Part shown: positions 1 through 64,000 of the stretch, piece after piece | Layout: every line of letters starts with the position of its first letter | Position numbering within the stretch: the stretch's first letter is position 1 | Source: Patescibacteria group bacterium | GTDB taxonomy: Bacteria > Patescibacteriota > Minisyncoccia > Phycocordibacterales > UBA1550 | Reading direction: 5' to 3' | Assembly: GCA_038062675.1 (NCBI GenBank) | Contig: JBBTWP010000004.1 | Location: 6,751 to 70,750 of the forward strand | DNA length: 64,000 nucleotides | Translations under genes and position numbers: made by a program | Notes under the pieces: generated by a model | What the model was told of the DNA's origin: nothing | Database searches by the model: none | Seen by the model: only the letters and a program-made list of their open reading frames with translations

Positions 1-685
1 TCGCCTCGAAGATATCATGGGTGGTGGTTCTGGTGAGGAAGTGATGCGCGAGTACGAGGAGACGGTAGAGCGCGACGAATTCCTCGCGAAGGAGCTCGAA
101 GATTTGAAAGCGAGCGCAGATTCGCTCCGCGCCCTCATGCGCGAACTCGAAGAGACGCTCGATGGGCAGTTTAAGGAAGGTATACTCAAAATCAACACAC
201 AGTTTAGTGAATTTTTTGGTTTGATGTTTGGGGGCGGTTCAGCATCTCTCCAGATTGTGCGCGAGAAGAAAAAGAAACGCTCTGACACCGATATCGCAGA
301 GGGTCCTGAAGTGGACGACGAAGACGCCGAGGAGGGGATTGAGGTCAATATTTCGCTTCCCCACAAAAAAATTCGTGGACTCCAGATGCTTTCGGGTGGG
401 GAACGCGCACTCACCTCCATTGCACTTTTGTTTGCGGTGTCACAAGTGAACCCACCACCATTCCTCGTACTCGACGAGACCGACGCCGCCCTCGACGAAG
501 CAAACTCACGCAAGTATGGCGACATGATCGAAAATCTCGCAAAATACTCCCAGCTTATTGTCATCACCCACAATCGCGAAACCATGTCCCGCGCCGGCAT
601 CATTTACGGTGTCACTATGGGCTCTGATGCTATCTCCAAACTTCTCTCTATCAAGTTCGACGAAGCAGCACAAATGGCGAAATAG
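1..685 (+). CDS. smc: Chromosome segregation protein SMC, C-terminal fragment. The frame is open to the window edge, so the 5' end lies upstream.
   Basis: Signature LSGGERALTSIALLFAV and Walker B/D-loop LVLDETDAALDE in the C-terminal ABC-type head. No stop codon upstream of nt 17 in this frame. Confidence 0.8.
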   Translation, partial: RLEDIMGGGSGEEVMREYEETVERDEFLAKELEDLKASADSLRALMRELEETLDGQFKEGILKINTQFSEFFGLMFGGGSASLQIVREKKKKRSDTDIAEGPEVDDEDAEEGIEVNISLPHKKIRGLQMLSGGERALTSIALLFAVSQVNPPPFLVLDETDAALDEANSRKYGDMIENLAKYSQLIVITHNRETMSRAGIIYGVTMGSDAISKLLSIKFDEAAQMAK

Positions 686-755
686 AGGGAATCCAGATAA
701 ATTTGCGTTTTGTGTAAATTTGTGATATAATGTAAAAAGGTGTTACTTTGAGGAG

Positions 756-947
756 GTGGCTATGAATCTTGAATGTCTTACAACAGACGAGGGCTTGTTG
801 TGGCAACTTGCCGATTCGGCAAGAAAACCGCTTTCGCGTGCTGAGGTTCGAGCACAAAGAATCTCGTTTGTCTTTTCAATCGTCGGGCATCGTGGTGTCA
901 TGCGTGCTGATATCCAAAAAGTTCTTGCACAACAGGAGGGTATATAA
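756..947 (+). CDS. Hypothetical small protein (63 aa)
   Basis: ORF preceded by GAGGAGGTGG Shine-Dalgarno. Its stop overlaps the next ATG by 1 nt (TAATG). Confidence 0.35.
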   Translation: MAMNLECLTTDEGLLWQLADSARKPLSRAEVRAQRISFVFSIVGHRGVMRADIQKVLAQQEGI

Positions 948-1174
948 TGTCTGACCAAACGCTTCCCGTTTCAAATGGAATCAATCCCGATTTTGTTTCA
1001 CCCGATGGGTATGATTTGTGCGTGAATGTGAGATGTAAGGCGAAAACTCCGTACAAAACAACTTTTCCCATCGAAGCTCGGTTTTGGTATGTCGAAGGGA
1101 TGGGACAGTATTGCCGGAATTGTTGCCCGTCTGAATTAAAGCCTCAGCAAGAAGTTGTTCCGCCGAGTTGGTAG
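947..1174 (+). CDS. Hypothetical small Cys-rich protein (75 aa), possible zinc-ribbon-like
   Basis: CAGGAGGG Shine-Dalgarno 8 nt upstream. Five Cys residues (C-x4-C ... C-x2-CC). Translationally coupled to the preceding ORF and followed by a strong terminator. Confidence 0.35.
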   Translation: MSDQTLPVSNGINPDFVSPDGYDLCVNVRCKAKTPYKTTFPIEARFWYVEGMGQYCRNCCPSELKPQQEVVPPSW

Positions 1175-1187
1175 TTAATAAGACCCA

Positions 1188-1228
1188 AACCCCGCACGAT
1201 GCAATGTCGTGCGGGGTTCTTTTTTTTG
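1188..1228 (+). terminator. Rho-independent terminator
   Basis: AACCCCGCACGA / TCGTGCGGGGTT 12-bp stem with a TGCAATG loop, followed by CTTTTTTTTG. Confidence 0.8.
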
Positions 1229-3202
1229 TTATTTTTTTCCTTCAACGAGCTCGTAGTCGATACTCTTGCGTGCAAGATCGACTAATTTCACGCGAATTTT
1301 TACGGCGTCGCCCAAGGTGTAGCTTTTGCGGGTCTTTTTGCCCACGATGCGGTAGTTTTCTTTTTCAAAAACATAAAAATCGTCACCCAAATTTCCGATG
1401 CGCACAAGCCCTTCGCATTTTGTTTCATTTTCTTCTACAAAAATACCCCAATCGGTAACGCTTGAAATCTTTCCATCAAATGTTTGCCCCACGCGTTCGC
1501 TCATGTATTCGGCTTGCTTGAATTTGATGGATGCGCGCTCGGCATCAGAGGCAAGTTTTTCCATTTCTGATGAATGCAGAGAGAGTGCGCGGTACTCTTT
1601 CATTTCATCTTTTGAAACTTCTTCGCCAGCGAGATAGTGGGAAAGGAGGCGATGCACCATGACATCCGGATAGCGACGGATAGGGGAGGTGAAGTGTGTG
1701 TAGTGCTCGAATGCGAGCCCGTAGTGCCCGATATTTGCGGTGGAATAGGTTGCTTTTGCCATGGTGCGAATCGTCGCCGTGTGAAGCATGGATTCCTCCG
1801 GCTTGCCTTTGATGGCGGCGAGGAGCTTGTTGATATCCTGCCCAAGAACACGTCCTTCTTTGATGGGGAGCTTGTAGCCAAGACGACTCAAGAATATCGC
1901 CAAAGCACCCAAGCGTTCAGGTTTTGGCTCGTCGTGAATGCGGAACACAAAAATGTCATCATCTTTTTGCTTTTTGGAAACAAATTCGGCAACTTTTTTG
2001 TTGGCGAGAAGCATGAATTCTTCAATGAGTTTGTTGGTGTCTTGGGGTACTTTTTTGTAGACGCCGATAGGGCGTTTGTTTTCGTCCAAAATAAACTTTA
2101 CCTCATCGTGGGCAAAGGAAATCGTGCCGTGCGCCTTGTTTTCTTTCTCCAATTTTTTTCCGATAGTGTTGAGGGTGAGGAGTTCGGCGTGGAACATTCC
2201 TGCGCCATCGTCTAAAATTTTTTGCGCCTCTTCATAAGTGAAGCGTTTGTTTGAGTGAATGATGGTGCGCCCAAACCATTGGTCAGTAATCTTGGTGGGG
2301 GCTTTTGGGTCAGCAAGCGATTCTTTTGAAAAAGTAAATACGGCGGAAAAGGTGAGCTTGTCTTCTCCTTGATTCAACGAGCAGAGATCGTTAGAGAGGA
2401 CTTCAGGGAACATGGGAATGACACGGTCGACAAGATAGATGGAGGTGGCACGCCGACGTGCTTCCTCGTCGATTTCGGTGTGTGGCTTAACGTACGCATC
2501 TACGTCGGCAATATGAATACCTACCTCGATAGACCCATCGGGAAGTGTTTGGATAGAAAGCGCATCGTCGAAATCTTTTGCGTCGGCAGGGTCGATGGTA
2601 AATGTAGTTATTGTGCGGAAGTCGCGGCGTTTAGGTACTTCTTCTGCCAAGAGTTTTGGTGCGCGAGCTTTGATTTCGTGTGCCTCCTTTTCGATTTTCT
2701 CGGGAAGCTCCATGGGAAGCCCTTTGTCGAGTACGATGGCGCGAATTTCTGTTTCGTTTTCACCAACAGAGCCAATGATTTCGAGAATCTCCCCTTCAGG
2801 ATTTTTTTTCGGGTCGTCCCATTTAACAATACGCGCGAGCACCTTTTTCCCATCTGCCCCCTCGGGAACCTTGGTGGAGGGGATACGAATATCGACATAC
2901 ATGTGATGGTCTTGGGGCACAAGAAAATATGCATCGGTATCTTTTTCGAGCGTGCCGACAAAGCTCATTTTTGCGCGTTCAAGAATTTCAACTACTTCGC
3001 CCGTCTGTTGTGCTCCTTGTGTCTGAGGGTGAAGAAGAATCTTTACGCGGTCGTGTGAAAGGGCCGTGTTCAGGAACCCTGCCTCAATACGGATGTCATT
3101 TTCGCGAGGACTGTCAGCGCCGAGAGACACAAAACCGAGCCCTTTTCCAGTTGTAGTAATAACGCCTTCTTGGTGCCGACTAAGAGTCTTTTCTTTGTTC
3201 AT
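1229..3202 (-). CDS. rnr: Ribonuclease R (RNB-family 3'-5' exoribonuclease). An alternative upstream start at 3286 is possible.
   Basis: Cold-shock-like N-terminus GVITTTGKGLGFV. RNB catalytic motif HYGLAFEHYTHFTSPIRRYPDVMVHR. C-terminal S1 domain GKISSVTDWGIFVE. Confidence 0.8.
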   Translation of the reverse strand: MNKEKTLSRHQEGVITTTGKGLGFVSLGADSPRENDIRIEAGFLNTALSHDRVKILLHPQTQGAQQTGEVVEILERAKMSFVGTLEKDTDAYFLVPQDHHMYVDIRIPSTKVPEGADGKKVLARIVKWDDPKKNPEGEILEIIGSVGENETEIRAIVLDKGLPMELPEKIEKEAHEIKARAPKLLAEEVPKRRDFRTITTFTIDPADAKDFDDALSIQTLPDGSIEVGIHIADVDAYVKPHTEIDEEARRRATSIYLVDRVIPMFPEVLSNDLCSLNQGEDKLTFSAVFTFSKESLADPKAPTKITDQWFGRTIIHSNKRFTYEEAQKILDDGAGMFHAELLTLNTIGKKLEKENKAHGTISFAHDEVKFILDENKRPIGVYKKVPQDTNKLIEEFMLLANKKVAEFVSKKQKDDDIFVFRIHDEPKPERLGALAIFLSRLGYKLPIKEGRVLGQDINKLLAAIKGKPEESMLHTATIRTMAKATYSTANIGHYGLAFEHYTHFTSPIRRYPDVMVHRLLSHYLAGEEVSKDEMKEYRALSLHSSEMEKLASDAERASIKFKQAEYMSERVGQTFDGKISSVTDWGIFVEENETKCEGLVRIGNLGDDFYVFEKENYRIVGKKTRKSYTLGDAVKIRVKLVDLARKSIDYELVEGKK

Positions 3203-3307
3203 ATATTCAGCACACAATACCATAGAATTGTGTATTTTGCATGTTGTGGAGGGTTTTTTGCTTATTTGAGCCCTAAAAATTTGCATTTCTTTGCGACTTC
3301 TGGTAGG

Positions 3308-3670
3308 ATGCTTCTCATGTTAATGATTCGATTACAGCGCGTGGGAAGAAAGAACGATCCGTCGTTCCGCGTTATTGTTACTGATTCCAAATGGAAACCT
3401 AAAACGGGGAAATTCCTTGAAATTTTGGGTTCGTATGATGCGCGCAAGGGTGCGCCTGTTATCAACACTGAGCGCGCAAAACACTGGCTCTCTGTTGGTG
3501 CAAAAGCGTCAGGAACGGTACACAATCTCTTAATCAACCTCAAAGCGATTACTGGCAAGAAGGTGAATGTGTTGGGAAAGAAGACGCCTATTGCAAAAGA
3601 AGTAGTTGTGGAAGAGTCAAAAAAGGAGGAAGCACCAGTGGCAGAAGTTCCAGCTGAAGTAGTAGCGTAA
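3308..3670 (+). CDS. rpsP: 30S ribosomal protein S16
   Basis: MIRLQRVGRKNDPSFRVIVTDSKW... is a typical S16 N-terminus. Start chosen at an internal Met of the longer ORF. Basic/acidic C-terminal tail. Confidence 0.8.
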   Translation: MLLMLMIRLQRVGRKNDPSFRVIVTDSKWKPKTGKFLEILGSYDARKGAPVINTERAKHWLSVGAKASGTVHNLLINLKAITGKKVNVLGKKTPIAKEVVVEESKKEEAPVAEVPAEVVA

Positions 3671-3698
3671 TCAGAATAATCTTTTTGAGATTTAAAAA

Positions 3699-3731
3699 AC
3701 AGCCGACACAAAATGTGCCGGCTGTTTTAAT
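3699..3731 (+). terminator. Terminator after rpsP
   Basis: CAGCCGACACA / TGTGCCGGCTG stem followed by TTTTAAT. Confidence 0.55.
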
Positions 3732-3758
3732 GCAAGGCAGAAATTGCACTTTTCGATT

Positions 3759-3836
3759 CTGCGGAATCGTGTCGCGCAAGTCCGTTGGGCGCGACCGGCC
3801 TGCGGAATCGTGTCGCGCAAGTCCGTTGGGCGCGAC
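3759..3836 (-). repeat. Tandem dimer of a REP-like 37-nt hairpin unit (copies 3759-3795 and 3800-3836), in inverted orientation relative to 4291-4375
   Basis: CTGCGGAATCGTGTCGCGCAAGTCCGTTGGGCGCGAC repeated twice, 4 nt apart. Each unit holds an internal GTCGCGC/GCGCGAC hairpin. Confidence 0.8.
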
Positions 3837-3877
3837 TAAAAAATCCGTACCTTTGAAACGACACCTCAACCGAAGAA

Positions 3878-3907
3878 TTGCATAATTTAAAGTAACTATA
3901 GTATAAT
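3878..3907 (+). promoter_or_regulatory. Candidate sigma70 promoter for the KH-domain gene
   Basis: TTGCAT, an 18-nt spacer, then TATAAT, about 60 nt upstream of the ATG. Confidence 0.4.
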
Positions 3908-3969
3908 AAATATATTGTAAGAATAGTTGTCGAGAATATCACGGGCGATAAGATTTAGAATATACCAAT

Positions 3970-4281
3970 ATGACCCAAGAACCAGATGTAGTATTTCTTG
4001 AATACGTAGTAAAAGCACTTGTGGATCATCCCAGCGACGTGAGAGTTGGTCGTACTGTTGATGAAATGGGTGTACTTATTACACTCGATGTGAATCCGGG
4101 CGACATGGGTAAGATTATTGGTCGCACCGGCAACACCGCAAAGGCAATCCGCACGCTTCTTCGTGTGGTAGGAATGAAAAATAACGCTCGCGTGAATTTG
4201 AAAATCCATGAGCCCGAAGGTGGGAAGCCTGCATCGCCAACCAAGAGTGTTGACGAGGTGATCGATGGTTTGAAGGTATAG
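3970..4281 (+). CDS. KH-domain RNA-binding protein (YlqC/UPF0109 family)
   Basis: GKIIGRTGNTAKAIRTLL KH motif. Conserved position between rpsP and trmD. Confidence 0.8.
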   Translation: MTQEPDVVFLEYVVKALVDHPSDVRVGRTVDEMGVLITLDVNPGDMGKIIGRTGNTAKAIRTLLRVVGMKNNARVNLKIHEPEGGKPASPTKSVDEVIDGLKV

Positions 4282-4290
4282 TTTTTATTG

Positions 4291-4375
4291 CCCCCCCAAA
4301 GGACTTACGCGACGCGATTCCGCAGGTTCGTCGCGCCCAAAGGACTTACGCGACGCGATTCCGCAGAATCGAAAG
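4291..4375 (+). repeat. Tandem dimer of the REP-like unit (a partial copy at 4291-4326 and a full copy at 4329-4366 plus an AATCGAAA tail), inverted relative to 3759-3836
   Basis: GTCGCGCCCAAAGGACTTACGCGACGCGATTCCGCAG. About 90% identical to the reverse complement of the left cluster, including the flanking TTTCGATT. Confidence 0.8.
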
Positions 4376-4408
4376 CCCCGACATCTTTGATGTCGAGGCT
4401 TTTTCGTG
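4376..4408 (+). terminator. Hairpin plus T-run (terminator or attenuator) immediately upstream of trmD
   Basis: CGACATC-TTT-GATGTCG stem, then AGGCTTTTTCG. Confidence 0.35.
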
Positions 4409-4421
4409 TAGAGTGGTGAGT

Positions 4422-5111
4422 ATGACACGTTTTCATATCGTGAGCTTGTTTCCCGAGGTGTGTCGCTCGTACTGCGAAGCGTCGATTTTGGGGCGTGCGC
4501 AACAAGAAAAGCTCATCGAGGTTCTGTATGTGAACCCTCGTGACTTTGCGCGTGACAAACATCAAAAAGCGGACAATCGTCCGTACGGTGGCGGCCCCGG
4601 CATGGTTATGATTGCAGAACCACTTCTTTTGGCGCTTGAAAAGATCTCGAAAGACATTGCACGCAAAACCGCGCGCATGAAAAAACCCGCAAAAATAAAA
4701 ATCATTCTTTTTTCTCCTTCAGGAAAACAGTTTACGAATGTGTATGCAAAAAATTTGGTGACGAAGTATTCGGATATTGTGCTGATTGCTGGGCGCTACG
4801 AAGGCATTGATGCGCGTGTGAAAAAGATTTTCAAAGCAGAAGAAGTCTCGGTGGGGCCGTTTGTACTCACGGGCGGGGAAGTGCCTGCCATGGTGGTGGT
4901 GGATGCGTGCGCGCGACAGATTGAAGGGGTTTTGGGTGCCCATGAGTCTGTGGAGGAGCTTCGTCCACAAATAGGGCAGATGGCATCACCTGAGGTGTAC
5001 ACACGCCCCGAGGTACTTTCTTGGAAGGGTAAAAAGTACCGTGTTCCCAAAGTCCTTCTTGGTGGTGATCCAAAAAAAATAGAGGAGTGGAAGCAAAAGC
5101 AACAGGGATAA
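4422..5111 (+). CDS. trmD: tRNA (guanine37-N1)-methyltransferase
   Basis: RFHIVSLFPE, YGGGPGMVM and GRYEGIDARV motifs. GGTGAG Shine-Dalgarno. An alternative GTG start at 4413 is possible. Confidence 0.85.
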   Translation: MTRFHIVSLFPEVCRSYCEASILGRAQQEKLIEVLYVNPRDFARDKHQKADNRPYGGGPGMVMIAEPLLLALEKISKDIARKTARMKKPAKIKIILFSPSGKQFTNVYAKNLVTKYSDIVLIAGRYEGIDARVKKIFKAEEVSVGPFVLTGGEVPAMVVVDACARQIEGVLGAHESVEELRPQIGQMASPEVYTRPEVLSWKGKKYRVPKVLLGGDPKKIEEWKQKQQG

Positions 5112-5147
5112 CTCAAATAGTATTGTAAAATAAGGCTTAATTTCTAT

Positions 5148-5175
5148 TTGACAGGATTTTTGGGTCTGATATACT
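5148..5175 (+). promoter_or_regulatory. Candidate sigma70 promoter about 220 nt upstream of rpoB
   Basis: TTGACA, a 16-nt spacer, then TATACT. Confidence 0.45.
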
Positions 5176-5394
5176 GGCAAGTAACGGTATTTGATTGAGT
5201 TATTGGCGCACCGTGGGGAAAAATCAATATTACAAGGTCTTAATTTATGCTTCGAGTATAAATTAAAGAGTTCTACATACCCTTAGTTATCAAGAAGGTG
5301 GATATTCCATGCCTTTTTGTTTTTTGTCGTTTATGCGGCGGCATGCTAAGTGGTTTGAGAAGCTTACATAATTAAATACGGCGTCCCACAACCT

Positions 5395-8300
5395 ATGAGA
5401 GAGAAGAAATATTTTGCGCGATACAAGAAACCCCTCGTACCTTTGCCGAACCTCGTAGAGACACACCTCAAGTCATACCAATGGCTTATTGAGGAAGGTC
5501 TCAAAGATGCATTTAAAGAATTTTCTCCTATTAGAGATTACTCGGAAAAGAAGTTTGAATTTGAATTTTTGGGGATCGAGCTCTCGAAACCAAAATATGA
5601 TGAGTACTATGCGAAAGAAAATAAACTTTCCTACGAAGCACCTCTCAAGGCGCGCGTAAAGCTCATCAACAAAACATTTAAGAGCGAAAAAGAGCAAGAG
5701 ATCTTCATGGCGGATTTTCCTATGATGACTTCTCACGGAACGTTCATTGTGAACGGTGTTGAACGCGTGGTGGTCCCTCAGATCTCGCGTTCTTCTGGTG
5801 TGTCTTTTACGGTTGATGAAATAAAAGGCAAGAGATATTTTGGCGCAAAAATCATCCCAAGTCGCGGTGCGTGGATTGAAGTTGAGTCTGATCCTGATGG
5901 AGCAGTGTATGTGCGCATTGATAAGAAACGCAAATTCCCTGCGTCCGTGCTTTTGCGTGCTCTTGGTTTTCGTGACAATGATGCGATTTTGAAAGAATTT
6001 GCATCTGATGAGGCTGGAAAAAAAGCTATCGAAGGCACAATCGCCAAAGACACTCTCTTGACGGCAAATGAATCATATGTAGAAATTCACAAAAAACTCC
6101 GCGATGGTGATCTTGCTACGCCGGAGAACGCAAAAGAGTTTGTTGACTCTATTTTTGCAAAAGAAAAATATGATCTTTCTGAGGTTGGGCGTTTTAAATT
6201 CAATAAGCGTTTTGGACAAAGTCTTGAAAAAGGTGAAATCGCTCGTCGTACGGTAAATGCTCACGATGTGGCGCTCATAGTTCAACATATTGCAAAGTTG
6301 AACGCTACCCCAAGTGCGCTTCCTGACGACATTGACCACCTCGGTTCGCGTCGTATTCGTTCAGTAGGAGAAATGCTTCAGCAAAAGATTCGCGTTGGTA
6401 TGACGCAAATCAAGCGCAATATTCAAGATCGCATGTCGACCATCGATACTGATGCAACAATGCCAATGCAATTCATTAGTCCTCGCCCACTCCAGGCGCG
6501 TCTCAAGGAATTCTTTGCGACGAACCAGCTTTCGCAGTTCATGACGCAGTACAATATTTTGAGCGAGATTGAAAACCTCCGCACCTTTTCTGCGTTGGGG
6601 CCGGGAGGTCTTACCCGCGAGCGTGCAGGTATTGAAGTTCGCGACGTGCACTCGTCTCACTATGGTCGTTTGTGTCCTATCCACACTCCAGAAGGTCCGA
6701 ACATCGGCCTTATTCTCCGTCTCTCATGTTATGCGCGCATCAATGATTTCGGCATGATCGAAACACCATACGCAAAAGTAAAGAACGGGAAGATTACGAA
6801 AGAAATCGTGTACATGGATGCGCTCGAAGAAGAGCAATACAATATTGCGCACGGAGCAGCTCGTGTTGAGAACGATGCATTTGCTGAAGAGAAAGTTGAA
6901 GTTCGCCAGAAGGGTTATCCAAAACTGGTTGCACGAGACGATGTTCACTATGTGGATGTCGCCGCAAATCAGCCATTTTCAATCGCGACTTCAATGGTTC
7001 CTTTCTTGGAACACGACAATGCAAACCGCGCACTCATGGGTTCAAACATGCAGAAGCAAGCCATTCCTTGTGTTCGTCTTGAAGCTCCGCTTGTGGCAAC
7101 CGGCATGGAGGAGTCTGCGGCGCGCGATACTGGTCGCTTGGTGATTGCAGATGCAAACGGTACTATTACACATGCAGATGCTAAGAAGATTGTACTCAAA
7201 GATGAGAAGAACAAGGAGTACACTTACAATTTGGTAAACTTCTCTCGTACGAATGGTTTTACCGCATTCCATCAACGCCCCTCAGTTGTTCCGGGCGATA
7301 AGGTTAAAAAGGGGGACATCCTCGCTGACACATCATCGTCAGATCAGGGACAAATGGCACTTGGACAAAATGCACTTGTCGCGTTCATGACATGGGGTGG
7401 ATCAAACTACGAAGATGCCATTATTCTTTCGGAACGTCTTGTGAAGAACAGTAAGTTTACTTCGATTCACATGGATGAATTTGTTGTGAACGTGCGTGAC
7501 ACAAAGCTTGGGCCTGAAATTACAACTCACGACATTCCAAACGTCGGCGAAGCAAAACTCAAAGACCTCGACGAAGACGGAATCATTCGTGTTGGTGCCG
7601 AAGTGCACCCCGGAGATATTCTTGTGGGTAAAATTACTCCCAAAGGTGAAGCAGAACTCACATCGGAAGAGCGACTCCTCCGTTCGATTTTTGGTGAAAA
7701 AGCACGCGACGTAAAAGACACTTCACTTCGCATGGAACACGGCAAACGTGGTCGTATTGTGGGAGTCAAAGTATTCTCCCGCGAGAAGGGTGACAATCTT
7801 GAAAGTGGTATCATTAAACGTATTCACATCGAAGTTGCACAGGTCCGCAACATTTCCGTTGGAGATAAGCTTGCAGGACGTCACGGAAACAAAGGAGTTA
7901 TCTCCGTTATTCTTCCAGAAGAAGACATGCCTTACATGGCAGACGGTACGCCTATCGATGTTATTTTGACTCCGCTTGGTGTTCCTTCTCGTATGAACCT
8001 CGGACAGATTCTTGAGCTTCACTTGGGTCTTGCGGCACACACGCTTAACTATCAGGCAATCGTGCCTCCATTTATGGGTGCAACGGCTGAGGAGATTAAG
8101 GGCGAGCTCGTGAAGGCAGGATTCCGTGAGGATGGAAAGATGAAACTCTTTGACGGTCGTTCTGGTGAATCATTTGATCAGGATATTGCCGTAGGGTACA
8201 TGTACATTTTGAAATTGAACCACATGGTTGAAGACAAAATTCACATGCGTTCAATCGGGCCATACTCGCTCATCACACAGCAGCCACTCGGTGGTAAGGC

Positions 8301-8553
8301 GCAGGGTGGTGGACAGCGTTTCGGCGAAATGGAAGTGTGGGCGCTTGAAGGATACGGTGCCGCACACGTGCTTCGTGAAATGCTTACGGTGAAGTCGGAC
8401 GACATCTCTGGACGTTCGGGTGCGTTTGATGCGATTGTGAAAGGAAATGATGTTACAGAAACTCATGTCCCTGAATCATTCAACGTGCTCTTGAATTACC
8501 TCCGCGGACTTTTACTCGATGTACAGCTCGTAAAAAAGGGTGAAATTAAATAA
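5395..8553 (+). CDS. rpoB: DNA-directed RNA polymerase subunit beta (compact, 1052 aa)
   Basis: Full-length collinear RpoB motifs, for example GPGGLTRERAGIEVRDVHSSHYGR and GEMEVWALEGYGAAH. Confidence 0.95.
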   Translation: MREKKYFARYKKPLVPLPNLVETHLKSYQWLIEEGLKDAFKEFSPIRDYSEKKFEFEFLGIELSKPKYDEYYAKENKLSYEAPLKARVKLINKTFKSEKEQEIFMADFPMMTSHGTFIVNGVERVVVPQISRSSGVSFTVDEIKGKRYFGAKIIPSRGAWIEVESDPDGAVYVRIDKKRKFPASVLLRALGFRDNDAILKEFASDEAGKKAIEGTIAKDTLLTANESYVEIHKKLRDGDLATPENAKEFVDSIFAKEKYDLSEVGRFKFNKRFGQSLEKGEIARRTVNAHDVALIVQHIAKLNATPSALPDDIDHLGSRRIRSVGEMLQQKIRVGMTQIKRNIQDRMSTIDTDATMPMQFISPRPLQARLKEFFATNQLSQFMTQYNILSEIENLRTFSALGPGGLTRERAGIEVRDVHSSHYGRLCPIHTPEGPNIGLILRLSCYARINDFGMIETPYAKVKNGKITKEIVYMDALEEEQYNIAHGAARVENDAFAEEKVEVRQKGYPKLVARDDVHYVDVAANQPFSIATSMVPFLEHDNANRALMGSNMQKQAIPCVRLEAPLVATGMEESAARDTGRLVIADANGTITHADAKKIVLKDEKNKEYTYNLVNFSRTNGFTAFHQRPSVVPGDKVKKGDILADTSSSDQGQMALGQNALVAFMTWGGSNYEDAIILSERLVKNSKFTSIHMDEFVVNVRDTKLGPEITTHDIPNVGEAKLKDLDEDGIIRVGAEVHPGDILVGKITPKGEAELTSEERLLRSIFGEKARDVKDTSLRMEHGKRGRIVGVKVFSREKGDNLESGIIKRIHIEVAQVRNISVGDKLAGRHGNKGVISVILPEEDMPYMADGTPIDVILTPLGVPSRMNLGQILELHLGLAAHTLNYQAIVPPFMGATAEEIKGELVKAGFREDGKMKLFDGRSGESFDQDIAVGYMYILKLNHMVEDKIHMRSIGPYSLITQQPLGGKAQGGGQRFGEMEVWALEGYGAAHVLREMLTVKSDDISGRSGAFDAIVKGNDVTETHVPESFNVLLNYLRGLLLDVQLVKKGEIK

Positions 8554-8573
8554 GCTTAACGATACTAATCATT

Positions 8574-11500
8574 ATGAAAACATTACGCGAACAAGAAAAT
8601 TTTGATGCGATCATCCTTAAGCTTGCATCACCTGACCGTATCAAGGAGTGGTCATACGGAGAAGTGGCAAAACCAGAGACGATCAACTATCGTACTCAAC
8701 GCAGCGAGCGTGGCGGTTTGTTTGACGAGCGCATCTTTGGACCTGAGAAGGATTACGAATGTTACTGTGGAAAGTATAAGCGCATTCGTTACAAAAATAT
8801 TATTTGTGAAAAATGCGGCGTTGAAGTCACCCGCAGTATTGTGCGTCGCGAACGCATGGGTCACATTGAGCTTGCAAGTCCTGTTGCACACATTTGGTTC
8901 CTCCGCAGTATTCCTTCACGTATGGGGCTCATCCTCAATCTTCCGATTGTTGATCTTGAAAAAGTTATTTACTTTGCAGGATACATCATCACGAGTGTAA
9001 ACCTTGGTGACAAGGAGCGCTTGATGAAGGAGTTGGACTCTGAGTACAAGTCAAAGTTCAAAAACTTGACTGACGAGAAAGGAAAAGAAAAACTTAAAGA
9101 GCTTCTCTTGACTGCAAAGCATGACGTGGAGTCGCTTGTGGAAGGACGTGTGCTTGATGAAATGACATATCACAAGTTTGCGCTTAAGTACGGAACAGCG
9201 TTCGAGGCAGGTATCGGGGCAGAAGCGATTTACAATATTTTCAAGAAGCTCGATTTGGCAAAATTGCGCGAGCGTCTTCAGGCTGAAATGGAAAAAGCAG
9301 GTTCTGTTGAACGACAAAAACTCAATAAGCGTATTGGTATTGTGAAGTCCATGATGGCTTCCGGAGTACGCCCCGAGTGGATGTTTATCAGTGTCATTCC
9401 TATCATTCCTCCTGCACTTCGCCCGATGGTTGCTCTCGAGGGAGGTCGCCATGCAACATCAGACTTGAATGATCTTTATCGTCGTGTTATCAATCGTAAT
9501 AATCGCTTAAAGAAACTCAAAGAGATTGGTGCGCCTGACGTGATTCTCCGTAACGAGAAACGTATTTTACAGGAAGCCGTTGACTCACTTATTGATAACT
9601 CGATCCGTCGCGTGCAGTCAGTGGCGATGAATCAAGCACAAAAGCGCACATTGAAGTCACTCTCAGATACGCTTAAAGGAAAACAAGGTCTTTTCCGTCA
9701 GAACCTTCTCGGCAAGCGCGTGGACTACTCGGGTCGTTCGGTGATTGTGGTGGGTCCAAAACTTTCTCTGGATCAGTGCGGGCTTCCAAAACACATGGCA
9801 CTCGAGCTCTTCCGTCCGTTTATTGTCTCAAAAATTCTTGAGCGTGAACTTGCATACAATATTCGCGGGGCAAACAAACTCATCGATGAGGGCGTACCAG
9901 AAGTATGGGCAATTCTTGAAGGTGTGATTAAAGGGAAGTACGTTCTTTTGAACCGCGCACCTACGCTTCACCGTCTCGGTATTCAGGCGTTCCACCCTGT
10001 GCTCATTGAGGGTAATGCTATTCAAGTACACCCACTCGTATGTACAGCGTTTAACGCTGACTTCGATGGTGACCAAATGGCGGTACACGTACCTCTTTCG
10101 ATTGCTGCTCAAGACGAGGCAAAAAACCTCATGGCGGCAAACAAAAACCTTTTGAGTCCGGGAAACGGCGATCCTATTGTTAACCCAAAACTCGACATTG
10201 TGCTTGGTTGTTATTCAATGACAAAAATCGTAGAAGGTGAAAAAGGTGAAGGAAAGATTTTCCCAACACCAAACAATGCTATTACCGCGTATGACTTCGA
10301 CGCCGTAGGATTCCGTGCAAAGATTAAAGTCATGGGAACCGATGCAATAAAGTATAGCCAATTTGAAGGCGCTATTTTCGAAACCTCAGTAGGACGCTTG
10401 CTCTTCAATAGTGTGCTTCCTTCGGACTTCCCTTATATCAACAAAGAGATCAACAAGAAAGAACTCGAGTCTCTTGTTGATGAGCTCATCAATGTTTACG
10501 GAATCGATGCAACGCCTGCGGTACTCGACAAGATTAAAGGATTCGGTTTCAAGTATGCAAGCAAGGCTGGTATGACATGGGGTATTGACGAAATTCAGGT
10601 TCCTAAAGAGAAAAAAGAAATCATTGGTCGTGCACGCGTACTCGCTGACACTGTTCGCGAAGAATATAGCGAAGGACTTCTCTCTGAAGAAGAGCGTTAC
10701 CGAAAGACGATTGAGATTTGGCAGGGTGCTCGCGGAGAAATTGAAAAACTCATGCCGGGAACACTCGCTAAGAACGGTTCTGTGGAAGACATGATTAAGT
10801 CAGGTGCCCGCGGTGCTATTTCGAACATCGTAAACATGGGAGGTATGACCGGTCTCATCACCAACACTCAGGGTCGCGCTATCGACTTCCCGATTATTCC
10901 TTCAAGTAAGGAAGGTTTGTCTCCTATTGAATATTTCGTCACGACGCACGGTTCACGCAAAGGTCTTGCCGACACCGCGCTCAACACCGCGAAGGCTGGA
11001 TACCTCACTCGTCGTATTGTGGATGTGGCTCAGGACGCTATTATTACGGAAGAGGATTGTGGCGATAAAGAAGGAAAACTCATTAAGAAGGAAAACCTTG
11101 TCGGGTTTGATATTCCTCTTGCTCGCAATCTCAAGGGACGTGTACTTATCGAGGAAATCAAAGATGCTTCAGGTGAAACTCTTTTCAAGAAGGGTCATTT
11201 GATGACAAAGCACGAGGCGAAAGAGGCTGAGAAATATGTTTCTGAAGTCTTGGTGCGTTCACCGCTCTCATGCAAAACTCGCCATGGAGTATGTCGCAAG
11301 TGTTATGGTTTGGACATTGGTAGAAACGAACTCGTGAAGCTTGGTGAGTCAGTGGGTATTATTGCCGCACAGGCAATTGGTGAGCCGGGAACCCAGCTCA
11401 CGATGCGTACGTTCCATGCCGGAGGAGTTGCATCAGCCGGAGGAGATATTACGATGGGTCTTCCGCGCGTTGAAGAAATCTTCGAGTGCCGTATTCCAAA

Positions 11501-12218
11501 AAGTATCGCAATTGTCAGCCGCACATCGGGGGTTGTGCTTGACGTCGTAAAAGACAACAAGGAACTCAAGATTACGGTTCTTCCGGGAGAAGGAGAAGGA
11601 AAGAAAAAGGGAGACAGTATTGAGTATGCAACAACAATTTCACGTACTTCATTTGTGAGGATTGGTGACAAGGTTGTGAAAGGACAGCATCTCACTGATG
11701 GTTCTGCTGATATTGGTGAAGTCTTTGAGTACGCAGGAAAAGATGCAGCAGAAAACTACATCATTGCCGAGGTCTTGAAAATTTACGAATTGCAAGGCGC
11801 GTCAATTTCACGAAAGCACATCGAGGTGATTATTCGCCAAATGTTCTCACGCCGCAAGGTGAAGGAATCAGGAGATACAAAGTTTAACCGCGGAGATATT
11901 ATTGAGCAGAATGATCTTGCGGAAGAAAACGAGCGCACCGAGAAAGCAGGTGGAGAGAAAGCAAAAGCTGATCCAATCGTACGCGGTATTTCCGAGGTTG
12001 CCCTCACGACGAAGAGTTGGCTCTCAGCGGCTTCGTTTGAAAACACGACACGTATCCTCATCAACACTGCAATCAAGGGAGGTGTGGACACGCTCCGCGG
12101 ACTCAAAGAGAATGTTATCATTGGTAATTTGATTCCTGCGGGAACAGGGTTTGGTCTTACAAAAAAAGATAGAAGCTTACCAGGGAGTGTAGAAGAGGAG
12201 GAAAAGAAAAACGCGTAG
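8574..12218 (+). CDS. rpoC: DNA-directed RNA polymerase subunit beta'
   Basis: Zn-finger [23 protein letters not shown] and catalytic [12 protein letters not shown]. Confidence 0.95.
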
Positions 12219-12299
12219 GTTTTTTTCGGAGGGTTCTTTTGCGGATGGGGTTTGCTACGCTACTTGCTCGGTGCACAGTAATAATTCTTCAACGAAATT

Positions 12300-14030
12300 A
12301 TGTCTTCAGTCATCGAAGAAATTAAATCACGCCTAAATATCGTAGATGTTGCGAGTTCGTATCTCAAGCTCGAAGGAGCAGGAGGGAGTTTTAAAGCGCG
12401 GTGTCCCTTCCATAGTGAGAAGTCAGCATCGTTCTTTATTTCGCCGGCACGGCAGACATACCATTGTTTCGGATGCAATCGTGGAGGCGACCTTATTTCC
12501 TTTGTGGAGGAAATCGAGGGGCTCGATTTTTCCGGAGCATTAAAAGTTCTAGCGGAGCGTGCGGGGATAGAGCTCCAGCCTCAAAAAGCATTCAGTAAAG
12601 AAAGCAAAGATGAACGCGAGGCACTCTATCACGCACTCGACTGGGCGACAAAGTTCTATCAGGCAGTTTTGCCAAAATTTCCTGAGGCGCTCAAATATCT
12701 GCACACGCGCGGACTGACGGATGAAACCATAAAGAATTTCCGAGTTGGATTTGCTCCCGATGAATGGAATTCGCTTTCTGATTTTTTGAAAAAGAAAGGA
12801 GTTTCCGAGCAGACGATGGAACGTGCTGGGCTTGTGGTGCGTGGGACAAAAGGAGTCTACGATAGGTTTCGCGGGCGAGTGATGTTTCCGCTCACCGATA
12901 TGTCAGGGCGTGTCATTGCGTTCTCGGGGCGCATCTTGAAAGAAGAAGCAGGAAAGACGTTGGGTGCGTCAGCGCAGGCAAAGTATGTAAATAGTCCCGA
13001 GACGGAGGTCTTCCAAAAATCACGCGTTCTTTTTGGATTTTCTCAAGCGAAACAGGAAATGCGCCGGAGGGATATGGCGGTGTTGGTGGAAGGACAGATG
13101 GACCTCATTCTTTCGCATCAAGCGGGGGTTGCCTGCACAGTGGCATCTTCGGGAACGGCCTTGACGTCCGAGCAACTTGCGCTTATTAAACGTTTTACCA
13201 AAAATGTAGTGATTGCATTTGACGCTGATTCTGCGGGAAACACCGCGGCACTTCGCGGTGTAGGACTTGCACTTGCGCAAGGAATGACGGTGCGTATTGC
13301 TCATTTGCCCAAAGGAAGTGACCCTGCAGACATGGCGCTCAAAGATCCTCAAGTATGGCGTGCGACTGTCGAAGAAGCGAAACAAGTTATTGATTTCTAT
13401 CTCGAGACGTTACCTCTCGAGCACATAAATCGCGCGGTGCTTCGTGCAAAAGTTTCTGAGATTGTCATTCCGTTTATCGCTGAACTTCAAAGTTCTATCG
13501 ATCAAGGATATTATGTGGGGCAGGTGGCGAAACTCTTGGGCGTTAAAGATGAACCGGTGTGGGAGGAGGTGAAGAAACGGGGGGTGCAAGGTCATGCAAG
13601 TTCTGAAGTTCAAATTCCAACTGCTCCGATTCTTTCCAGAAAATCTCGTCTGGCACGAATCATTGAAGGAGTGCTTTTGTGGCAAGAGCAAGAAAAAACT
13701 CCCTTGCTTACTGATCTTAAAAAACATCGTGCACGATTTTCTGAGCTCGTCTCGCTTCTTGGTGGAGCAGAAAAAAATGAGCGACCTCCGGGGGAGGCAG
13801 AGAAACTCATTTTTGAAGCAGAGATACGGTTTCAGGGAATAGAAACGCCCGATAAAGAGCTTGAAGAGCTTTTACAAAACTTTGAAGATGAATTACTGAG
13901 GGAGCGGTTGGCTCGAAAAATGGAGGAACTCAAAATGGCAGAAACACGAGGGGATATACAGGGGGCACACACGATTCTCGCCGAATGTCAGGAGCTCTCA
14001 AAGAAATTACACGTAACAAAAAATTTTTAA
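12300..14030 (+). CDS. dnaG: DNA primase
   Basis: CHC2 zinc finger CPFHSEKSASFFI...YHCFGCNRGGD and Toprim EGQMDLI / DADSAGN. Confidence 0.9.
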   Translation: MSSVIEEIKSRLNIVDVASSYLKLEGAGGSFKARCPFHSEKSASFFISPARQTYHCFGCNRGGDLISFVEEIEGLDFSGALKVLAERAGIELQPQKAFSKESKDEREALYHALDWATKFYQAVLPKFPEALKYLHTRGLTDETIKNFRVGFAPDEWNSLSDFLKKKGVSEQTMERAGLVVRGTKGVYDRFRGRVMFPLTDMSGRVIAFSGRILKEEAGKTLGASAQAKYVNSPETEVFQKSRVLFGFSQAKQEMRRRDMAVLVEGQMDLILSHQAGVACTVASSGTALTSEQLALIKRFTKNVVIAFDADSAGNTAALRGVGLALAQGMTVRIAHLPKGSDPADMALKDPQVWRATVEEAKQVIDFYLETLPLEHINRAVLRAKVSEIVIPFIAELQSSIDQGYYVGQVAKLLGVKDEPVWEEVKKRGVQGHASSEVQIPTAPILSRKSRLARIIEGVLLWQEQEKTPLLTDLKKHRARFSELVSLLGGAEKNERPPGEAEKLIFEAEIRFQGIETPDKELEELLQNFEDELLRERLARKMEELKMAETRGDIQGAHTILAECQELSKKLHVTKNF

Positions 14031-14031
14031 T

Positions 14032-15345
14032 ATGATCAAGAAAAACCCATCAACAAAAAAAATGGCATCATCAAAAAAGCCTGTGGCATCCGCTGGAAAA
14101 AAGAAAGTAATCGAAAAAGAAAAAAAACCTCTCGGTAAAGCGGTTAAAAAGGTTGTGCCAGTAAAAAAGGTTGTGGTAAAAAAGCCGGTGAAAAAAGTTG
14201 TTAAGGCTGCAACCTCAAAGAAACCTGCAGGTAAGGCGGTGAAGAAAGTTGCGTCAAAAACCGGCGGAAAGAAAAGCGGTAACTGGGAAGAAAAAGCGGC
14301 ACGCCTTATTTTAAAGGGTCGCGCGCGCGGATTTATCACCTTTAATGAAATTTTGAAAGAATTTCCACTTATTGAACAGGATATTTTGTTTCTTGATCAG
14401 CTGTATGAAAAACTCGGTGATGCAGGTGTGGATATCCTTGAAAGCGGCGGGCTTTTGGAGATTGAACCCGAGGAAGCGATTTCCCACAAAAAATATATTT
14501 ATAAAAGTGGCGACTCTTCGTACGACTCCATTCAAATGTACTTGAAAGAGATTGGACAGTACCCGCTCCTTTCACCGGTAGATGAGCGCACACTTGCACA
14601 GCGCATTCAGGCGGGAGATATGGAGGCAAAAAATTTACTCGCGCGTGCAAACTTGCGTCTCGTGGTTTCGATTGCAAAGAAATATGTGGGACGCAGTGCG
14701 GATCTTACGCTTCTTGACCTCATTCAAGAAGGGAACCTCGGTCTCTTTAAGGCAGTGGAGAAGTTTGAATGGGAGAAAGGATACAAGTTCTCAACCTACG
14801 CGACATGGTGGATCCGTCAGGCTATTACACGCGCGCTTGCTGATCAGTCACGTACGATTCGTATTCCGGTTCATATGGTGGAAACGATTTCGAAATATAA
14901 GCAGGTGGTGCGCCGTCTCTCGCAAGATCTTGGTCGCGAACCTCTTGCAGAAGAGGTCGCGACAGAAATGGGGCTTGAGGTTGAAAAAATCTATAACATT
15001 AAAAACATTGACCACGACACGGTGTCGCTTGAGAAATCTATTGGAGACGATGACGACAAATCAACGCTTGGTGAATTTATCGCCGATGACAAAATTCTTT
15101 CTCCGGACCAAGAGTCGGCGCGTCGCATTCTTTCTGATCAAGTAAAAGAAATTTTGGACGACCTTTCAGAAAAGGAGCGCAAGATTCTTGAAATGCGCCA
15201 CGGTTTGGTGGGCGGTATTGTACACACACTCGAAGAAGTGGGCAAGGAGTTCGGGGTGACACGTGAGCGCATTCGTCAGATTGAGGCAAAGGCGATTGAA
15301 AAGATTCGCCAACATGAGAAGGTGGGGAAGTTGAAGAATTATTAA
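14032..15345 (+). CDS. rpoD: RNA polymerase sigma-70 factor with a Lys-rich histone-H1-like N-terminal extension
   Basis: Region 2 to region 4 motifs DLIQEGNLGLFKAVEKF, YATWWIRQAITR and TLEEVGKEFGVTRERIRQIEAKA. N-terminal KKPV/KKVV repeats. Confidence 0.9.
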   Translation: MIKKNPSTKKMASSKKPVASAGKKKVIEKEKKPLGKAVKKVVPVKKVVVKKPVKKVVKAATSKKPAGKAVKKVASKTGGKKSGNWEEKAARLILKGRARGFITFNEILKEFPLIEQDILFLDQLYEKLGDAGVDILESGGLLEIEPEEAISHKKYIYKSGDSSYDSIQMYLKEIGQYPLLSPVDERTLAQRIQAGDMEAKNLLARANLRLVVSIAKKYVGRSADLTLLDLIQEGNLGLFKAVEKFEWEKGYKFSTYATWWIRQAITRALADQSRTIRIPVHMVETISKYKQVVRRLSQDLGREPLAEEVATEMGLEVEKIYNIKNIDHDTVSLEKSIGDDDDKSTLGEFIADDKILSPDQESARRILSDQVKEILDDLSEKERKILEMRHGLVGGIVHTLEEVGKEFGVTRERIRQIEAKAIEKIRQHEKVGKLKNY

Positions 15346-15355
15346 TTCGGCGCTA

Positions 15356-15493
15356 CGTGCGACAAGTCTTTTTCAGGGTACGGATATTCTGGTCGCGCCC
15401 AAAGGACTTGCGCGACACGATTCCGCAGAATCGAAAATCCTGAAGTTCTCGCGCCGTCGCGCTCCCTAGTCCCTGAAAAAGACTTGTCGCACG
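15356..15493 (+). ncRNA. Structured element A: a 23-bp perfect outer stem enclosing a REP-like unit (15392-15437) and a conserved core TCCTGAAGTTCTCGCGCCGTCGCGCTC. Candidate ncRNA or palindromic insertion element.
   Basis: CGTGCGACAAGTCTTTTTCAGGG ... CCCTGAAAAAGACTTGTCGCACG. The core is shared with the elements at 31029 and 35341. Confidence 0.5.
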
Positions 15494-15520
15494 CGCGGAG
15501 TTAATAATGTCTTCATGAAA

Positions 15521-15560
15521 AAGAAAAAAGGCGGACATTCCTGTCCGCCTTTCGAGTTTT
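15521..15560. terminator. Bidirectional terminator between rpoD and the minus-strand small membrane gene
   Basis: GGCGGACA-TTCC-TGTCCGCC stem with an A-run upstream and a T-run downstream. Confidence 0.6.
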
Positions 15561-15567
15561 AGGCGAT

Positions 15568-15825
15568 TCATTTTTTTGGATCTTCCTCTTCTTCCATATG
15601 GACTTCTGGTTGAAGTAAGCCGATTTTTGCTAAATAACAAAGAGTGCATCCAACCGAATACAGTACAAGGTAAATAAACACCCACAGCCCGACTGTTGAC
15701 ACCAGAATCCCTTGCCGTAGCACGGCACCATTGTTCATCCAGAGTTCATGCATCGTCAGTGTTCCTAGTGTTGCCAGTACAAAAGCAATGACTCCATTTG
15801 GGTATTTCTTAGGTTTCACGATCAT
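15568..15825 (-). CDS. Hypothetical small membrane protein (85 aa, two TM helices)
   Basis: Perfect AGGAGG Shine-Dalgarno 8 nt upstream. Hydrophobic helices. Acidic C-terminal tail. Confidence 0.5.
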   Translation of the reverse strand: MIVKPKKYPNGVIAFVLATLGTLTMHELWMNNGAVLRQGILVSTVGLWVFIYLVLYSVGCTLCYLAKIGLLQPEVHMEEEEDPKK

Positions 15826-15892
15826 CTATTTTTCCTCCTCTTTTGGGAATGTTCAAATGTAGCTTTTTCAATTATACACCCAAACGTGGGAC

Positions 15893-15921
15893 TTGTCAAT
15901 ACCACGCTTGCGTGCTAGAGT
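15893..15921 (+). promoter_or_regulatory. Possible promoter for sufB (TTGTCA-17-TAGAGT). It would make the mRNA nearly leaderless.
   Basis: The -10 element ends 8 nt before the chosen ATG at 15929. Confidence 0.25.
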
Positions 15922-15928
15922 GGGGGAT

Positions 15929-17287
15929 ATGAATGAGGTTAAAAACACTCACAAAAGCAAGGAAAACCAACCTCTTTCGGAGGCGCTTGTTCGTCATATC
16001 TCGGCGACAAAGAATGAGCCGGCGTGGATGCTGGAAAAGCGCCTCGCGGCGTACGAGCTGTACCAGAAAGCACCCATGCCAAAGTGGGGGCCTTCGCTCG
16101 CGAATCTTGATCTTGATGGTATGAATTTTTACGCTGACCCCGGAGTTGCCGAGACTGATGCATGGGAGGACTTGCCAGCAGAAATTACAGAAACATTTGA
16201 AAAACTCGGTATTCCAAAAGCAGAGCGCGAGTACCTTGGTGGCGTGGGTGCGCAGTATGACTCAGGGATTGTGTACCATCGTCTGAAACAGTCGCTTGCC
16301 GACAAGGGGGTGATTTTTGAAAACATGGATGTTGCACTCCAAAAATATCCTGAGCTCGTGCAGAAATATTTCATGACAAAGTGCGTGCCGATTACCGACC
16401 ACAAGTTCGTCATGCTTCATGCGGCAGTGTGGAGTGGTGGGACGTTTATCTACGTCCCCAAGGGGGTAAAAGTTGGCATGCCACTCCAAGCGTATTTTCG
16501 TATGAACCGCGAACGCAGTGCACAGTTTGAGCACACGCTTATCATTGCAGACGAAGGTTCGGAGATCGAGTACATTGAAGGGTGTTCGGCGCCACGATAT
16601 AATTTTTCTTCACTTCATGCGGGGTGTGTCGAGATTTTTGTGCATGCAGGGGCGAAGGCAAAATATGTGAGCATTGAAAACTGGTCGCTCAATACGTACA
16701 ACTTGAACACCAAGCGCGCCATTGTGGAAAAGGATGCTGAAATAAAATGGGTGAACGGCAACATGGGTTCGGGGGTGACGATGCTCTATCCTTCGTCGGT
16801 GCTCGTGGGGGAGGGTGCTCGTGCCGACAACTTGGGGCTCGTAATTGCGGGAAAAGGACAAGTGCAGGATACGGGCGCGAAGTCGATTCACCTTGCGCCA
16901 CACACGACCTCAACTATCTATTCAAAGTCTATTTCAAAAGATGGTGGCATTGCAAACTATCGTGGGCTCATTAAAGTTTCTTCTCGTGCGCATGGGTCGC
17001 GTGCGTCGCTTGTGTGTGACTCGCTTCTTCTCGACAAGGGGTCGAAGGCAAATGCGTTTCCTGCGGTTGAGAATGCAAACGACGACGTGGAGATTTCGCA
17101 CGAAGCGCGTATTGGGCGCATTGGTGACGAAGAGATTTTCTATTTGAAGACACGCGGGTTTACGGAGTCTGCTGCGGTGCGCCTCGCGGTTAATGGTTTC
17201 GCACAGCCAATCATTAAAGAACTTCCTCTCGAGTACGCGGTCGAGCTCAATAAATTGATTGCGCTTGAAATGGGGGAGGATGCGTGA
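15929..17287 (+). CDS. sufB: Fe-S cluster assembly protein SufB
   Basis: FEHTLIIADEGSEIEYIEGCSAP and C-terminal beta-helix repeats. GGGGGA Shine-Dalgarno. The longer ORF starts at 15893. Confidence 0.9.
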   Translation: MNEVKNTHKSKENQPLSEALVRHISATKNEPAWMLEKRLAAYELYQKAPMPKWGPSLANLDLDGMNFYADPGVAETDAWEDLPAEITETFEKLGIPKAEREYLGGVGAQYDSGIVYHRLKQSLADKGVIFENMDVALQKYPELVQKYFMTKCVPITDHKFVMLHAAVWSGGTFIYVPKGVKVGMPLQAYFRMNRERSAQFEHTLIIADEGSEIEYIEGCSAPRYNFSSLHAGCVEIFVHAGAKAKYVSIENWSLNTYNLNTKRAIVEKDAEIKWVNGNMGSGVTMLYPSSVLVGEGARADNLGLVIAGKGQVQDTGAKSIHLAPHTTSTIYSKSISKDGGIANYRGLIKVSSRAHGSRASLVCDSLLLDKGSKANAFPAVENANDDVEISHEARIGRIGDEEIFYLKTRGFTESAAVRLAVNGFAQPIIKELPLEYAVELNKLIALEMGEDA

Positions 17288-17299
17288 TCTGTTTTTTGT

Positions 17300-18544
17300 A
17301 TGATTGATAAGAATATTAAAAAAGATTTTCCAATTTTTGGCCAAGGTCTCGGTGAGGGGCAGGGTTTTGCGTATTTAGACACGGCAGCGACGTCGCAGAC
17401 GCCGAAAGTGGTACTTGATGCAATGGAGGAATATTACACAAAGTTTCGTGCGAATATTCACCGTGGAACATATAAAGCGGGGCAAACTGCGAGTGAGGCG
17501 TACGAGGATGCGCGGGCGAGCGTAGCGCGTTTTATTGGTGCGGAGAAGCAGGAAGTCATTTTTACAAGCGGCGCGACGGCATCATCAAATATGCTGGTTT
17601 CCATGCTTGAGCATTCAAAATTCCAAGGGTTACCCTTGGAAGAGGGGGGTGAAATCGTTACGACCGCGATGGAGCATCACGCGAGCCTCATTCCGCTTCA
17701 AGAACTTGCGCGACGGCACGATTTGGATTTGAAGCACCTTCCACTGGTAGATAATGGAGTTGCACTTAATTATGATGTGGTGGAGAAATTTATAACTCCG
17801 AAAACAAAAATAGTGAGCGTGATGCTTGCGTCGAATGTGACGGGGGTGATCAACGATGTGGCGCGCATTGCGGAGGTTGCGCATAAGGTCGGCGCGCTTG
17901 TGGTGTGTGATGCTACGGCAGCAGCGGGGCACATGTCGGTTGATGTGAAAAAACTCGACGTCGATTTTCTGTATTTTTCGGGGCACAAGATGTGCGGTCC
18001 GACGGGGGTGGGAGTGCTCTGGGGGCGCGCTGAACTTTTAAAAAATCTTGAACCGGGTGTGTATGGTGGGGGGATTGTGGATGAAGTGACGCTTGCGCGT
18101 GCAACGTGGCGCGGGATTCCCGAACGGTTTGAAGCGGGGACACCGAACATAGGAGGGGTGATTGGGCTTGGTGCGGCGGTCAAATACCTGGAAAAAGTTG
18201 GGGTGGATAATGTTCACGCGCATAGTGCAAAACTCGCGGAGGAGGCAATTGCGCGTCTTGAGGAAATTTCTGGTGTGCGGGTGATTGCGGAGCGTGATGG
18301 TATAAAAAATGTCGGCATTGTTTCGTTTGTCGTCGAGGGGGTTCACCCCCATGATGTTGCAGAAATTTTGGGTCGGGAAGGTGTCGCAATCCGTGCGGGG
18401 CACCACTGCGCGATGCCCTTGGTGACCGATGCACTCGGAGTGACTGCGGTGTCTCGTGCCAGTTTTTATTTGTATAATACTGCGGAAGACATTGACGCGC
18501 TTATGAATGGAGTGAAGAAAGCACAAGCGGTTTTTGAAAAATAA
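17300..18544 (+). CDS. sufS: Cysteine desulfurase SufS (class V aminotransferase)
   Basis: PLP lysine in FSGHKMCGPTGVGVL and active-site Cys in RAGHHCAMP. Confidence 0.9.
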   Translation: MIDKNIKKDFPIFGQGLGEGQGFAYLDTAATSQTPKVVLDAMEEYYTKFRANIHRGTYKAGQTASEAYEDARASVARFIGAEKQEVIFTSGATASSNMLVSMLEHSKFQGLPLEEGGEIVTTAMEHHASLIPLQELARRHDLDLKHLPLVDNGVALNYDVVEKFITPKTKIVSVMLASNVTGVINDVARIAEVAHKVGALVVCDATAAAGHMSVDVKKLDVDFLYFSGHKMCGPTGVGVLWGRAELLKNLEPGVYGGGIVDEVTLARATWRGIPERFEAGTPNIGGVIGLGAAVKYLEKVGVDNVHAHSAKLAEEAIARLEEISGVRVIAERDGIKNVGIVSFVVEGVHPHDVAEILGREGVAIRAGHHCAMPLVTDALGVTAVSRASFYLYNTAEDIDALMNGVKKAQAVFEK

Positions 18545-18585
18545 AAAAAAGAGGCCGCGATAAGACGGCCCCTTTGTGTAGGAAA
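18545..18585. terminator. Bidirectional terminator
   Basis: A-run, GGCCG-CGATAAGA-CGGCC stem, then CCTTTGTG. Confidence 0.5.
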
Positions 18586-18590
18586 AGAAG

Positions 18591-18956
18591 TTACCCTTCT
18601 TTTCCTACGACTTCATCCAACATTTTGCTCGCGTGGGGTACAATCGATTTTGCGATTAAGGTAACTATCGCAAAAACCCCAAGAGCAAACAAGAAGAATA
18701 CTGCTATCAACAAGACTCCAATGTTGGTCATTGCCTCGTTCATTATAGTGTTCGCGCTGACCGCTATTGTTGTACCTATTGCAGTTACCATCAGGAGTCT
18801 GAGGGCAAAGGCGATTCCGATGAGTCCACCAATGACGATGAGTCCCCGAATGAGATATTTTTTCATTGTTTCGGGTGACTTTTTCCCTTGAATTATCATA
18901 ACGATGAAAAGTACAAGGATTGCTACAAATGCAGGTAATACCAGAAATTTGTACAT
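18591..18956 (-). CDS. Hypothetical membrane protein (about 121 aa, 3-4 TM)
   Basis: AAAGGGGAAA Shine-Dalgarno upstream of an internal ATG. Strongly hydrophobic. Confidence 0.5.
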   Translation of the reverse strand: MYKFLVLPAFVAILVLFIVMIIQGKKSPETMKKYLIRGLIVIGGLIGIAFALRLLMVTAIGTTIAVSANTIMNEAMTNIGVLLIAVFFLFALGVFAIVTLIAKSIVPHASKMLDEVVGKEG

Positions 18957-19068
18957 GGAGTTTCCCCTTTGTTGGATGTGAATGTGACTTGTCTGGTTAT
19001 AATTATACACGAATTCAAGAACTTGTCAAGCCCCACAAAATGGGCTATACTAAAGGATATTTTGAGAT

Positions 19069-19449
19069 ATGAACGAAGAACTCTATAAAGAAAACTTACT
19101 CGACCACAGTGCACATCCGCACAACAAGCGGGTGATTGAAGGCATTTGTCTTGAAGCCGAGGCACGTAATGCGTCCTGTGGTGATCGTGGCGTGCTTCAA
19201 ATTGCGATGGGGGATGATGGGCGCGTATCTGATTCCGCATTTCAGGGTGAAGGGTGCGCCGTCTCTCAGGCGGCGCTCTCAATGCTTACCGACAAACTCA
19301 AAGGTCTGACAGTGTCGGATATGAAGCTCTTGTTGCCCGGCGATATTTATACTATGCTGGGGGTACACATAAGTCCGGCGCGGGTGAATTGTGCGCTTTT
19401 GGGATATGAGGCGCTCCAAAAAATTTTGTTGTCTGTGCCGCAAAAATAA
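19069..19449 (+). CDS. sufU: Fe-S cluster scaffold SufU/IscU-like protein
   Basis: HPHNKRVIEG, ...CGD and ...GEGCAVSQA motifs characteristic of NifU/IscU N-terminal domain proteins. Confidence 0.8.
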   Translation: MNEELYKENLLDHSAHPHNKRVIEGICLEAEARNASCGDRGVLQIAMGDDGRVSDSAFQGEGCAVSQAALSMLTDKLKGLTVSDMKLLLPGDIYTMLGVHISPARVNCALLGYEALQKILLSVPQK

Positions 19450-19450
19450 C

Positions 19451-20182
19451 ATGTCTCCCATTCTCTCTATTAAAAATTTTACCGTGCGACGTGAGGGTAA
19501 GGTTGTTGTCGACGATGTTTCTTTGGATGTGCGTGCAGGGGAACTTCACATTCTCATGGGGCCTAACGGGTCAGGGAAGTCGACGCTCTTGAATGCACTC
19601 ATGGGGCACCCTGCGTACGAGGTGGTGGGCGGAGAGATGCTTCTTGATGGTGAAGACCTTGCACAGCTTTCGACAGAAAAAAAGGCAGCACGGGGATTAT
19701 TTTTGTCTCCGCAACATGCGCCCAAGGTTGATGGCGTAACCATGCTTGCATTTCTCCACCGTGCGTATCGCATCATTAAAAAAAGCGAAATTTCAGTTCC
19801 TTATTTTTATAATAAACTTACGACAAAAGTGAAAGAGTTTGGGTTTGAGGAGGGGCTTCTAAAACGATTTGTGAATGTTGGATTTTCGGGTGGGGAGAAA
19901 AAACAGGGAGAAATGATTCAACTTCTTGCCCTTGAACCAAGGTTCGCGCTTCTCGACGAGATTGATTCGGGGGTTGATGTAGATTCCTTGAAAAATGTAT
20001 TTGGGACGATTGAAAAACTGCGTGTACAGGGAGTTGGGTTTCTATTGGTGACACATTTGGGTACTGTTCTTGAACATGTAACCCCCGACCGTGTGTCTGT
20101 CATGAGAGATGGAAAAATTGTTCGGACAGGGGACGCTGCCCTCGCGCGCGAGATTTTAACTAAGGGATTTGAAAACATTTAA
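19451..20182 (+). CDS. sufC: Fe-S cluster assembly ATPase SufC
   Basis: Walker A GPNGSGKST, ABC signature FSGGEKKQ and Walker B ALLDEIDSG. Confidence 0.9.
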   Translation: MSPILSIKNFTVRREGKVVVDDVSLDVRAGELHILMGPNGSGKSTLLNALMGHPAYEVVGGEMLLDGEDLAQLSTEKKAARGLFLSPQHAPKVDGVTMLAFLHRAYRIIKKSEISVPYFYNKLTTKVKEFGFEEGLLKRFVNVGFSGGEKKQGEMIQLLALEPRFALLDEIDSGVDVDSLKNVFGTIEKLRVQGVGFLLVTHLGTVLEHVTPDRVSVMRDGKIVRTGDAALAREILTKGFENI

Positions 20183-20184
20183 AT

Positions 20185-20481
20185 ATGAAAAACATTCAAG
20201 AAAAAGATATTATTGAAAAGCTGAAACTCGTGAAAGACCCCGAGATTGGGATTGATGTGTGGACATTGGGACTGATTTACAAAATCACTATCGAGAAAGA
20301 TAGCGTAGAAATCCTGATGACGCTCACGACCCCGTTTTGTCCTTTTGCAGATGAGCTTATGGCTGATATAGAAAAGCAGGTGAGTGCATTCGGGTACGCA
20401 AAAGGTGCGGTGCGGGTGGAGCTGACGTTTGAGCCGGCATGGGAACCGTCGGCGGAGCTTCGGCTCATGATGGGGGTTTAA
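20185..20481 (+). CDS. DUF59/MIP18-family (SufT-like) Fe-S assembly protein
   Basis: KDPEIGIDVWTLGLIY...TPFCP motif, sitting at the end of the suf operon. Confidence 0.75.
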   Translation: MKNIQEKDIIEKLKLVKDPEIGIDVWTLGLIYKITIEKDSVEILMTLTTPFCPFADELMADIEKQVSAFGYAKGAVRVELTFEPAWEPSAELRLMMGV

Positions 20482-20526
20482 AAAAACTGCCCGCCTTTTT
20501 TTAAAAAGGCGGGCAGTTTTTTTAAA
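20481..20526. terminator. Long bidirectional terminator hairpin
   Basis: AAAAAACTGCCCGCC-TTTTTTT-AAAAAGGCGGGCAGTTTTTTT. Confidence 0.8.
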
Positions 20527-20543
20527 CGTAATTTCCTAGGGTA

Positions 20544-21281
20544 TTACTTTGCAAGCAATGCGTCAATTTGTGCTTTCACTGCTCCGAATGGTTGTGCCCC
20601 GTCGATAGTGCCCACAACTTTTTTGTCTACGAGGATGAGCGAATGAGGAGTGCCACGTACACCTGCTTTGATTCCGCTCGCAAGTCCTGCTTCAATGATA
20701 GGCTTCATTTCATCACTTGCGAGGCATGCCGTGAATGCTGCTTCGTCGATGCCAATTTCTTGTGCAAGTTTTGGAAGCAGGGACATGTCGAGTCCGTTGT
20801 TGGCGGGAGTTATTTCAAAAATTTTGTTCGTGTACTCCCAGAATTTTGCATTTCCACCAAGTTTTGAAACACACTCAGTTGCTTGCGCTTCTTTGTCTGC
20901 TTTGGAGTGGAACGAAAGCGGGAAGTGGCGATACACCCAAGCTACTTTGCCACTCTCCCCATATTCGCTCATTACTTGGTTCATGCTTTTGTGGAATGTC
21001 TTACAAAAAGGACACTCGAGGTCGGAGTATTCAACGATAACAATTTTTGCATTTGGGTTGCCGAGAATATGGTCTTTGTTGGTGACGGGGTCGAGACTTG
21101 CAGCTTGGTTTCCTGTGGGCGCAGCAAGAACACCTCTGTTGTTGTCACCAAAATAAATTGCCGCCGCAATCGCTATTCCTGCAATGACGATTGCAAAGGG
21201 AATGGCAAGACTTTGCATGAGCGCGGGCTGTGGTTTCGTTGCGACAGTTTGTTCGGTTGGCGTGTTGTTCATTGGTTCCAT
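20544..21281 (-). CDS. DsbA-family thiol:disulfide oxidoreductase, membrane-anchored
   Basis: N-terminal TM helix. CPFCK thioredoxin active site. Confidence 0.8.
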   Translation of the reverse strand: MEPMNNTPTEQTVATKPQPALMQSLAIPFAIVIAGIAIAAAIYFGDNNRGVLAAPTGNQAASLDPVTNKDHILGNPNAKIVIVEYSDLECPFCKTFHKSMNQVMSEYGESGKVAWVYRHFPLSFHSKADKEAQATECVSKLGGNAKFWEYTNKIFEITPANNGLDMSLLPKLAQEIGIDEAAFTACLASDEMKPIIEAGLASGIKAGVRGTPHSLILVDKKVVGTIDGAQPFGAVKAQIDALLAK

Positions 21282-21394
21282 GAATAATGTAAGTTAACTG
21301 ACGGTGTAATACTCTTTAGTGTACGCTACCTGCAGGAATCAAGCAAGCAGTCTATTCTTTGTGTTTTAGGGTAAATCATGGTTATATTAGGATT

Positions 21395-21967
21395 ATGGAA
21401 ATTAAAAGCGCCGTATTTGTAAAGGGGATTGTCGGGACCGACGATATCATGAAAAAAGAGACCCCGCAGGTGGCGTTTGTTGGGCGATCGAATGTGGGCA
21501 AATCGAGCGTTATCAACTCCCTTCTTCCCAAAAAGAATCTCGTAAAGTCGAGTTCGATGCCTGGCAAAACCAAAGAAATCAACTTTTTCCTTATTAATGA
21601 AAATCGCTTTTTTGTCGATTTGCCCGGTTATGGTTTTGCGCGCATGAGCTCAAAGGGCGCCGAAAAACTCCGGAAACTTATCCTATGGTATCTCGTAAAG
21701 GGGCGGTCGCGGCTGTCGCTTGTGGTGCTTATTGTAGATGCTTCTATTGAGCCCATGCCGTATGATGAAGAAATGGTGGGTATTTTGCGCAACGAACAAA
21801 TCCCTTTTGTGATTGTGGCAAACAAAGTTGACCGCCTCAACCAATCCACCCGCGCGAAAAGTCTAAGAGCTCTAGAGTCCGTTTTTGCTACACCTATTCT
21901 TCCCTATTCCGCAAAAACAAAAGAAGGCCGTGACGAACTTTTTGCCGAGGTGTTCGCAGAGGAATAA
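21395..21967 (+). CDS. engB: Ribosome biogenesis GTP-binding protein EngB/YsxC
   Basis: G1 GRSNVGKSS, G3 DLPGYGF and G4 NKVD. Confidence 0.85.
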   Translation: MEIKSAVFVKGIVGTDDIMKKETPQVAFVGRSNVGKSSVINSLLPKKNLVKSSSMPGKTKEINFFLINENRFFVDLPGYGFARMSSKGAEKLRKLILWYLVKGRSRLSLVVLIVDASIEPMPYDEEMVGILRNEQIPFVIVANKVDRLNQSTRAKSLRALESVFATPILPYSAKTKEGRDELFAEVFAEE

Positions 21968-22016
21968 GGAGCTGTATTTTTTGTCGAAGTTGTGTCGGTG
22001 TGGTACACTGAAACAA

Positions 22017-22949
22017 ATGCATACATCTCGGGTTATTGTGGTGGGAGTGGTGTTGGTTGGAGCGACTTTGCTTGCGGTGTGGTATGGTGGGTGGTCAAGT
22101 AGTGAGAAACCAATTGCCGAAGAGGGGAAGTTGTCCGTGATGACGAGTTTTTATCCGTTGGCATATCTTGCGCAAGCGATTGGCGGAGGTATGGTTTCGG
22201 TTACCAATATGACGCCTCCTGGTTCTGAACCACACGATTTTGAACCGTCTCCTCGGCACATGATTTTGATGGGGAAAGCAAAACTTTTTATGTATAATGG
22301 TGCGGATTTTGAGCCATGGGTTATGAAGTGGCGCGCTGGGGCATTTGAACACCCAGAAAGAATTCTTGATATGGCGGCGACACTCAAGGGTCGTGGAGTA
22401 AGTTTGCTAGAAAAACAGGGCTCTGTAGATCCGCATGTCTGGCTTGATCCGCTGGTAATGATTAAAGAGGCGGAGATTGTGCGCGATTCTTTCTCCCTGC
22501 TCGATCCAGCACAGACTGATTATTATACAGAAAATGCAGTACGGGTGATTGATCTCCTTACCAACCTTGACCGTGCGTTTCGGGCCGGACTTGGTGTGTG
22601 CGAGCAAAATGACATCGTTGTGTCACACGAAGCATTCGAGTACCTTGCCCGTGCATACGGCATTCACGTAACTTCAATTGCAGGCATTTCTCCTGACGAG
22701 GAACCTTCACCAAAAGAACTTGCGCGTATTGTTGCTTTGGTTCGGGCAAAAGGAGTCAAATATGTCTTTTTTGAAACAACAGCAAGTCCAAAGCTTTCAG
22801 AAGTTCTTGCTCGAGAGATTGGGGGAGAGACGCTCGTTCTGAACCCACTTGAAAGTCTTACCCCTCATGAGTTACAATCAGGGGAAGATTATGTTTCATT
22901 AATGATGATGAATCTAAATAATTTACGCAAAGCTCTTGTATGTCAATAA
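22017..22949 (+). CDS. znuA: Metal (Zn/Mn) ABC transporter substrate-binding protein
   Basis: TM/signal anchor. TroA/ZnuA-like fold motifs DPHVWLDP and HEAFEYLARAYG. Confidence 0.8.
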   Translation: MHTSRVIVVGVVLVGATLLAVWYGGWSSSEKPIAEEGKLSVMTSFYPLAYLAQAIGGGMVSVTNMTPPGSEPHDFEPSPRHMILMGKAKLFMYNGADFEPWVMKWRAGAFEHPERILDMAATLKGRGVSLLEKQGSVDPHVWLDPLVMIKEAEIVRDSFSLLDPAQTDYYTENAVRVIDLLTNLDRAFRAGLGVCEQNDIVVSHEAFEYLARAYGIHVTSIAGISPDEEPSPKELARIVALVRAKGVKYVFFETTASPKLSEVLAREIGGETLVLNPLESLTPHELQSGEDYVSLMMMNLNNLRKALVCQ

Positions 22950-23704
22950 ATCAACCACAACCCTACATCGAACTCAATAATGTGGGTTTTACATACGGGG
23001 GCGTACCTGCTCTCGAGGGGGTAAGTTTTGTCGTAAATAAAGGTGATTACCTCGGAATTATTGGACCAAACGGCGGAGGAAAAACAACACTCATTCGCAT
23101 TATTTTGGGGCTCTTGCACCCAACTTCTGGGCGCGTCGCACTTTTTGGTAAGGACCACCATGATTTTAAAGAGAAGTATCGTATTGGTTATGTGCCCCAG
23201 CGTGTTACCCAGACGGATAAAAATTTTCCCGCGACTGTTTTTGAGGTGGTACAAAGTGGGCGCATTCCTCGACTCGGATTTTTCCGTGGGTTTACCAAGA
23301 AAGACCGCGAGGTGGTAGAACGTGTCATGGAACTCTCAGGGATTGCAAAATACAATAATACATTGGTTGGCAATCTTTCGGGAGGAGAGCGTCAACGGGT
23401 GTTTATTGCGCGCGCACTTGCGAGTGAGCCTGACGTACTTATTCTCGATGAGCCAACGGTAGGGGTTGATATTGGAGCACAAAAAAAGTTTTATGAATTT
23501 TTAGGCTCACTCAATCGTGACCAGCATCTAACGATTGTTTTTGTTTCTCATGACGTAGATGCTGTAGCAGGAGAGATTAAGACTGTGCTGTGTTTGAATC
23601 ATAGTATGGTTTGTCATGGTGTGCCACAAATACTGCTTACCGAAGACACCTTAAAACGTCTCTATGGTGATCATGTAACTAACATTACTCACGAACATGC
23701 TTGA
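22940..23704 (+). CDS. znuC: Metal ABC transporter ATP-binding protein
   Basis: Walker A GPNGGGKTT, signature LSGGERQRV and Walker B ILDEPT. Confidence 0.9.
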   Translation: MSINQPQPYIELNNVGFTYGGVPALEGVSFVVNKGDYLGIIGPNGGGKTTLIRIILGLLHPTSGRVALFGKDHHDFKEKYRIGYVPQRVTQTDKNFPATVFEVVQSGRIPRLGFFRGFTKKDREVVERVMELSGIAKYNNTLVGNLSGGERQRVFIARALASEPDVLILDEPTVGVDIGAQKKFYEFLGSLNRDQHLTIVFVSHDVDAVAGEIKTVLCLNHSMVCHGVPQILLTEDTLKRLYGDHVTNITHEHA

Positions 23705-24497
23705 AATTTTCCAATACGATTTTATGGTGCGCGCGCTCGGGGCAGGCCTTGCCGTGGGTGTTGTCGCCCCCCTTATCGGCATGTTTTTGGTGGTTCGACG
23801 CTATTCCCTTATGGCTGATACTCTTGCGCATGTTTCGCTTGCAGGAGTGGCGGTGGGGCTTTTGCTCGCCATTAACCCTATTTTTTCAGCAATCGTTTTT
23901 TCACTTGCTGCGGCGCTTGGCATCGAGAGCTTGCGTAATTCTCGACGGTTGTTTGGAGAGGCAATCCTCGCCTTGTTTCTTTCAGGCTCTCTTGCGGTTG
24001 CGGTTATTATTTTGTCGTTCGCGAAAGGGTTTAATGCAAACTTATTCAGCTATTTATTTGGAAGCATATCAACAGTTTCCTTGAGCGATTTGTTTATTAC
24101 TATAGGGCTTGCAGTGGTTGTGTTTTTTGCGACAGTACTTTTGTATAAGGAGATGTTTTTTGTAGCATTTGACGAAGAACTTGCTCAAGCTAACGGACTT
24201 CCGGTGAAGTGGATTAATATTGCGATGGTTATGCTTGCGGCTGTGGCGATTGCGCTCTCGATTCGTATTGTAGGAGTGCTTTTGATTGGAGCGCTTATGG
24301 TGATTCCGGTTATTTCAGCAATGCAATATAGTCGTGGATTTCGTACGACGCTTATCTTGTCGGTTATTTTTTCACTTACTTCAGTAATTGCGGGTTTATT
24401 TGCCTCTTTTTATCTTGACTTGGCATCAGGTGGGGCCATTGTGGTTGTCGCTCTTATGCTCTTTCTTGTGAGTTTGGTGATTACAAAAAAGTCATAG
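23697..24497 (+). CDS. znuB: Metal ABC transporter permease
   Basis: Eight or so TM helices of the ZnuB/TroC family. Overlapping start couples it to znuC. Confidence 0.85.
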   Translation: MLEIFQYDFMVRALGAGLAVGVVAPLIGMFLVVRRYSLMADTLAHVSLAGVAVGLLLAINPIFSAIVFSLAAALGIESLRNSRRLFGEAILALFLSGSLAVAVIILSFAKGFNANLFSYLFGSISTVSLSDLFITIGLAVVVFFATVLLYKEMFFVAFDEELAQANGLPVKWINIAMVMLAAVAIALSIRIVGVLLIGALMVIPVISAMQYSRGFRTTLILSVIFSLTSVIAGLFASFYLDLASGGAIVVVALMLFLVSLVITKKS

Positions 24498-24560
24498 AAA
24501 CTACTCGCCACATGCGGGTTTCTAACATAGGGGGAGATTGTGGTAAGTACTTAATGATAA

Positions 24561-24593
24561 AGCGCCCGTTTCGACAAAGTCGAAACGGGCGCT
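24561..24593. other. Perfect 15-bp stem-loop in a 450-nt convergent intergenic region, with no flanking T-tract
   Basis: AGCGCCCGTTTCGAC-AAA-GTCGAAACGGGCGCT. Confidence 0.6.
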
Positions 24594-24953
24594 CGGTCCT
24601 GTCGTCAGCTCTTATTTAGAGCCGTACGTCAGGCATGGGGACATAATGTTCGCCACCACGGGATGTTTCTAGGTGGTCGTCGGTAGGAGGGGGAGGGACT
24701 GATACGTTGCTTTCTTCTTGAAGATTTCGAGGCATTTCTTTTGCTTTACGCAATTTTTTTGTGCACTGGGGTATCGATTGTTTTGCCATAGTTCACTTCC
24801 TTTTTTAAAGAACGCTGAATGAAGGAGTTTTCCTCCTTCCCCACCTTTTTGCGCCTTATTGTAGGAGCTGGAAAGGAAGTTACATTATAGCATGTTTGTA
24901 GGGAAAAGCAAGTTTCTGCACCCCTGAGTTCAATAGTCAATTGCAACAAATAT

Positions 24954-25538
24954 TTACTTCCCGCCAATAAATATTTCGATATCCGTTAGGGTTGTTTCTG
25001 TGCTTGTTGCGATGCGAGCACCAGGGTAGGTTTTTGAGACTATTTCAAGCACAAGTTTTGCTGCTGTCATTGCGCTTTCTTTTGCAAGGATGCTGGTGCT
25101 GGTGCGTTTATTTTTTGCGTTACTTGTGGTGACGGTGGTAAATCCAGCTGCCTGAAGTTTTTTTGCAAGGGTTCCGGCAATTCCAGTTTTGCTGGTGCCG
25201 TTCATTATAGAAATAGTCGCAGCGAAATTTATTTCCCCTACACTTGTTGGGGCGACTGCCTCGATTGGCTCTGGTTGTTTTGATGCGTCGGGCGGAATGC
25301 CTAGTTTTTTTGCAACGAGAGAATATTGCGTGATATTAAGCGCAGACGTGCCAGAATCATCCTCAATGGTAAATACTTTGTTTATGTTTGAAGAAATGAA
25401 TTGTATTGAAAAGAAAAAGAGGACGCCGACGGCAATCAAAAACATGATTGAAATTGACACATATATGAAATCCCGTAGTTTCATTGTTTTCAAAAATGAA
25501 ATAAATTTTTGAGATTGGTTATTTAGGTAATTATTCAT
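24954..25538 (-). CDS. LytR C-terminal (LytR_C) domain membrane protein
   Basis: N-terminal TM helix. C-terminal ISIMNGTSKTGIAGTLAKKLQAAGF LytR_C-like region. Last gene of the pilMN operon. Confidence 0.5.
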   Translation of the reverse strand: MNNYLNNQSQKFISFLKTMKLRDFIYVSISIMFLIAVGVLFFFSIQFISSNINKVFTIEDDSGTSALNITQYSLVAKKLGIPPDASKQPEPIEAVAPTSVGEINFAATISIMNGTSKTGIAGTLAKKLQAAGFTTVTTSNAKNKRTSTSILAKESAMTAAKLVLEIVSKTYPGARIATSTETTLTDIEIFIGGK

Positions 25539-25550
25539 GATTTTGTTATG

Positions 25551-26114
25551 TTAGAGTTCGTCCTGCTTTGTGTAAAAGACTGCATGAAAGGAAGTAGTTC
25601 CGGAATCTTTCCACCCTGAAGCACTTTGTGAAGAAAAAGAAATTCCAATGATCTTGGTGAAGTAGGGGAGGCGCTCAAACTCTTTTAGGTAGGTGATGAG
25701 ATTTGAAACGTTGGCTGGAAAACTGATGTCGTATCCAACGGCCGCAATGGTGAATGGGGCGCCTATGGTTGTGGGTTGGGGGGTGCCGAATCGAAACCCT
25801 TGGACAACACTTGTTTTCAAGGCCAAAGTTTCAAGCGCGTCGGTGAATTCGAGAATGTTTCCCGAAGAAAGAAAAGCTCTCTCCATAAGGGTGTTGTTTG
25901 TGCCAATAATTTCGGCGTCATGGCGGATAGTTGAGAAAAGTTCAGTGCGTTTTTGAAGAGTATGGGCAAGGTTTCTCGTTTCAAATACTTTTGCGGATGT
26001 TCGTTCGATGGCGCGGGAAAGGAAAAATATTACAATAATGGCGATGACGATTGATACAAATGCAAAGAGCATGTGGCGACCAATAAGGAATAAAAGATTT
26101 TTTGTAGTAAACAT
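25551..26114 (-). CDS. PilO-like type IV pilus assembly protein (N-terminal TM, coiled coil, periplasmic domain)
   Basis: Architecture and position downstream of the pilM-pilN fusion. Confidence 0.45.
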   Translation of the reverse strand: MFTTKNLLFLIGRHMLFAFVSIVIAIIVIFFLSRAIERTSAKVFETRNLAHTLQKRTELFSTIRHDAEIIGTNNTLMERAFLSSGNILEFTDALETLALKTSVVQGFRFGTPQPTTIGAPFTIAAVGYDISFPANVSNLITYLKEFERLPYFTKIIGISFSSQSASGWKDSGTTSFHAVFYTKQDEL

Positions 26115-26122
26115 AATCTTAT

Positions 26123-27574
26123 TTATTTATAGTATACCGCACTTGGGTCTTTGAGGCGAAATGCGACAGAGAATGGGATATTAGTTTTTTGTTCCAAGTT
26201 GGTGAGAGGGAGTTCAACGTCGGCAAACATGGGCGATGCCTGAAGTGACTTCTTGAAGCGATTAAGGCTGTCACGGTTGCCGGATACTCCAACGACGGAC
26301 ATTTTGTCACCGACCGTCCCTGTTGAAAAGGTTGAAATTATAATATTTTCGGTTACCCTTGAGAGAACTTCTTCAATGACACCGCTCCAGACTGGCGTTT
26401 CTTTTAAGATTGCTTCACCTGCTTGAGTCATTCCATTTGTGTGGGTGATCATGGCTTCTTTTTGAATAAGTTCCGGTGGAACAGAATAGGAAGACAATGT
26501 GCTTATGGTTTTTACTGCATTCTGAGAAAGAAAGAGTACAAACAAATATGCACCAAGGTATGCCACCATGAAAAAAATAGAGACGCCAATGGTGATGTTT
26601 CGAAATAGAACCATAAAAATTGACGCTTTCTGGTAAGCGTAAGCCTCTTCGGTTCCTACAGGGAGGAGGCTAATGAGGTTGTCGCGCCCTTCGGGGATTT
26701 GTCCGCGAATGAGGGCGCCAAGTGGGATAAGCCATTTTGCCTTTGGGGCTGTAAGGGCGGGATGTTCTGCGTAGTCGTCGCGAATATGAGCCTCCATAAT
26801 GGCTTGCTCAATAATAGGTGTTTTTGAGTCGGACTCAAGGAAGCTTTTTATGTTTCGTACTTCACGAGCAACACGCTCTTCTGGTACGGAAGCTAGGGGG
26901 AGTGTTCGGGCAAAACGAAGTGAACCATTTTTGACGCTAAAAACTGTTGTTCCATCGGGAAATTTTTCAGTAAGGAGCGTCGTTTGGTTTGGGGGGAGTT
27001 TGATTGAGCGGGCGATACTGGCAAGGTGAGACTCTAGTGCCACCATTTTCCATCCAGCCTTATCGAGAGCCTCTACATAACCTTGAGCAACGGTGCGATC
27101 GATGGTTGAAAGAAGAATCTCGTTTGTTCCGTGAGTATCAAAAACGCGCTCCCAGTCGAGGTAGGCACTCTCTGTTTTTATGGGGAGTTGCAAGCTTATG
27201 GCAAGACGCATTGCTTCTGGTATGCGTGTGTCACCAACGCTTTTTGGAAACGAAAAGATACGAGAATAGATTTTGTTGTCGGGAATAGAGACAATTGCAT
27301 AATTGGTGTCAATTTTTATCTTTGTTCGGAGTAGCTGGAGTGTTTTTGCGAGAAGGTCTTTGTCTATGACTACTCCGTCCGCAATAATATTTGAAGGGAT
27401 GGGTTCCTCTACGAGTATGAGCTCGTCGTGCGGCGCGAGGTTCTTTTCTTTGTTTTTTTTATGGGAGAGCTTTTTAGGGGCGCGAAAGAAAGCAATGCGG
27501 ATGAGGGAGTCGCTAATTTCGATTCCAACAACATTTTTTTTCTGCGTAAGTAAATTTAATATGTTCATGTGCAA
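26123..27574 (-). CDS. pilM: Type IV pilus assembly PilM-PilN fusion protein
   Basis: N-terminal actin-like PilM region (GIEISDSLIRIAFF...) followed by a TM segment and a PilN-like periplasmic region. Confidence 0.75.
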   Translation of the reverse strand: MHMNILNLLTQKKNVVGIEISDSLIRIAFFRAPKKLSHKKNKEKNLAPHDELILVEEPIPSNIIADGVVIDKDLLAKTLQLLRTKIKIDTNYAIVSIPDNKIYSRIFSFPKSVGDTRIPEAMRLAISLQLPIKTESAYLDWERVFDTHGTNEILLSTIDRTVAQGYVEALDKAGWKMVALESHLASIARSIKLPPNQTTLLTEKFPDGTTVFSVKNGSLRFARTLPLASVPEERVAREVRNIKSFLESDSKTPIIEQAIMEAHIRDDYAEHPALTAPKAKWLIPLGALIRGQIPEGRDNLISLLPVGTEEAYAYQKASIFMVLFRNITIGVSIFFMVAYLGAYLFVLFLSQNAVKTISTLSSYSVPPELIQKEAMITHTNGMTQAGEAILKETPVWSGVIEEVLSRVTENIIISTFSTGTVGDKMSVVGVSGNRDSLNRFKKSLQASPMFADVELPLTNLEQKTNIPFSVAFRLKDPSAVYYK

Positions 27575-27721
27575 TTTGTTACCAATTCATTATACCAAGT
27601 TTTTAAAGAGCATGCTATACTTTTTGAGAAGAAAGCGTTATTGATAATTTTAAAATAAAATTTTTATGATAAGTTCACGATTGTTTTCTGAAACCTTAGT
27701 CTTATTATACTAATCGACACT

Positions 27722-30205
27722 ATGTCACTTCGAACAAAAATAATTAGCTTGCTCGGGATAATTACGGTTCTTTTATTGGGTCTTGTTGTTTATTATTTTC
27801 AGTATCCGTTGAAAGAAAGTTTTAGGCGAGAAGTCGAGAGCAATCTAAATGATTTAGCGGAAGTCAATTTACGTACTTACCGTGCGTTTTCCGAAGGACT
27901 CAAGATCCGCACAGTGGACTGGAGCGCAGGCGACCAAGTGGTACGATTTGCAGAAAAAATTTTAGATAAAAATACTCCACTTGCAAAGAGAAATCTTGCA
28001 GCAAGTGAATTTGCTGCGTACATTCGTGAATACAAAATGCCCTATGACCCCGATGCTATTATTGTCGAGATACTTGACTCAGAGGGGGTGGTCGTTGCCT
28101 CAACACGCGAAGATAGAATAGGTACAGACGAACGCCAAGAAGAAATCGAAAACAACGTGCACCATTTTGCAAAAACGCTGCACGCGGGCATTGGAGAGGC
28201 GTTCATGCGAGGCTCTGTACTCGAAGCGGACGAGACGGATCGGCCTATGTCGCACATAACAACTCGCTTGTTTTCAAAAAGAAAAGACGCGCAAGGGAAT
28301 TTTATCCCCCTCCCGGGAGTTTTTCTTGTTCATTTTGTTTCCGCTGCTTCCTTGTTGGAATTTCAGCAAAAAAAATCTGACAAAAATCTCGCTACGGACT
28401 CTCTAAATAAATCTGTGACAGGACTTCAAGGTCTTGATGTGTATTTAGTGAATGGTGATCGTTTGATTGCAAGCGCACCAAACTCGGGAAGTGCGGAGAT
28501 GGTCGGAAAACCAATTGCCACAAAACCAGTGAGCGAGTGTTTTGATCGCGGAACCGATACGTTTGGGGAATATGTAAATTATAGAGGGGTAACAGTCTTG
28601 GGTGCTTCACGTTGCCTTGTAGAGGAAGGAGTCTTGATTTTAAATGAGATGGAAGTCAAAAAAGCTTATACTTTTTTGACTGACTTGGTTCGAAAAACAA
28701 TTTTTGCCGGAGTAGCATTAGCAGCAGGATTCGTTTTTTTTGTGATTCTCGTCACTCGACGACCATTGAAAAACCTTAAACTCATGGTTGATGTTGCCGA
28801 AGCTGTGTCTAAAGGAGACCTTACTAAACGAGCTCTCGCTATTGGACGTGATGAAATCGGCTACCTTGCCCGTGTTTTTAATGCAATGCTCGAAACAATA
28901 TCAGCGTCTCAAGGCAAGTTAATGGAATCAGAGAAAAAACTTGAGCAGGAAGCAGAAAAACTCTTGAAAGATTTGAGTGAACATAAAGAGCAGTCAAAAT
29001 TTGTCGAACAATCAAAGCGTGCCACACAAAATCTTCTGGAAGACGCGTGGGAAATTAAAGAAAAGCTTGAAGTTGAACGTAATCGATTACAGACGATTCT
29101 CGCTTCTATTGGTGACGCCTTGGTGCTTATTGATATTCAGTACAGTATTGTATTGGTCAATCCAAAAGCAGTTGAAATTTTTGCAACACCTGCCACGGAT
29201 CTCCTTGGAAAAGACTTGCGTGTAGTAATGAAACTGATAAAGAAGAAGAAAGGAGAATTGTCGCCCGCAGAGTGGCCTATTGAAGAAATGTTTCTTGCAA
29301 AACACGTGATAGTTGCTGACCTTGAAGATGAACTCTCTTTGATGACCGAAAAGCGCACAGGACCTCTCCCGATAGCGCTCTCTGCGGCGCCTCTTGTGGG
29401 AGAAGGCGGGGAAACTACGGGTGGGGTGATTGTTATTCGTGACGTAACGGAGGATCGAGAGCTCGATGAGGCGAAGTCAGGCTTTATTTCTGTTGCTTCG
29501 CACCAACTCCGTACGCCTCTTACAACGATTCGTTGGTATTCGGAAATGCTTTTGGGGGACGATGTGGGAAACATGACTAAAGAGCAACGAGAATTTCTCG
29601 AAGAGATTCATGGCGGGGCGGAGCGGTTGTATCAAACTATTGACTTGCTTTTGGGTATTTCCCGTGTCGAGAGCGGGAAGCTAAAAGCTGAAAAAAAGCC
29701 TATTGATCTTACTTTATTTACAGCTGATTTAGGAAAAGAACTTGCTCCACAGATGATCGAAAAGAAGTTGGTATTTTCAATGGTGCCTCCCCTTGGTGAA
29801 CCAGTGATTGTTTCGCTTGACCCTCTAACGCTTCGCCAAGTGGTGCTGAACTTGGTTTCTAATGCAATTCGTTACACCAATGAAAATGGTACGATTGAAG
29901 CGAAGTGGGCAGTTGATGATAAGCATACCGAAGTAACGTATTTAGTAAAAGACAATGGTATCGGCATTCCTTTGGCTCAGCGTGGACGCATTTTCTCGAA
30001 ATTTTTCCGAGCAGAGAATGCGCTTTCCAAGGTTCCTGATGGGTCAGGGCTTGGACTTGCCTTGGTTAAGGAACTTGTTCTCGCATGGGGTGGAAAAGTT
30101 TGGTTTGAGGTTGAGGAAGGAAAGGGAACTACATTTTTCTTTACGATTCCCCTCGTGTCCTCCGTGGAGCCACTTGCAGAAGATGCTCAACGTGCTAAGA
30201 TATAA
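27722..30205 (+). CDS. Sensor histidine kinase (TM-sensor-TM-HAMP-PAS-HisKA-HATPase)
   Basis: H-box ISVASHQLRTPL, N-box LVSNAIRYT, G1 KDNGIGIP and G2 GSGLGLALV. Confidence 0.85.
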   Translation: MSLRTKIISLLGIITVLLLGLVVYYFQYPLKESFRREVESNLNDLAEVNLRTYRAFSEGLKIRTVDWSAGDQVVRFAEKILDKNTPLAKRNLAASEFAAYIREYKMPYDPDAIIVEILDSEGVVVASTREDRIGTDERQEEIENNVHHFAKTLHAGIGEAFMRGSVLEADETDRPMSHITTRLFSKRKDAQGNFIPLPGVFLVHFVSAASLLEFQQKKSDKNLATDSLNKSVTGLQGLDVYLVNGDRLIASAPNSGSAEMVGKPIATKPVSECFDRGTDTFGEYVNYRGVTVLGASRCLVEEGVLILNEMEVKKAYTFLTDLVRKTIFAGVALAAGFVFFVILVTRRPLKNLKLMVDVAEAVSKGDLTKRALAIGRDEIGYLARVFNAMLETISASQGKLMESEKKLEQEAEKLLKDLSEHKEQSKFVEQSKRATQNLLEDAWEIKEKLEVERNRLQTILASIGDALVLIDIQYSIVLVNPKAVEIFATPATDLLGKDLRVVMKLIKKKKGELSPAEWPIEEMFLAKHVIVADLEDELSLMTEKRTGPLPIALSAAPLVGEGGETTGGVIVIRDVTEDRELDEAKSGFISVASHQLRTPLTTIRWYSEMLLGDDVGNMTKEQREFLEEIHGGAERLYQTIDLLLGISRVESGKLKAEKKPIDLTLFTADLGKELAPQMIEKKLVFSMVPPLGEPVIVSLDPLTLRQVVLNLVSNAIRYTNENGTIEAKWAVDDKHTEVTYLVKDNGIGIPLAQRGRIFSKFFRAENALSKVPDGSGLGLALVKELVLAWGGKVWFEVEEGKGTTFFFTIPLVSSVEPLAEDAQRAKI

Positions 30206-30222
30206 GAATAATATTTGTAAAA

Positions 30223-30606
30223 ATGGAAGCACAAAAACAAAAAACTATTCTTTTGGTGGAAGACGACAAAGCGCTTAATCGTGCGGTGATGTTTAAGCTT
30301 GAGCAAAAGGGACACAAAGTCATCTCAACCATGCGTGCCGAGGATGCGCTGGATATTCTCAAAAAAGAATCCGAACATATTGATATTATTTGGCTGGATA
30401 TTCTTTTGCCCGGCATGAACGGCATTGAATTTTTGGAAGAAATTCGCAAGCGCGAAGAAGGGAAAGATAAAAAAGTAGTTGTTTGCTCGGTTTCTGGGCG
30501 TGCGGACTCAAAAGGGGTTGCGTATGAGCTCGGCGTGGTTGATTATTTAGTGAAAAGCGATTATGATTTGAATACTCTTGTCGAGAAGGTTGTGAGTTAT
30601 GCGTAG
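30223..30606 (+). CDS. Stand-alone response regulator receiver (CheY-like)
   Basis: DD pair ILLVEDD, phospho-acceptor D in IWLDILLPGMNG and a conserved K near the C-terminus. Confidence 0.85.
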   Translation: MEAQKQKTILLVEDDKALNRAVMFKLEQKGHKVISTMRAEDALDILKKESEHIDIIWLDILLPGMNGIEFLEEIRKREEGKDKKVVVCSVSGRADSKGVAYELGVVDYLVKSDYDLNTLVEKVVSYA

Positions 30607-30625
30607 GTTTTTAGACTCTTAAATT

Positions 30626-31006
30626 ATGGATACTAACAAGAAAAAAATAGTAATTGTGGAGGACGATGATCATATTTCAAAAGTATATGAGATAAAGTTC
30701 GCCAAAGAAAATGTAACCACTGTTGTTGCGCGTGACGGTGAGGAGGGTGTGGCGAAAATCAAATCAGAAAAACCGGACATGATTTTACTTGACCTCATGG
30801 TTCCCAAGAAAGATGGATTCGCGGTGCTTGAAGAAATAAAGAAAATTCCAGAGCTCGCCAAGATTCCTGTTATGGTTCTCTCAAACCTTGGTCAAAAGGC
30901 TGACCAAGAACGTGCCATGGCACTTGGTGCAAATGAATATTTGGTCAAGGTTGATTACCCCATTCAGGAAGTAATCAACAAGGTCAAGGGGTACTTGGGG
31001 TTGTAG
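30626..31006 (+). CDS. Second stand-alone response regulator receiver
   Basis: IVIVEDDD, ILLDLMVPKKDG and a conserved K near the C-terminus. Paralogue of the previous gene. Confidence 0.85.
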   Translation: MDTNKKKIVIVEDDDHISKVYEIKFAKENVTTVVARDGEEGVAKIKSEKPDMILLDLMVPKKDGFAVLEEIKKIPELAKIPVMVLSNLGQKADQERAMALGANEYLVKVDYPIQEVINKVKGYLGL

Positions 31007-31028
31007 GGGTAAGTTACGGAACCGCTTA

Positions 31029-31128
31029 CGCAGTGTGCTGTTGTAAGGGTACGGATTTTTTGAAGCTTAAAAAATCCTGAAATTCTTACGCCGTCGCGTT
31101 CGAAACCCCCTTAAAACAGCACACTGCG
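31029..31128 (+). ncRNA. Structured element C: covarying outer stem CGCAGTGTGCTGTT/AACAGCACACTGCG around an inner TTTTTTGAAGCTTAAAAAA hairpin and the conserved core
   Basis: Core CCTGAAATTCTTACGCCGTCGCGTTCGAAACCCCC is homologous to elements A and B. Sits immediately 3' of the response-regulator stop. Confidence 0.5.
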
Positions 31129-31267
31129 ACGGGTTTCGTAATCTGGCATTTCAAAATGGAAGGACCGAGTGATAGTTATCCACAGGGAACTTTTCTTTTT
31201 CAAGTCCCCTTTGCTATAATAAAAGAGCATTATTAAAAATTTATAAATTATGATTTCATCAATAAAC

Positions 31268-31942
31268 ATGGCAGAGAAGCGCAAAGACGGTTTTACTCTT
31301 CTCGAACTTTTAATCGTTATTTCGATTATCGCGATTTTGTCAGTAGCACTTGTGCTGGTCTTGGATCCCGCAGAAACTTTAAAGAAGTCACGTGACTCAC
31401 AGCGTCTTTCGGATTTAAGTACCATGAAAACAGCAATCGCGCTCTATCTCACGAGTACGACAACTCCGTATTTGGGAGCTGCAACAGCAGGGGCTTTGAA
31501 TAATACTAATTGCAAAGCAACGCCATCTGCCGCAACCGCTAAGGTTATGTACTCGCTCGTTTCAACCAGTGCTATTACCGATACAACACTTGACGCAGCT
31601 TCGGCCTCGGCAGCCGTTCAAGTTGCAACACCATCGTTAACAAATGGTGCAGGATGGATTCCTGTTATGTTTGACAATTTAACTGGTGGATCTCCAATCT
31701 CCAACATGCCTCTCGATCCCGTTAACACCGTGACCGCACTTGGGGCTGTCGCAAGCACTGATCTTGTATACCGATATGCATGTTCAGTAACTCCGTTGGC
31801 ATTTGAGCTTGGAGCACAACTTGAAAGTATTGCGTATACGTCAACTGATAATAAGAAGTCAACTGATGGTGGCAATAATGACAACTACTACGAAGTTGGT
31901 ACAAATCTGAGAATTCTTGATGGCGCAACGAACCAATACTAA
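31268..31942 (+). CDS. Type IV (major) pilin with a class III signal peptide
   Basis: KRKDG|FTLLELLIVISIIAIL prepilin cleavage/methylation motif with Glu at +5. C-terminal DGGNNDNYYE. Confidence 0.8.
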   Translation: MAEKRKDGFTLLELLIVISIIAILSVALVLVLDPAETLKKSRDSQRLSDLSTMKTAIALYLTSTTTPYLGAATAGALNNTNCKATPSAATAKVMYSLVSTSAITDTTLDAASASAAVQVATPSLTNGAGWIPVMFDNLTGGSPISNMPLDPVNTVTALGAVASTDLVYRYACSVTPLAFELGAQLESIAYTSTDNKKSTDGGNNDNYYEVGTNLRILDGATNQY

Positions 31943-31967
31943 ATCCTTATTAATTAATTCACTATTT

Positions 31968-32717
31968 ATGATTTCACTTATCACCGCAAATGAAGAAAAG
32001 CGCAAGAATGGATTTACCCTCCTTGAGCTCTTGATTGTTATTTCAATCATCGCCATTTTATCCATCGCCCTTGTGTTCTTGCTCAACCCTGCGGAAACAC
32101 TTAAGAAAGCTCGTGATGCACAGCGCATCTCAGACTTGAAGACTATTAAGACTGCCCTCGGCGTTATGCTTACAGCAAGCTCAACGCCAAGTTTGGATAG
32201 TTTCACCGCACAAGCAACAGCAGTATGTCTCACTGCAACAACAGCAGCAGGAGCGACTACATTGTCTACGGCTCCGAAAATTAGATATAGTGCCAATACT
32301 GCGCCTACTCTGACTTCTGCCACCCCTGGAGCTGATGCTGCAAGTACTGCAACAGCTTTTATTTCCGCTGCTTCTGGCTCAACGGCAGGAAAAGTTGATG
32401 CTACGGGCTGGATCCCAGTAAATTTGAAAGCGTTGACAGGAGGTACACCAATTTCAGCTTTTCCTATCGACCCTGTTAATACTGTCAGTTCTACTGCTAC
32501 TGTCACAGATCTTGTTTATCGCTACGCATGTCAAAACGGAACGACAGCGTCAGTTGGTTCAGGGAAGCCAGCATATATTTTTGAGATTGATGCTGTACTT
32601 GAAAGTAACGCGTATACTCAGGATGATAACAAGATGTCAAAAGATGGCGGAGACAATGACTCTTACTATGAGTCAGGGAATAGTTTGAATCTCTTGCCTG
32701 CTGCAGGTGCATTCTAG
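31968..32717 (+). CDS. Type IV pilin paralogue (longer ORF from 31917)
   Basis: KRKNG|FTLLELLIVISIIAIL. C-terminal DGGDNDSYYE, conserved with the upstream paralogue. Confidence 0.8.
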   Translation: MISLITANEEKRKNGFTLLELLIVISIIAILSIALVFLLNPAETLKKARDAQRISDLKTIKTALGVMLTASSTPSLDSFTAQATAVCLTATTAAGATTLSTAPKIRYSANTAPTLTSATPGADAASTATAFISAASGSTAGKVDATGWIPVNLKALTGGTPISAFPIDPVNTVSSTATVTDLVYRYACQNGTTASVGSGKPAYIFEIDAVLESNAYTQDDNKMSKDGGDNDSYYESGNSLNLLPAAGAF

Positions 32718-32744
32718 TTTGATTCATTAAATTTTGATTTTACA

Positions 32745-32783
32745 AAAACACCCCCGCGGAAACGCGAGGGTGTTTTTGTGTTT
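32745..32783 (+). terminator. Rho-independent terminator after the pilin pair
   Basis: AAAACACCC...GGGTGTTTT outer stem with a CGCG-GAAA-CGCG inner stem, then a T-run. Confidence 0.7.
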
Positions 32784-32817
32784 TGGTGCTAAAAATTTTA
32801 TGTGATAGAATATTTCC

Positions 32818-33513
32818 ATGATGGATATAATAGAGAATATGTATTTACGGGTTTTGTTTCAGTTTACACATCCAGAGCCGCAGGTGATTGTGGGCATAAT
32901 TTGGCTTTTGATTGTAGTTGTCGCACTTTTTCGTTACATAGAATTTTCGTTTTTTACACGGGTTTCGTGGAAATGGCTTGTGGTTGTGGCTGTTGTTCTC
33001 CGTATTGGTTACGGTGCAACTCTAACATGGCTGCAATATGCACAATGGGAGAGTAGTTCATTTACTCAAACTTTTTTGACTCAACCGCTTTCAAAAGAAG
33101 CGCCACTTCCACTTCTTCTTGAATGGGTGCGTCCCTCTCTGGAGCAACCATTGGGATATTTTATTTTTTATGTATTCGGACGCTTTTGGATTAACATCAT
33201 AATCATTTTAGGGCTAGCAGGATTTTTTGCAGCACTCCTCAAGCTTCGTGCGTATTATCGTCCTTGGAACTTTAAAGAAGGAGAGATCTTGGCAATTACA
33301 CTTTCTCTCCTTGTGTCGGGGTGGCCGGGGGTTATCGTCCTCCTGCCCCTTGCGTTTATTTTTGCAATTATTTTCTCAGTCATCTCTTCTACTTTTTACG
33401 GAGTTTCGCGAATTTATCTAACCCCTGCGTTTTTGGTTGCCGCTCCTGTTGCGCTCCTGTACGGGGCAGCGATCCTTAAGTTCGTTGGTTTGTACGCTCT
33501 ACTCAAAATCTAA
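32818..33513 (+). CDS. Hypothetical polytopic membrane protein in the pilus locus
   Basis: Six or so TM helices. Almost no acidic residues, so it is not an A24 prepilin peptidase. Confidence 0.5.
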   Translation: MMDIIENMYLRVLFQFTHPEPQVIVGIIWLLIVVVALFRYIEFSFFTRVSWKWLVVVAVVLRIGYGATLTWLQYAQWESSSFTQTFLTQPLSKEAPLPLLLEWVRPSLEQPLGYFIFYVFGRFWINIIIILGLAGFFAALLKLRAYYRPWNFKEGEILAITLSLLVSGWPGVIVLLPLAFIFAIIFSVISSTFYGVSRIYLTPAFLVAAPVALLYGAAILKFVGLYALLKI

Positions 33514-33623
33514 TTCCCTAGGACCGTCCTCGGGAAATGTTCTCGGAAAGTTAAAAGAGTGGAATAGAGTTATACACATTTTTAAAGTCGTTATCGGATT
33601 TTGGTATGATATACTTATAACTA

Positions 33624-35333
33624 ATGCATATTGGACAAGAAAAGCTAAAAGAAATATTGCTTGAATCCGGACTCGTGAGCGATGAGGATTTTGAATATGC
33701 TACTGCAGAGGCTCGGCGCAGCGGACAGTCGCTTTCTAATGTCTTGGTTGGAGAAGGCAAAATTTCTGAAGATTATTTTACCGAACTCCTTGCTCCCTAT
33801 TATGGTGTTCAGGTTGTGAATCTCAAAAAAGAAACTATAGACCATGAGATTTTGGAGCTTATTCCTGAAATATACGCGAAGTCAAAGAATATTGTATTGT
33901 TTTTTTATGATAAAGAGAAAGGTATTGCAAAACTTGCCATGCTCGACCCCTTTGACTACGATACTATTGAGTATGTGCGGGCGAAGCTTGATGCGTGGGT
34001 CGAACCTTATCTCTCGACAGTCGCAAGTGTTCGTTATGGGCTCAAGCAATACAGCACAAAAATCGGTGTTGGCTTTGAACAAATCATTTCTGAAAATGTT
34101 GAACAGTCGCTTTCTGTTGCTGAAGAAAAAGATCTTTCAAAAACAGCTGCGTCGGTGCCTATTGTTACCATCCTTGATAATGTTATCGAGCATGCAGTTA
34201 CTTTAAATGCATCCGATATTCATTTTGAGCCCCTTGAGCATGAACTTTTGGTGCGTTTTCGTGTCGATGGCATCATGCAGGAGGTGGTGAGTCTCCCGAA
34301 AGCAATTGCTCCTGTTTTGGTCGCGCGCGTAAAAATCCTCGGAAGTCTTCAGATTGACGAACACCGCACCCCTCAGGATGGACGTTTTCGTTTTGATATG
34401 GACGATGGATCAAATATTGATTTACGCGTAAATATCATGCCGATTTTCCACGGGGAGAAAGTGGAAATGCGTCTCTTGAAGAGCTCTGCGCGACCACTGA
34501 CGCTCAAAGACCTTGGTTTTTCGGATGCAAATACCGCAGTCCTTGTAAATGAAGTCAAAAAACCCCACGGTATGATTTTAGTGACGGGGCCAACAGGACA
34601 TGGAAAAACTACAACACTGTATGCGGTGTTGCATATTCTCAATAAACCATCCGTGAACATTACAACCATTGAGGATCCTATTGAGTATGAGTTTCCGCGC
34701 GTAAATCAAACACAAGTAAACCAGAAAGCGGGGATTACGTTTGCAAATGGACTTCGCGCGCTTTTGCGTCAAAATCCCGACATCATTATGGTGGGTGAAA
34801 TCCGTGATAATGAGACGGTTGAAATTGCAATTCATGCCGCGCTTACGGGGCACCTTGTGCTGTCATCACTTCACACCAATGATGCCCCCTCTGCTATCCC
34901 ACGCCTTTTGGATATGGGTGCGCCGGCGTTCCTGTTGTCTTCAACTATCAACATGGTTATCGCTCAGCGTCTTGTGCGACGTATTTGTGCGTCGTGTACC
35001 GAGTCATATCCTGTAAGCCCAGAAATGGCGCGCCTTCTCAAGGCGCAAATCGAGCTGGCGGGGACCACAAATAGTAATGTTCCGGCGAGCTTGTTTCGTG
35101 GTAAGGGGTGCAAGGTATGCGGGAATTCCGGATATCAGGGGCAGATTGGTATTTTCGAGCTTTTGCGGGTTACTGAATCAATTCGTGCATTGATTTTGGA
35201 CGAAGCATCCATTCCGGAAGTGCGAAAGAAAGCAATTGAAGAGGGGATGATCACGATGTTTGAAGACGGGCTCGACAAGGTTGAGCGGGGAGTTACGACT
35301 GTGGAGGAGGTGCTCAGGGTAGTAAAAGAATAG
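33624..35333 (+). CDS. pilB: Type IV pilus assembly ATPase PilB (GspE family)
   Basis: N-terminal GSPII_E_N-like domain. Walker A GPTGHGKTT, Asp box, His box and tetracysteine CASC...CKVCGNSGY. Confidence 0.9.
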   Translation: MHIGQEKLKEILLESGLVSDEDFEYATAEARRSGQSLSNVLVGEGKISEDYFTELLAPYYGVQVVNLKKETIDHEILELIPEIYAKSKNIVLFFYDKEKGIAKLAMLDPFDYDTIEYVRAKLDAWVEPYLSTVASVRYGLKQYSTKIGVGFEQIISENVEQSLSVAEEKDLSKTAASVPIVTILDNVIEHAVTLNASDIHFEPLEHELLVRFRVDGIMQEVVSLPKAIAPVLVARVKILGSLQIDEHRTPQDGRFRFDMDDGSNIDLRVNIMPIFHGEKVEMRLLKSSARPLTLKDLGFSDANTAVLVNEVKKPHGMILVTGPTGHGKTTTLYAVLHILNKPSVNITTIEDPIEYEFPRVNQTQVNQKAGITFANGLRALLRQNPDIIMVGEIRDNETVEIAIHAALTGHLVLSSLHTNDAPSAIPRLLDMGAPAFLLSSTINMVIAQRLVRRICASCTESYPVSPEMARLLKAQIELAGTTNSNVPASLFRGKGCKVCGNSGYQGQIGIFELLRVTESIRALILDEASIPEVRKKAIEEGMITMFEDGLDKVERGVTTVEEVLRVVKE

Positions 35334-35340
35334 GACGCTC

Positions 35341-35435
35341 GCTAAGTTCTTTTTAGGGTACGACTTTTTTGAAGCTTAAAAAAGTCTGAAGTTCTCGCGC
35401 CGTCGCGCTCAAAACCCCCTAAAAAGCAACTTAGC
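35341..35435 (+). ncRNA. Structured element B: outer stem GCTAAGTTCTTTTTAGGG/CCCTAAAAAGCAACTTAGC, inner GACTTTTTTGAAGCTTAAAAAAGTC hairpin and conserved core
   Basis: Core CTGAAGTTCTCGCGCCGTCGCGCTCAAAACCCC is identical to element A. Sits immediately 3' of the pilB stop. Confidence 0.5.
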
Positions 35436-35546
35436 TCGCTTTAAGGTTAAATGCCGTGTAGGGCACCAAGAAAAAGAAGAGCTCGCTTTACAGTGTCAAT
35501 CTGATGTATAATAAATGTAGTATTCAAATATTGAATTCGCAAATTT

Positions 35547-36770
35547 ATGGCAATATTTACTTATGAAGCATATGATGGTTCCGGCGCTGTTCTTCGGGGG
35601 GAGTACGAGGGCTCTTCTCAAGACGAGGTGTCGCAGTATCTTTTCAAGAGAAGTCTTACGCCCATTTCTATCACCATGCTTTCTGGTAAGCACGGTGGCA
35701 TGCAGAAGTTTCTATCTTCTTCCCCGTTTGAGAAACTTGATGCTGTTGATGTAATGTTCTTGGTACGAAACCTCGCCACGACCGTTAAGGCTGGGCTTTC
35801 ATTGATGGAGGCACTCGATATTCTTATTGCCGATGCAGAGAAAAACATTTTAAAGAAAGTGCTCAGGGAGGTGCAGGCCATGGTCAAAAATGGGCAGCAG
35901 CTTTCTGCAGGGTTTGAAGCGTATGCTAGTTCATTCCCTCCTGTTTTTATAGGAATGCTGAAAGCCGGAGAAGGCTCTGGTCAACTCGACAAAACACTTG
36001 CGGAGCTCGGTCGTTATTTGGGTAAAGAATATGCTCTACGGAGCAAAATAAAATCTGCACTGATGTATCCGGTTATTCTACTTGTTGCATCTACGGGAGT
36101 GGTGACGCTTCTTCTTATGTTTGTGTTGCCGCGGCTTACCAAGGCGTTTTTAGCGAGTGGCGTTGAGCTCCCCCTTCTTACTAAATTCTTTCTTGCTTTA
36201 TCCAATGCACTTACGTGGAGTTATGCGCTCGATGGTGTAGTGTTTGTGGTGGCGTTGTGGTTCTTTTTGTATTTTCGTACAACACAACTTGGGAAAAGAT
36301 TTTTCTTTTTTACTATGTCGCATGCACCCGTGGCAAGGGATTTGGTAAAAAAGGTCGCGCTCGTACGTTTCTCTCGCACGCTCTCAAATCTTATTGGTAG
36401 TGGACTTTCGGTTGTGGAAGCACTCGACCTATCGTCGCAATCGATTGGGAATCGGACATATACACTTGCGCTCAATCAGGTAATTATGGAAGTCAAGACC
36501 GGTAGCCCTATTTCCGGCGCACTTGAAAAATTTCCAAAACTTTTCCCGCGCATGCTCGTGAGTTTGGTGGTGGTGGGGGAACGTACGGGAACACTTGGAC
36601 AGATTCTTTCCACTTTTGCCGACTTTTATGAAGAGGAAGTTGACGGCAAGCTTAAAGACCTGACCGCTGCTCTGGAGCCGATACTCTTGCTCCTTATGGG
36701 AGTTTTGGTGGGGTCGATTGCCGTTTCTATTATTCTCCCTATCTATCAACTCGTGGGTAATTTTGTCTAA
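35547..36770 (+). CDS. pilC: Type IV pilus platform protein PilC (GspF family)
   Basis: Two GspF repeats and three TM helices. C-terminal LLMGVLVGSIAVSIILPIYQL. Confidence 0.9.
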   Translation: MAIFTYEAYDGSGAVLRGEYEGSSQDEVSQYLFKRSLTPISITMLSGKHGGMQKFLSSSPFEKLDAVDVMFLVRNLATTVKAGLSLMEALDILIADAEKNILKKVLREVQAMVKNGQQLSAGFEAYASSFPPVFIGMLKAGEGSGQLDKTLAELGRYLGKEYALRSKIKSALMYPVILLVASTGVVTLLLMFVLPRLTKAFLASGVELPLLTKFFLALSNALTWSYALDGVVFVVALWFFLYFRTTQLGKRFFFFTMSHAPVARDLVKKVALVRFSRTLSNLIGSGLSVVEALDLSSQSIGNRTYTLALNQVIMEVKTGSPISGALEKFPKLFPRMLVSLVVVGERTGTLGQILSTFADFYEEEVDGKLKDLTAALEPILLLLMGVLVGSIAVSIILPIYQLVGNFV

Positions 36771-36777
36771 ACTTAAT

Positions 36778-37245
36778 ATGCACATACATACAACATCATC
36801 AGGATTTTCAATGTTTGAACTTTTGATTGTCTTGAGTATTGTTGCTGTTTTGGGAGGCGGCGGAGTTGGATTTTATCAAAATTTTTCAAAAGATGTTGAG
36901 CTCAAGACTACGATGCGAGTGATAAATGCCGACTTGCGCACTGCACGAGCAAAGTCTATGGCGCGACAAGACGACCTAAAGTGGGGGGTGCATTTTGTGA
37001 ATGATGGCGCAAATCCACATTATTACGAACTTTTCTCAACTCCTACCGATTATGCGAATGCAAGTATGTCCGTGAGCGCAACCACCACTCTTTCTAAAGG
37101 TCTTACATTTTCTGATCCGAGCTCGGGAACAAAAGACATTATTTTTTACAAAGTCGCCGGCACTACGACAGCGTCCACCGTGGGTGTGACCTCAAGCGCC
37201 GGCACACAGACGCTCACTATTTCGGCGTTGGGGACAATTTATTGA
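36778..37245 (+). CDS. Prepilin-type N-terminal domain protein (pilin or pseudopilin)
   Basis: SG|FSMFELLIVLSIVAVL class III signal. The longer ORF from 36718 overlaps pilC. Confidence 0.7.
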   Translation: MHIHTTSSGFSMFELLIVLSIVAVLGGGGVGFYQNFSKDVELKTTMRVINADLRTARAKSMARQDDLKWGVHFVNDGANPHYYELFSTPTDYANASMSVSATTTLSKGLTFSDPSSGTKDIIFYKVAGTTTASTVGVTSSAGTQTLTISALGTIY

Positions 37246-37246
37246 T

Positions 37247-37768
37247 ATGTATAAAAAAGTTTCCAATTACGCCTTTATTGATAGCCAAAATCTCAATCTT
37301 GCAATTCAGGATCAGGGATGGAAGCTTGACTTTACCCGTTTTCGAGTATACCTCAAAGAAAAATATGGTGTGACAAAAGCCTTTCTGTTTATAGGGCACA
37401 TCGAAGGCAATAATCATTTGTATATTTCTCTACAGTCAGCTGGGTTTCTTTGTGTTTTTAAACCGACACTCGAGTACAAGGATGGTACAACCAAAGGCAA
37501 CTGCGATGCGGAATTGGTTCTTCATGCGATGATAGAGTATCCTAACTACGACAAAGCGATAATCGTTACCGGAGATGGGGATTTTTATTGTTTAGCCCAG
37601 CACTTGCTTGAAAAAGATAAATTGCAGGCAATTCTTATTCCCAATAAGTTGAAGTTCTCAGGACTTTTAAAGTTTAAGATATTTCGCCCTTATTTGCGAT
37701 TAATGAACGATTTAAAAGAGCTATTAAGGTATAAAAAGAAAAGGCCCTATGAGGACAAAACCTCATAG
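37247..37768 (+). CDS. NYN (LabA-like, PIN-fold) nuclease-domain protein
   Basis: YAFIDSQNL, GNCDAELVLHAM and IIVTGDGDF acidic motifs of NYN domains. The start lies 1 nt after the pilin stop. Confidence 0.65.
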   Translation: MYKKVSNYAFIDSQNLNLAIQDQGWKLDFTRFRVYLKEKYGVTKAFLFIGHIEGNNHLYISLQSAGFLCVFKPTLEYKDGTTKGNCDAELVLHAMIEYPNYDKAIIVTGDGDFYCLAQHLLEKDKLQAILIPNKLKFSGLLKFKIFRPYLRLMNDLKELLRYKKKRPYEDKTS

Positions 37769-37872
37769 GGGGGACTCTTCCGTTGGTGATAGACATAGTA
37801 TACACCTAACAAAAAATGTGTCAACGGGGTATAATGAAAAGAGGATATTTTGAAAAAACCATAATGTTTAAT

Positions 37873-38550
37873 ATGCAACATCAAAAATTTAACACGAAAC
37901 ATCTTCTCCGCTCACGTGGCTCACTCCTGCTCGAACTCCTTCTTTCGATTTCTGTGCTCGCAATCATTCTTTCTTTGAGTGCTCAGACGATGCTTGTGAG
38001 TTTGCAGAGTGAAAAAGTTTCGGGCGAGCGGGATGTGGCTGTTGCGCTTGCCAATGAGACACTGGAGGCAGTGCGTGCGGTTGCGGACGAAAAGTGGGTG
38101 AATATTTATTCGCTTACCGGCAAGGGGTCAACTCATTATAAAACTGTGCAGTCTGGGAATGCATGGACATTGGCAACAGGGGACGAAACAATTGCGCTTA
38201 ACAACGCCTCATATACTCGCTATGTGGTAATTGAGAATGTGAATCGGTGTCTCGATGTCGAAGCGGGTGGGGGGCGTAACCTTGCCAGCACTACCGTCGG
38301 TTGCACTCCCTCTACCAACTACCTCGATGACCCTTCCACCCAAAAAGCGACCGTGACGGTGTCGTGGACAGGAGGCAACCCTATCGTCATTAGTGAGTAT
38401 TTTTTCAGGTGGCGAAACAAAGTGTGCAATCAGACTGGATGGACGGGAAATGGAGGTTCGGGGAACAGTGTGGTTTCCTGCACTGATACAACCTATGATA
38501 TTGCCGACTCTGCAATCTCTACTTCAACGGGGACACTTAGGCTTGAATAG
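37873..38550 (+). CDS. Pseudopilin-like protein with a prepilin-type N-terminal helix
   Basis: RGSLLLELLLSISVLAIIL, followed by a Thr/Ser/Gly-rich beta region. Confidence 0.5.
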   Translation: MQHQKFNTKHLLRSRGSLLLELLLSISVLAIILSLSAQTMLVSLQSEKVSGERDVAVALANETLEAVRAVADEKWVNIYSLTGKGSTHYKTVQSGNAWTLATGDETIALNNASYTRYVVIENVNRCLDVEAGGGRNLASTTVGCTPSTNYLDDPSTQKATVTVSWTGGNPIVISEYFFRWRNKVCNQTGWTGNGGSGNSVVSCTDTTYDIADSAISTSTGTLRLE

Positions 38551-38632
38551 GCTTTGTTTTAGCGAAAGACAACTCGTGGCATTAAAGAGGGGAGATTTAT
38601 TATAGCGAACTACGGAGCGATATAGTATAATT

Positions 38633-41600
38633 ATGTTAATGAATATAAAAAGGCAAATGATTTTGAAAAAAATTTTTGGATACGTCAAAAAATTTTCTAA
38701 ATTTAGTGTCGTTTTTTTGTTAATTGTAACTTTTGGGTTTGCGGATGTTGCAACAGTGGTTTTTGATGGGCTTGGTGCGCCAAAGTTGGCGCAGTGGACA
38801 GCAATCAAGAAAGCAGAAGCAGTGGCGCAGGGAGATGGAGAGATTATATACGGCGATAGTAATGCTAGTCTTGTAAGGAGAAGAGATTGGACAGGAACTT
38901 TCAGCGTGGAGTATGACACCCTTGCTGCTGGAACAGTAATTCGCCATGTTGTCATTAAAGCTTCACCGGTTAGGAATGAAATGATTGCCGGTATACAAAC
39001 CACTGCAGGCACGCTTTACATACAACGCTTTAATGGCACAAGTTGGTCCAATGAGTGGAATGTGACGGTTGGTGATGGAAATCTCCCTCGTTTTGACATC
39101 AGCTTCGAGGGCACTTCTGGAGATATGATGGTGGTGTATACAGGCAACACAGCCACTGACGGACAGGAACTGGTGTATAGAATTTGGAATGGCTCTACTT
39201 GGACTGTTGCGGCCAATTTGGGCTCAACGAGAACGACTGGCATTGTTGACGGTATAGCTATGGAGCGTCGCGGAGGCACTGATGAAATTGCGCTTGTGTA
39301 CGGAGACAGAAACTTCGACCTTTCGGCAAATTTTTGGGATGGTGCAACAAATGCATGGAAGGGGGAGCCGTCGGCAGCATTGGAAACAAGCTTGGCAAAA
39401 GTGGGAACCGCGACGACTCTAACTAACTTTTCTTTTGACCTTGAATTTGAATCCACATCCGGCGAGCTTTTGATTGTGTGGGGTGCTGATGCAGTGTTGG
39501 ACGGCAAGTATGTCACTCGTGGTGCTGGGCCGGCAGGCGCGTGGGGTTCTGTTACCACCAATACGGCTTTTCTTGAAGAGCCGACTGATGTGGAGCTTTC
39601 TGCCGACCCAAACTCAAATTACATTGCGTATGCGAATAGCTCGGATAACGGCGCAGACTCCGATGCCATAGTCTGGACGGGCACTGCGTGGGGGACGGCG
39701 TTTCAAGTTGACGCTTCAAACGACACGGTGGGTGCCGGAACAAGTAACAATGCGGTAAACTGGGTGACGAGTGGTGCCCAGACGCGTGCTGTGCTCACCT
39801 ACGACGATGCCAATGCAGCGGGTGTTGACTGGGCAGTATATAACAAAAATACCAATGCATGGGCTCTCCAAACCGACTGTACTACCGCTTGCTCGTCGCA
39901 ACCACTGAGTGGTGACGATAAGGTTCATCGTTTGCGACGCAATCCGTTTAATCAAGCTGAACTTCTTTTTTTGGGAGTAGATAACACTTCCGATTTATGG
40001 GTGAAAAAATTGGTCTTCGACGGAACTAATTTCACATGGTCAAATGCCGATGGCGGAGTAGCTCTTGAAACTGTGATATCGAGCGTTACCGGTTTTGCGG
40101 CAGATTTTGCATACAATAGGTACATTCCTCCTACGGTTACCACCACCCTTGCGACCGGCTCCGACCCTGCCGCCGCTACTATTGCCCCCGAAGCTGTAAC
40201 GACCGATGTAAATCAGTTTACTCTGCAGACAAGCAGTGGAACGGAAACAGTAACGTCGGTTACAGTGAATCTTTCAACCGGCAGCGGGGTGGATTCGCTT
40301 TATATTACTGATAATACCAATACGGTTTTGGGTTCAATAATCGCGCCGCTGTCGGGGGGCTCTAATGTGGTTGCCGTTTCGGGGATGTCAGCAGGTACAT
40401 CCGCCACAACATTCAAGGTTCGTGTTACTCCCCTGCCTCACAGTTTAATGCCAGCAGTGACGGGTGCAGCATACGCCATCACCGCACCCGTCACTGCATG
40501 GGCGGGGAATGCCACGACACACGCGGGGAGTGATACGAATACCAATGCACTTACAATTGACAATGCATCCCCTTCGGGAGCTACAAGCGCAAGTGGTACA
40601 GCAGGTGACGCAAAGGTAACACTCAACTGGACGACATCGGCGTCCACCGATTTTAGTCGCTCGGTGATGCTCCGGTGGACAGCATCAACGCCGAGTGCAG
40701 CGGTGCCCGAAGAGGGGACGGATTATGCGAATGGGAATACTGTTGGTAGTGGTTCAAAAATTGACTACAATACAGGAGCCAGTCCCATAGGTGTCGCCTT
40801 CGACTCCTCCACCAACTCTGTTTGGGTGGTGAATAGTGGTGGCAATACTGTCACCAAGCTCACCGCTGCCACTGGCGCTTTGGTGGGAACATATACAGTG
40901 GGAAATGCTCCTCGAGATGTCGCCTTCGACTCCTCCACCAACTCTGTTTGGGTGACGAATACTGGTGGTGGTTCCGGCAATACTGTCACCAAGCTCACCG
41001 CCGCCACCGGCGCCTTGGTGGGAACATATACAGTGGGAACTGGTCCTTTTGGTGTCGCGTTCGACTCCTCCACCAACTCTGTTTGGGTGGCGAATAATGG
41101 TAGTGGTTCCGGCAATACTGTCACCAAGCTCACCGCCGCCACCGGCGCCTTGGTGGGAACATATACAGTGGGAACTGGTCCTTTTGGTGTCGCGTTCGAC
41201 TCCTCCACCAACTCTGTTTGGGTGGCGAATAATGGTAGTGGTTCCGGCAATACTGTCACCAAGCTCACCGCCGCCACCGGCGCCTTGGTGGGAACATATA
41301 CAGTGGGAACTGGTCCTTTTGGTGTCGCGTTCGACTCCTCCACCAACTCTGTTTGGGTGGCGAATAATGGTAGTGGTTCCGGCAATACTGTCACCAAGCT
41401 CACCGCCGCCACCGGCGCCTTGGTGGGAACATATACGGTGGGAACTGGTCCTCGAGATATCGCCTTCGACTCCTCCACCAACTCTGTTTGGGTGGTAAAT
41501 AATGGTGGAAATACTGTCACTAAGCTCACCGCCGCCACCGGCGCTTTGGTGGGAACATATACGGTGGGAACCGGTCCCATAGATGTCGCCTTCGACTCCA

Positions 41601-43132
41601 CCACCAACTCTGTTTGGGTGGTGAATAATGGTGACGATACCGTCACCAAGCTCACCGCCGCCACCGGCGCTTTGGTGGGAACATATGCAGTGGGGGTCAG
41701 TCCCATTAGTGTTGCTTTCGACTCCTCCACCAACTCTGTTTGGGTGGTGAATAATGTTGGCGAAACCGTCAGCAAAGTGGATGCAGTGGGCGCCACGGTT
41801 GTCTGTGTCCGCACTGATGCTGCATCGACCGCCATTACCGACATCAACGGTGCCGGTGGCACCAGCTGTCTCACTACCGCCCTTACGAACGGCACCGCCT
41901 ACAGTTACAAAGTTTTCCAAAAAGACGCAAATGGCAACTATGACGCCGGTGTCGTGCCGACGGGTTCGCCGTTTACACCAGCTGCCATCACAACCACGCT
42001 TGCCACTGGTTCCGACCCTGCCGCGGCAACAATCGCCCCCGGAGCCGTCGCAACTGATGTTGATTTATTTACTTTGCAAACAAGCAGTGGAACGGAAACA
42101 GTAACTTCGGTGACGGTGAACCTTTCGACAAATAGTGGTATCGGTTTGCTCGCCATTACCGACAATGCAAACACTGTTTTGGGGTCGACTGCATCGCCGG
42201 TTACGGGTTCTAACGTTATTACGGTCTCAGGTATGTCAGCAGGTACCACGCTCACCACGTTTAAAGTCCGCGCCACACCTCTCAGTCATGCGCTGATGCC
42301 CGCACCTGCAGGCGGTGCGTACGCCATCACTGCGCCAGTGACAAGCTGGGCGGGAGCAAATACGCACGCAGGGAGTGATACAAACTCCAATGCGCTAACG
42401 ATTGACAACGGGTCGCCTGCTGGCACAACAGGCGCTGGCGCGGTAGCTGGGAACGCACAGGTCACGGTGAGCTGGACGAATCCTGCTGATGCTGATTTTC
42501 AAAAGGTAATTATTTATTGTAAGACCGCAAGCATCACTGAAACGCCAACAGAAGGATCTGATCCAACGGTGGACGTCGCCGCCTGCGACGCAACAGCACG
42601 TGTCAAGTATAATGGTTCAATAAGCCCGCAGATTATCACCGGCCTCACTAACGGTACGTTGTATTATTTTAGAATTTATGCGCGTGACACCAACGGTAAC
42701 TTTACCGCTATTGCATCTACACAGCAGGTTTCTGCTACGCCCGCGGCTGGAGGCGGACTCCCCGTTTCAGGGACACTCACCTCTGGGGTTTTTGACACAG
42801 GAACTGCTGATGGGGCGACGTTTAATTCTATTTTATGGAATGGAACCACTATCGGGACAGGAGCAGTACGCTTCCAGTTTTCGGCATCGAATAGTAGTAC
42901 AGGTCCATGGGACTATAACGGAGCAGGTTCAGGGACATGCGGGGCATTGGACTGGTTTAACCCCGGAGCTCTTGATACCGCTGTGGAGCTAAAGGGTTCT
43001 GGATGCGCAGCGCTTTGGAACAACAAACGATACTATCGTTACAAGGTACAGATTTGTTCCGCCGCAAATTGTACTGATGTTGGTGCTACTAGTCCTATTA
43101 TAAATAAAATTGTTGTCAGTTGGTCACCGTAA
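38633..43132 (+). CDS. Giant secreted/surface repeat protein (1499 aa): N-terminal domain, module X, about nine YVTN beta-propeller repeats, module X', C-terminal domain
   Basis: N-terminal signal/TM. 45-aa repeats SSTNSVWVANNGSGSGNTVTKLTAATGALVGTYTVGTGPFGVAFD (YVTN-type). Duplicated FN3-like about 170-aa modules (TLATGSDPAAATIAP...NWTT). Confidence 0.85.
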   Translation: MLMNIKRQMILKKIFGYVKKFSKFSVVFLLIVTFGFADVATVVFDGLGAPKLAQWTAIKKAEAVAQGDGEIIYGDSNASLVRRRDWTGTFSVEYDTLAAGTVIRHVVIKASPVRNEMIAGIQTTAGTLYIQRFNGTSWSNEWNVTVGDGNLPRFDISFEGTSGDMMVVYTGNTATDGQELVYRIWNGSTWTVAANLGSTRTTGIVDGIAMERRGGTDEIALVYGDRNFDLSANFWDGATNAWKGEPSAALETSLAKVGTATTLTNFSFDLEFESTSGELLIVWGADAVLDGKYVTRGAGPAGAWGSVTTNTAFLEEPTDVELSADPNSNYIAYANSSDNGADSDAIVWTGTAWGTAFQVDASNDTVGAGTSNNAVNWVTSGAQTRAVLTYDDANAAGVDWAVYNKNTNAWALQTDCTTACSSQPLSGDDKVHRLRRNPFNQAELLFLGVDNTSDLWVKKLVFDGTNFTWSNADGGVALETVISSVTGFAADFAYNRYIPPTVTTTLATGSDPAAATIAPEAVTTDVNQFTLQTSSGTETVTSVTVNLSTGSGVDSLYITDNTNTVLGSIIAPLSGGSNVVAVSGMSAGTSATTFKVRVTPLPHSLMPAVTGAAYAITAPVTAWAGNATTHAGSDTNTNALTIDNASPSGATSASGTAGDAKVTLNWTTSASTDFSRSVMLRWTASTPSAAVPEEGTDYANGNTVGSGSKIDYNTGASPIGVAFDSSTNSVWVVNSGGNTVTKLTAATGALVGTYTVGNAPRDVAFDSSTNSVWVTNTGGGSGNTVTKLTAATGALVGTYTVGTGPFGVAFDSSTNSVWVANNGSGSGNTVTKLTAATGALVGTYTVGTGPFGVAFDSSTNSVWVANNGSGSGNTVTKLTAATGALVGTYTVGTGPFGVAFDSSTNSVWVANNGSGSGNTVTKLTAATGALVGTYTVGTGPRDIAFDSSTNSVWVVNNGGNTVTKLTAATGALVGTYTVGTGPIDVAFDSTTNSVWVVNNGDDTVTKLTAATGALVGTYAVGVSPISVAFDSSTNSVWVVNNVGETVSKVDAVGATVVCVRTDAASTAITDINGAGGTSCLTTALTNGTAYSYKVFQKDANGNYDAGVVPTGSPFTPAAITTTLATGSDPAAATIAPGAVATDVDLFTLQTSSGTETVTSVTVNLSTNSGIGLLAITDNANTVLGSTASPVTGSNVITVSGMSAGTTLTTFKVRATPLSHALMPAPAGGAYAITAPVTSWAGANTHAGSDTNSNALTIDNGSPAGTTGAGAVAGNAQVTVSWTNPADADFQKVIIYCKTASITETPTEGSDPTVDVAACDATARVKYNGSISPQIITGLTNGTLYYFRIYARDTNGNFTAIASTQQVSATPAAGGGLPVSGTLTSGVFDTGTADGATFNSILWNGTTIGTGAVRFQFSASNSSTGPWDYNGAGSGTCGALDWFNPGALDTAVELKGSGCAALWNNKRYYRYKVQICSAANCTDVGATSPIINKIVVSWSP
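40780..41760 (+). repeat. Intragenic tandem array of 135-bp units. Three-plus copies are perfectly identical at 40970-41455 and the flanking copies are diverged.
   Basis: GGTTCCGGCAATACTG recurs at 40970, 41105, 41240 and 41375 with an exact 135-nt period. Confidence 0.9.
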
Positions 43133-43167
43133 CAGTTTTAGATATGATAAGCTATAAAAACTAGGCG

Positions 43168-43671
43168 ATGAAAAAAATACTCAATAATTATGCATATATA
43201 GATAGTCAAAACCTGAATCTTGGTATTCAGAAACTTGAATGGAAATTAGATTATCGGAAATTTAGGATATATCTTGCTGAAAAATACAGCGTTAAGAAGG
43301 CATATATGTTTATCGGTTTTGTTGCATTAAATCAATCGCTGTATGACAATCTCCAAGAAGCGGGATTTATTTTGAGATTCAAACCGACAGTTCCGGATGC
43401 TGACGGTAAAATTAAAGGCAACATAGATGCAGACATGGTTTTGCTTGCAACGCTTGAATTAAATGCTTATGACAAAGCGGTTATTGTTTCCAGTGATGGC
43501 GATTTTTATTCGCTCGTGCAGTATTTGCACGAGAATGGTAAATTAAGAGTTGTATTGAGCCCAGACATTAAAAATTGTTCAACGTTGCTTAAGCAGACAG
43601 CAAGAGAAAAGATATGGTTTATGAATGAATTGAGAAATAAACTTGAGTATAAAAAGAAAAGCACCGCTTAA
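43168..43671 (+). CDS. NYN (LabA-like, PIN-fold) nuclease-domain protein, paralogue of the 37247 gene
   Basis: YAYIDSQNL, GNIDADMVLLAT and VIVSSDGDF. About 55% identical to the first copy by eye. Confidence 0.65.
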   Translation: MKKILNNYAYIDSQNLNLGIQKLEWKLDYRKFRIYLAEKYSVKKAYMFIGFVALNQSLYDNLQEAGFILRFKPTVPDADGKIKGNIDADMVLLATLELNAYDKAVIVSSDGDFYSLVQYLHENGKLRVVLSPDIKNCSTLLKQTAREKIWFMNELRNKLEYKKKSTA

Positions 43672-43762
43672 GGATGAAACCTTAAACAGTACTTTCCCTA
43701 GAAATACATTTTAATTATATCAAATGGCTAAATTATGTCAAGCATCAAACAAGCACCGTAAT

Positions 43763-44287
43763 ATGAACATATTTTCTTACAAAAAAATACATACCGCACG
43801 TGGAGTCACGCTCCTTGAGCTTCTTATTTATGTGGCGGTGTTCTCGGGGATTGCGGTTGTGGTTGCTGATACCTTTCTCTCGATAGCAAAAGCACGCGGG
43901 CAGTCGGAGGCGCGCGCAGAGGTGAATTCCGCGATACGGTTTGCGACGGAGCTTGTTCGACAAGACTTAAAGGCGGCGACAGCGCTCGCCACACCCGCGT
44001 TGGGGACACCATCCGCGACTTTGGTTGCGACTGTAGCTGGGGCGACCGTCACCTATGACGTAGTTTCGGGACAGCTTCGTAGAAATGCTGTGGCGGTAAC
44101 CGGAAGTTTGATTTTTGTTGATACTCCTTCGTTTACACGGCTCGAGAACTATAACTCGGTGGTGGGGGTGACAGGGTTTGGTGCGACCACTACGGCAGTT
44201 TCGGTCTTGATGACCTTTCGATATAATGCTTCAAGCACCGACTGGACATACGCGGATACACTTCGCACGACCGTGACTTTGCGGTAG
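43763..44287 (+). CDS. Pseudopilin with a prepilin-type N-terminus
   Basis: ARG|VTLLELLIYVAVFSGIAVV class III-like signal with Glu at +5. Confidence 0.6.
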   Translation: MNIFSYKKIHTARGVTLLELLIYVAVFSGIAVVVADTFLSIAKARGQSEARAEVNSAIRFATELVRQDLKAATALATPALGTPSATLVATVAGATVTYDVVSGQLRRNAVAVTGSLIFVDTPSFTRLENYNSVVGVTGFGATTTAVSVLMTFRYNASSTDWTYADTLRTTVTLR

Positions 44288-44290
44288 ACT

Positions 44291-44773
44291 ATGGTTATGA
44301 TGAGATTTAATATAAAAAAAAGAAAATCGCAGGGCGGGGCAACACTTCCCACTGTTTTGGTCTTGACGATTTTAACGCTCACGGTTGCAGTGGGAATCAC
44401 CACTATTTCATTCACCGAATCTTTTATTTCAGAAAGTGGGGTGCAGTCATCCACCGCGCTCTTTTATGCCGAGGCAGGGACGCGGGATGCATTGACGAAA
44501 ATTGCACGCAACAAGGGGTATACCTGCGCTTCTGCCGATTATTGTTACAGTATTGAACTTGTTTCCGGTGGGTGTACAGGGTCTGTATTAGGATGCGCAC
44601 GGGTTTCGGTAAGTGCCGGAGCGGGGACTACTGCTGCGCCCAAAGTCGTTACCTCAAAGGGGATTGTAAAAACAAGCACACGAACACTTAGTGTAGATGT
44701 AATTCTCGATAGTGGGGCAGGGACAAATATTGGTCAGATTACTTCCGCCACAACGACGGAGTTGACCAACTAG
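44291..44773 (+). CDS. PilX-like minor pilin / pilus-associated protein
   Basis: N-terminal hydrophobic helix GGATLPTVLVLTILTLTVAVGI. Small Cys-containing globular domain. Position at the operon end. Confidence 0.4.
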   Translation: MVMMRFNIKKRKSQGGATLPTVLVLTILTLTVAVGITTISFTESFISESGVQSSTALFYAEAGTRDALTKIARNKGYTCASADYCYSIELVSGGCTGSVLGCARVSVSAGAGTTAAPKVVTSKGIVKTSTRTLSVDVILDSGAGTNIGQITSATTTELTN

Positions 44774-44783
44774 CCCGATGTGT

Positions 44784-44865
44784 AATCGAATGGCAAGGAC
44801 GGTCCTCGCCATTCGATTACCGAGGACGGTCCTCGGTAATAGGCGAGAGATGCCTTATGGTACGG
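44784..44865. terminator. Convergent terminator region with two hairpins
   Basis: AATCGAATGGC...GCCATTCGATT (11 bp) and ACCGAGGA-CGGT-CCTCGGT, followed by a T-run. Confidence 0.5.
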
Positions 44866-47412
44866 CTAGTTTTTTTGGGGTGAGTTGGCTGCTTCGATGC
44901 GATAATAGAGCAATTTTGCTATTTCTGTGGTGACAAAATAGGTGGCGACAATGCCCAGCACTAACGCAAGAGACTGCGGGGAAGGGGCAACAAAACCAAA
45001 TACAGATTGACCGAATGAGGTAAAAGGAATGATGATGGTTGCAGCAAACGCGACGACTGAGAGGGTGATGAGGGGTTTTGACGGTGCGCGCGCCTTGAGG
45101 AAAAATACACGAGAGCGTATTGAGTAGAGGAAAAGAATTTCAGTGAGGATGCTGACCATGAACCAATGAGTTTGAAGCATTTGTGCACTGATGTGATAGA
45201 ACGATGCGAATGTGATGAAGTCAAAGACCGTTGATACAATGCCGAGAACGGTTCCAAACGCAAGAATTTTCTTGATGTTGTATTCTTGCGGTTTTTGAAT
45301 GTCACTGTCTTCAACGGTATCGGTGGCGATTGCAATAGCGGGGAAGTCGGATAGGAGATTTACCAGCAGAATTTGAAGGGGAAGCATGGGGAGAAATGGA
45401 ATAAAGAGCGAAGAGATTGCCACCGCGTAAAAATTGCCGAAATTCGATGAAAGGGAACTGCGAATATATTTGATAGTGTTGGCGAATGTTACGCGGCCTT
45501 CGCGGATGCCTTCTATGATCACGAGGAGATTTTTTTTGAGAAGGACGATATCAGCAGCTTCTCGTGCAATGTCGGATGCAGACTGCACTGCAATGGCAAC
45601 GTTGGCGATTTTGAGCGCTGGAGCATCGTTAATTCCTTCACCCAAAAATCCGACATGGTATTTTTTCTGTAATAGTTCAATAATTTTATATTTGTCCTCC
45701 GGTGAAACGCGCGCAAAAGTACTCAATCGTTCGAGGGCTTCACTGCGCGCTTCATCATGAAGAGCAAAGAAATCGCGTGCAGTCAAAACATCTTGCGGAG
45801 TCTGTGCAAGACCAACGGCGTATGCGACCTGCCCTGCAACTTCAGGACTGTCTCCGGTAAGAATTTTGATCTTCACTCCCAATTTCACGGCTTCCTTGAT
45901 GGCTTCGCGTGCGCTTTCTTTTATGGGGTCAATGAAAGAAATAGAACCAATGAAGGTTAGAGATGTTTCGTCACTTACCGCGTCGTATTCATTGGAAGCG
46001 AGGGCTTTTGAAGCGACAGCAAGGGTTCGTCTGCCTGCAGCGCCTTCTTGTGCAGTCCATGCGAGAACGCTTGCGCGCTCTTCTGGTGTCATGTTTGACG
46101 CGTTTACGATTGCCTCTGGTGCTCCGCGTACCATGAGGGTGGTTTCGCCACTCTGTTTCAAGAGAACGCTGTTTTGCTTGCGTACGGGGTCAAAGGGGAT
46201 GTCACGCAATCGTTCGTATGATTTAATTTGATTTTGGTCGTCGGAAGAAAGTGCCTGCCAGAGCGCTTCATCGAATGGGTCAATGCCTTGGTTGCGATCC
46301 TTCATCAAGAGATATGAGCTCGCGAGATTGCCTGCGGTGAGTATTTGTCGGGAGCTTTGTTTTGACTCCGGACTATGGGTGAGATGTACGGTGAGCTTGT
46401 TTTCGGTCAGCGTGCCCGTCTTGTCGGTACAGAGAACATCAATTCCTCCAATATCTTCAATAGAAGAAAGACGCTTTACGATAACATGTTTTTTTGCTAA
46501 ACGTCGCGCACCGCGAGAGAGCGAAAACGTCATAACGACAGGGAGAGCTTCAGGAACCACTGATACTGCGAGTGCGATTGAAAAAATGGCAAGAGAGGCA
46601 ATGTTTGCGTCCCATCCTTTGAGTGCGATGTTGGTCGCGAAAATGAAAATGAGCGTTCCGACGACAATATAAAGAATAAATTTACTAAACCGTGCGAGCT
46701 CACTTTCGAATTTGCTTGCGTGGCTTGTTGTGCCGGTTAGGCGTGCGATGTTGCCAATGATGGTCTGGGATCCTGTGGCAAATACAATACCCACTGCACT
46801 TCCAGAAAGGACTGTTGTTCCCGAGAAAGCAATATTATTTGCAGTGTGAAGCTCCGAGGAGGGTTTTTCCATGGGCTTACTGCTCTTCATTACTGAGACG
46901 GATTCTCCTGTGAGCGGCTCCTCGTTGATGAGGAGGTTTATGTCCTCAATGATGCGCATGTCGGCGGCAATACTGTCGCCAGCTTCGGCGATGACAATAT
47001 CTCCGGGAACGAGCTCTTTCGTCGTGATGGTATACACAGAACCATCACGACGAACTTTGGTGCGCGCCGTGATGTAATGCCTGAGGAGTTCTACTGTTTT
47101 TTCGGAACGATATTCTTGGTAAAAGCCCAGAGTAGCGTTGATGAAGAGGAATAATACGATTGCCCATCCCTCAATCATTTGACCCAACATGAATGAAAGT
47201 CCTGCCGCTGCAAAAAGCAGGTAGATGAAAGAAGATTTGAATTGTCGGAGGAAAATTTTCCATGGGCGAACCGCGCTTTTTTCAATACGGTTCAATCCGT
47301 GTATTTTCCTAAGCTCTTCGACTTGTGTAATCGAGAGCCCTTGTGCTGGATCCACGGAAAATATTTTTGCTGTGGCGTCAGTGTCACGTGTTGTGTACTC
47401 GGTAAATCCCAT
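44866..47412 (-). CDS. Cation-transporting P-type ATPase (P2/P3-like, Ca2+/Mg2+ type)
   Basis: TGES, CTDKTGTLTENK, PEAL (a PEGL variant) and GDGINDAPALK. Ten TM helices. Confidence 0.85.
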   Translation of the reverse strand: MGFTEYTTRDTDATAKIFSVDPAQGLSITQVEELRKIHGLNRIEKSAVRPWKIFLRQFKSSFIYLLFAAAGLSFMLGQMIEGWAIVLFLFINATLGFYQEYRSEKTVELLRHYITARTKVRRDGSVYTITTKELVPGDIVIAEAGDSIAADMRIIEDINLLINEEPLTGESVSVMKSSKPMEKPSSELHTANNIAFSGTTVLSGSAVGIVFATGSQTIIGNIARLTGTTSHASKFESELARFSKFILYIVVGTLIFIFATNIALKGWDANIASLAIFSIALAVSVVPEALPVVMTFSLSRGARRLAKKHVIVKRLSSIEDIGGIDVLCTDKTGTLTENKLTVHLTHSPESKQSSRQILTAGNLASSYLLMKDRNQGIDPFDEALWQALSSDDQNQIKSYERLRDIPFDPVRKQNSVLLKQSGETTLMVRGAPEAIVNASNMTPEERASVLAWTAQEGAAGRRTLAVASKALASNEYDAVSDETSLTFIGSISFIDPIKESAREAIKEAVKLGVKIKILTGDSPEVAGQVAYAVGLAQTPQDVLTARDFFALHDEARSEALERLSTFARVSPEDKYKIIELLQKKYHVGFLGEGINDAPALKIANVAIAVQSASDIAREAADIVLLKKNLLVIIEGIREGRVTFANTIKYIRSSLSSNFGNFYAVAISSLFIPFLPMLPLQILLVNLLSDFPAIAIATDTVEDSDIQKPQEYNIKKILAFGTVLGIVSTVFDFITFASFYHISAQMLQTHWFMVSILTEILFLYSIRSRVFFLKARAPSKPLITLSVVAFAATIIIPFTSFGQSVFGFVAPSPQSLALVLGIVATYFVTTEIAKLLYYRIEAANSPQKN

Positions 47413-47426
47413 AATGTGTTTTGTGA

Positions 47427-49346
47427 TTAAACTGAAGCAAGTTTTTGGTTATCTGGTCTTCCTGTGTTGTTATTATAACGTTTTGCTTTGTATTGGTACA
47501 GACGTAATGCGTTTGCGACGGGAATGAAATCCGTGAGAAAGTTGTATGCTGCTGCATCTTTTGGATCAAATACTCCTGCGAACACAAAATAGAGTCCAAG
47601 AATATTGATGACAGCCCATATTGCAAAATTTTGATAAGCGACATTGGTCACGCGCTGTGCAATGTCGCGAAGTTCAAGTAGTTTAGCAAAATCATCGTTC
47701 ATAAGAATGATATCGGCTGAGTTGATGGCAGCGTCGGAGCCTATGCCACCCATTGCTATTCCAACGTCTGCGCGCGTAATGCAGGCAGCGTCGTTGACAC
47801 CGTCGCCGAGCATCGCCACCACTTCTTTTTTGTTGAGGTATGTTTCGAGTATGGAGACTTTGTGCTCTGGAAGAAGATTTGCGTGGTACGCATTGAGCTT
47901 TCCGTGTTCTGCGATAGTCTTCGCGACATGTTCGTTGTCCCCCGTAAGCATGACGATTTTTTTGACACCGCTTTTTCTAAGTGCGGCGATGGTGCGGTCA
48001 ACATCAGGGCGAAGTTTGTCTGAGAGTTCAAATAGTCCGACAATATTTTTTTCAACTGCTATCAATGTCACACTCCTGCTTTTAGAAAGTGCTTCTGTTA
48101 TCGCACTCGCAATTTCAGGGGTTATGGGAATTCCTTGCTCTTCTAAAAATTTCGGCTTTCCCAGTGTTATTTTTTGGTTTTGTTGATTAACTCCAGCAAT
48201 TCCTTGTCCTTCGGTTTCTTGAAATACTCCAGAAGCCTTGCATGACAACCCCTGTTCTGTTGCGTGTCGCGCGATTGCTTTTGATGCGGGATGGGTCGAT
48301 CTGCTACAGATAACGCCAGACAACTCAAGCACTTGAGAAAGGGGGATATTTCCAAAGGATCGAGCATCCTGCACGCTGAGCTGTCCCATTGTTAGTGTTC
48401 CTGTTTTATCGACAATAAGTGTAGAAATTTTTGAGGCACGCTCAAGGAAGTCAGCTCCTTTAATGAGAATGCCACGCTTTGCGGCGGTTCCCATAGCAAC
48501 AATATAAGCAAGGGGAATCGCGATCGCAATGTCATCCGCACACACAACGAGAACAACTGCAAGAACAAGCTTAACATCTCCGGTAACAAGGTAGAGAACC
48601 AGCGACACGACGAGCATAATGCCAATGTACCAGCTTGCAAAACGCTCAGCGAGAGTCTTCATCCTTGTCTTTGCTCCTTGAGAACTTTCAACCAAACTTA
48701 TCATGCGTTCAAATATTGTCTGTGTGCCAATTTTTTCTGTAGAAATAATAATATTTCCCGACACGACAAGAGTGGAGGCAAGAACCATATCATTTTTGGC
48801 GAGGAGGACAGGAACAGATTCTCCGGTGAGTGACGATTGGTCTACTGTAGCGTTCCCTTCTGTTACTCTCCCGTCCACCGGTATTTGTTCCCCGAGGTTT
48901 ACGAGTACTAAATCCCCAAGAGAAAGATCTGCAATCGGAACGGTAATGGTTTGGTTGTTGCGGAGAACATGCGCTACGGAAGGCTTGAGTTTTCTGAGAC
49001 TTTCGAGAGAATTTTGTACGCGACGCTCTGTAATGATTCCAAAAATGCGTGCCAATGAAAGCATGGCGTTGATGAAAAGCACCGACTCCCATTCTTGTGC
49101 GAGAAGTGAGAATACAAGAGCGATGGAAGCAAGGAGGTCGACATTGATTTTCTTATTACGAAGACTTCGAGCGGTGCTCTTAAGTACAGGATAAAGCCCA
49201 ACAAGGGAGATGCCACCAAGAATGAATATGCGGAGCTGTTCAGGGATAGCTCCAAGTAAATATGCAAGAAGTGCTGCAGTAAACAGACAAAGAAGCCCGA
49301 CTTCAAGAGAGAGGAGTTTTTTTGATTCACTCGGTGTGTAGTTCAT
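47427..49346 (-). CDS. P1B-like P-type ATPase lacking an N-terminal metal-binding domain, with CAD in place of the CPC transduction motif
   Basis: TGES, DKTGTLT, STHPASKAI (heavy-metal HP motif) and GDGVNDAA. VCADDIAIAIPLA at the TM6 position. Confidence 0.75.
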   Translation of the reverse strand: MNYTPSESKKLLSLEVGLLCLFTAALLAYLLGAIPEQLRIFILGGISLVGLYPVLKSTARSLRNKKINVDLLASIALVFSLLAQEWESVLFINAMLSLARIFGIITERRVQNSLESLRKLKPSVAHVLRNNQTITVPIADLSLGDLVLVNLGEQIPVDGRVTEGNATVDQSSLTGESVPVLLAKNDMVLASTLVVSGNIIISTEKIGTQTIFERMISLVESSQGAKTRMKTLAERFASWYIGIMLVVSLVLYLVTGDVKLVLAVVLVVCADDIAIAIPLAYIVAMGTAAKRGILIKGADFLERASKISTLIVDKTGTLTMGQLSVQDARSFGNIPLSQVLELSGVICSRSTHPASKAIARHATEQGLSCKASGVFQETEGQGIAGVNQQNQKITLGKPKFLEEQGIPITPEIASAITEALSKSRSVTLIAVEKNIVGLFELSDKLRPDVDRTIAALRKSGVKKIVMLTGDNEHVAKTIAEHGKLNAYHANLLPEHKVSILETYLNKKEVVAMLGDGVNDAACITRADVGIAMGGIGSDAAINSADIILMNDDFAKLLELRDIAQRVTNVAYQNFAIWAVINILGLYFVFAGVFDPKDAAAYNFLTDFIPVANALRLYQYKAKRYNNNTGRPDNQKLASV

Positions 49347-49370
49347 GTGTGGGAGTGTGGTAGTAGAAAA

Positions 49371-50885
49371 TTATTGAGTGAGAGAATTAAGGAAAGAGCG
49401 AGTCTTGGGACCAATGGCGCCGTAGCCGGGTTGTCCAGAACGAACAATATTGTTTTTTGCCTGAAACCGTCCGACTGCACGCTCGGTTGCGGGCCCAAAT
49501 ACTCCACTAATGATTCCTTCGGGATAAATGGTTGAGTCGTTTTTTAGGAACTCTTGAAGAGAGCGAACATCTGTGTGTTTCATTCCTCGTCGAAGATTTA
49601 CGAGAAATTTTTTGCCATAAATTTTTGTTTTTGTTGTGCTATTAGCAATTGGACAAGGTTGCCCGGTGGTAGAGTTGTAACGATTTGCTCCAGCACAACC
49701 GAGAGGAATGGCTACGCTTGTTGTGGTAGTAGTGGTTGTTGGAGTAGTAGTTGTTGTCGTCGACAGAGAAGCCGGTGTCTGAAGTGAAGAAACAGGAGTG
49801 TCTTTTGATGCGATGGACAAGTTGATGGTCTTTGCGCGCGTGCCGTCAAACCCCCCGGCAATCCTTCCTGGAAGAAGAGTGATGCTTTGTTGCTGGTCTG
49901 TATTGCTTTTGTTTGCAAAATAAAGTGTTATGGTTCCGTTTTCGCCAAGGGGGGTGTTGAGGGCGGTAGAGCCACATCTTAGAGTTGTCGTTGCGTTGTT
50001 GATGAGGGTTGTTGTTGTAATGGCATCATTGCATGGTAGCTGCATGTTTGCGTTCAGTGCATTTTCTGTTGCCCAAGTGAATACGATGGGCATGTCTGAT
50101 CCTGCTGTATTCGTCGTTGCAGAGGTCAAGAATGAGGTGAGGGTTGGTTCGGGTACCACATTGCTCCTCACAAGAACTTCGAGTGTTTTTGTGTGAATGC
50201 CATCGTATGCCCCTGCAGACATTGCGGGATAGAGGGTCAGGGTTACTGTTTCGGCTGATGGTGAGCTGTTTGAGAAATAGAGCGTGAGTGCGCCCGAGCC
50301 TGCAAGGTCGGTGGTAAAGATGGGTTTCCCACAAGGGAGATATACTTGTGCGTATGAGGTTGAGCTTGCCTGAATGTTGCTAGAACATGGAAAAGAAAGA
50401 TTTGTGCCATCAATGAGGCTTGAGCTCCAAGCGATGGGGTAAGCAACAAAGGAGGCAGTGCTGGTTGCTCCAGTGAATGTGGCGATTGGTTCTGGTGCTG
50501 TTGCTACTGAAATAGAGAGGTCTTGACGCCCAAGGTCGTAGTCGGTCCCTGTTGCATCTTTGGGGATAGCACGCATGGTAACGGTTTTTGTAATGCCGGA
50601 AATATTGTAGATGAGCAAATCAATCCCACCGAGAGCAGTTGCTGTCGAAGAAATCTTCGTGTTGCATTCAAAGGCGGTGCCGTCAGTCCGTTTTAGCTTA
50701 ATTCCCTGTACACAAGGAATTAAGAATGAATATCCTCCCGCGTCTGCCATGCGCCACGAGAATGACGCGATTCCTCCTGAAGTCATTCCGGTTGTGGATT
50801 GGATAAATGATTCAACAGATGGGTTTGCTGCGGATACGGCGAATGGAAGCGCTAATAGTGCTCCGACGATAATTTTTAATATCAT
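49371..50885 (-). CDS. Secreted protein with a Thr-rich linker and a C-terminal peptidoglycan-binding (PG_binding_1-like) domain
   Basis: Signal peptide ...AVSA|AN. TTTTTPTTTTTTT linker. C-terminal LQEFLKNDSTIYPEGIISGVFGPATERAVGRFQ. Confidence 0.55.
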   Translation of the reverse strand: MILKIIVGALLALPFAVSAANPSVESFIQSTTGMTSGGIASFSWRMADAGGYSFLIPCVQGIKLKRTDGTAFECNTKISSTATALGGIDLLIYNISGITKTVTMRAIPKDATGTDYDLGRQDLSISVATAPEPIATFTGATSTASFVAYPIAWSSSLIDGTNLSFPCSSNIQASSTSYAQVYLPCGKPIFTTDLAGSGALTLYFSNSSPSAETVTLTLYPAMSAGAYDGIHTKTLEVLVRSNVVPEPTLTSFLTSATTNTAGSDMPIVFTWATENALNANMQLPCNDAITTTTLINNATTTLRCGSTALNTPLGENGTITLYFANKSNTDQQQSITLLPGRIAGGFDGTRAKTINLSIASKDTPVSSLQTPASLSTTTTTTPTTTTTTTSVAIPLGCAGANRYNSTTGQPCPIANSTTKTKIYGKKFLVNLRRGMKHTDVRSLQEFLKNDSTIYPEGIISGVFGPATERAVGRFQAKNNIVRSGQPGYGAIGPKTRSFLNSLTQ

Positions 50886-50949
50886 GATGTAATTTGTTAT
50901 ACTGAAAGATTCCTTATTAGTATAACAAATTCACTGGATTCAGGTAATA

Positions 50950-52530
50950 TCACTTCTCTACTGTAAATCCAAACATCATGCCCGCTTCGAGGTGCTCGGC
51001 AATGTGGCAGTGAGCCATCCATTCGCCGGGGTTGGAAATATCGAGGAGAATGTCGGCGTATTCACCAGCAGGTACAAGCACGGTGTCTTTCCAAACAAGA
51101 TTTTTTTGTGCCGTTCCATTTTTGTCGAGTACCAAAAACCGTTGTCCGTGGAAGTGAATAGGGTGTTGCATTGGGTGCATGGATTTTGGGTCATTGAAGA
51201 TGCGAATTTTTACTTTGTCGCCAACCTTGAATTTCCAGTCGATGTCCATGTTGGCCTTGCCCGTTCCTTGATCAAGAATAGCCCATGAGATTTGATCACT
51301 ATTTTGATCGCTCATCATTTCCCCGTCATCTTCCCATTCAATGCCGCCTTTTGGTGCGGACATCATCATGTTTCCACCCATCATTGAGCCGTCAGGCATC
51401 ATATGTCCACCACTCATGTTTCCCGCTGCACCACCCATCATGCTGACCGAAAGTGAAATTTGTTTGTCGAGAGCTTTTGTGAAGAATGCACGGAATGGGT
51501 CGATGCTTTTAATAGTCTCGAGATTTGAATGCAGGGTATTAAAATTGAAGACGGGTTTGCGCAGGCGTTTTGATTCCGTAACCATTATTTTCCCGAGCGT
51601 TGTTGTCTGGTCAGGCGTTTTGTTTTGAAGAAGGATGTCGCCTTTTTTGTTGAACAATACTTCAACAATAGCACGCTCAGAAGGACCAAGGGTGACGGTA
51701 TCAACCCACTCTTCTTTTTCGTATGCACCATTATCACCTCCAACAAGCTTCATTTTCGTGCCCTCAAACGCCAGACGAAACGGACGTACATTTGCAGAGT
51801 TGGTAAATGAAAAACGTACCACGTCGCCCTGCTCAACGCTCTGTGTATAATTTGTTTCTCCGTTGACAAGCATGGTGTTACCGAAACGTCCCATGAGTGC
51901 GTAGTCGGCATTTTTTGTGTAAAAAGGTGTGATTTTTCCGTCTTCGACTAGAATGTCATCAACAAACAAAGGAACTTCGCGGTCGACAGTATTCCAGTAC
52001 GTGGGGTTTTTTGGTGTTACTAAAAAGTTGCCGTAGAGTCCGAGTTCTTGTGCGTAATCCTCGCGGACATGAGGGTGATACCAGTAGGTGCCGGCATCGG
52101 GGAACGTAAGTTTGTAGGTAAATGAATCCCCGACAAGGATTGGGTCTTGTGTTACGTGTGGAACTCCATCAAATGCATTTTCGAGGCGAAGTCCGTGTGA
52201 GTGGACGGTGGTCTCCACATCGGTTTCATTTTTGAAATTTACGGTGATGGTTGCGCCTTGGGGAACCTTGAGGGTTGGTCCGGGGATAGAGCCGTTATAT
52301 GCGAGCATTTTTACATCATTGCCATTGATATTTTTTTTAACCCGGCTTGCGGTGAGCTCAAATGTGTCACCGTCTTTTAGCTCGACAACGGAAGAGGGTT
52401 GTAGAGCGGCAAGTCCACGCGTACTTCCAGAAAATTGTCCTGAAGGAGACCCGCTTTGTTTTGTTGCTACGATTGCAAAAATAAAAGCAAGAAGGAACCC
52501 TGCAATGATGATATTTTTTTTGTATTTCAT
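50950..52530 (-). CDS. Multicopper oxidase (CueO/laccase-like) with a Met-rich insert
   Basis: Copper-ligand motifs HSHG, WYHPH, HPIHFHG and HCHIAEHLEAGMM. Met-rich MMGGAAGNMSGGHMMPDGSMMGGNMMM. N-terminal signal anchor. Confidence 0.85.
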   Translation of the reverse strand: MKYKKNIIIAGFLLAFIFAIVATKQSGSPSGQFSGSTRGLAALQPSSVVELKDGDTFELTASRVKKNINGNDVKMLAYNGSIPGPTLKVPQGATITVNFKNETDVETTVHSHGLRLENAFDGVPHVTQDPILVGDSFTYKLTFPDAGTYWYHPHVREDYAQELGLYGNFLVTPKNPTYWNTVDREVPLFVDDILVEDGKITPFYTKNADYALMGRFGNTMLVNGETNYTQSVEQGDVVRFSFTNSANVRPFRLAFEGTKMKLVGGDNGAYEKEEWVDTVTLGPSERAIVEVLFNKKGDILLQNKTPDQTTTLGKIMVTESKRLRKPVFNFNTLHSNLETIKSIDPFRAFFTKALDKQISLSVSMMGGAAGNMSGGHMMPDGSMMGGNMMMSAPKGGIEWEDDGEMMSDQNSDQISWAILDQGTGKANMDIDWKFKVGDKVKIRIFNDPKSMHPMQHPIHFHGQRFLVLDKNGTAQKNLVWKDTVLVPAGEYADILLDISNPGEWMAHCHIAEHLEAGMMFGFTVEK

Positions 52531-52589
52531 ATTTTCTGATGTTATTGGCGCATTATACCATGGGATACGATTTCTGGGGTTCAAACTGG

Positions 52590-54728
52590 CTATAGCTTTT
52601 TTCTGCGGAGAAGCAGGGCATTGGCGGCGACAATAACTGTACTTGCCGACATGAGCACCGCTCCAACTGCCGGTTCTAAAATAATGCCCCATGCGTAGAG
52701 TGCCCCTGCAGCGAGCGGTAATGCGACAATATTGTACCCTGTCGCCCAAAAAAGATTTTGAATCATTTTTGTGTAGGTCATTTGAGACAGTTTGATTATT
52801 TTTACAATATCTCGAGGGTCGTTTCGAACGAGAATTATGCCAGCTGATTCAATGGCAATATTTGTACCGGCGCCAATAGCGATACCAAGATCAGCTTGCG
52901 ATAGAGCTGGTGCGTCGTTGACTCCATCTCCAACCATTGCGACTTTTTGTCCACGACTTTGCAGTTCTTTTACTTTTGCTGATTTCTGTTCAGGGAGTAC
53001 GCGTGCAAAGTATTCATCGATGCCAAGTTCAGTGCTTACCCACTGCGCGACATCCTCAGAGTCGCCCGTGATCATTGCGGAGCGGATACCGATTTTTTTT
53101 AGTGCCAAGATTGCTTCCTGCGACTCTTTTCGGATGATGTCGGCAAGAGCAATTGCGCCGAGTAGTTCGCGAGCTTTTATTGTAAAAATAACTGTCTGCC
53201 CCTTTTTTCCTGCATCGGTTATCTGTTGGATGAGCTCATTGGGAATGCTGATACCCATGTCTTCAAGAAGTGTTGCTCCGCCAACCTGAATTTCTTCTTC
53301 CTTAATAAAAGCTTTTACCCCCTTACCCTTCATTGCTTCAAATTTTCTTGGTTCCGTTAGTGTAAGTCCTTGCTCTTTTGCTTTGGCGACGATTGCCTTT
53401 GCAATCGGATGCTCCGAGAGTGCGTCGAGGGATGCTGCAAGTCGCAAAACTTCTTCCTCTGTGTTGTTTTTTGTGCTCCATACATTTACCACACCAAATG
53501 CTCCGGTGGTTAATGTTCCCGTTTTATCAAAGAGCACCACATCGATGCTTCGCGCCACTTCGAGTGCAATTCGTTTTTTTATAAGGAAACCGTTTTGGGC
53601 CGCTTTGGTTGTGGAAATAGAAGCAACAAGAGGCACAGCAAGACCTAACGCGTGAGGACATGCGATGACGAGCACCGCCACAAGTCGAGCGACAGCAAAG
53701 CTAGCCTCTGCCCCTACAAAAAGCCACAAGGTGAGGGTTGCGATTCCTCCCGTCACGGCAACGATAGTCAAGTAAAGTGCAGCTCTGTCTGAGAGTATTT
53801 GAAGTCTTGATTTGGACGACTGTGCTTCTTCGACGAGTCGCATAATGCCGGCAAGAAAAGTTTTTTCTCCAATATGAGAGACGTTGACCTTGAGCGCACC
53901 ATCACCGTTGATTGTCCCCGCAATGACCATGCTCCCCACTATTTTTGAAATAGGTTTTGATTCCCCTGTAACCATTGATTCGTTGATGTCAGATTCCCCG
54001 TCAATGATTATGCCATCTGCAGGTATTCTTGTTCCCGGTCGTACAAAGACGGTGTCGTTTTCTTGGAGTAGTGTAAGTGCTATAGTTTCCGTTTTGCCTT
54101 CTCGAATAACTTCGGCAGTATCAGGGAGCAATTTTGAAAGTTCTTTGAGTGCTCCCTGTGCTCCCGTGACCGCACGCATTTCAATCCAGTGCCCGAGCAA
54201 CATGATGGTGATGAGTGTTGTCAATTCCCAAAAAAGTGTTTCTTCGTCTGCGAACACGGCATACACGCTCCAGAGGTACGCCGCTATTGTTGCCATTGCA
54301 ATTAGCGTCATCATGCCCGGAAGACGCGCTTGTAGTTCTTTTTGCGCTCCAGCGAGGAATACAAAACCACCGTAGAAAAATACAATCGTCCCTAATATTA
54401 GTGGTAGGTATTCGGAACCAGAGAAGCTTGGAGGCGACCACTGAAAAATCATTTTAATAACATCAGCATACAAGACGACCGGAATCGTGAGAATTAAACT
54501 TATCCAAAATTTTCTTAAAAACGTTGTAGTATTGTGTCCGGCATGCTTACCGTGTTCACGGTGGATAGGTTCTTGTGTTCTTGTTGTTGGTACAAGTTGC
54601 ATTCCGCATTCAGGGCACATGCCGGGGCTCGTGCGCAACACTCCAGAATGCATGGGGCATGTATAAGAGGGGCTAGGGGAGTTTGGTGATACTGCTCCGT
54701 GTTCAGTGAAGTGTTTCATATGATTCAA
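52590..54728 (-). CDS. copA: Copper-translocating P1B-type ATPase
   Basis: N-terminal CPMHSGV...CPECGM metal-binding motif. CPH in TM6, DKTGTLT, SEHPIAKAI and GDGVNDAPAL. Confidence 0.9.
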   Translation of the reverse strand: MNHMKHFTEHGAVSPNSPSPSYTCPMHSGVLRTSPGMCPECGMQLVPTTRTQEPIHREHGKHAGHNTTTFLRKFWISLILTIPVVLYADVIKMIFQWSPPSFSGSEYLPLILGTIVFFYGGFVFLAGAQKELQARLPGMMTLIAMATIAAYLWSVYAVFADEETLFWELTTLITIMLLGHWIEMRAVTGAQGALKELSKLLPDTAEVIREGKTETIALTLLQENDTVFVRPGTRIPADGIIIDGESDINESMVTGESKPISKIVGSMVIAGTINGDGALKVNVSHIGEKTFLAGIMRLVEEAQSSKSRLQILSDRAALYLTIVAVTGGIATLTLWLFVGAEASFAVARLVAVLVIACPHALGLAVPLVASISTTKAAQNGFLIKKRIALEVARSIDVVLFDKTGTLTTGAFGVVNVWSTKNNTEEEVLRLAASLDALSEHPIAKAIVAKAKEQGLTLTEPRKFEAMKGKGVKAFIKEEEIQVGGATLLEDMGISIPNELIQQITDAGKKGQTVIFTIKARELLGAIALADIIRKESQEAILALKKIGIRSAMITGDSEDVAQWVSTELGIDEYFARVLPEQKSAKVKELQSRGQKVAMVGDGVNDAPALSQADLGIAIGAGTNIAIESAGIILVRNDPRDIVKIIKLSQMTYTKMIQNLFWATGYNIVALPLAAGALYAWGIILEPAVGAVLMSASTVIVAANALLLRRKKL

Positions 54729-54735
54729 TTATACA

Positions 54736-56016
54736 TCACTTTTGCTCATTTTTTGCGGCGGCATTACCTGCAACAAATCCAGTGGTCCAACAAATCTGGA
54801 GACTAAAACCTCCTGACGGGCGGTCAAAATCGAGGACATCCCCTGCAAGGTAAAGATTTTCAACGATATGTGAACGCATGGTTTTAAAATCAATTTCTGT
54901 AAGCGCTACGCCTCCGCTTGAAACAATAGCTTTTTCGGGACCAAGAAGTCCGGTGGGAGTAATGGTGAGAGATTTTAGAATCTCTACGAATGCAAGTCGG
55001 GCCGTGCGGGGAATTTCGTTTACGAAAAGCTCTGGATTGATTTTCGACATTTCTGCCAGAATCGGCGCGAATCGTGCGGGAACAAAACCGGAAAGCGCGT
55101 TCTTCCATTTTTTATTTTGTACGATAGCAAAGTGCTCAAGGAGTTTTGAGTCGAGATTTGCACGGTCGAGTGCGGGGAAGAGGTCAAATTCGAGCGTGAC
55201 AGAGCTTTCTTTCATTGCTTCGCCAATCAAGCGGCTCATGTTGAGAACAAGTGGTCCCGAGATGCCAAAATGCGTAAAAAGCATTTTTCCTGTTTGTGTT
55301 TCGGTACGGATGCCGTTTTCAAGAATGGTAATTTTTACATTGGGTAAAGCGACACCTTTGAGAGTGTGCACCCAAGATTCAGATATTTTTACGGGAACAA
55401 GAGCGGGGTCGGGGGTGACGATAGTGTGCCCTAGTTTTTTGAGCCATGAAAATCCGTCTCCGGTCGAGCCGGTTTCAGGGCGCGAGGTTCCTCCAGTGGT
55501 TATAATAAAAGATCGTGCCTGGATAATCCCTCTTGGCGTTTCTGCTCCGGTGATAGCCTCGTTCTTGAGAATTAATTTTGTGACGGGTGCATTCAAAAAA
55601 GTTTGAATATTATGTTTCTTTAGGTCATGTACGAGTACATCCCAAACGCTTTGTGCTGATCCGCTTTTGGGGAACATGCGCCCTTCTGCCTCAAGCATGG
55701 TTGGCATACCGCGAGACTCAAAAAAATCGACTGTATTTTGTGTATCGAATTGCGCAAGAGGGGAGAGAAGAAACTTCCCTTTTTCCCCGTATTTTTTTGC
55801 AAGTACGCGATGGTTGAATGTAGCATTGGTTACATTGCAACGGCCCCCGCCAGTGATGAGGAGTTTTTTGCCAAGCTTGTCGTTTTTCTCGATAAGTACG
55901 ACGTGCCGACCGAGCTCGGCCGCACGGATAGCCGCCATCATTCCTGCGGGGCCGCCACCAATGATGGCAATGTCATACATAATGTCTTTTGTTGTCGGGG
56001 ATGATTTCATATCCAT
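54736..56016 (-). CDS. HI0933/YhiN-family NAD(P)/FAD-dependent oxidoreductase (BaiN-like flavoprotein)
   Basis: YDIAIIGGGPAGMMAA and ITGGGRCNVTN motifs. C-terminal family signature. Confidence 0.85.
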   Translation of the reverse strand: MDMKSSPTTKDIMYDIAIIGGGPAGMMAAIRAAELGRHVVLIEKNDKLGKKLLITGGGRCNVTNATFNHRVLAKKYGEKGKFLLSPLAQFDTQNTVDFFESRGMPTMLEAEGRMFPKSGSAQSVWDVLVHDLKKHNIQTFLNAPVTKLILKNEAITGAETPRGIIQARSFIITTGGTSRPETGSTGDGFSWLKKLGHTIVTPDPALVPVKISESWVHTLKGVALPNVKITILENGIRTETQTGKMLFTHFGISGPLVLNMSRLIGEAMKESSVTLEFDLFPALDRANLDSKLLEHFAIVQNKKWKNALSGFVPARFAPILAEMSKINPELFVNEIPRTARLAFVEILKSLTITPTGLLGPEKAIVSSGGVALTEIDFKTMRSHIVENLYLAGDVLDFDRPSGGFSLQICWTTGFVAGNAAAKNEQK

Positions 56017-56072
56017 ATTTTACTTCATGTTCGAGATTTACTATAATGCTCCAGTCGACGAAACTTCAGTCT

Positions 56073-56486
56073 ATGCCCATTCCTATTTTATACAATGCTT
56101 CTTTGGTAGTTAAACGTTCAAGTGCGGGCTTGGGGCTTTTTGCGGGTGCCAAAATAAAACGTGGCGCATATCCTATTGAATATATTGGTACAGTTGTCCG
56201 AGGAAAGGCAGTAAATGATATTGCGAATAAATACCTCTTTGAAACAAGTCGATATCGCATGATTGATGGAAGCTCCCGAAAGAACATTGCACGGTACATC
56301 AACCATTCTTGTAAGCCGAATTGCGAGATTGATATTATTGGCGGACGCGTGTTTGTGCATACGCTTCGCAGTATCAAGGAAGGGGAAGAGCTCACGTATG
56401 ATTATGGGGATGAATATATTGATGAATATATTAAGCCCTATGGCTGTCGTTGTGCACCGTGTGGCATGAAAGGGAAGAATCGCTAA
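56073..56486 (+). CDS. SET-domain protein-lysine methyltransferase-like protein
   Basis: RYINHSCKPNC (NHSC motif), ELTYDY and post-SET Cys cluster CRCAPCG. The longer ORF from 55989 overlaps the divergent oxidoreductase start. Confidence 0.75.
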   Translation: MPIPILYNASLVVKRSSAGLGLFAGAKIKRGAYPIEYIGTVVRGKAVNDIANKYLFETSRYRMIDGSSRKNIARYINHSCKPNCEIDIIGGRVFVHTLRSIKEGEELTYDYGDEYIDEYIKPYGCRCAPCGMKGKNR

Positions 56487-56514
56487 CACCCTTTATTCGA
56501 GGTTTTAAAAAAAT

Positions 56515-56542
56515 TGTCCCGCACGCGAAGCGTGCGGGACAA
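56515..56542. terminator. Hairpin terminator, T-run on the minus-strand side
   Basis: TTGTCCCGCACGC-GAA-GCGTGCGGGACAA. Confidence 0.55.
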
Positions 56543-56574
56543 TGGTACAAAAAAAGATTTGCTTGGGCTTTAAG

Positions 56575-56841
56575 CTATCCCGTTAAATCGTATGCATGAA
56601 GCAAATCGGTACGCGGACAAACGCAATTTCGGCCATCATGACGCACGTTGATGCCTTTTCGCGTATGCCGTGAAAATTTTTTCAAACGCACAAGGTGCAT
56701 TTGTGTGCCAATGGTATAAATGTTCACTGTCGGAAGCCTCGGCTCTGCACAATTTTCGCACGTTTTAAAATCTGCATCTTGAACGTGTCCACAATGGGGA
56801 CACTCAGCCATCTTGCTTTTTTGTTTGCGAACTTCACTCAT
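56575..56841 (-). CDS. Small zinc-ribbon protein (88 aa)
   Basis: AAGGAGGGAG Shine-Dalgarno 5 nt upstream of the ATG. CPHCGH...CENC plus a further C-x-C. Confidence 0.45.
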   Translation of the reverse strand: MSEVRKQKSKMAECPHCGHVQDADFKTCENCAEPRLPTVNIYTIGTQMHLVRLKKFSRHTRKGINVRHDGRNCVCPRTDLLHAYDLTG

Positions 56842-56964
56842 CTGCACTCCCTCCTTGCTAGTTGCTCACGGTTGTACAAAATTGTCTTTTCTCAGTATGC
56901 ATAATCATAAAAGTAAAGTCAAGGAAACAAAAAGCCCGTCAGAAAAAATGACGGGCGAGGGGTG

Positions 56965-57573
56965 TTAATGGGATGAAAAAACTCTGGTTTGAGGATCCGC
57001 GGTAATCGCTTCTTCGGTTGTGGGAATTTCTCGAAGTCCTTCATAATGAAGCCACTGAGCCCAAGAAGGGGCAATTTTTTCGGCAATGCGCAATATGAAG
57101 GCAAGGTCTCGCTCGTCGTGAGGGATACCAGCTCGTTCAAGAGCAAACGACATTCGTTCCGCGGGATGTTTAAATGCGGCACTTTTCATCGCCGAATCAA
57201 TAACCCTCACAAGACCTCGTTCCCCTTCAAAAATCTCAACAAAATCTTCCTTACTAAGAGTGAGAGGCGTCCTTCTTCCCCAGCCCTCCTCGTTTTTTTC
57301 TTGAAGAGATTTCATATCGCGTTGGCCAATGAACGTAATTTGATCCAAACACCATTCAGGGATATCCCCATCACAGTTGACCAAACTTTGTCTTTTAGAA
57401 TCCCAGCGATGTGGATTGCCAGAGACTGGAGTGTTGCCTAACTGAGGGTCAGTCCTTGTTAAGAAAAGATCATCTCCTTTTCGACTTTCGATAATCATTC
57501 TGCCTTGGATTGCGAGAGAGTCTCCCGGGATGGCATTTGCAATAAACTCATCAACGCTGCTCTGGGTGCTCAT
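56965..57573 (-). CDS. Hypothetical protein (202 aa)
   Basis: AGGAGG Shine-Dalgarno upstream of an internal ATG. No recognisable motif. Confidence 0.45.
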   Translation of the reverse strand: MSTQSSVDEFIANAIPGDSLAIQGRMIIESRKGDDLFLTRTDPQLGNTPVSGNPHRWDSKRQSLVNCDGDIPEWCLDQITFIGQRDMKSLQEKNEEGWGRRTPLTLSKEDFVEIFEGERGLVRVIDSAMKSAAFKHPAERMSFALERAGIPHDERDLAFILRIAEKIAPSWAQWLHYEGLREIPTTEEAITADPQTRVFSSH

Positions 57574-57749
57574 GGAGAAACCTCCTATGCTAATATAATA
57601 AAAAGGACTGCCACTACTACCTCTATTTCCTTTATACCTTATTCTCGGCAAATTTCCTAGTGTTCAAAAAATACGCTGCTGGGGATAATACAAAAAGCGC
57701 GTGAAGGGGATAGAATCTCCTCTTCACGCGCTTGTTACTTCGCTACTTT

Positions 57750-58313
57750 CTAAATCATTCCTTTGAGTGCCATCTTGACTCCCGCAAATCGTGTAAACCA
57801 AAATGCTCCGCGAGGGAATGCCCATTTTGACTGCGTCCATGCTTGAGAAGAGTGTCGATTGTAGGGAATAGAACGTACACTAACGGGTACTAGAAGCGCA
57901 AAACCAAATTCTTTTGCAATGAGTGCGCACAACCACAAATAGTCAGCGTGTGCAATACATACGATAGTTTTCCATTTAGGGTGTTCCTTGCGAAGTCTTG
58001 CAAAGAATCCGTACACTGAAAGAGAATCGCATCCCGGAAGCACGAAATCACAATGAATGTTACGAATCAAATTTTGCAGTTCCTTCTGGACTACAAGCGG
58101 AAGACTTCGATTGCTAAGGTGCAGATCTTCTATAATGTGCGCAATGGAAAGATTGCTTTCTCCGGGAAGCTGAGGCTTCTCGATTATAAAAGCTACCCCA
58201 ACAATAGCGTCAACTACCCCATCAAAAGTATTTTTGTTTGACCACGTTATTCCTTTTCTGCAATAAGGGCACAAGATTGCTTTGCACAAACGTCGTATGA
58301 ACGGTTTGGACAT
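57750..58313 (-). CDS. Hypothetical protein (187 aa), possibly DUF218/YdcF-like
   Basis: AGAGGGAG Shine-Dalgarno 5 nt upstream of the chosen ATG. CPYC pair. The family call is weak. Confidence 0.4.
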   Translation of the reverse strand: MSKPFIRRLCKAILCPYCRKGITWSNKNTFDGVVDAIVGVAFIIEKPQLPGESNLSIAHIIEDLHLSNRSLPLVVQKELQNLIRNIHCDFVLPGCDSLSVYGFFARLRKEHPKWKTIVCIAHADYLWLCALIAKEFGFALLVPVSVRSIPYNRHSSQAWTQSKWAFPRGAFWFTRFAGVKMALKGMI

Positions 58314-58472
58314 AAAATCTCCCTCTTGTTTCTTTGAAATGTACAGCCTGCCTTCAAGCATACTCCTTTTGTTTTGAAAAACAAGTGGGGTTGTCAACAG
58401 GTCTCAAATCCAAGCTGTCTTATGCGTTTGTTTGTTGTGAAATGTATGGGGAGTTGGTAATATGAAGCTATT

Positions 58473-58709
58473 ATGAAAAATAGTATGCGCGGGTTTGGTT
58501 ATATCGGGCTCTTGGTCACACTCGCTCTTGTGGCTGTAATGATGAGCGTTGGCTACTCGTCGCTTCTTTCAAGTAAGAACACTACGGCAGGAGATGCGAC
58601 GACGCAGGAGAGAGGAATAGGCGCAATCCATGAAGCGAATGAAGCCAAGCGATTGCTCGAAGAACAAAGTTCGGCGCAACTCAAAATACAACAACAATTA
58701 CTTAAATAG
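58473..58709 (+). CDS. Hypothetical small membrane protein (78 aa)
   Basis: N-terminal hydrophobic helix RGFGYIGLLVTLALVAVMM. Pilin-like but lacks Glu at +5. Confidence 0.3.
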   Translation: MKNSMRGFGYIGLLVTLALVAVMMSVGYSSLLSSKNTTAGDATTQERGIGAIHEANEAKRLLEEQSSAQLKIQQQLLK

Positions 58710-58768
58710 TTTGAATTACGAATCAACGAGTCTCATAATTCTGGCAATAATTTTGATAAGATTTATTT

Positions 58769-60439
58769 TTAATAAACACGGTCTATGTGTTCTTTGATGT
58801 ACGTCATGTCATTGCCAAATACTTTTTTGCCGGGGTTGAAAATGTTTTGTGCATCAAAAATATTCTTAGTTTCCTCGAAAAGCCGATAGATGGTGTCGCC
58901 ATACATTTGACGGAGGAACGGGGTTCGAATGAGGCCGTCGTTGTGTTCTGCTGACATAGAACCTTTGAATTCAAACGTGAGGTCAAAAACTTTTTCGCCA
59001 AGCTCAAGGATGATGTCGCGCTCGCGTGCATTGCGGAGATCCATGAGAGGAATGATGTGCATGTTGCCGTCACCAATGTGCCCTGCGATTGTGTAAGTGA
59101 GATTGTATTCGTTCATGAGTTTAGTGAGGCGCGGTAAAAATTCTGGCAGATACTCAGGTGATACGATGATGTCATCGATAAACGGCGCAGTGCGTTTTTT
59201 TCCACCGTGGTGGCGGAGGAGGTTGAAACTTTCGTGGCGAATGGTCCAGAATTTTTCAGCATCTTCTTTCGAGGTGGTGATTTTTGATTTTACGGCAAAT
59301 TCCTCAATATCCTTTTGTGCGCGGATTGCTTGCTCGGTAGCCTCAACCTCGGTGGTGCCGACAAATTCTGCGAGGAGTACCAATTTTGGAACCCCACCGC
59401 GAAGAATCATCATAACTTCAGGAAGGAAGCGGAAGGCGAGGGTGGCAAGTCCGCGTGCTTTGAGAGATTTTGCAATATCGGGAAAAAACCGAACAGCGAA
59501 TTTGAAGGTGTTGTCGTCGTAGGATTCAAATGTCTCGGGTTTGTGAATGAGGATTTTTTTGACGAGGTTGGGGAGGATTGCTAAGTCCTTAATAAAAACG
59601 ACAAGGAGTTTTGACGCCGGTCGTGGCTCCACAAGCCCGAAGGTGATTTCCGTAGTGATCCCCAAGGTACCCTCAGATCCGGTAAAAAGTTTTGTGAGGT
59701 CAAAGGTGGTGCGATCCCAGACATTCCAAAGGGCGTATCCAGTAGAATTTTTTGAGACACGAGGTTTCGCCTGCGCAATCACGTCATAGTTTGCCTCAAT
59801 GAGATTGTAAACTCTGCGATACACTTCACCTTCAAAGGTTTGCATGGTCATTTTTTGGTCGAGTTCGGTTTTTGAGAGGGGACCAAAAGAATATTCGTTG
59901 CCATCAGCAAGAACAACTTTTAAATTTTGCACATAGCGCTCGGTACTCCCGTAGTTAAGAGTTTTTTCCCCGCCTGCGTTGGTTCCGACCATTCCACCCA
60001 CCGAACAAATACTTTTTGATGCTGGGTATGCGGGCATAATGCGATTCTTTGCAAGAGTTGCTTGTTCGAGGTCGCGGAAAAAAACTCCCGGTTCAACAAT
60101 TGCATGCTCAGCTGTTACTTCTTTGATGGCGTTGAGGTTGCCCATTTCGAGCACAATAGACTCCGTAAGGGCACCACCTGCCATGCCTGTGCCTGCTGCG
60201 CGTGCTGTCAGTGAAATACTTGGGTCATCTTTCTTGTGCTCACTTACAAATCGCACAATCGCTTTAATATCGTCAGTATTTTGCGGGCGAGCAACAAGGC
60301 GCGGCATGAGCTCAAAAATACTTGCGTCATTTGCGCGTGCAACTAGGTCCGCTTGTGTATCTAGGAGTTCTCCTTTGAATGTTGATTCGAGTGATTGTTT
60401 GAGATTCATAATTGTTTTTAAGTTAAAAGATTGGTTCAT
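58769..60439 (-). CDS. FAD-linked oxidase (GlcD / D-lactate dehydrogenase family)
   Basis: FAD_binding_4 region ARAAGTGMAGGAL...VGGMVGTNAGG plus a C-terminal FAD-oxidase domain. AAGGGG Shine-Dalgarno. Confidence 0.85.
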   Translation of the reverse strand: MNQSFNLKTIMNLKQSLESTFKGELLDTQADLVARANDASIFELMPRLVARPQNTDDIKAIVRFVSEHKKDDPSISLTARAAGTGMAGGALTESIVLEMGNLNAIKEVTAEHAIVEPGVFFRDLEQATLAKNRIMPAYPASKSICSVGGMVGTNAGGEKTLNYGSTERYVQNLKVVLADGNEYSFGPLSKTELDQKMTMQTFEGEVYRRVYNLIEANYDVIAQAKPRVSKNSTGYALWNVWDRTTFDLTKLFTGSEGTLGITTEITFGLVEPRPASKLLVVFIKDLAILPNLVKKILIHKPETFESYDDNTFKFAVRFFPDIAKSLKARGLATLAFRFLPEVMMILRGGVPKLVLLAEFVGTTEVEATEQAIRAQKDIEEFAVKSKITTSKEDAEKFWTIRHESFNLLRHHGGKKRTAPFIDDIIVSPEYLPEFLPRLTKLMNEYNLTYTIAGHIGDGNMHIIPLMDLRNARERDIILELGEKVFDLTFEFKGSMSAEHNDGLIRTPFLRQMYGDTIYRLFEETKNIFDAQNIFNPGKKVFGNDMTYIKEHIDRVY

Positions 60440-61478
60440 GTTTGCCCCTTTTGAATAGCCTGCCCTCGAGTGTCATATTGTCATAACCATGCGCGAAAGT
60501 GGCAAGGGCACCGCCCACCAAGATGAGATGTGGCCACGCAGCCTCAGGGAAATAAAGGTACGAGAGGAAAAGAAAGATAGCAAAAAAGATTGCTGAAAAA
60601 CGAAGATGTATACCAAGTACAAAGAATAACCCAAAAAGCATCTCAAGAATACCAGCACCCAAGACTATAAATTCTGGACTGAAAGGGAAATAGTCAGTGA
60701 GCCTATAGTCAAGTACAACCTGAAGAGCTACGTTGCTATGAAGGAATTTCCCGTAAAACGCCGCGTACATGATGCTAAAGCCAAGACCAAGACGGATAAT
60801 GAGAAGGGCGTAGTCGGAAAAAATGAGTGAAAGTGATCGACGGAATTTTTGTAATTTTGAATCGCTGTTTTTGTCGTGCAGGACGATGTTTTGAAACGCA
60901 GGTTTTCCTGCCCCCACAAGCAAGAGCGCGAGTAATATGCCTAAATAATCGACGTAAGTTAAAAGATAAATCCCGTACTTCCCAACCGCCACCGCAAAAA
61001 TACCGAGACCGATAACGGCAGCTGTGCGTACAAAAATACCAAGTGTGATGGTGATACCGATAATGATGAGGAGCCAAGAGGTGAGCGTAGTGTAGGTTCC
61101 AAAGATTGTGACAAGACTCATCTCGGGCCCAAAAAGGGTCTGATAGAGACCTGAAAATATTAAACAAACTCCAACGGCTCCGCGCGCAATAACAAACGCA
61201 TACGGTTTAAGCTTGAACAGGAACGGATTGAATTTGTCCTGCATTCGATGCGAAAGTGAAAAGAAAAGCAATAAGATAAGAAGTAGGAATACTGCAGTTG
61301 CCCAAAAGATGAATTGTCCGATATTTGCGCTAATGATATCGAGTGGGTTTGTTGGTGGATGGGTAAGAAGTTCGGAAACTATACTGCTTTCAAGTACGTA
61401 CATTTCATGTGCTGTGGCAATTGTAGGGAAGAGCATCGCAAAGACTGCAAGGGTTGCGCTAGAAATCTTCTTTATCAT
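60423..61478 (-). CDS. Hypothetical polytopic membrane protein (DoxX-like?)
   Basis: Signal peptide ...ATA|HE and eight or so TM helices. Its stop overlaps the oxidase start. Confidence 0.5.
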   Translation of the reverse strand: MIKKISSATLAVFAMLFPTIATAHEMYVLESSIVSELLTHPPTNPLDIISANIGQFIFWATAVFLLLILLLFFSLSHRMQDKFNPFLFKLKPYAFVIARGAVGVCLIFSGLYQTLFGPEMSLVTIFGTYTTLTSWLLIIIGITITLGIFVRTAAVIGLGIFAVAVGKYGIYLLTYVDYLGILLALLLVGAGKPAFQNIVLHDKNSDSKLQKFRRSLSLIFSDYALLIIRLGLGFSIMYAAFYGKFLHSNVALQVVLDYRLTDYFPFSPEFIVLGAGILEMLFGLFFVLGIHLRFSAIFFAIFLFLSYLYFPEAAWPHLILVGGALATFAHGYDNMTLEGRLFKRGKHEPIF

Positions 61479-61563
61479 AGTGCTCTTATTATACTAAGTT
61501 CCTAAACAAAAGTGAAACACAATAAAAAGGGGTGCCTCGCTGAGTTTCTTCTTTGTTTTTTGT

Positions 61564-61989
61564 CTAGTATTCTTCTTGTATTGTACTTCCGTCCTTATTG
61601 GTGCGATAAGTGAATGTTTCTCCACGAACCTGCGCGGTAATAAGGTATCCCGGAGTGAGCACTTGTGCACAGAGGACTTCTTTTGAAAGAAATCCGAGAC
61701 ATGAATCGGGCCAAGTCTTTTCATCCACTTGTAGGGCTATAACTTCACCTTCGGGCACGCCAAGTCTGCGAGCGAGCGTCTTTTTTACTGCTGTAACGGC
61801 GGCTGGGACAGGAAGGTTGTGGATGCTTCCTGGTGGTGCATTGTCTGCTGAAGTGGGTGCGTTGGTTGTAGGGGTCTCTTTTATGATTACGGTGTCGCTC
61901 GTAGTTTTATCGTTCATTACGAAATACCAAAAGCCAGCGCCAGCGAGAAGGAGGACGACAAGAATGCTGAATATTATTGATTTGTTCAT
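61564..61989 (-). CDS. Hypothetical membrane-anchored or secreted protein (141 aa)
   Basis: N-terminal TM helix, Thr/Pro-rich linker and small globular domain. Confidence 0.45.
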   Translation of the reverse strand: MNKSIIFSILVVLLLAGAGFWYFVMNDKTTSDTVIIKETPTTNAPTSADNAPPGSIHNLPVPAAVTAVKKTLARRLGVPEGEVIALQVDEKTWPDSCLGFLSKEVLCAQVLTPGYLITAQVRGETFTYRTNKDGSTIQEEY

Positions 61990-62061
61990 ATGTAGTATAT
62001 TGTTTACTCTAGTAATAACTACTTACATTTTACCATATTTTAAAATATTTGCCGAGAAAGA

Positions 62062-62095
62062 AAAAACCGCCCGAATCTTTCGGGCGGTTTTTTTG
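62062..62095 (-). terminator. Rho-independent terminator for the M14 peptidase pair
   Basis: AACCGCCCGAA-TCTT-TCGGGCGGTT with flanking A- and T-runs. Confidence 0.75.
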
Positions 62096-62140
62096 TGGAT
62101 GCTTGCTCAATTTCCAAGCACTACATTTCCATAATTTTGG

Positions 62141-63055
62141 TTAGTTATTAAGCCCACTATTTGAGTTTGCGACCTCAAGCCGGCTGTAGTAGTTGAAGAT
62201 CGCTTTGATGCCTGCCAGATTACGTTCCCACTCGACGGTTTCGTGAGTGCTAAGTTCTACGGTAATCGCTGGTATGTTGATTGAGGCGAGCCACCCCTCG
62301 GCATCTCCGGAAGTTTCGTATGCAGTGAATGATTTTATTGCGTTGTATTTTGACGCTTTTGCGTATGCATTCATGAGGTCAAGTGTTTTTGGAAGAATGC
62401 CAGCCTGACACTCTGATGCATAAACAGCATTTGCTTTGCTGTGCCAAAAGATAGCACTGTCGGGATTGTGTGCGATGACGAAGTCGCGAATGGCAACTGC
62501 CTCCGGCTCTGAAAATGCTTTTGTCCCGGCGCTTACAACCTTACTCTTCCACATGCTTTTTGGTTTCCATTTGCAGTCAAAATTGCGATTGAGGTCCACA
62601 CTGTGCGCATTGAATCGTCCTGACTCGACAAGTTTAGTGCTGTCGGAAACATCTCCAGCTGTAAAGCGACCTTCTTTCCTTACTACTCGAAAAAGTCCGT
62701 CGGGGTTGGCTGAAGGAATAATCGAAATCGTGAGGTTTTTTGGAATAAAGTCAGGATTTGCTTTTACGTAGTCTATGAATTGATACGCCAGAAGAACACT
62801 GTTCCATTCATAACCACCGTGGACACCACCCACAAAGAGGAGACGAGTCTCACCTGTTCCGTAAGTGTATGCTTCTATTGCACGACCCTCTACTGAGGTG
62901 CCGACGATTTCTTTTTCGGCCTGAATGGGCTTTGCGACTATTGGAATCGGCGCGTGTGTCGCTTTGTATTTCTGCATGAGGATAAAGATTCCAAAAGAAA
63001 AGAGTGCAATTACGCTGAGAGCAACGAAGACATTTTTTTTAAAGAAGGCCGGCAT
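62141..63055 (-). CDS. M14-family zinc carboxypeptidase-like protein
   Basis: N-terminal TM helix. GGVHGGYEWNS (H-x-x-E zinc motif) and NPDGL. Confidence 0.7.
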   Translation of the reverse strand: MPAFFKKNVFVALSVIALFSFGIFILMQKYKATHAPIPIVAKPIQAEKEIVGTSVEGRAIEAYTYGTGETRLLFVGGVHGGYEWNSVLLAYQFIDYVKANPDFIPKNLTISIIPSANPDGLFRVVRKEGRFTAGDVSDSTKLVESGRFNAHSVDLNRNFDCKWKPKSMWKSKVVSAGTKAFSEPEAVAIRDFVIAHNPDSAIFWHSKANAVYASECQAGILPKTLDLMNAYAKASKYNAIKSFTAYETSGDAEGWLASINIPAITVELSTHETVEWERNLAGIKAIFNYYSRLEVANSNSGLNN

Positions 63056-63939
63056 TATTGGCGGAGCATGTTCAAAACTGCATCAATACCCGCTTTGTTT
63101 TTTGTCCACTCAGTGTCTGTGTGTGTAGTGAGAAGTACGCTAATCGCAGGAATTTCTTTCTTTGCAAGCCAGTTTGTCATATCTCCCGCTGTCTCGTAGA
63201 AGTCGAAACTGTCGTATGCTTTGTATCCCGAGGCGGTTGCATAAGTGCTGGTCAAGAGTTTTGTTTCAGAAGAGATGCTCTTGTCGCAACTTGAAGAAAA
63301 CACACCCCCCGCGGAGCTGTACCACACAACAACCGCAGCAGGATTGTTTGCCTCGATATAGTTTTTAAACGCTTGGCTCTCTGGTTCAGAGAAAGCGCTT
63401 GTTCCACCACTAACGGTTTTTTCCATCCAGACTCCTTTTGGTTTCCAGTCACAATCAAAGTTGCGATTGAGGTCTACATTGTTTGCATTGAAACGACCTA
63501 GAACCACAGTGTCTTTTGAGGAAGATACATCTGCTGGAGTAAAACGTCCCGCTGTCCCTACTGTTTTGTTGAGACCGTCAGGATTCAAAACAGGGATGAC
63601 GGTTACTTTTGCGTCTTTAGGGATGATGGTTGGGTTTGCGGTGAGGTAGTCCATGAGCTCATATGCTACGAGAACCGTGTTCCATTCATAGCCACCATGA
63701 ATACCGCCCACAAACAATAATTCCTTGGTTCCGGTACCAAAATGGTATGCAGTAATGTCACGTTTTTCAACAGAGGTACCGAGGACTGTTTTTGTTTTGT
63801 CCTTAGTTTCTGTTTGGGTGCTTGTTGGTGCACCTTTGTTTTCTGTTTCCGGAGCAACGCTCGGAGAAGGTTTGGTTAAAAAATAAATACCGACAGCGAT
63901 AATAATCACACCTACGATAATAATAATTGTTTTTTTCAT
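63055..63939 (-). CDS. M14-family zinc carboxypeptidase-like protein, tandem paralogue
   Basis: GGIHGGYEWNT and NPDGL. Its stop overlaps the downstream start by 1 nt. Confidence 0.7.
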   Translation of the reverse strand: MKKTIIIIVGVIIIAVGIYFLTKPSPSVAPETENKGAPTSTQTETKDKTKTVLGTSVEKRDITAYHFGTGTKELLFVGGIHGGYEWNTVLVAYELMDYLTANPTIIPKDAKVTVIPVLNPDGLNKTVGTAGRFTPADVSSSKDTVVLGRFNANNVDLNRNFDCDWKPKGVWMEKTVSGGTSAFSEPESQAFKNYIEANNPAAVVVWYSSAGGVFSSSCDKSISSETKLLTSTYATASGYKAYDSFDFYETAGDMTNWLAKKEIPAISVLLTTHTDTEWTKNKAGIDAVLNMLRQ

Positions 63940-64000
63940 ATCTATAGTTTACCACAAATTGTTGCAAATGTGGGGGCGAGGCTGTGGACGGCTGGGGGGT

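Follow-up and report, generated by a model that had tools for sequence, protein, structure and literature searches.

Organization of the locus

The window analyzed here is the whole 64-kb stretch of a Patescibacteria contig, in which a KH-domain gene lies between rpsP and trmD. Dimers of a short hairpin-forming unit occupy the spacers on both sides of the KH gene, and a further unit lies downstream of rpoD. The features are listed below, with L031 denoting the closest relative of the window.

3308..3670, plus strand: rpsP, ribosomal protein S16 (Pfam Ribosomal_S16 on the L001 gene, identical to the window here)
3696..3728, plus strand: native rpsP terminator with A-run, hairpin and T-run, two-way (15-nt arms 93% complementary; kept in L031, where the site is empty)
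3754..3795, minus strand: left outer unit, complete 42 nt (covariance model 72.7 bits; absent from L031)
3796..3799, minus strand: left 4-nt linker, GCCG in unit orientation
3800..3836, minus strand: left inner unit, 37 nt, without AATCG (100% identical to 3759-3795)
3837..3896, minus strand: 60-nt arm of a longer palindromic element (homologous to sequence 5' of units in L015, in L008 and at 15332-15391 of the window; not in L031)
3902..3907, plus strand: native -10 box TATAAT of the putative KH promoter (TAGTATAAT conserved upstream of KH in L029, L030, L031 and L036)
3970..4281, plus strand: KhpA-like KH-domain gene, 103 aa (PF13083)
4289..4325, plus strand: right first unit, 37 nt, with degenerate 5' stem arm
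4326..4329, plus strand: right 4-nt linker, GTTC
4330..4371, plus strand: right second unit, complete 42 nt, A19/G26 subtype (covariance model 71.7 bits)
4375..4404, plus strand: terminator-like hairpin and T-run after the right dimer (stem 4379-4395; not in L031)
4422..5111, plus strand: trmD (PF01746; unit-free allele, insertion site at about 4679/4680)
15346..15500, plus strand: element A, a long palindrome between the rpoD stop codon and the native terminator
15392..15433, plus strand: 42-nt unit of consensus sequence, apex of element A (covariance model 79.4 bits)

Analysis of the two spacers confirmed the inverted tandem dimers that a preliminary description had reported around the KH gene; they span 3754-3836 and 4289-4371 in opposite orientation. 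The left cluster had been read as two minus-strand units of 37 nt, and these are present at 3759-3795 and 3800-3836, identical throughout and with a period of 41 nt. The right cluster (4289-4371) likewise holds two plus-strand units, the first of which is degenerate: the 3' 28 nt of 4289-4325 and 4330-4366 are identical, while the 5' stem arm of the first reads TGCCCCC instead of GTCGCGC (4 mismatches). As had been noticed, both units of a cluster carry the same variant bases (C12 on the left; A19 and G26 on the right). The inverted repeat, described as about 85 nt with about 90% identity, has 90% complementarity in a 40-nt core and 84% over the complete 93-nt arms (3751-3843 and 4282-4374). 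The A-run of AATCGAAA, taken earlier as part of the repeat, belongs to the native flank, as the empty site of L031 has it too. The rpsP terminator before the left arm and the hairpin with T-run between the right arm and trmD were both found as described. Pfam analysis of 40 ORFs in the window detected no recombinase or transposase, in line with the earlier remark that none is adjacent, and no RAYT (Y1 HUH transposase). KhpA, the gene bracketed by the units, is not a nuclease.

The third site lies within element A. The unit assigned to this element is indeed there, with 0 mismatches to the earlier consensus over the 37 nt of 15392-15428 (shuffled windows expect 0 matches), but element A itself is a separate, longer palindromic element that carries the unit at its apex. 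Its arms, 15356-15378 and 15471-15493, are complementary at 23/23 positions, its predicted fold has an energy of -72.7 kcal/mol (z = -7.2), and the unit occupies the loop of a hairpin formed by GGATATT and AAAATCC. Thus the window contains 3 sites (5 units) in 64 kb. The 60-nt 5' arm has no further copies as an independent repeat in the window.

Anatomy and folding of the unit

The 37-nt unit of the preliminary description recurs, but the complete unit is 42 nt long and consists of two hairpins, GTCGCGC-CCAAAGGACTT-GCGCGAC-A-CGATTC-CGCA-GAATCG. Hairpin a has a 7-bp stem and an 11-nt loop, CCAAAGGACTT, and is followed by a single A; hairpin b has a 6-bp stem and a CGCA loop. The two forms differ by AATCG, the 3' arm of hairpin b. 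The fold of the unit as single-stranded DNA (-13.9 kcal/mol, z = -4.8) confirmed a short imperfect palindrome. In an alignment of 19 copies, 89.9% of the cells at paired positions are paired, compared with 12-45% when the partner columns are slid, and double changes from C-G to T-A occur at 3 pairs, a number reached in 14/500 shuffles. These alignments indicate that the hairpins are kept, with only moderate support from covariation. A diverged copy in L044 preserves hairpin b through two compensatory pairs. Seventeen of the 19 copies start with GTCG, and the other two, which have a degenerate 5' arm, begin with TGCC. The loops are conserved to the same degree as the stems, and none of the six reading frames of the consensus unit contains a stop codon. 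The flanks are T-rich on the 5' side, usually TTyG or TTTA, and A-rich on the 3' side, with AAA at the few sites available. The unit has no terminal inverted repeats; its inverted repeats are the internal stems.

Units occur solo, as head-to-tail dimers with a period of 41 nt, nested in hairpin loops, and once in frame in trmD. All three known doublets (window left, window right and L015) are head-to-tail, with 4-nt linkers GCCG, GTTC and ACTA, respectively, and the sole inverted pair is that of the window, whose members lie 455 nt apart and differ in subtype. The dimer period is constant at 41 nt, with the variable 4-nt linker in place of AATCG. Two simple origins of the dimers were considered and rejected, a plain 41-nt tandem duplication and insertion of one unit into the hairpin b loop of another; both fail at the junctions, where the linker is unlike either flank and AATCG occurs once.

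Comparison with Rfam gave zero matches in the window at gathering thresholds, and with E-values up to 10 both repeat regions returned sub-threshold noise only (miRNA-like long hairpins, and rli61 over the rpsP terminator). Hammerhead and other small ribozymes, integron attC sites and Xer/dif modules were rejected by eye on their core motifs, and there is no integrase. It is scarcely conceivable that the units are a DNA-uptake sequence or a degenerate mini-array of the CRISPR or TIGR type, and both are rejected on anatomy. The size of 37 nt is repeat-like, the GTCGCGC stem recalls some CRISPR repeats, TIGR arrays occur in Patescibacteria (PMC12045711), and a type IV pilus cluster in the window speaks for uptake. 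However, the "spacers" are just 4 nt long, the units are identical, two per site and free of variable segments, no Cas or Tas (Nop) gene is nearby, and the units match no CRISPR-DR family; 3 sites per 64 kb and a length of 42 nt are likewise far from known uptake sequences.

Occupied and empty sites around the native KH gene

Comparison with L031, in which the KH protein is 96% identical (aa) and rpsP 91% identical (nt), revealed that both KH-flanking sites are empty there: the 145-nt left block is missing and the KH-trmD spacer is 61 nt long without units. This spacer is also unit-free in L029, L030, L033 and L036, and more distant relatives have no units at either flanking site. The relatives thus display the plain, repeat-free spacer that the preliminary description had named as a refuting outcome, and this favours insertion over a conserved architecture. 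The left insertion coincides with the loss or divergence of about 10 nt. The right-hand site offers no clean pair of filled and empty alleles, since every relative has this spacer rebuilt, three of them with a toxin-antitoxin pair. L040 lacks element A, L044 has it in diverged form, and the orthologous palindrome of L039 has a plain apex with no canonical unit, as far as the incomplete contig shows. Like element A, the copies in L008 and L044 are longer palindromic carriers with long inverted arms; these arms vary in sequence between copies yet stay complementary.

Homologues of the KH gene number in the thousands; they match it in length, end in native C-termini and likewise lie between rpsP and trmD. 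A contribution of the element to the C-terminus was considered and rejected, as unit-free homologues share the ending ...DGLK(V/L/M). Sequence comparison indicates that the KH gene is native and not cargo. The preliminary description had raised the possibility of an invertible or mobile cassette, in which the arms serve as recombination sites or as terminal inverted repeats and allow the 455-bp segment between them, with the KH gene and its promoter, to invert or relocate as a whole. The inverted-repeat geometry around a promoter-bearing segment, with its long complementary arms, fits such a cassette, but other observations largely refute it and leave it very improbable: every relative, whether it carries units or not, has KH between rpsP and trmD in unchanged orientation; L031 lacks both arms, yet KH and the -10 box remain; the two arms belong to different subtypes; and no recombinase or transposase was detected by Pfam in the 64 kb. 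Moreover, the window and L001, L002, L003 and L004, five independent assemblies from different samples, are identical across the region and carry one orientation only.

The promoter proposed earlier, TTGCAT-18-TATAAT, is of mixed origin. Its -10 box (3902-3907), a putative KH promoter element, is native and conserved in relatives, but the TTGCAT now in the -35 position (3878-3883) lies within inserted DNA, the 60-nt arm, and the pair was not listed by a promoter-scanning program. The left insertion probably displaced the native -35 region to about 135 nt from the conserved -10 box and substituted its own TTGCAT. The long-range RNA stem put forward earlier does appear in the minimum-energy fold of 3672-4425, in which the clusters pair over about 85 bp (-304.8 kcal/mol, z = -14.6), and in transcripts reading through from rpsP the two arms could probably pair as such a duplex around the KH message. 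The stem, however, needs read-through of the rpsP terminator, is not conserved among the relatives and fails to explain the other contexts of the unit. On the best reading, the effects on the KH promoter and the possible RNA stem would be incidental.

Copies in other genomes and in trmD

The unit is a dispersed repeat in the tiny genomes of groundwater Patescibacteria (Parcubacteria/Paceibacteria). Beyond the window, about ten other metagenomic genomes of this group carry near-identical copies, which occupy unrelated loci and face either way. An exact-pattern scan covering 185,579 species genomes returned four other Patescibacteria MAGs together with two partial, high-GC chance matches, with one exact-pattern match per representative genome, and a metagenome scan added L015, L020, L022, L024/26 and L028. 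Because retrieval used exact patterns, the conservation of copies elsewhere is partly an ascertainment effect. A 22-nt pattern had 0 matches in viral contigs and thus gave no sign of a phage origin. Covariance-model scores are mostly bimodal, with full units at 65-80 bits and noise at 10 bits or less; the 37-nt unit of the left cluster scores 39.6 bits, and two decayed copies found by nhmmer (L015 413-452 and window 4295-4331) were not recovered in unit orientation by the model. Among the papers searched, none describes REP-, RPE- or MITE-like repeats in Patescibacteria, and the 42-nt double-hairpin element is apparently undescribed.

The local settings of these copies vary. In L006, L009, L010 and L022, the unit sits within the 11-nt loop of a diverged unit of 41-42 nt; these copies abut start codons, and a riboswitch-like leader was considered and rejected, as the downstream genes are unrelated and nesting in a diverged unit fits better. 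The L028 copy is flanked by 30-nt direct repeats of a terminator hairpin. Large serine recombinases occur 1.8-2.3 kb from units in L017 and L020, probably by coincidence, because they share 22% identity and are not adjacent to the units. Three contigs end exactly at these repeats.

The trmD gene provides one cleanly resolved site with precise 42-nt boundaries. In L030, where TrmD is a full-length ORF of 246 aa, and in L031, the unit is in frame and adds 14 codons, with the junctions CTTCG|42-nt unit|AAAAAAG and no target duplication. The site is unit-free in the window, L029, L033 and L036, and the insertion point falls in a variable Lys-rich loop of TrmD. Comparison of L030 and L031 revealed 1 difference in about 60 nt at this copy, while the flanking trmD sequence is about 20% different. 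This pattern would be surprising in a simple decaying parasite and suggests selection at the sequence level, gene conversion or a recent transfer by recombination. For in-frame insertions elsewhere, concatenated six-frame peptides were compared with a set of 5.8 billion proteins; 3 candidates were scored, and the one match was a spurious ORF of the source genome, so that nothing usable came from so short a query.

The good conservation of the trmD copy relative to its flanks also bears on a host-selected role, in which the unit is a structured RNA or DNA element (a REP-like 3' stabilizer or processing site, a terminator helper or a site bound by a conserved protein) and the inverted pair forms a long RNase III-substrate duplex separating the KH mRNA from rpsP and trmD. 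The predicted pairing of the two clusters, an RNase III gene 6 kb upstream, loops as conserved as stems, and the frequent position of units beside terminators and after highly expressed genes (rpsP, rplL, rpoD) are consistent with such a role. We nevertheless regard it as unlikely. The architecture is missing from the nearest relative and from all others examined, and since the pair encloses the KH promoter, the left arm would be missing from most KH transcripts. The orientation of units relative to transcription is mixed (about 7 sense and 5 antisense), one copy lies in a CDS, the genes downstream are unrelated (ftsW, leuS, tsf and a membrane protein gene), and no Rfam family matches.

Origin of the two dimers

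Taken together, these comparisons suggest that the two dimers probably go back to separate insertions of a small, non-autonomous, REP/RPE-like hairpin element, one in each of the spacers flanking the native KH gene. Measured against the unit at 15392, the left units show a difference of 1 nt and the right unit one of 2 nt, while left and right are distinguished by 3 of 37 positions; the A19 allele of the right unit recurs in L006, L008, L009 and L010. Because each dimer resembles the consensus more than it resembles its counterpart, and they represent different subtypes, the two would be independent arrivals. A local inverted duplication, in which one dimer was copied from the other by template switching during replication and the copies elsewhere have no bearing on it, would account for two dimers of 41-nt period lying 455 nt apart, and L015 and L028 likewise have unit sites grouped within a few hundred bp. 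It is improbable given the subtype differences between left and right, the match of the right subtype to alleles of other genomes, and the 60-nt arm of the palindromic element, which is present in the left block and not in the right.

With separate insertions as the preferred reading, the left dimer would have arrived together with the 60-nt palindromic-element arm. Copies may be made in trans by an enzyme encoded elsewhere that recognizes the folded single strand. The most plausible candidate would be an HUH/Y1 nuclease (RAYT- or IS200/IS605-TnpA-like) acting on hairpins exposed during replication, an activity compatible with targets in hairpin loops or next to terminators and with the missing target duplication. 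Because no transposase was identified, mobility is deduced from presence and absence alone, and the modest copy number and the constant dimer period are caveats against the mobile-element reading. The inverted arrangement would have no designed function, and the striking geometry around KH would be an accident of two insertions.

More tentatively, and with doubt outweighing confidence, the unit may rank with the smallest known self-contained modules of mobile DNA, copied precisely and without target duplication into single-stranded hairpin loops (terminators, the carrier palindrome and its own relatives) by an unrecognized Patescibacteria enzyme, exchanged between candidate genera and sequence-constrained even in a coding gene. 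If so, the element would be of a new, hairpin-targeting kind and would provide a natural marker for the exchange of DNA among ultra-small bacteria. Patescibacteria have streamlined genomes of about 1 Mb that are thought to be poor in repetitive and mobile DNA. The unit appears to move between close relatives and is shared nearly unchanged across lineages, and is therefore a possible tracer of recent DNA exchange in groundwater. It may also rewire promoters and terminators within essential ribosomal and RNA-polymerase gene clusters, be a recognizable cause of contig breaks in MAGs, and offer a handle on the enzyme responsible for its copying.

Comparison with known systems

REP/BIME sequences and REPINs are proteobacterial and are mobilized by RAYT transposases (TnpA-REP, HUH Y1). 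The REP sequence is reportedly conserved because a trans-acting enzyme must recognize the folded strand. The preliminary suggestion of a REP/BIME-like family holds insofar as the unit is dispersed in about ten other Patescibacteria genomes and is present or absent between close relatives. Like REPs, the units are imperfect palindromes of about 35-45 nt; most of them lie outside genes, frequently next to terminators, in either orientation and in clusters, and they are non-autonomous without target duplication. The specific features differ: the unit has two hairpins where a REP has one, its head is GTCG rather than GT[AG]G, its doublets are direct with a period of 41 nt whereas REPINs are inverted, its copy number is low with one in-frame CDS copy, it is nearly unchanged between different candidate genera, and no RAYT was identified for it.

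PATEs, derivatives of IS200/IS605, have subterminal hairpins, lack terminal inverted repeats and target duplication, and insert beside a short specific sequence. The unit has two hairpins, no TSD and flanks that are usually TTyG/TTTA (5') and AAA (3'), at sites too few to show a target or strand bias; no TnpA was found. With MITEs (Correia/NEMIS, ERIC, RUP, BOX, QMITE) and PATEs, it shares a non-autonomous nature, presence or absence between strains, the ability to supply promoter elements and folding in the transcript. The unit differs from MITEs in having no terminal inverted repeats, target duplication or recognizable parent IS, and long inverted arms are found in the carrier only (element A, L008 and L044). 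Truncated MITEs can resemble REPs (PMC10969869).

Rickettsia palindromic elements (RPEs) are about 150 bp long, with 44 insertions in R. conorii genes (PMC10969869). The unit differs from RPEs in length (42 nt as opposed to 100-150 bp) and phylum and has no sequence relation to them; a single coding insertion was seen, and most copies are intergenic. As with RPEs, it is palindromic selfish DNA in a reduced genome that can enter a housekeeping gene in frame and add a peptide segment to its product, as in TrmD.

Anatomy of the repeat unit

The window derives from a groundwater MAG of Patescibacteria (Hainich well H41), with proteins nearest to those of Candidatus Yonathbacteria and of other Parcubacteria. 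Genes around the repeats run in the order RNase R (minus strand), rpsP, KhpA-like KH protein, trmD, rpoB, rpoC, dnaG, and rpoD; those farther along include a Suf cluster and a type IV pilus cluster, ZnuABC, and P-type ATPases. The repeats are located as follows.

3754-3836, minus strand: left dimer
3970-4281, plus strand: KhpA-like KH gene
4289-4371, plus strand: right dimer
15346-15500: element A, a long palindrome after rpoD, with one unit (15392-15433) at its apex

The complete unit is 42 nt long and consists of two hairpins, GTCGCGC-CCAAAGGACTT-GCGCGAC (hairpin a) and CGATTC-CGCA-GAATCG (hairpin b), separated by a single A. The unit DNA folds equally well on both strands, at -13.9 and -13.7 kcal/mol with z of roughly -4 to -5. 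Its consensus is open in 6/6 reading frames, which is also true of 3.8% of composition-matched shuffles. Across 19 copies, 89.9% of the stem cells are paired, versus 12-45% with the 3' partners slid. Both partners have changed at three pairs, a number that 14/500 shuffles attain. Covariation support for the hairpins is only moderate because the unit sequence is so conserved, and G-U pairs do not discriminate between a DNA and an RNA role.

The two clusters were recovered as reported in the preliminary description: 3759-3795 and 3800-3836 are identical 37-mers with a period of 41 when read on the plus strand, their reverse complements lie at 4289-4325 and 4330-4366, and each cluster has variants common to both of its units. 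Flanks included, the two arms (3751-3843 and 4282-4374) span 93 nt at 84% complementarity, rising to 90% in the 40-nt core. The additional unit noted in element A matches the consensus of that description at 15392-15428 with 0 mismatches, and the expected number of matches in shuffled windows is zero. Overlooked earlier, the first right-hand unit (4289-4325) has lost its 5' stem arm, with TGCCCCC instead of GTCGCGC. In dimers, the upstream unit ends at CCGCAG and is followed by a 4-nt linker (GCCG, GTTC; ACTA in L015, a 1044-nt contig), with AATCG present in the last unit only.

KH-flanking sites in related genomes

The preliminary description had proposed comparing these spacers among relatives; in the loci that we fetched from other assemblies (L001-L044), the repeats are absent from both KH-flanking sites of L031 and of the more distant L030, L033, and L036. 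L031, from another Hainich well, encodes a KH protein 96% identical to that of the window (nucleotide identity 91% for rpsP and 88.5% for KH) and aligns across rpsP, its terminator, KH, and trmD but lacks both repeat blocks. The left site measures 145 nt in the window (3754-3898) versus 11 nt in L031, and the right site in L031 is a 61-nt spacer with no units and no terminator. L029 has no unit in the KH-trmD spacer, and its contig begins within the left block. The relatives without units indicate that the empty state is ancestral. Pfam found no transposase, integrase, or invertase in the 40 window ORFs scanned, in agreement with the earlier remark that no recombinase is adjacent. An invertible or mobile cassette, as once suggested, is not supported in view of this result and of L031, in which both blocks are missing and KH is kept.

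The unit at 15392 is identical to the family consensus, the left units are 1 base off, the right unit is 2 bases off, and left and right differ by 3. A19 of the right unit is an allele of L006, L008, L009, and L010, where it is paired with a compensating T. This star-like pattern, together with a palindrome arm on the left only, argues for two arrivals, each then doubled locally or already doubled. Since sites within a few hundred bp of each other also occur in L015 and L028, insertion near an existing copy seems favoured.

In L031 and L030, a unit lies inside trmD (CTTCG/GTCGCGC...GAATCG/AAAAAAG). The insertion is exactly 42 nt, or 14 codons, without duplication of the junction bases, and lengthens a variable Lys-rich loop by SRPKDLR(D/N)PIPQNR. 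The window, L029, L033, and L036 have an uninterrupted TrmD. The unit copies in trmD of L031 and L030 have 1 difference in about 60 nt, and the gene around them is ~20% different. The locus (window 3308-5111) is mosaic, with rpsP and KH nearest to L031 and trmD 90.6% identical to L029 and 76% to L031, a pattern suggestive of a recombination breakpoint within or close to the KH-trmD spacer.

This spacer is an insertion hot spot. A BrnT/BrnA-like toxin-antitoxin pair occupies it in L029 (518-1036), L030 (1836-2354), and L033 (3430-3947), at the position of the right dimer and terminator in the window and of the bare 61-nt spacer in L031. The 21-nt sequence AAATTATTAGGyGACAGGTCT, not found in the window, is located in the KH-trmD spacer of L031 (981-1001) and L032 (382-402) and in the rpsP-KH spacer of L036 (2824-2844), L037 (404-424), and L038 (25-45); occurring in non-homologous spacers of two relatives, it may be a small dispersed element or a regulatory site. 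The rpsP-KH spacer of L033 (about 2871-2928) carries a near-perfect long palindrome unrelated to the unit (arms GACTATGTATACGGTAC / GTACCGTATACATAGTC, central TATA), and palindromic insertions at this spacer are repeated in the clade.

Probable KH promoter and possible arm pairing

TAGTATAAT, located 5' of KH and kept in all relatives, probably carries the -10 box of the KH-trmD promoter. The left block ends just 5' of this box, and its insertion would have parted the box from a native TTGTGC/TTGCAC region and set TTGCAT 18 nt upstream. Of the previously described TTGCAT-18-TATAAT promoter, the -10 half is conserved, and TTGCAT came with the left insertion. The two arms could pair if transcription passes the rpsP terminator, and an RNase III gene is present. 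A long-range RNA stem isolating the KH cistron was nevertheless not upheld as the reason for the repeats: the arms can pair, yet the pairing is not conserved. Because neither the promoter effect nor arm pairing is conserved, neither explains the existence of the repeats.

A dispersed family in Patescibacteria

The unit was searched for as an exact 22-nt pattern in 185,579 species, each represented by one genome, and was identified in four other Patescibacteria MAGs.

Patescibacteria MAGs with the unit
A Nomurabacteria genome
Parcubacteria GWA1_47_8
Hainich H41-bin112
ELA641

Haloarcula and Labilithrix contigs matched by pattern alone, within high-GC sequence. A second pattern on JGI/ENA metagenomes yielded six more distinct sites, the other matches being high-GC coding sequence, and the pattern scan of viral contigs found no unit. 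Run on the fetched loci and the window, an HMM and a covariance model trained on the unit copies revealed additional units in L015 (three units at two sites) and L028 (two), and no more copies in the window. Covariance-model scores are mostly bimodal, with full units at 65-80 bits and everything else at <=10 bits; the left-cluster unit truncated to 37 nt falls between, at 39.6 bits. Decayed copies at L015 413-452 and window 4295-4331 were detected by nhmmer and missed by the covariance model in unit orientation. Unit sites follow or separate unrelated genes (mraY/ftsW, leuS, tsf, rplL, rpoD, rpsP, and others). Relative to these neighbours, about seven sites are in sense and five in antisense orientation. 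Copies compared across genomes show a similarity of at least 90%. No Rfam family matches the unit, and no account of such repeats in Patescibacteria turned up in the literature searches.

In L015, the sites at 848-890 and 369-452 share one orientation, with a terminator hairpin after each, and bracket an ORF of ~84 aa on the opposite strand, which recalls the small gene between the unit clusters of the window; the layout is direct in L015 and inverted in the window. In L028 (3650-3800, minus strand), one unit carries a 3' GC-rich module (CGCGCCGaCGCGC), also found in element A and L008, and has on either side a direct copy of a terminator-like hairpin of ~30 nt (CCGGCCGAAAAGTTACTTGAGCGTAACTTT); either a long duplication of the target or insertion into a terminator that was duplicated could account for this arrangement. 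L017 (532-2181) and L020 (1140-2768) each encode a large serine recombinase (Resolvase, Recombinase, and Zn-ribbon domains) 1.8-2.3 kb from the units; this is probably coincidence, because the two share only 22% identity and neither adjoins a unit.

Element A and composite forms

Element A is located between the rpoD stop codon and a native terminator that is kept in relatives. L040 (rpoD 87%) has the terminator only, without element A. L039 (95%) has the same palindrome arm with a plain apex (GGATTTTTTG-AAGCTT-AAAAAAT) at the unit position of the window; its contig stops in the apex, 13 nt beyond the plain-apex point, so the right palindrome half lies outside it. The diverged palindrome of L044 (90%) retains hairpin b at its centre (TCATTC-AACA-GAATGA), with two compensatory pairs. 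At the KH locus, the 60 nt that adjoin the left dimer on its inner side (3837-3896) have homologues in the left arm of element A and 5' of the units of L015 and L008; the left block is therefore an 'arm plus dimer'.

In L006, L009, L010, and L022, the unit lies between CyTG and ACrrTT, and these, joined by the flanking GTCGCGC...GCGCGAC and an AT-rich hairpin after it, form a second, diverged 41-42-nt unit whose 11-nt loop is split. Units are found in the loops of other hairpins three times; the remaining units have a T-rich 5' flank and a 3' A-run, often that of a two-way terminator. Three independent contigs, among them CAYHNS010000003.1 from the NCBI MAG, stop precisely at repeat borders, and the family seems to break assemblies.

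Contig ends at repeats
L003, position 1: window 3751
L029, position 1: window 3892
L039, end: palindrome apex after rpoD

Other features of the window

In a 1499-aa ORF (38633-43132), a 135-nt (45-aa) repeat recurs in 6.9 tandem copies at 40841-41756, within a locally GC-rich stretch (54%); one NYN-domain gene lies on each side of the ORF (37247-37768 and 43168-43671). At 26123-37245, a type IV pilus/competence-type cluster (PilM/N-like, PilB ATPase, PilC, and several prepilins) adjoins genes for a histidine kinase and for two receiver proteins. On the minus strand (44866-54728), a multicopper oxidase and three P-type ATPases, of which one has a heavy-metal-binding domain, form a metal-handling island in a very small genome.

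Proposed mechanism and relation to known repeats

The precise ends without target duplication, the conserved hairpin recognition features (stems and loops), the targets in hairpin loops or next to terminators, and the lack of a local recombinase point to a nuclease acting in trans that would copy the folded single strand of the unit. Known models for such copying are HUH/Y1 enzymes, namely RAYT with REPs and TnpA of IS200/IS605. We hold this step with low confidence, as no HUH/Y1-type gene was seen by Pfam in the 40 window ORFs that the search covered. The conservation of the trmD copy, the high likeness among copies, and the dimer period, constant at 41 nt with a variable 4-nt linker, are at odds with a parasite that simply decays; the copies may be subject to gene conversion, to transfer by recombination, or to selection for a function in the host.

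The observation holds, and the reading as a REP-like family was right in spirit. The unit represents a new family of short non-autonomous palindromic repeats, a known general kind, and to our knowledge such elements are unreported in the Patescibacteria phylum. Compared with short non-autonomous palindromic repeats generally, it is distinguished by its double hairpin, its nesting in loops, its insertion into coding sequence, and its cross-lineage distribution.

Follow-up and report, generated by a model that had tools for sequence, protein, structure and literature searches.

What are the structured elements that lie just 3' of rpoD, of a response-regulator gene and of pilB in this DNA? The window, by which we mean the whole 64,000-nt stretch that was analysed, holds three of them, here called A, B and C. 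A sequence-only reading had taken them primarily for a dedicated structured RNA or 3'-UTR element, and had offered as its alternative a small mobile element that inserts into pre-existing palindromes or terminators. Our analysis points to mobile DNA: A, B and C are probably copies of a non-autonomous, hairpin-shaped mobile element, MITE- or RPE-like in kind. In window coordinates, the features concerned are the following.

15356-15493, + strand: element A, 29-48 bits to model R1
15356-15368 and 15481-15493: outer stem of A, CGTGCGACAAGTC / GACTTGTCGCACG, perfect 13-bp arms
15392-15433, + strand: REP-like 42-nt unit nested in hairpin 1 of A, GTCGCGCC..GCGCGAC followed by GATTCCGCAGAATC
15524-15556, unstranded: intrinsic terminator of rpoD, AAAAAAGGCGGACA-ttcc-TGTCCGCCTTT, an ordinary one, about 30 nt downstream of A and outside the element
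31014-31141, + strand: element C, 88.6 bits to model R1
31029-31042 and 31115-31128: outer stem of C, CGCAGTGTGCTGTT / AACAGCACACTGCG, 14-bp arms
31014-31024 and 31130-31141: further layer of C, an outer inverted repeat, TTACGGAACCG / CGGGTTTCGTAA
35334-35461, + strand: element B with carried flanks, 92.3 bits to model R1
35341-35349 and 35426-35435: outer stem of B, GCTAAGTTC / GCAACTTAGC
3744-3866, - strand: degenerate fourth copy, with an arm GGTGTCGTTTCAA, then AGGTACGGATTTTTT, then two REP-like units

The kinship of the three elements, which had been claimed on the strength of a shared core, a GGTAC motif, an inner hairpin and long outer stems, is confirmed by sequence matches and shuffles. 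A 26-nt core is present exactly in A (15439-15464) and with one mismatch in B (35385-35410), and dinucleotide shuffles contain no match to it; C is 78% identical to A across 46 nt (31071-31116), and B is 84% identical to C across 76 nt. GGGTACG and the inner hairpin are found in both B and C, and in A the REP-like unit interrupts this hairpin, leaving its base GGAT...ATCC in place. Element A is otherwise built from a T5/A5 run, a P1 helix CAGGG/CCCTG, GGTAC and hairpin 2 with the core, and closes with the 3' junction form of subfamily 2, CCCTAGTC; C has P1 AAGGG/CCCTT, a canonical hairpin 1 and, as hairpin 2, a compensatory ACGC/GCGT variant; the canonical three-way junction of B spans 35349-35429. 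The position behind the three genes is equally secure from the stop codons of rpoD (15343-15345, before A), the response regulator (31004-31006, before C) and pilB/T2SSE (35331-35333, before B), which precede the hairpins by 7-22 nt. The REP-like unit of A also occurs as tandem pairs at 3759-3836 and 4289-4381, and in copies L009, L046 and L166 it interrupts hairpin 1 at different positions. The degenerate fourth copy has lost hairpin 2 and the right arm, and its remaining arm (3853-3865, - strand) is identical to that of copy L067. As a side effect on annotation, the element inflates the number of 'hypothetical' ORF calls, such as that at 15353-15685 (- strand).

Does the element owe its conservation to a fold? 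Arms of 7-25 bp enclose every full copy as an inverted repeat. Inside them the unit has runs of T and of A, then a short helix that closes an asymmetric junction of about 65 nt; the junction comprises two hairpins with the three conserved strands that join them, (G)TAC, CTGAAR and (G)AAAC. Subfamily 2 (A, L105, L044, L166) has CC[CG]UAGUC in place of GAAAC. Pairing in the three-way junction holds in 94.3% of cells versus 86.2% in shuffles, with double-sided changes at 24 of the 25 pairs. The fold is thereby strongly supported, as is the view that this is a real family in which a conserved core is accompanied by compensatory stem variation: the helices drift by compensatory change and the junction stays fixed.

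Such covariation in all helices, with invariant joining strands, is what would be expected if the element worked as a structured RNA, either a small RNA or part of a 3'-UTR, with a junction that recognises a protein or ligand and an outer stem that serves in processing or termination; the many copies would then reflect the use of one RNA module by many genes. The fold z-scores of A, B and C, well outside the range of chance (-5.8 to -8.8 for the + strand, with similar values for the - strand), and the start of the hairpins right past stop codons add to this. A known RNA family was not among the outcomes of the Rfam scan that had been proposed as a check, and this counts against the RNA: Rfam 15 gave no match across the whole window at the gathering threshold, and in E-value mode the sole long-hairpin matches of A and C were plant miRNA precursors, 100-160 bits under threshold. 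The hammerhead ribozyme deserves separate mention. Its invariant core is CUGANGA...GAAA...UH, with G8, A9 and G12-A14 conserved, and the joining strands of the element, GUA / CUGAAG / GAAAC, resemble UH / CUGANGA / GAAA, a resemblance only, within a three-way junction closed by an outer stem as in type III hammerheads. Unlike in a hammerhead, however, the equivalent of the essential G8 is A in about half of the copies (R overall) and that of A9 is U; the register of stem I does not fit, GAAA is missing in subfamily 2, and none of the Rfam hammerhead models scores even at E<=10. We therefore reject this candidate.

A search for further copies in related genomes, another check proposed at the outset, was rewarding. 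A 22-nt core pattern matched 72 DNA stretches, all but 3 of them within 35 Patescibacteria species genomes; the other 3 are chance matches inside ORFs of other phyla, and viral contigs gave none. With model R1 we gathered 90 copies of 80-130 nt, with a basic unit of about 80 nt, from these 35 genomes (Paceibacteria). As far as sampled, the element is thus confined to Paceibacteria/Parcubacteria-type CPR bacteria. Literature searches on MITE or RPE-like repeats of CPR bacteria, and on the core sequence, returned nothing.

Where do these copies lie? About 80 are intergenic, with 25 between convergent genes versus 6 between divergent ones; between tandem genes, 25 are sense and 9 antisense, to which come 10 and 3, respectively, for which only the upstream gene is seen (totals 35 and 12). 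Hence about 74% of the oriented copies are sense to the upstream gene, which favours an RNA, but about a quarter are antisense, and these are equally conserved (92-106 bits to model R1, the same as sense copies), which does not. A strict orientation by replication strand was rejected, as local GC skew shows a preference of just 52:27, itself confounded with gene orientation. In 80 pilB loci of relatives (867 kb) there is just one distinct copy, and pilB and pilC are 10-30 nt apart in many relatives.

Other copies sit within protein genes. The canonical form of the element, as read from its sequence, has stops in every sense frame; at least four independent insertions, in frame and stop-free, lie in inter-domain linkers of lepA (sense in L049/L065, antisense in L071 and L167), uvrB (antisense in L015) and mnmA (sense in L044). 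Their length is a multiple of three and the flanking Pfam domains are intact. This in-frame state argues against splicing, as a spliced RNA would have no need of frame, and the presence of such copies in both orientations argues against a dedicated RNA. Most surviving copies thus either follow closely behind a gene, in one orientation or the other, or lie in frame within a protein linker.

Further evidence comes from orthologous loci with and without the element, a comparison that had likewise been suggested. In lepA, the filled allele L167 differs from the empty L168 by an insertion of exactly 90 nt, with CTAG twice in the former and once in the latter, which lacks both arms; in a second pair, L169/L170, the loop is too diverged for the boundaries to be placed. 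Element A is absent from the orthologous rpoD site of L161/L163 and L156. The window and L161 differ at this site by a single indel of about 169 nt that leaves the terminator untouched: the same terminator that follows A here lies 12 nt past the rpoD stop in L161/L163, and the empty site has no palindrome at the insertion point. L166 carries a related copy with different arms at this site. At the B site, a sister genome (L171, PilB 96% identical) lacks a stretch of 128 nt and has no hairpin there, its pilB-pilC spacer measuring 71 nt versus 213 nt in the window; TAG(G) stands on either side of the extra DNA in this alignment, which was made with an affine-gap aligner and checked by eye. The rpoD, pilB and lepA sites thus occur in filled and empty form, and what appears at a new site is the hairpin complete with its arms.

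These alleles bear on two explanations at once. For the structured RNA, the absence of A and B from close relatives is unfavourable, while the occupancy of some sites in distant genomes (L042/L055, L028/L044, window A/L166, L016/L072) is favourable and implies that many copies are old. Together with the antisense and in-frame copies, the presence/absence among close relatives leads us to set aside the dedicated RNA that had been the main reading, and we regard it as unlikely. The second explanation holds that only a core of about 70 nt is mobile and that it enters the loop of a terminator or palindrome already in place, so that the outer stems are host hairpins. In its favour, C and copies L067, L014, L070 and L001 are enclosed by hairpins of another family (GAATTACGAAACTC...GAGTTTCGTAATTC), which is also found lacking the core and to which the outer inverted repeat of C belongs. 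The loops of the element can themselves host further small hairpins (A, L009, L012, L046), and an A-run at the start together with a T-run at the end, as in bidirectional terminators, is seen in about half of the AT-rich arms. The empty sites contradict it: as the rpoD site has no palindrome and keeps its terminator intact downstream of A, the lepA site has neither arm and no hairpin occupies the B site in the sister genome, the outer stems come in with the element. Moreover, identical or related arms recur at unrelated sites, and the right arms in the window have no T-run after them. As their loops measure about 60-100 nt and no T-run follows, the short GC-rich stem, small loop and 3' U-tract of an intrinsic terminator are not seen in the window copies. 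Insertion into pre-existing hairpins thus fails as a general account, which we consider highly improbable, and survives as nesting within another hairpin repeat for copies of the C type.

The arms themselves are less simple than they seemed. That the stems differ entirely between copies is true of A, B and C, whose arms are unrelated and yet paired, but not of the family, in which the arms of B recur in L054 and L046 and three copies of one MAG (L012/L053) have arms in common. Three copies of one MAG (L004, L016, L069) have near-perfect arms of 20-21 bp that are mutually unrelated, which simple recent transposition does not explain. On the GGTAC strand, arm mismatches number 42 A.C, 5 G.T and 32 other, with about 25 of the 42 A.C representing one inherited position; mismatches of wobble type thus favour the strand antisense to most upstream genes, a further point against an RNA. 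Two ideas on how the ends arise were rejected. CTCG is found on both flanks of 6 copies, among them B (35338-35341 and 35435-35438), but both CTCGs of B are inside the DNA that L171 lacks, so that CTCG is more likely part of a carried layer than a target-site duplication; a clean short duplication, the CTAG of lepA, is seen in just one filled/empty pair. A 'snap-back', in which insertion would copy the left flank in inverted form to make the right arm, is refuted by the empty lepA allele with neither arm, and the seeming inverted copy of the rpoD end at A stems from a palindromic TTAA / ATTATTAATAAT site.

Could the hairpins be maintained by the host rather than selfish? As terminators or 3'-end protectors they might be spread by recombination after DNA uptake, with the core as the docking site of a nucleoid or RNA-binding protein, in the manner of the BIME/RIP elements, which bind IHF in E. 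coli. The placement at gene ends and the enrichment between convergent genes agree with this, as do the independence of hairpin function from orientation, the preservation of arm pairing and the long retention of orthologous copies. Insertions in coding regions have no terminator role, however, A precedes a normal terminator, B lies between pilB and pilC, and occupancy is patchy among close relatives; we judge this very unlikely as the general explanation. The core of resident copies could nevertheless be under purifying selection and hence have some host-level role. In AT-rich lineages, an inserted hairpin probably also serves as a terminator or 3'-end stabiliser, a role that would be a by-product or secondary benefit.

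The best reading is thus that the element acts as selfish mobile DNA rather than as a dedicated RNA gene, as it has spread through one CPR group, landing mostly after genes and sometimes in frame inside them; filled and empty alleles, both orientations and intragenic copies make the small mobile element, once the alternative, the better of the two proposals. How might it move? The fixed junction may be the signal for a trans-acting mobilisation enzyme that works on one folded DNA strand, and the wobble-pair asymmetry in the arms suggests that the folding strand is complementary to the one with GGTAC. The leading candidate for the enzyme would be a Y1/HUH transposase of IS200 or RAYT type, since such genes and their REP hairpins occur in this clade. 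Sister genomes carry RAYT-like Y1_Tnp genes flanked by a hairpin (GTTGGACATCCAAAT...), but this hairpin differs from the element; the window has no RAYT gene. The tests run tie no enzyme to the element. Among 1.5 Mb of loci there was neither an autonomous partner nor a split version with left and right halves parted by an ORF. There is also a small chance that the junction does active work in a structure-guided mobilisation pathway of a kind not yet described, or that copies were co-opted as a protein-binding RNA module. In the former case, a folded single strand of DNA or RNA would recruit, or help to catalyse, cutting and joining, which would explain why ends of any sequence suffice if paired; in the latter, resident copies would form a CPR-specific protein-binding module at gene ends.

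What is gained? Repeats are usually said to be scarce in the tiny genomes of CPR/Patescibacteria, which makes a structured repeat family common to at least 35 species useful; the family provides a natural experiment on the survival of selfish DNA in streamlined genomes. In practice, the element is a marker that breaks assemblies (L153 ends within a copy) and lengthens conserved proteins such as LepA, and annotators should not take such hairpins for terminators or for RNAs of the riboswitch type. A new variant of transposition could come to light once the enzyme is identified.

Among known systems, the Rickettsia palindromic elements (RPEs) come to mind first: reportedly non-coding hairpin repeats of about 100-150 bp, both intergenic and in frame in conserved genes, whose proteins thereby gain a peptide segment. 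The present element is likewise short, hairpin-forming and found both between and, apparently read through, within conserved genes (lepA, uvrB, mnmA), but it has no sequence relation to RPEs, resides in CPR hosts and conserves an asymmetric three-way junction with variable arms. With MITEs such as Correia/NEMIS of Neisseria and ERIC of enterobacteria it has in common small size, lack of ORFs, inverted-repeat ends, dispersal in many copies (90 in 35 species genomes), preference for gene ends, long transcribed hairpins and, at one clean insertion, a short duplication; like ERIC, it has a conserved central region and accepts extra sequences at internal sites. The terminal repeats of ordinary MITEs are conserved because the transposase binds them, whereas the ends of this element vary freely across the family with only pairing kept, which is atypical for a MITE, and no parent insertion sequence with common ends was found among the 1.5 Mb of loci or the viral contigs. 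Its architecture, a fixed core with free paired ends, thus reverses that of an ordinary MITE and points to recognition by structure. Such recognition, in place of terminal repeats, would ally it with REP/BIME, REPINs and the palindrome-associated elements derived from IS200/IS605, to which conserved unpaired bases, mosaic and nested units, location at gene 3' ends and strand-asymmetric mismatches also relate it. REPs are single hairpins of 20-40 nt, and the three-way junction has no counterpart in those described; Y1 transposases normally make no target duplication. This 80-130-base hairpin repeat of ultra-small bacteria is therefore best read as an undescribed member of a known general kind, the mobile palindromic elements.

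All three elements lie where the sequence-only reading had placed them, and each follows a + strand gene, at 7-22 nt from its stop codon; a position shortly after stop codons had likewise been noted in that reading. A has the conserved 26-nt core without mismatch (15439-15464) and B with one (35385-35410), while shuffled sequence gave zero matches; C is a more diverged copy, 78% identical with A in a 46-nt stretch and 84% with B in one of 76 nt.

Element copies and REP-like units (a separate 42-nt hairpin repeat) in the window, with neighboring genes
14032-15345, +: rpoD, upstream of A (15356-15493)
30626-31006, +: gene for a receiver-domain protein, upstream of C (31029-31128)
33624-35333, +: gene for a T2SSE/PilB ATPase, upstream of B (35341-35435)
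~3744-3866, -: degenerate fourth copy, with an arm, GGTACGGATTTTTT and two REP-like units, without hairpin 2
15392-15433, +: REP-like unit, nested in hairpin 1 of A
3759-3836, - and 4289-4381, +: tandem pairs of REP-like units, after two genes

A covariance-model search recovered only these three as full copies in the window, whose organism is a Yonathbacteria-like Paceibacterium from Hainich groundwater. They fold well beyond shuffles (z-scores -5.8 to -8.8). Besides the outer stem and a short closing helix (AGGG/CCCU), the predicted four-part fold has two hairpins, a long AU-rich one (hairpin 1) and a short GC one (hairpin 2). Their reverse strands fold about equally strongly, as for any palindrome. 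Contrary to what had been proposed, the REP-like unit does not replace the inner hairpin of A; its 42 nt are inserted into hairpin 1. A mechanical ORF list includes a 110-aa frame (15353-15685, -) that crosses, on the opposite strand, both A and the terminator of rpoD. In public annotations of the same contig, genes of 72 and 85 aa are called here; what lies over the repeat, at least, is unlikely to be a genuine gene.

How widely is the element distributed? Rfam 15 contains no family matching it. An exact-pattern scan with a 22-nt degenerate core, covering one genome per species, matched 72 DNA stretches, all but three within 35 Patescibacteria assemblies (labelled Nomura-, Yonath-, Adler-, Yanofskybacteria, Paceibacterota and similar); the remaining three are chance matches within ORFs of other phyla. 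The covariance model recovered 90 copies from the window, a further locus (L105) and 69 of the scan-matched loci, with the consensus (T5)-NCC-GGTAC-GGATTTTTTGAAGCTTAAAAAATCC-TGAAR-TTC-TC-GCGC-CGTC-GCGC-TC-GAA-AC-CCC-TT-(A5). In copies unconstrained by the search pattern, compensatory variants occur in the inner stem of hairpin 2 (GCGC/GCGC, GGCT/AGCC, GACT/AGTC, ACGC/GCGT, AGGC/GCCT), its outer stem (TTGGC/GCCAA versus TTTGC/GCAAA), hairpin 1 (GGGATTTTCCC/GGGAAAATCCC, GGCGATTTTCC/GAAAAATCGCC) and the closing helix (CAGGG/CCCTG, GAGTG/CACTC, AAGAG/CTCTT). Across 82 distinct sequences, in a model-fitted alignment that hence leans toward structure, 94.3% of cells are paired versus 86.2% in shuffles, and in all but one of the 25 pairs both sides vary, bearing out the proposed compensatory stem variation around a conserved unpaired core. 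When the 3' partners were shifted by one to three columns the values were far lower, and an independent MAFFT alignment showed covariation in the same direction. The compensatory changes and pairing statistics thus establish a three-way junction with fixed joining strands, which stays invariant while the stems covary.

Such covariation had been read chiefly as the mark of a structured RNA. This reading is not sustained by the distribution of the 90 copies relative to genes, among which antisense copies score 92-106 bits, equal to sense copies.

Setting of the 90 copies
Between convergent genes: 25
Sense, between tandem genes: 25 (plus 10 with only the upstream gene seen)
Antisense: 9 (plus 3)
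Between divergent genes: 6
Inside ORFs: 5 real cases; 2 further calls artefactual or unchecked

Within the conserved genes lepA, uvrB and mnmA, copies are in frame and free of stop codons, every one between intact Pfam domains. In lepA the insertion point is the linker between VPPP and PRALVFDFQY, occupied in sense in L049/L065 (peptide …DYGHGDFPAEKSPEVLAPSRSKLPPSAIS…) and antisense in L071 and L167 (…GGFERDGARTS…); the uvrB copy (L015) is antisense and the mnmA copy (L044) sense. Since several independent insertions, in both orientations, are all open and multiples of three in length, these copies are translated through, not spliced out. The same LepA linker measures 8-13 aa in most Paceibacteria and 25-74 aa in many (proteins P0121-P0240; loci L049, L071, L167-L170), the long ones showing several recurring peptide types (e.g. 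EKVLGSASPQPDHF, GDPRTF.K, SASQVPQPS) that resemble insertions of further repeat families, or of different reading frames, at this spot. The L071 LepA also carries a tandem duplication in its G domain (residues about 85-135, …vrmlwhpnraeqsevpeersegq vrmlwhpnraersevpkeqnegq…).

Presence and absence among relatives argue in the same direction. A filled and an empty lepA allele are exactly 90 nt apart in length. The former has CTAG on either side of the element, the latter a single CTAG and neither of the 7-8-bp arms (TGCTGAT/ATCAGCA). The rpoD site is empty in two relatives. In L161/L163 (RpoD 87% identity) the stop codon is followed by 12 nt and a terminator, AAAAAAGGCGGACA…TGTCCGCCTTTT, which is that of the window at 15524-15556, there 30 nt downstream of A, with one indel of about 169 nt in the alignment; L156 has a different terminator of its own. 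After pilB, the spacer to pilC measures 71 nt in the sister genome L171 (PilB 96% identity) versus 213 nt in the window, the extra DNA being 35334-35461 with TAG(G) at either end; none of 74 more distant pilB loci has an element after pilB, and 867 kb of them contains only one distinct copy. Together with the antisense and in-frame copies, this points to mobile DNA; the transposed unit is the whole hairpin, copies survive at gene ends and in protein linkers, and an RNA gene is unlikely.

Several small repeats and motifs accompany these loci. A 10-nt direct repeat, GCTCGCTTTA, lies directly after B's right arm, sharing its last two bases (35434-35443), and again 47 nt downstream (35481-35490), and may be the trace of a further small insertion. 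Eight pilB loci (L076, L077, L080, L082, L084-L086, L142) have an extra small gene between pilB and pilC, with short tandem repeats (for example GAATATTGAATATTGAATAT or TTGACATTTGACATGTAACATTTGACA) on either side. AGTTATCCACAG (31174-31185), which contains the DnaA-box consensus TTATCCACA, lies a short way upstream of the first pilin-like gene's promoter and is kept at the matching position in most pilB-locus relatives, despite an unalignable surrounding spacer. Elsewhere in the window, at 40706-41796, a unit of about 135 nt (126 nt in the last ones) stands in tandem in seven or more copies, 64-96% identical to their reference copies, with related repeats at 40139-40634 and 41990-42479.

Do the variable arms derive from hairpins already present at the target? 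For A, B and the lepA insertion, the empty sites speak against this earlier alternative; it holds in part for C-type copies. C's outer repeat (TTACGGAACCG…CGGGTTTCGTAA; 31014-31024 / 31130-31141) is that of another hairpin family, which has the conserved ends GAATTACGAAACTC…GAGTTTCGTAATTC and, at its center, a plain loop, an unrelated palindrome or our element (L067:4150-4215, L014:5530-5700 and L076:60-170; cases with a plain loop or another insert at L067:4193, L014:5683 and L076:148). Conversely, small hairpins sit in the element's own loops: in A, L009, L046 and L166 this is the REP-like unit, in L012 a GC hairpin. The REP-like unit, 41-42 nt long, consists of the hairpins GTCGCGC..GCGCGAC and GATTC-CGCA-GAATC; as it sits at differing points of hairpin 1 in L009, L046 and L166, it seems to insert into hairpin loops. 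Mutual nesting of hairpin repeats is thus a habit of these genomes, and is not the source of the variable arms. The arms move together with the element: within one MAG, three copies (L012/L053) have common arms, the arms of B recur with their flanks behind different genes in L054 and L046, and the fourth window copy shares an arm with L067.

Mobilization would involve a trans-acting enzyme that reads the junction in a folded single strand. Such recognition fits ends that need only to pair, as well as the strong strand asymmetry of arm mismatches: on the GGTAC strand there are 42 A.C, 5 G.T and 32 others, an excess which means that the complementary strand bears tolerated G.T wobbles. About 25 of the 42 represent one inherited junction position, without which about 17 A.C versus 5 G.T show the same lean. 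Y1/HUH transposases are the natural candidates. In the sister genome (L171:1-860) and in several relatives (L075, L077, L078, L086, L122, L029), the gene directly upstream of pilB is a RAYT-like Y1_Tnp gene (PF01797) with the hairpins GTTGGACATCCAAAT.../GGACGTCCAACATCCAAA at its flanks, a position taken in the window by an unrelated 231-aa ORF without Pfam match (32818-33513). No test run here linked enzyme and element, and the short duplication counts against a classic Y1 mechanism. This model also leaves three observations unexplained: the near-perfect, mutually unrelated arms of 20-21 bp in L004, L016 and L069 (one MAG); CTCG flanking the arms on either side in six copies of four arm lineages; and the orthologous copies after rpoD in the window (A) and in L166 (81% identical), the latter A-type with REP insert and homologous right flank, yet with perfect arms totally unlike A's (GCACCATCATAATGCC). 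L153 (95% identity) has a canonical copy, again with other arms, on a contig ending inside the repeat.

The element is a real and apparently undescribed repeat family, as we found no earlier description of CPR repeats of this kind, or of the core sequence, in a literature that was incompletely covered. Its nearest known kinds are Rickettsia palindromic elements, MITEs and REP/REPIN-RAYT systems, and by sequence it is no member of the latter two and probably none of the first. It resembles the Rickettsia elements in its in-frame insertions, and REP/REPIN-RAYT systems in its mosaics and its putative structure-based recognition. Like MITEs such as Correia and ERIC, it is a small palindromic repeat that sits at gene ends, has a conserved center and carries internal inserts; unlike ordinary MITEs, it combines free ends with a fixed three-way junction at its center.

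Follow-up and report, generated by a model that had tools for sequence, protein, structure and literature searches.

The 1,499-aa product of a single gene at 38633..43132 (+) of the window (the whole stretch of DNA analyzed here, 64,000 nucleotides) is probably a modular, exported adhesin of the type IV pilus tip complex and a functional analogue of PilC/PilY1, carrying a YVTN-type beta-propeller that appears to have been built or homogenized very recently. The 4.5-kb gene claimed in a preliminary description of this DNA is real: the open reading frame (ORF) list and translation place it on the + strand, with Met9 (38657) as an alternative start that would give 1,491 aa, and MEK7538815.1 (NCBI, "Patescibacteria group bacterium") is the same protein. 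The order within the 1,499 residues is leader, N-terminal propeller domain (NTD), stalk module 1 with an 8-blade YVTN propeller, stalk module 2, and C-terminal domain (CTD). The organism carrying the gene is a groundwater Patescibacterium. To our knowledge, all cultivated Patescibacteria are episymbionts, and their host recognition is largely unexplained. The host-binding organelle with the best support in these bacteria is the type IV pilus (PMC11623550).

The giant gene lies within a minor-pilin operon

As first proposed from the sequence, the gene encodes a large exported protein inside a type IV pilus locus, with PilB and PilC upstream and prepilin-type genes on both sides, all on the + strand. 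Two pilin genes, candidates for the major pilins (31250..32717; G|FTLLELLIV), are followed by those for the PilB ATPase (33624-35333), the PilC platform protein (35547-36770), a GspH/FimT-like minor pilin (36718..37245; G|FSMFE), and a PilV-like minor pilin (37816..38550; G|SLLLE). Downstream of the giant gene are a GspJ/PilW-like minor pilin (43724..44287; G|VTLLE) and a GspK/PilX-like one (44291..44773; GGATLPTV..., without E5), so that the giant gene sits between the PilV-like and GspJ/GspK-like genes in the local order H-V-[cargo]-J-K. The four minor pilins are syntenic and 46 to 65% identical in two other loci, L028 and L011, where they enclose different cargo, of which the CTD is the common element. 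The same minor-pilin frame surrounds the syntenic ortholog P0003.

The leader (aa 1 to 58; 38633..38806), read by eye, comprises a basic stretch, the hydrophobic core FSVVFLLIVTFGFA, and a linker, and looks like a Sec-type signal or anchor. A class III signal peptide (G at −1, hydrophobic alpha1-N helix, E5) was not found: no G|F..E motif occurs in the N-terminus, ...KKFSKFSVVFLLIVTFGFADVA, and because both the G−1 and the E5 positions are missing, this is not a prepilin leader. Nor did the sortase motif search raised in the preliminary description yield a signal; the C-terminus of the 1,499-aa protein (...VVSWSP) lacks an LPXTG motif with hydrophobic segment and basic tail, and the single LPxxG-like match, LPVSG at aa 1376, falls within the CTD.

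The N-terminal domain is a propeller of lectin/sialidase-like fold

Residues 59 to 500 (38807..40132) form an unannotated beta-propeller, without any Pfam or PDB sequence match, that defines a wider protein family (958 representatives at E ≤ 1e-3). The AF2 model is a confident propeller (pLDDT 89.5, pTM 0.90, 31 strands), and its best Foldseek matches were PLL/PHL/BP39L and AFL/RSL lectins, along with sialidase/GH propellers, a similarity of fold only. Against the lectins, TM-scores were moderate (TMq about 0.5, TMt about 0.65) and identity was 12 to 18%, consistent with a lectin/sialidase-like propeller, which we call lectin-like. The GHs BT3686 and BACCELL_00856 were matched too, as were several sialidases, with E-values in the same range as the lectin matches; this might be expected if the protein were not an adhesin but a secreted or displayed carbohydrate-active enzyme with a sialidase- or GH-like propeller. 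However, identity to these enzymes was just 9 to 14%, with an rmsd of 9 to 13 Å versus about 6 Å for PLL-type lectins; no Pfam or NCBIfam enzyme family matched, and no catalytic motif was identified. We therefore regard an enzyme as very unlikely and continue to favor an adhesin.

Members of the NTD family are encoded mostly outside pilus operons, beside genes for peptidoglycan (PG)-binding, dockerin-like, glycosyltransferase, and other giant proteins; the heads are therefore generic surface-protein modules. The closest homolog without a CTD, P0002, is encoded outside a pilin operon, in keeping with the tie between CTD and pilin genes described below.

A YVTN propeller is nested in a duplicated stalk

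The stalk is a tandemly duplicated two-domain module of ∼250 aa. Module 1 begins with an unannotated domain (aa 501 to 640; 40133..40552) that has a paralog in module 2, followed by an FN3-like domain in two separated pieces, an N-terminal half (aa 641 to 706; 40553..40750) and a C-terminal half (aa 1054 to 1122; 41792..41998). Module 2 (aa 1123 to 1368; 41999..42736) has the same first domain and then an unbroken FN3-like domain (PF00041 [fn3], E = 0.0018, 18.9 bits, under the cutoff of 25). Without its propeller, module 1 aligns collinearly to module 2 over 246 aa at 60% identity, and the two halves are contiguous in alignments of the homologs P0006 (614-681 and 683-736), P0010, P0026, and P0003. 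By these alignments, a YVTN-type beta-propeller (aa 707 to 1053; 40751..41791) is inserted into the FN3-like domain of stalk module 1, a domain that is uninterrupted in close homologs. Since both halves fell below a pLDDT of 50 in the model and their fold was not resolved, the split is read from sequence alignment only. The array had been described as bracketed by two ∼500-bp modules (40134-40660 and 41990-42500) about 80% identical. These stretches are instead the 5′ parts of the duplicated stalk module, with the propeller nested within FN3, and they are 69% identical with gaps, reaching 77 to 80% only in their first ∼120 nt.

The YVTN-type identity of the repeats, by contrast with their bracketing, held up. 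NCBIfam TIGR03866 (E = 2e-24) and YncE (3.5e-9) gave partial matches below their full-length cutoffs, Pfam PF10282 scored 23.9 bits against a cutoff of 21.7, and the best Foldseek E-value (1e-19) was to the archaeal S-layer YVTN propeller 1L0Q. We counted 8 blade units (aa 717 to 1064; four of 45 aa and four of 42 aa) rather than about nine, and the AF2 model, in which a closed propeller fold has 32 strands (pLDDT 85 to 97), likewise gives 8 blades, within the 7 to 9 anticipated. In the model, the strand K709-N713 at the N-terminal edge of the propeller is placed to complete blade 8. The lowest rmsd values (2.4 to 3.8 Å) were to ODA16, TBLR1, tetrathionate hydrolase, and BamB, all of which we take to be 8-bladed propellers.

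At the DNA level, Tandem Repeats Finder places an array of period 135 at 40841-41756 (6.9 copies, 91% matches), and the 64 kb contain no other large tandem repeat; all 8 copies of a 36-nt unit core in the window lie inside the giant gene, with 0 copies expected in shuffles. Self-identity at a shift of 135 is perfect over 469 bp, or 3.47 units (40968..41436). Units 3 to 5 span 41042-41446; unit 3 equals unit 4, and unit 5 is one synonymous base away. Units 1 to 7 are 87 to 100% identical, synonymous sites included, with the differences between blades concentrated in two loops, while units of related arrays match at only 66 to 78%. The preliminary description also noted long ORFs on the opposite strand; two, of 388 and 376 aa, overlap the array.

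The blade family and fold are shared with YVTN surface proteins such as the Methanosarcina S-layer protein (1L0Q) and Escherichia coli YncE, as is the combination of a propeller with Ig-, PKD-, or FN3-type domains. The present propeller differs in having 8 blades in the model versus the canonical 7, in being nested in an FN3-like domain, and in the near-identity of its blades in DNA. The last feature recalls PDB 2YMU, a "highly repetitive propeller structure" that is among the Foldseek matches; unlike 2YMU-type propellers, ours is YVTN rather than WD40, is inserted in a pilus-operon protein, and shows an apparent 7/8-blade difference between assemblies of a single population. Near-identical blades imply recent amplification from one blade unit. 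The YVTN propeller was probably built or homogenized a very short time ago, through tandem duplication or gene conversion of the 135-bp blade unit, so that one gene would clearly illustrate two evolutionary processes, domain insertion in an FN3 loop and propeller growth by blade duplication. Gain or loss of one 135-bp unit would keep the frame and turn an 8-blade ring into a 7-blade ring.

Central copy number depends on the assembly

An assembly from the same well (L001) matches the window with 0 mismatches across 12.3 kb of left flank but carries 2 identical units versus 3, exactly one unit fewer, which supports the idea that the array is a plausible substrate for changes in unit number. A SNP inside the units reads GGT in both L001 units versus AGT in all three window units. 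Two further assemblies from that well, L002 (GCA_964358075.1) and L003 (ERZ1292628), match the window at 100% identity to the left and right of a run of 100 N that replaces gene nt 2526-2795. The diverged units 1, 2, 6, 7, and 8 are identical in all assemblies compared. Thus, of the identical units placed at about 40970-41455 by the preliminary description, the perfect periodicity stands and the number of units is assembly dependent. Its further step from perfect identity to ongoing recombination is insecure, because two assemblies have a 100-N gap there and the internal SNP is uniform within each assembly.

The central copy number therefore differs by assembly, and real heterogeneity and an assembler artifact both fit these short-read data. 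We give a little under even weight to the artifact, by which the three identical units and their perfect identity would be products of short-read assembly; the true array might have another number of units, and these might differ slightly from one another. The assembler would have guessed how often to traverse a repeat loop and copied one variant into every pass, which would give both the 100-N breaks and the per-assembly uniform SNP. A 469-bp perfect repeat exceeds typical short-read length. Consistent with this account, L002 and L003 have their gap at the perfect stretch despite 100% identical flanks, L001 is one unit shorter, the variant base is uniform within and different between assemblies, and coverage was just 5 to 8x by contig names. 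Nevertheless, there is no doubt about the array as such, given that its diverged flanking units are reproduced; the frame is intact in both resolved versions, giving viable 7- or 8-blade rings, and true population heterogeneity fits the same data equally well. Since public assemblies break or disagree exactly at the perfect repeat, copy numbers in such proteins derived from metagenome-assembled genomes (MAGs) should not be taken at face value.

The C-terminal domain marks a slot for large proteins

The CTD (aa 1369 to 1499, 131 aa; 42737..43129) ends in ...SPIINKIVVSWSP, and no Pfam or PDB relative of it was found. Among 71 metagenomic CTD loci, the domain stands at the C-terminus in 67 of 70. 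It has a conserved terminal motif, ..P.V.DVvVNWsP, and its genes can lie next to GspK-like ones. Minor-pilin-type genes lie downstream in 55 of the 58 loci with enough sequence (a count that takes in motif-detected pilins, directly following GspK-like genes, and loci with one intervening large gene), and 41 of the 58 have a GspJ-like gene no more than 1.2 kb further on, in most cases directly at the stop codon. As a rule, the CTD gene touches or overlaps the pilin gene after it, and five loci (L047, L085-87, and L097) encode the CTD as a fusion to a protein that has a true prepilin leader. The heads of CTD proteins are extremely variable, ranging from 148 to 2004 aa and including lectin-like and YVTN propellers. 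The CTD is thus the signature of a large-protein slot in Patescibacterial minor-pilin operons.

These associations, together with the conserved minor-pilin frame, lend independent support to the earlier suggestion of a pilus-tip protein or adhesin and leave its S-layer-like alternative the weaker one. An uncleaved N-terminal hydrophobic segment could anchor the protein in the membrane and so attach it to the cell instead of the pilus; it would then be a cell-anchored surface adhesin or S-layer-like protein merely co-located with pilus genes. The leader without prepilin features, the scarcity of the NTD family in pilus operons, and the archaeal S-layer protein that heads the fold matches of the inserted propeller all suit such an anchor. 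We nevertheless consider it unlikely, given the occupation of the minor-pilin slot in 55 of 58 loci, the five fusions to genuine pilins, the usual abutment or overlap with the next pilin gene, and the shared frame of P0003. In the pilus-tip reading that we favor, the leader would export the giant protein; the CTD, with its terminal strand ...IVVSWSP, might then dock on the GspJ/GspK-like minor pilins encoded downstream, much as PilC/PilY1 completes the PilK sheet with its final ∼10 residues; and the two stalk modules would hold out two propellers as putative binding heads, the lectin-like NTD and the 8-blade YVTN propeller in a loop of the first FN3-like domain.

A bolder extension, which we hold only tentatively and rate as rather doubtful, is that the CTD is an undescribed pilus-tip docking domain across Patescibacteria, in the role of the PilC/PilY1 strand, on which lineages would exchange very different heads over one and the same minor-pilin complex, with a standing 7-versus-8-blade polymorphism in the head of this population tuning host or surface recognition. 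If the CTD is a pilus-docking module, it would offer a simple sequence handle with which to list candidate pilus-tip adhesins across the radiation.

Comparison with known pilus-tip adhesins

PilC/PilY1, the type IVa pilus tip adhesin of Neisseria, Pseudomonas, Myxococcus, and Acinetobacter, resembles the giant protein in being a large non-pilin with a Sec-type leader encoded among core minor pilins, in pairing a variable N-terminal adhesive part with a conserved C-terminal part, and in having a conserved extreme C-terminal strand and a gene beside that for a GspK/PilX-like pilin. In PilC/PilY1, that strand is added to PilK (PMC13533445). However, the C-terminal element here is a 131-aa unannotated domain, with the propellers N-terminal or internal, and the Neisseria_PilC/PilY1 C-terminal beta-propeller domain had no Pfam or NCBIfam match in the giant protein at E ≤ 0.1. 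Gene order also differs (H-V-cargo-J-K versus the canonical I-J-K-Y1).

A second point of comparison is PilX2 of the Saccharibacterium Nanosynbacter lyticus TM7x, a propeller-bearing host-binding adhesin with a non-canonical leader, encoded in a minor-pilin locus (PMC11623550). The two proteins share a Patescibacterial type IV pilus locus, a non-canonical leader, and a beta-propeller head with a suggested role in host-glycan binding. Whereas PilX2 is pilin-like with a C-terminal 7-blade RCC1-type propeller, the giant protein has no N-terminal pilin fold; its two propellers belong to other types (lectin-like and YVTN), and it has in addition a duplicated stalk and the CTD. The class III prepilin motif, absent from the giant protein, is present in some other CTD proteins.

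A large gene of the pilus locus carries eight near-identical blade repeats

The giant gene is a single long open reading frame (ORF) at 38633 to 43132 (+), coding for 1499 aa. Its start codon is ambiguous: NCBI begins the protein at Met1 (38633), and the ENA call of 1491 aa begins at Met9 (38657), with AAAGG 5 nt upstream. Tandem Repeats Finder reported one array in the gene (40841 to 41756; period 135, 6.9 copies, 91% matches), and besides this 135-nt array the 64-kb window held no other substantial tandem repeat. A perfect 41-bp direct repeat of 1.9 copies (CTGCGGAATCGTGTCGCGCAAGTCCGTTGGGCGCGACCGGC) was observed at 3759 to 3836. Self-comparison at a 135-nt shift showed no mismatch between 40968 and 41436, a stretch of 469 bp (3.47 units), and a 36-nt unit core occurred eight times, always within the giant gene (none expected in shuffled sequence). 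At the protein level we counted eight blade units (aa 717 to 1064; four of 45 aa and four of 42 aa), not the roughly nine of the preliminary description. Its claim of identical adjacent units held in the window assembly, in which unit 4 repeats the DNA of unit 3 exactly and unit 5 is one synonymous base apart.

Across units 1 to 7, identity ranged from 87 to 100%, and the differences fell mostly in two short segments, codons 1 to 4 (xPxx) and codons 17 to 23 (the N-x-G-[GSG] loop). Non-synonymous changes equaled or outnumbered synonymous ones in most differing pairs of these units (6:1 for units 2 versus 3) and were clustered in the two loops, with too few sites for a selection test; the exceptions were pairs with unit 6 (e.g., 1-6 and 3-6). 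As predicted, long ORFs (388 and 376 aa) lie antisense to the array. The GC content of 40001 to 42000, spanning array and stalk, was 54%, compared to about 42 to 48% in the rest of the window; a composition rich in Gly, Ala, Thr, and Val may account for this, or the insert may be of foreign origin.

A robust result is that the array is far more homogeneous than related arrays of the same blade subtype, in which unit-to-unit matches were 75% (L011, a Yonathbacteria locus) and 66 to 78% (L009, a giant Omnitrophota protein). This difference argues for recent amplification or gene conversion. The preliminary description had drawn recent expansion or recombination from perfect nucleotide identity; the recency stands on the overall homogeneity of the units, but the perfect identity itself is less secure, since other assemblies of the locus differ or are gapped there.

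Assemblies of the same locus differ within the perfect repeat

Exact-sequence contig look-ups of the 1499-aa and 1491-aa forms returned none, and the informative loci came from cluster members P0045 and P0044. The 90%-identity cluster included one protein of 1446 aa, shorter by exactly 45 aa, and one of 564 aa whose start lies within the array. The contig encoding the 1446-aa form (Hain_H41_02um_R1_1583; L001) matched the window without a mismatch along 12.3 kb on the left and differed at just three positions near its right end. Its array has two identical units versus three in the window, and in both of them the codon that is AGT (Ser) in each of the three window units is GGT (Gly). The 564-aa form derives from L002 (GCA_964358075.1) and L003 (Hain_H41_02um_R2), which are 100% identical to the window on both sides of a 100-N gap that stands for gene nt 2526 to 2795, within the perfect stretch.

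These data fit two readings. On one, the population truly varies in unit number, with 7- and 8-blade rings that are both in frame. On the other, short-read assemblers guessed the number of loop passes over the 469-bp perfect repeat and copied one variant into each pass; this predicts a single internal variant that is uniform within each assembly and differs between assemblies, as we observed. The presence of AGT in the window and GGT in L001 indicates that the well contains both types of unit.

The array is predicted to be an eight-bladed propeller nested in a stalk domain

An AF2 model of residues 637 to 1125 resolved 32 strands, or eight four-stranded blades (pLDDT of 85 to 97 over 709 to 1050), within the range of seven to nine blades suggested in the preliminary description. 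The alignment used for this second model (A6) had ∼20 misaligned residues in five rows; alignments A3, A5, and A7 were dropped because MAFFT misplaced partial rows. In the strand list, strand K709-N713 precedes unit 1 and unit 8 supplies only three strands; in the model the ring would be closed by the usual "velcro" arrangement, with the ends of the insert adjacent to each other. The top Foldseek match was the archaeal S-layer YVTN propeller 1L0Q (E = 1e-19), and the lowest rmsd values (2.4 to 3.8 Å) were obtained with ODA16, TBLR1, tetrathionate hydrolase, and BamB, all of them eight-bladed propellers. Pfam and NCBIfam gave concordant blade-family assignments, with PF10282 above its cut-off and a partial match to TIGR03866 (E = 2e-24).

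The nearest relative of the inserted propeller, at 60% identity across 337 aa, was found in L009 (Omnitrophota JAPLLX010000002.1, 2 to 8347), in a protein of >2782 aa in which several YVTN propellers belong, like the inserted one, to the AFDSSTNSVWV subtype. This close relationship and shared subtype hint at exchange of this module between ultra-small bacteria.

The array had been described as bracketed by two ∼500-bp modules of about 80% identity. In a gapped DNA alignment these were 69% identical, with 77 to 80% limited to the first ∼120 nt, and they proved to be the first parts of a tandemly duplicated stalk module of ∼250 aa, composed of an unannotated ∼135-aa domain followed by a fibronectin type III (FN3)-like domain. 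When residues 707 to 1053 are left out, module 1 (501 to 706 plus 1054 to 1122) is collinear with module 2 (1123 to 1368; 60% identity over 246 aa). In close homologs, the FN3-like domain is unbroken at the exact split point of the window protein: the two FN3 halves match 614 to 681 and 683 to 736 in P0006 and 409 to 480 and 481 to 556 in P0026, and P0003 has ...EGVDYTNGNTIG-AATVVCVRTSDA... at the site where the window protein carries the entire propeller, between ...NGNTVG and ATVVCVRTDAA.... We therefore interpret the YVTN array as a domain inserted within a loop of the FN3-like domain of module 1, the first of the two, rather than as an array bracketed by modules. The FN3 halves were unresolved in the AF2 model (pLDDT < 50), so the split is read from sequence alignments. 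A freshly amplified eight-blade YVTN propeller nested in an FN3-like domain of a minor-pilin-operon large protein seems to be new.

Other stalk modules carry different inserts. In P0003 (L028, 2480 to 5884), an insert of ∼190 aa interrupts the FN3-like domain, and in P0004 the two stalk domains are separated by a repeat insert; from these cases, the stalk seems to serve generally as a platform for insertions.

The N-terminal domain belongs to a widespread family of surface proteins

Residues 59 to 500, the N-terminal domain (NTD), are common to nearly all relatives and matched no Pfam family and, in a profile search, no PDB sequence. An exhaustive profile-free search recovered 958 cluster representatives at E ≤ 1e-3 and 604 at E ≤ 1e-10. 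The AF2 model from a 25-sequence alignment was a confident all-beta fold (pLDDT 89.5, pTM 0.90, 31 strands), a propeller. Its best Foldseek matches were the bacterial and fungal propeller lectins PLL, PHL, BP39L, AFL, and RSL, followed by sialidase and glycoside-hydrolase propellers. Given the moderate scores (TMq of about 0.5; 9 to 18% identity), "lectin-like" is a lead and not a finding. Among P0046, P0047, P0024, P0029, P0030, P0038, and P0013, single proteins of 6.7 to 7.9 thousand residues contain 11 to 12 NTD copies; the family also occurs in proteins with multihaem cytochrome Pfam domains, and one member is labeled Nanoarchaeota.

Judged by gene neighborhoods, the NTD family overall is not linked to pili. 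The closest homolog, P0002, lies beside peptidoglycan-binding, dockerin-like, and glycosyltransferase genes, P0014 lies among other giant proteins, and P0009 is 3 kb from a pilin cluster. The window NTD is nearer to that of the non-pilus paralog P0002 (83%) than to that of the syntenic ortholog P0003 (54%), pointing to a mosaic origin of the window protein, an aspect that seems new.

The C-terminal domain marks minor-pilin operons

By local gene position, the giant protein is a pilus protein. PilB and PilC are encoded upstream, together with two pilin genes (31250 and 31917; G|FTLLE leaders), a GspH/FimT-like minor pilin with a prepilin-type N terminus (36718; G|FSMFE), and a PilV-like minor pilin (37816 to 38550; G|SLLLE); downstream are GspJ-like (43724 to 44287; G|VTLLE) and GspK/PilX-like (44291 to 44773; no E5) minor pilins. 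P0003 has the same NTD, stalk, and last 131 residues within the same four-small-gene frame. In L011, the four minor pilins are 46 to 65% identical to those of the window and PilC is 66% identical, but the large proteins between them differ: a 548-aa protein shares only the C-terminal 131-aa domain (CTD), and a YVTN propeller is found on another protein, of 986 aa.

A scan of metagenome contigs with an alignment of three CTDs yielded 71 loci. The CTD extends to the last ORF residue in 67 of 70, with a conserved ending (..sP.V.DVvVNWsP). Complete CTD proteins are between 148 and 2004 aa long, about 425 aa being the commonest size, and most begin with Sec-type signal peptides. Downstream sequence of 800 nt or more was available for 58 loci. 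Of these, 41 had a GspJ-like gene no farther than 1.2 kb away, which as a rule lay directly at the stop codon or overlapped it (39 of the 41 also had a GspK-like gene), two had a prepilin ORF detected by motif, nine had a GspK/PilX-type gene (G-x-x-LLP...) directly after the CTD gene, and three had one extra large gene followed by GspJ and GspK. Thus, minor-pilin-type genes follow in 55/58 loci. At L047, L085-87, and L097, the CTD protein opens with a true prepilin leader (G|SLLLE, G|QVLAE, G|QSLIE), the CTD being fused to a PilV-like pilin. The CTD profile had no Pfam relative and nothing credible in a PDB sequence search. All named matches were from Patescibacteria, and searching a 5.8-billion-protein collection gave mostly short fragments and added little. 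The downstream pilin genes and the pilin fusions point to the CTD, and not the propellers, as the signature of the pilus operon. That the large-protein slots of Patescibacterial minor-pilin operons have this unannotated CTD in common seems to be new. The window protein as a whole reads as a mosaic: its NTD is a generic surface-protein head, its stalk is duplicated and has a YVTN propeller nested in it, and its CTD is that of the pilus slot.

In two Yonathbacteria-type operons (L011, 4309 to 8964; L079, 7753 to 12400), a 548-aa CTD protein is followed in the pilus slot by a 986-aa secreted YVTN-propeller protein; YVTN propellers therefore recur at the locus in varied arrangements. The repeats of the 986-aa protein are partly homogenized (YTVSKIDIFTGTKVDYSVG recurs at least twice, SVSKIDIFTGTKVDYSVG twice more).

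A proposed role resembling that of pilus-tip adhesins

In PilC/PilY1, the last ∼10 residues complete the beta-sheet of a PilK/GspK-family minor pilin, a contact that both permits assembly and keeps the adhesin at the tip (2026 study; PMC13533445). Three features match this pattern: the CTD has a conserved terminal strand, its gene constantly neighbors GspK-like genes, and it is occasionally fused to a pilin. The window protein has no PilC/PilY1 domain and is not a member. By analogy, we infer that the CTD would dock the protein onto the tip complex of minor pilins, and that the two propellers would be held out at the far end as putative binding heads. Efficient host binding by the Saccharibacterium TM7x needs PilX2, which bears a propeller, has a non-canonical leader, and is encoded in a minor-pilin locus (PMC11623550); this makes an adhesin role plausible for this propeller-bearing class. 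The PilY1-like minor-pilin slot and the propeller-bearing Patescibacterial pilus adhesin candidate are known kinds, as are YVTN surface propellers and recently amplified propellers with near-identical blades.

Three other assignments were rejected. The giant protein has no class III/prepilin leader, as a modular pilin would, and the proposed search for a sortase motif found no LPXTG in it, dismissing a sortase substrate. A type II secretion substrate was discarded because, to our knowledge, no outer membrane is expected in Patescibacteria.

Within the minor-pilin operon, two paralogs with an NYN domain (PF01936; predicted RNase type) lie one on each side of the giant gene (37247 to 37768 and 43168 to 43671). 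Two other Hainich H41 contigs, L053 and L054, start with a 90%-identical NYN copy that again precedes a PilV-like gene; NYN genes are missing from the syntenic operons L028 and L011. The pilus operon is followed directly (44866 to 56016, −) by a metal-handling cluster that encodes a multicopper oxidase, a PG_binding_1 protein, and three P-type ATPases, one of which has an HMBD domain. Such cargo is unusual for a reduced Patescibacterial genome.
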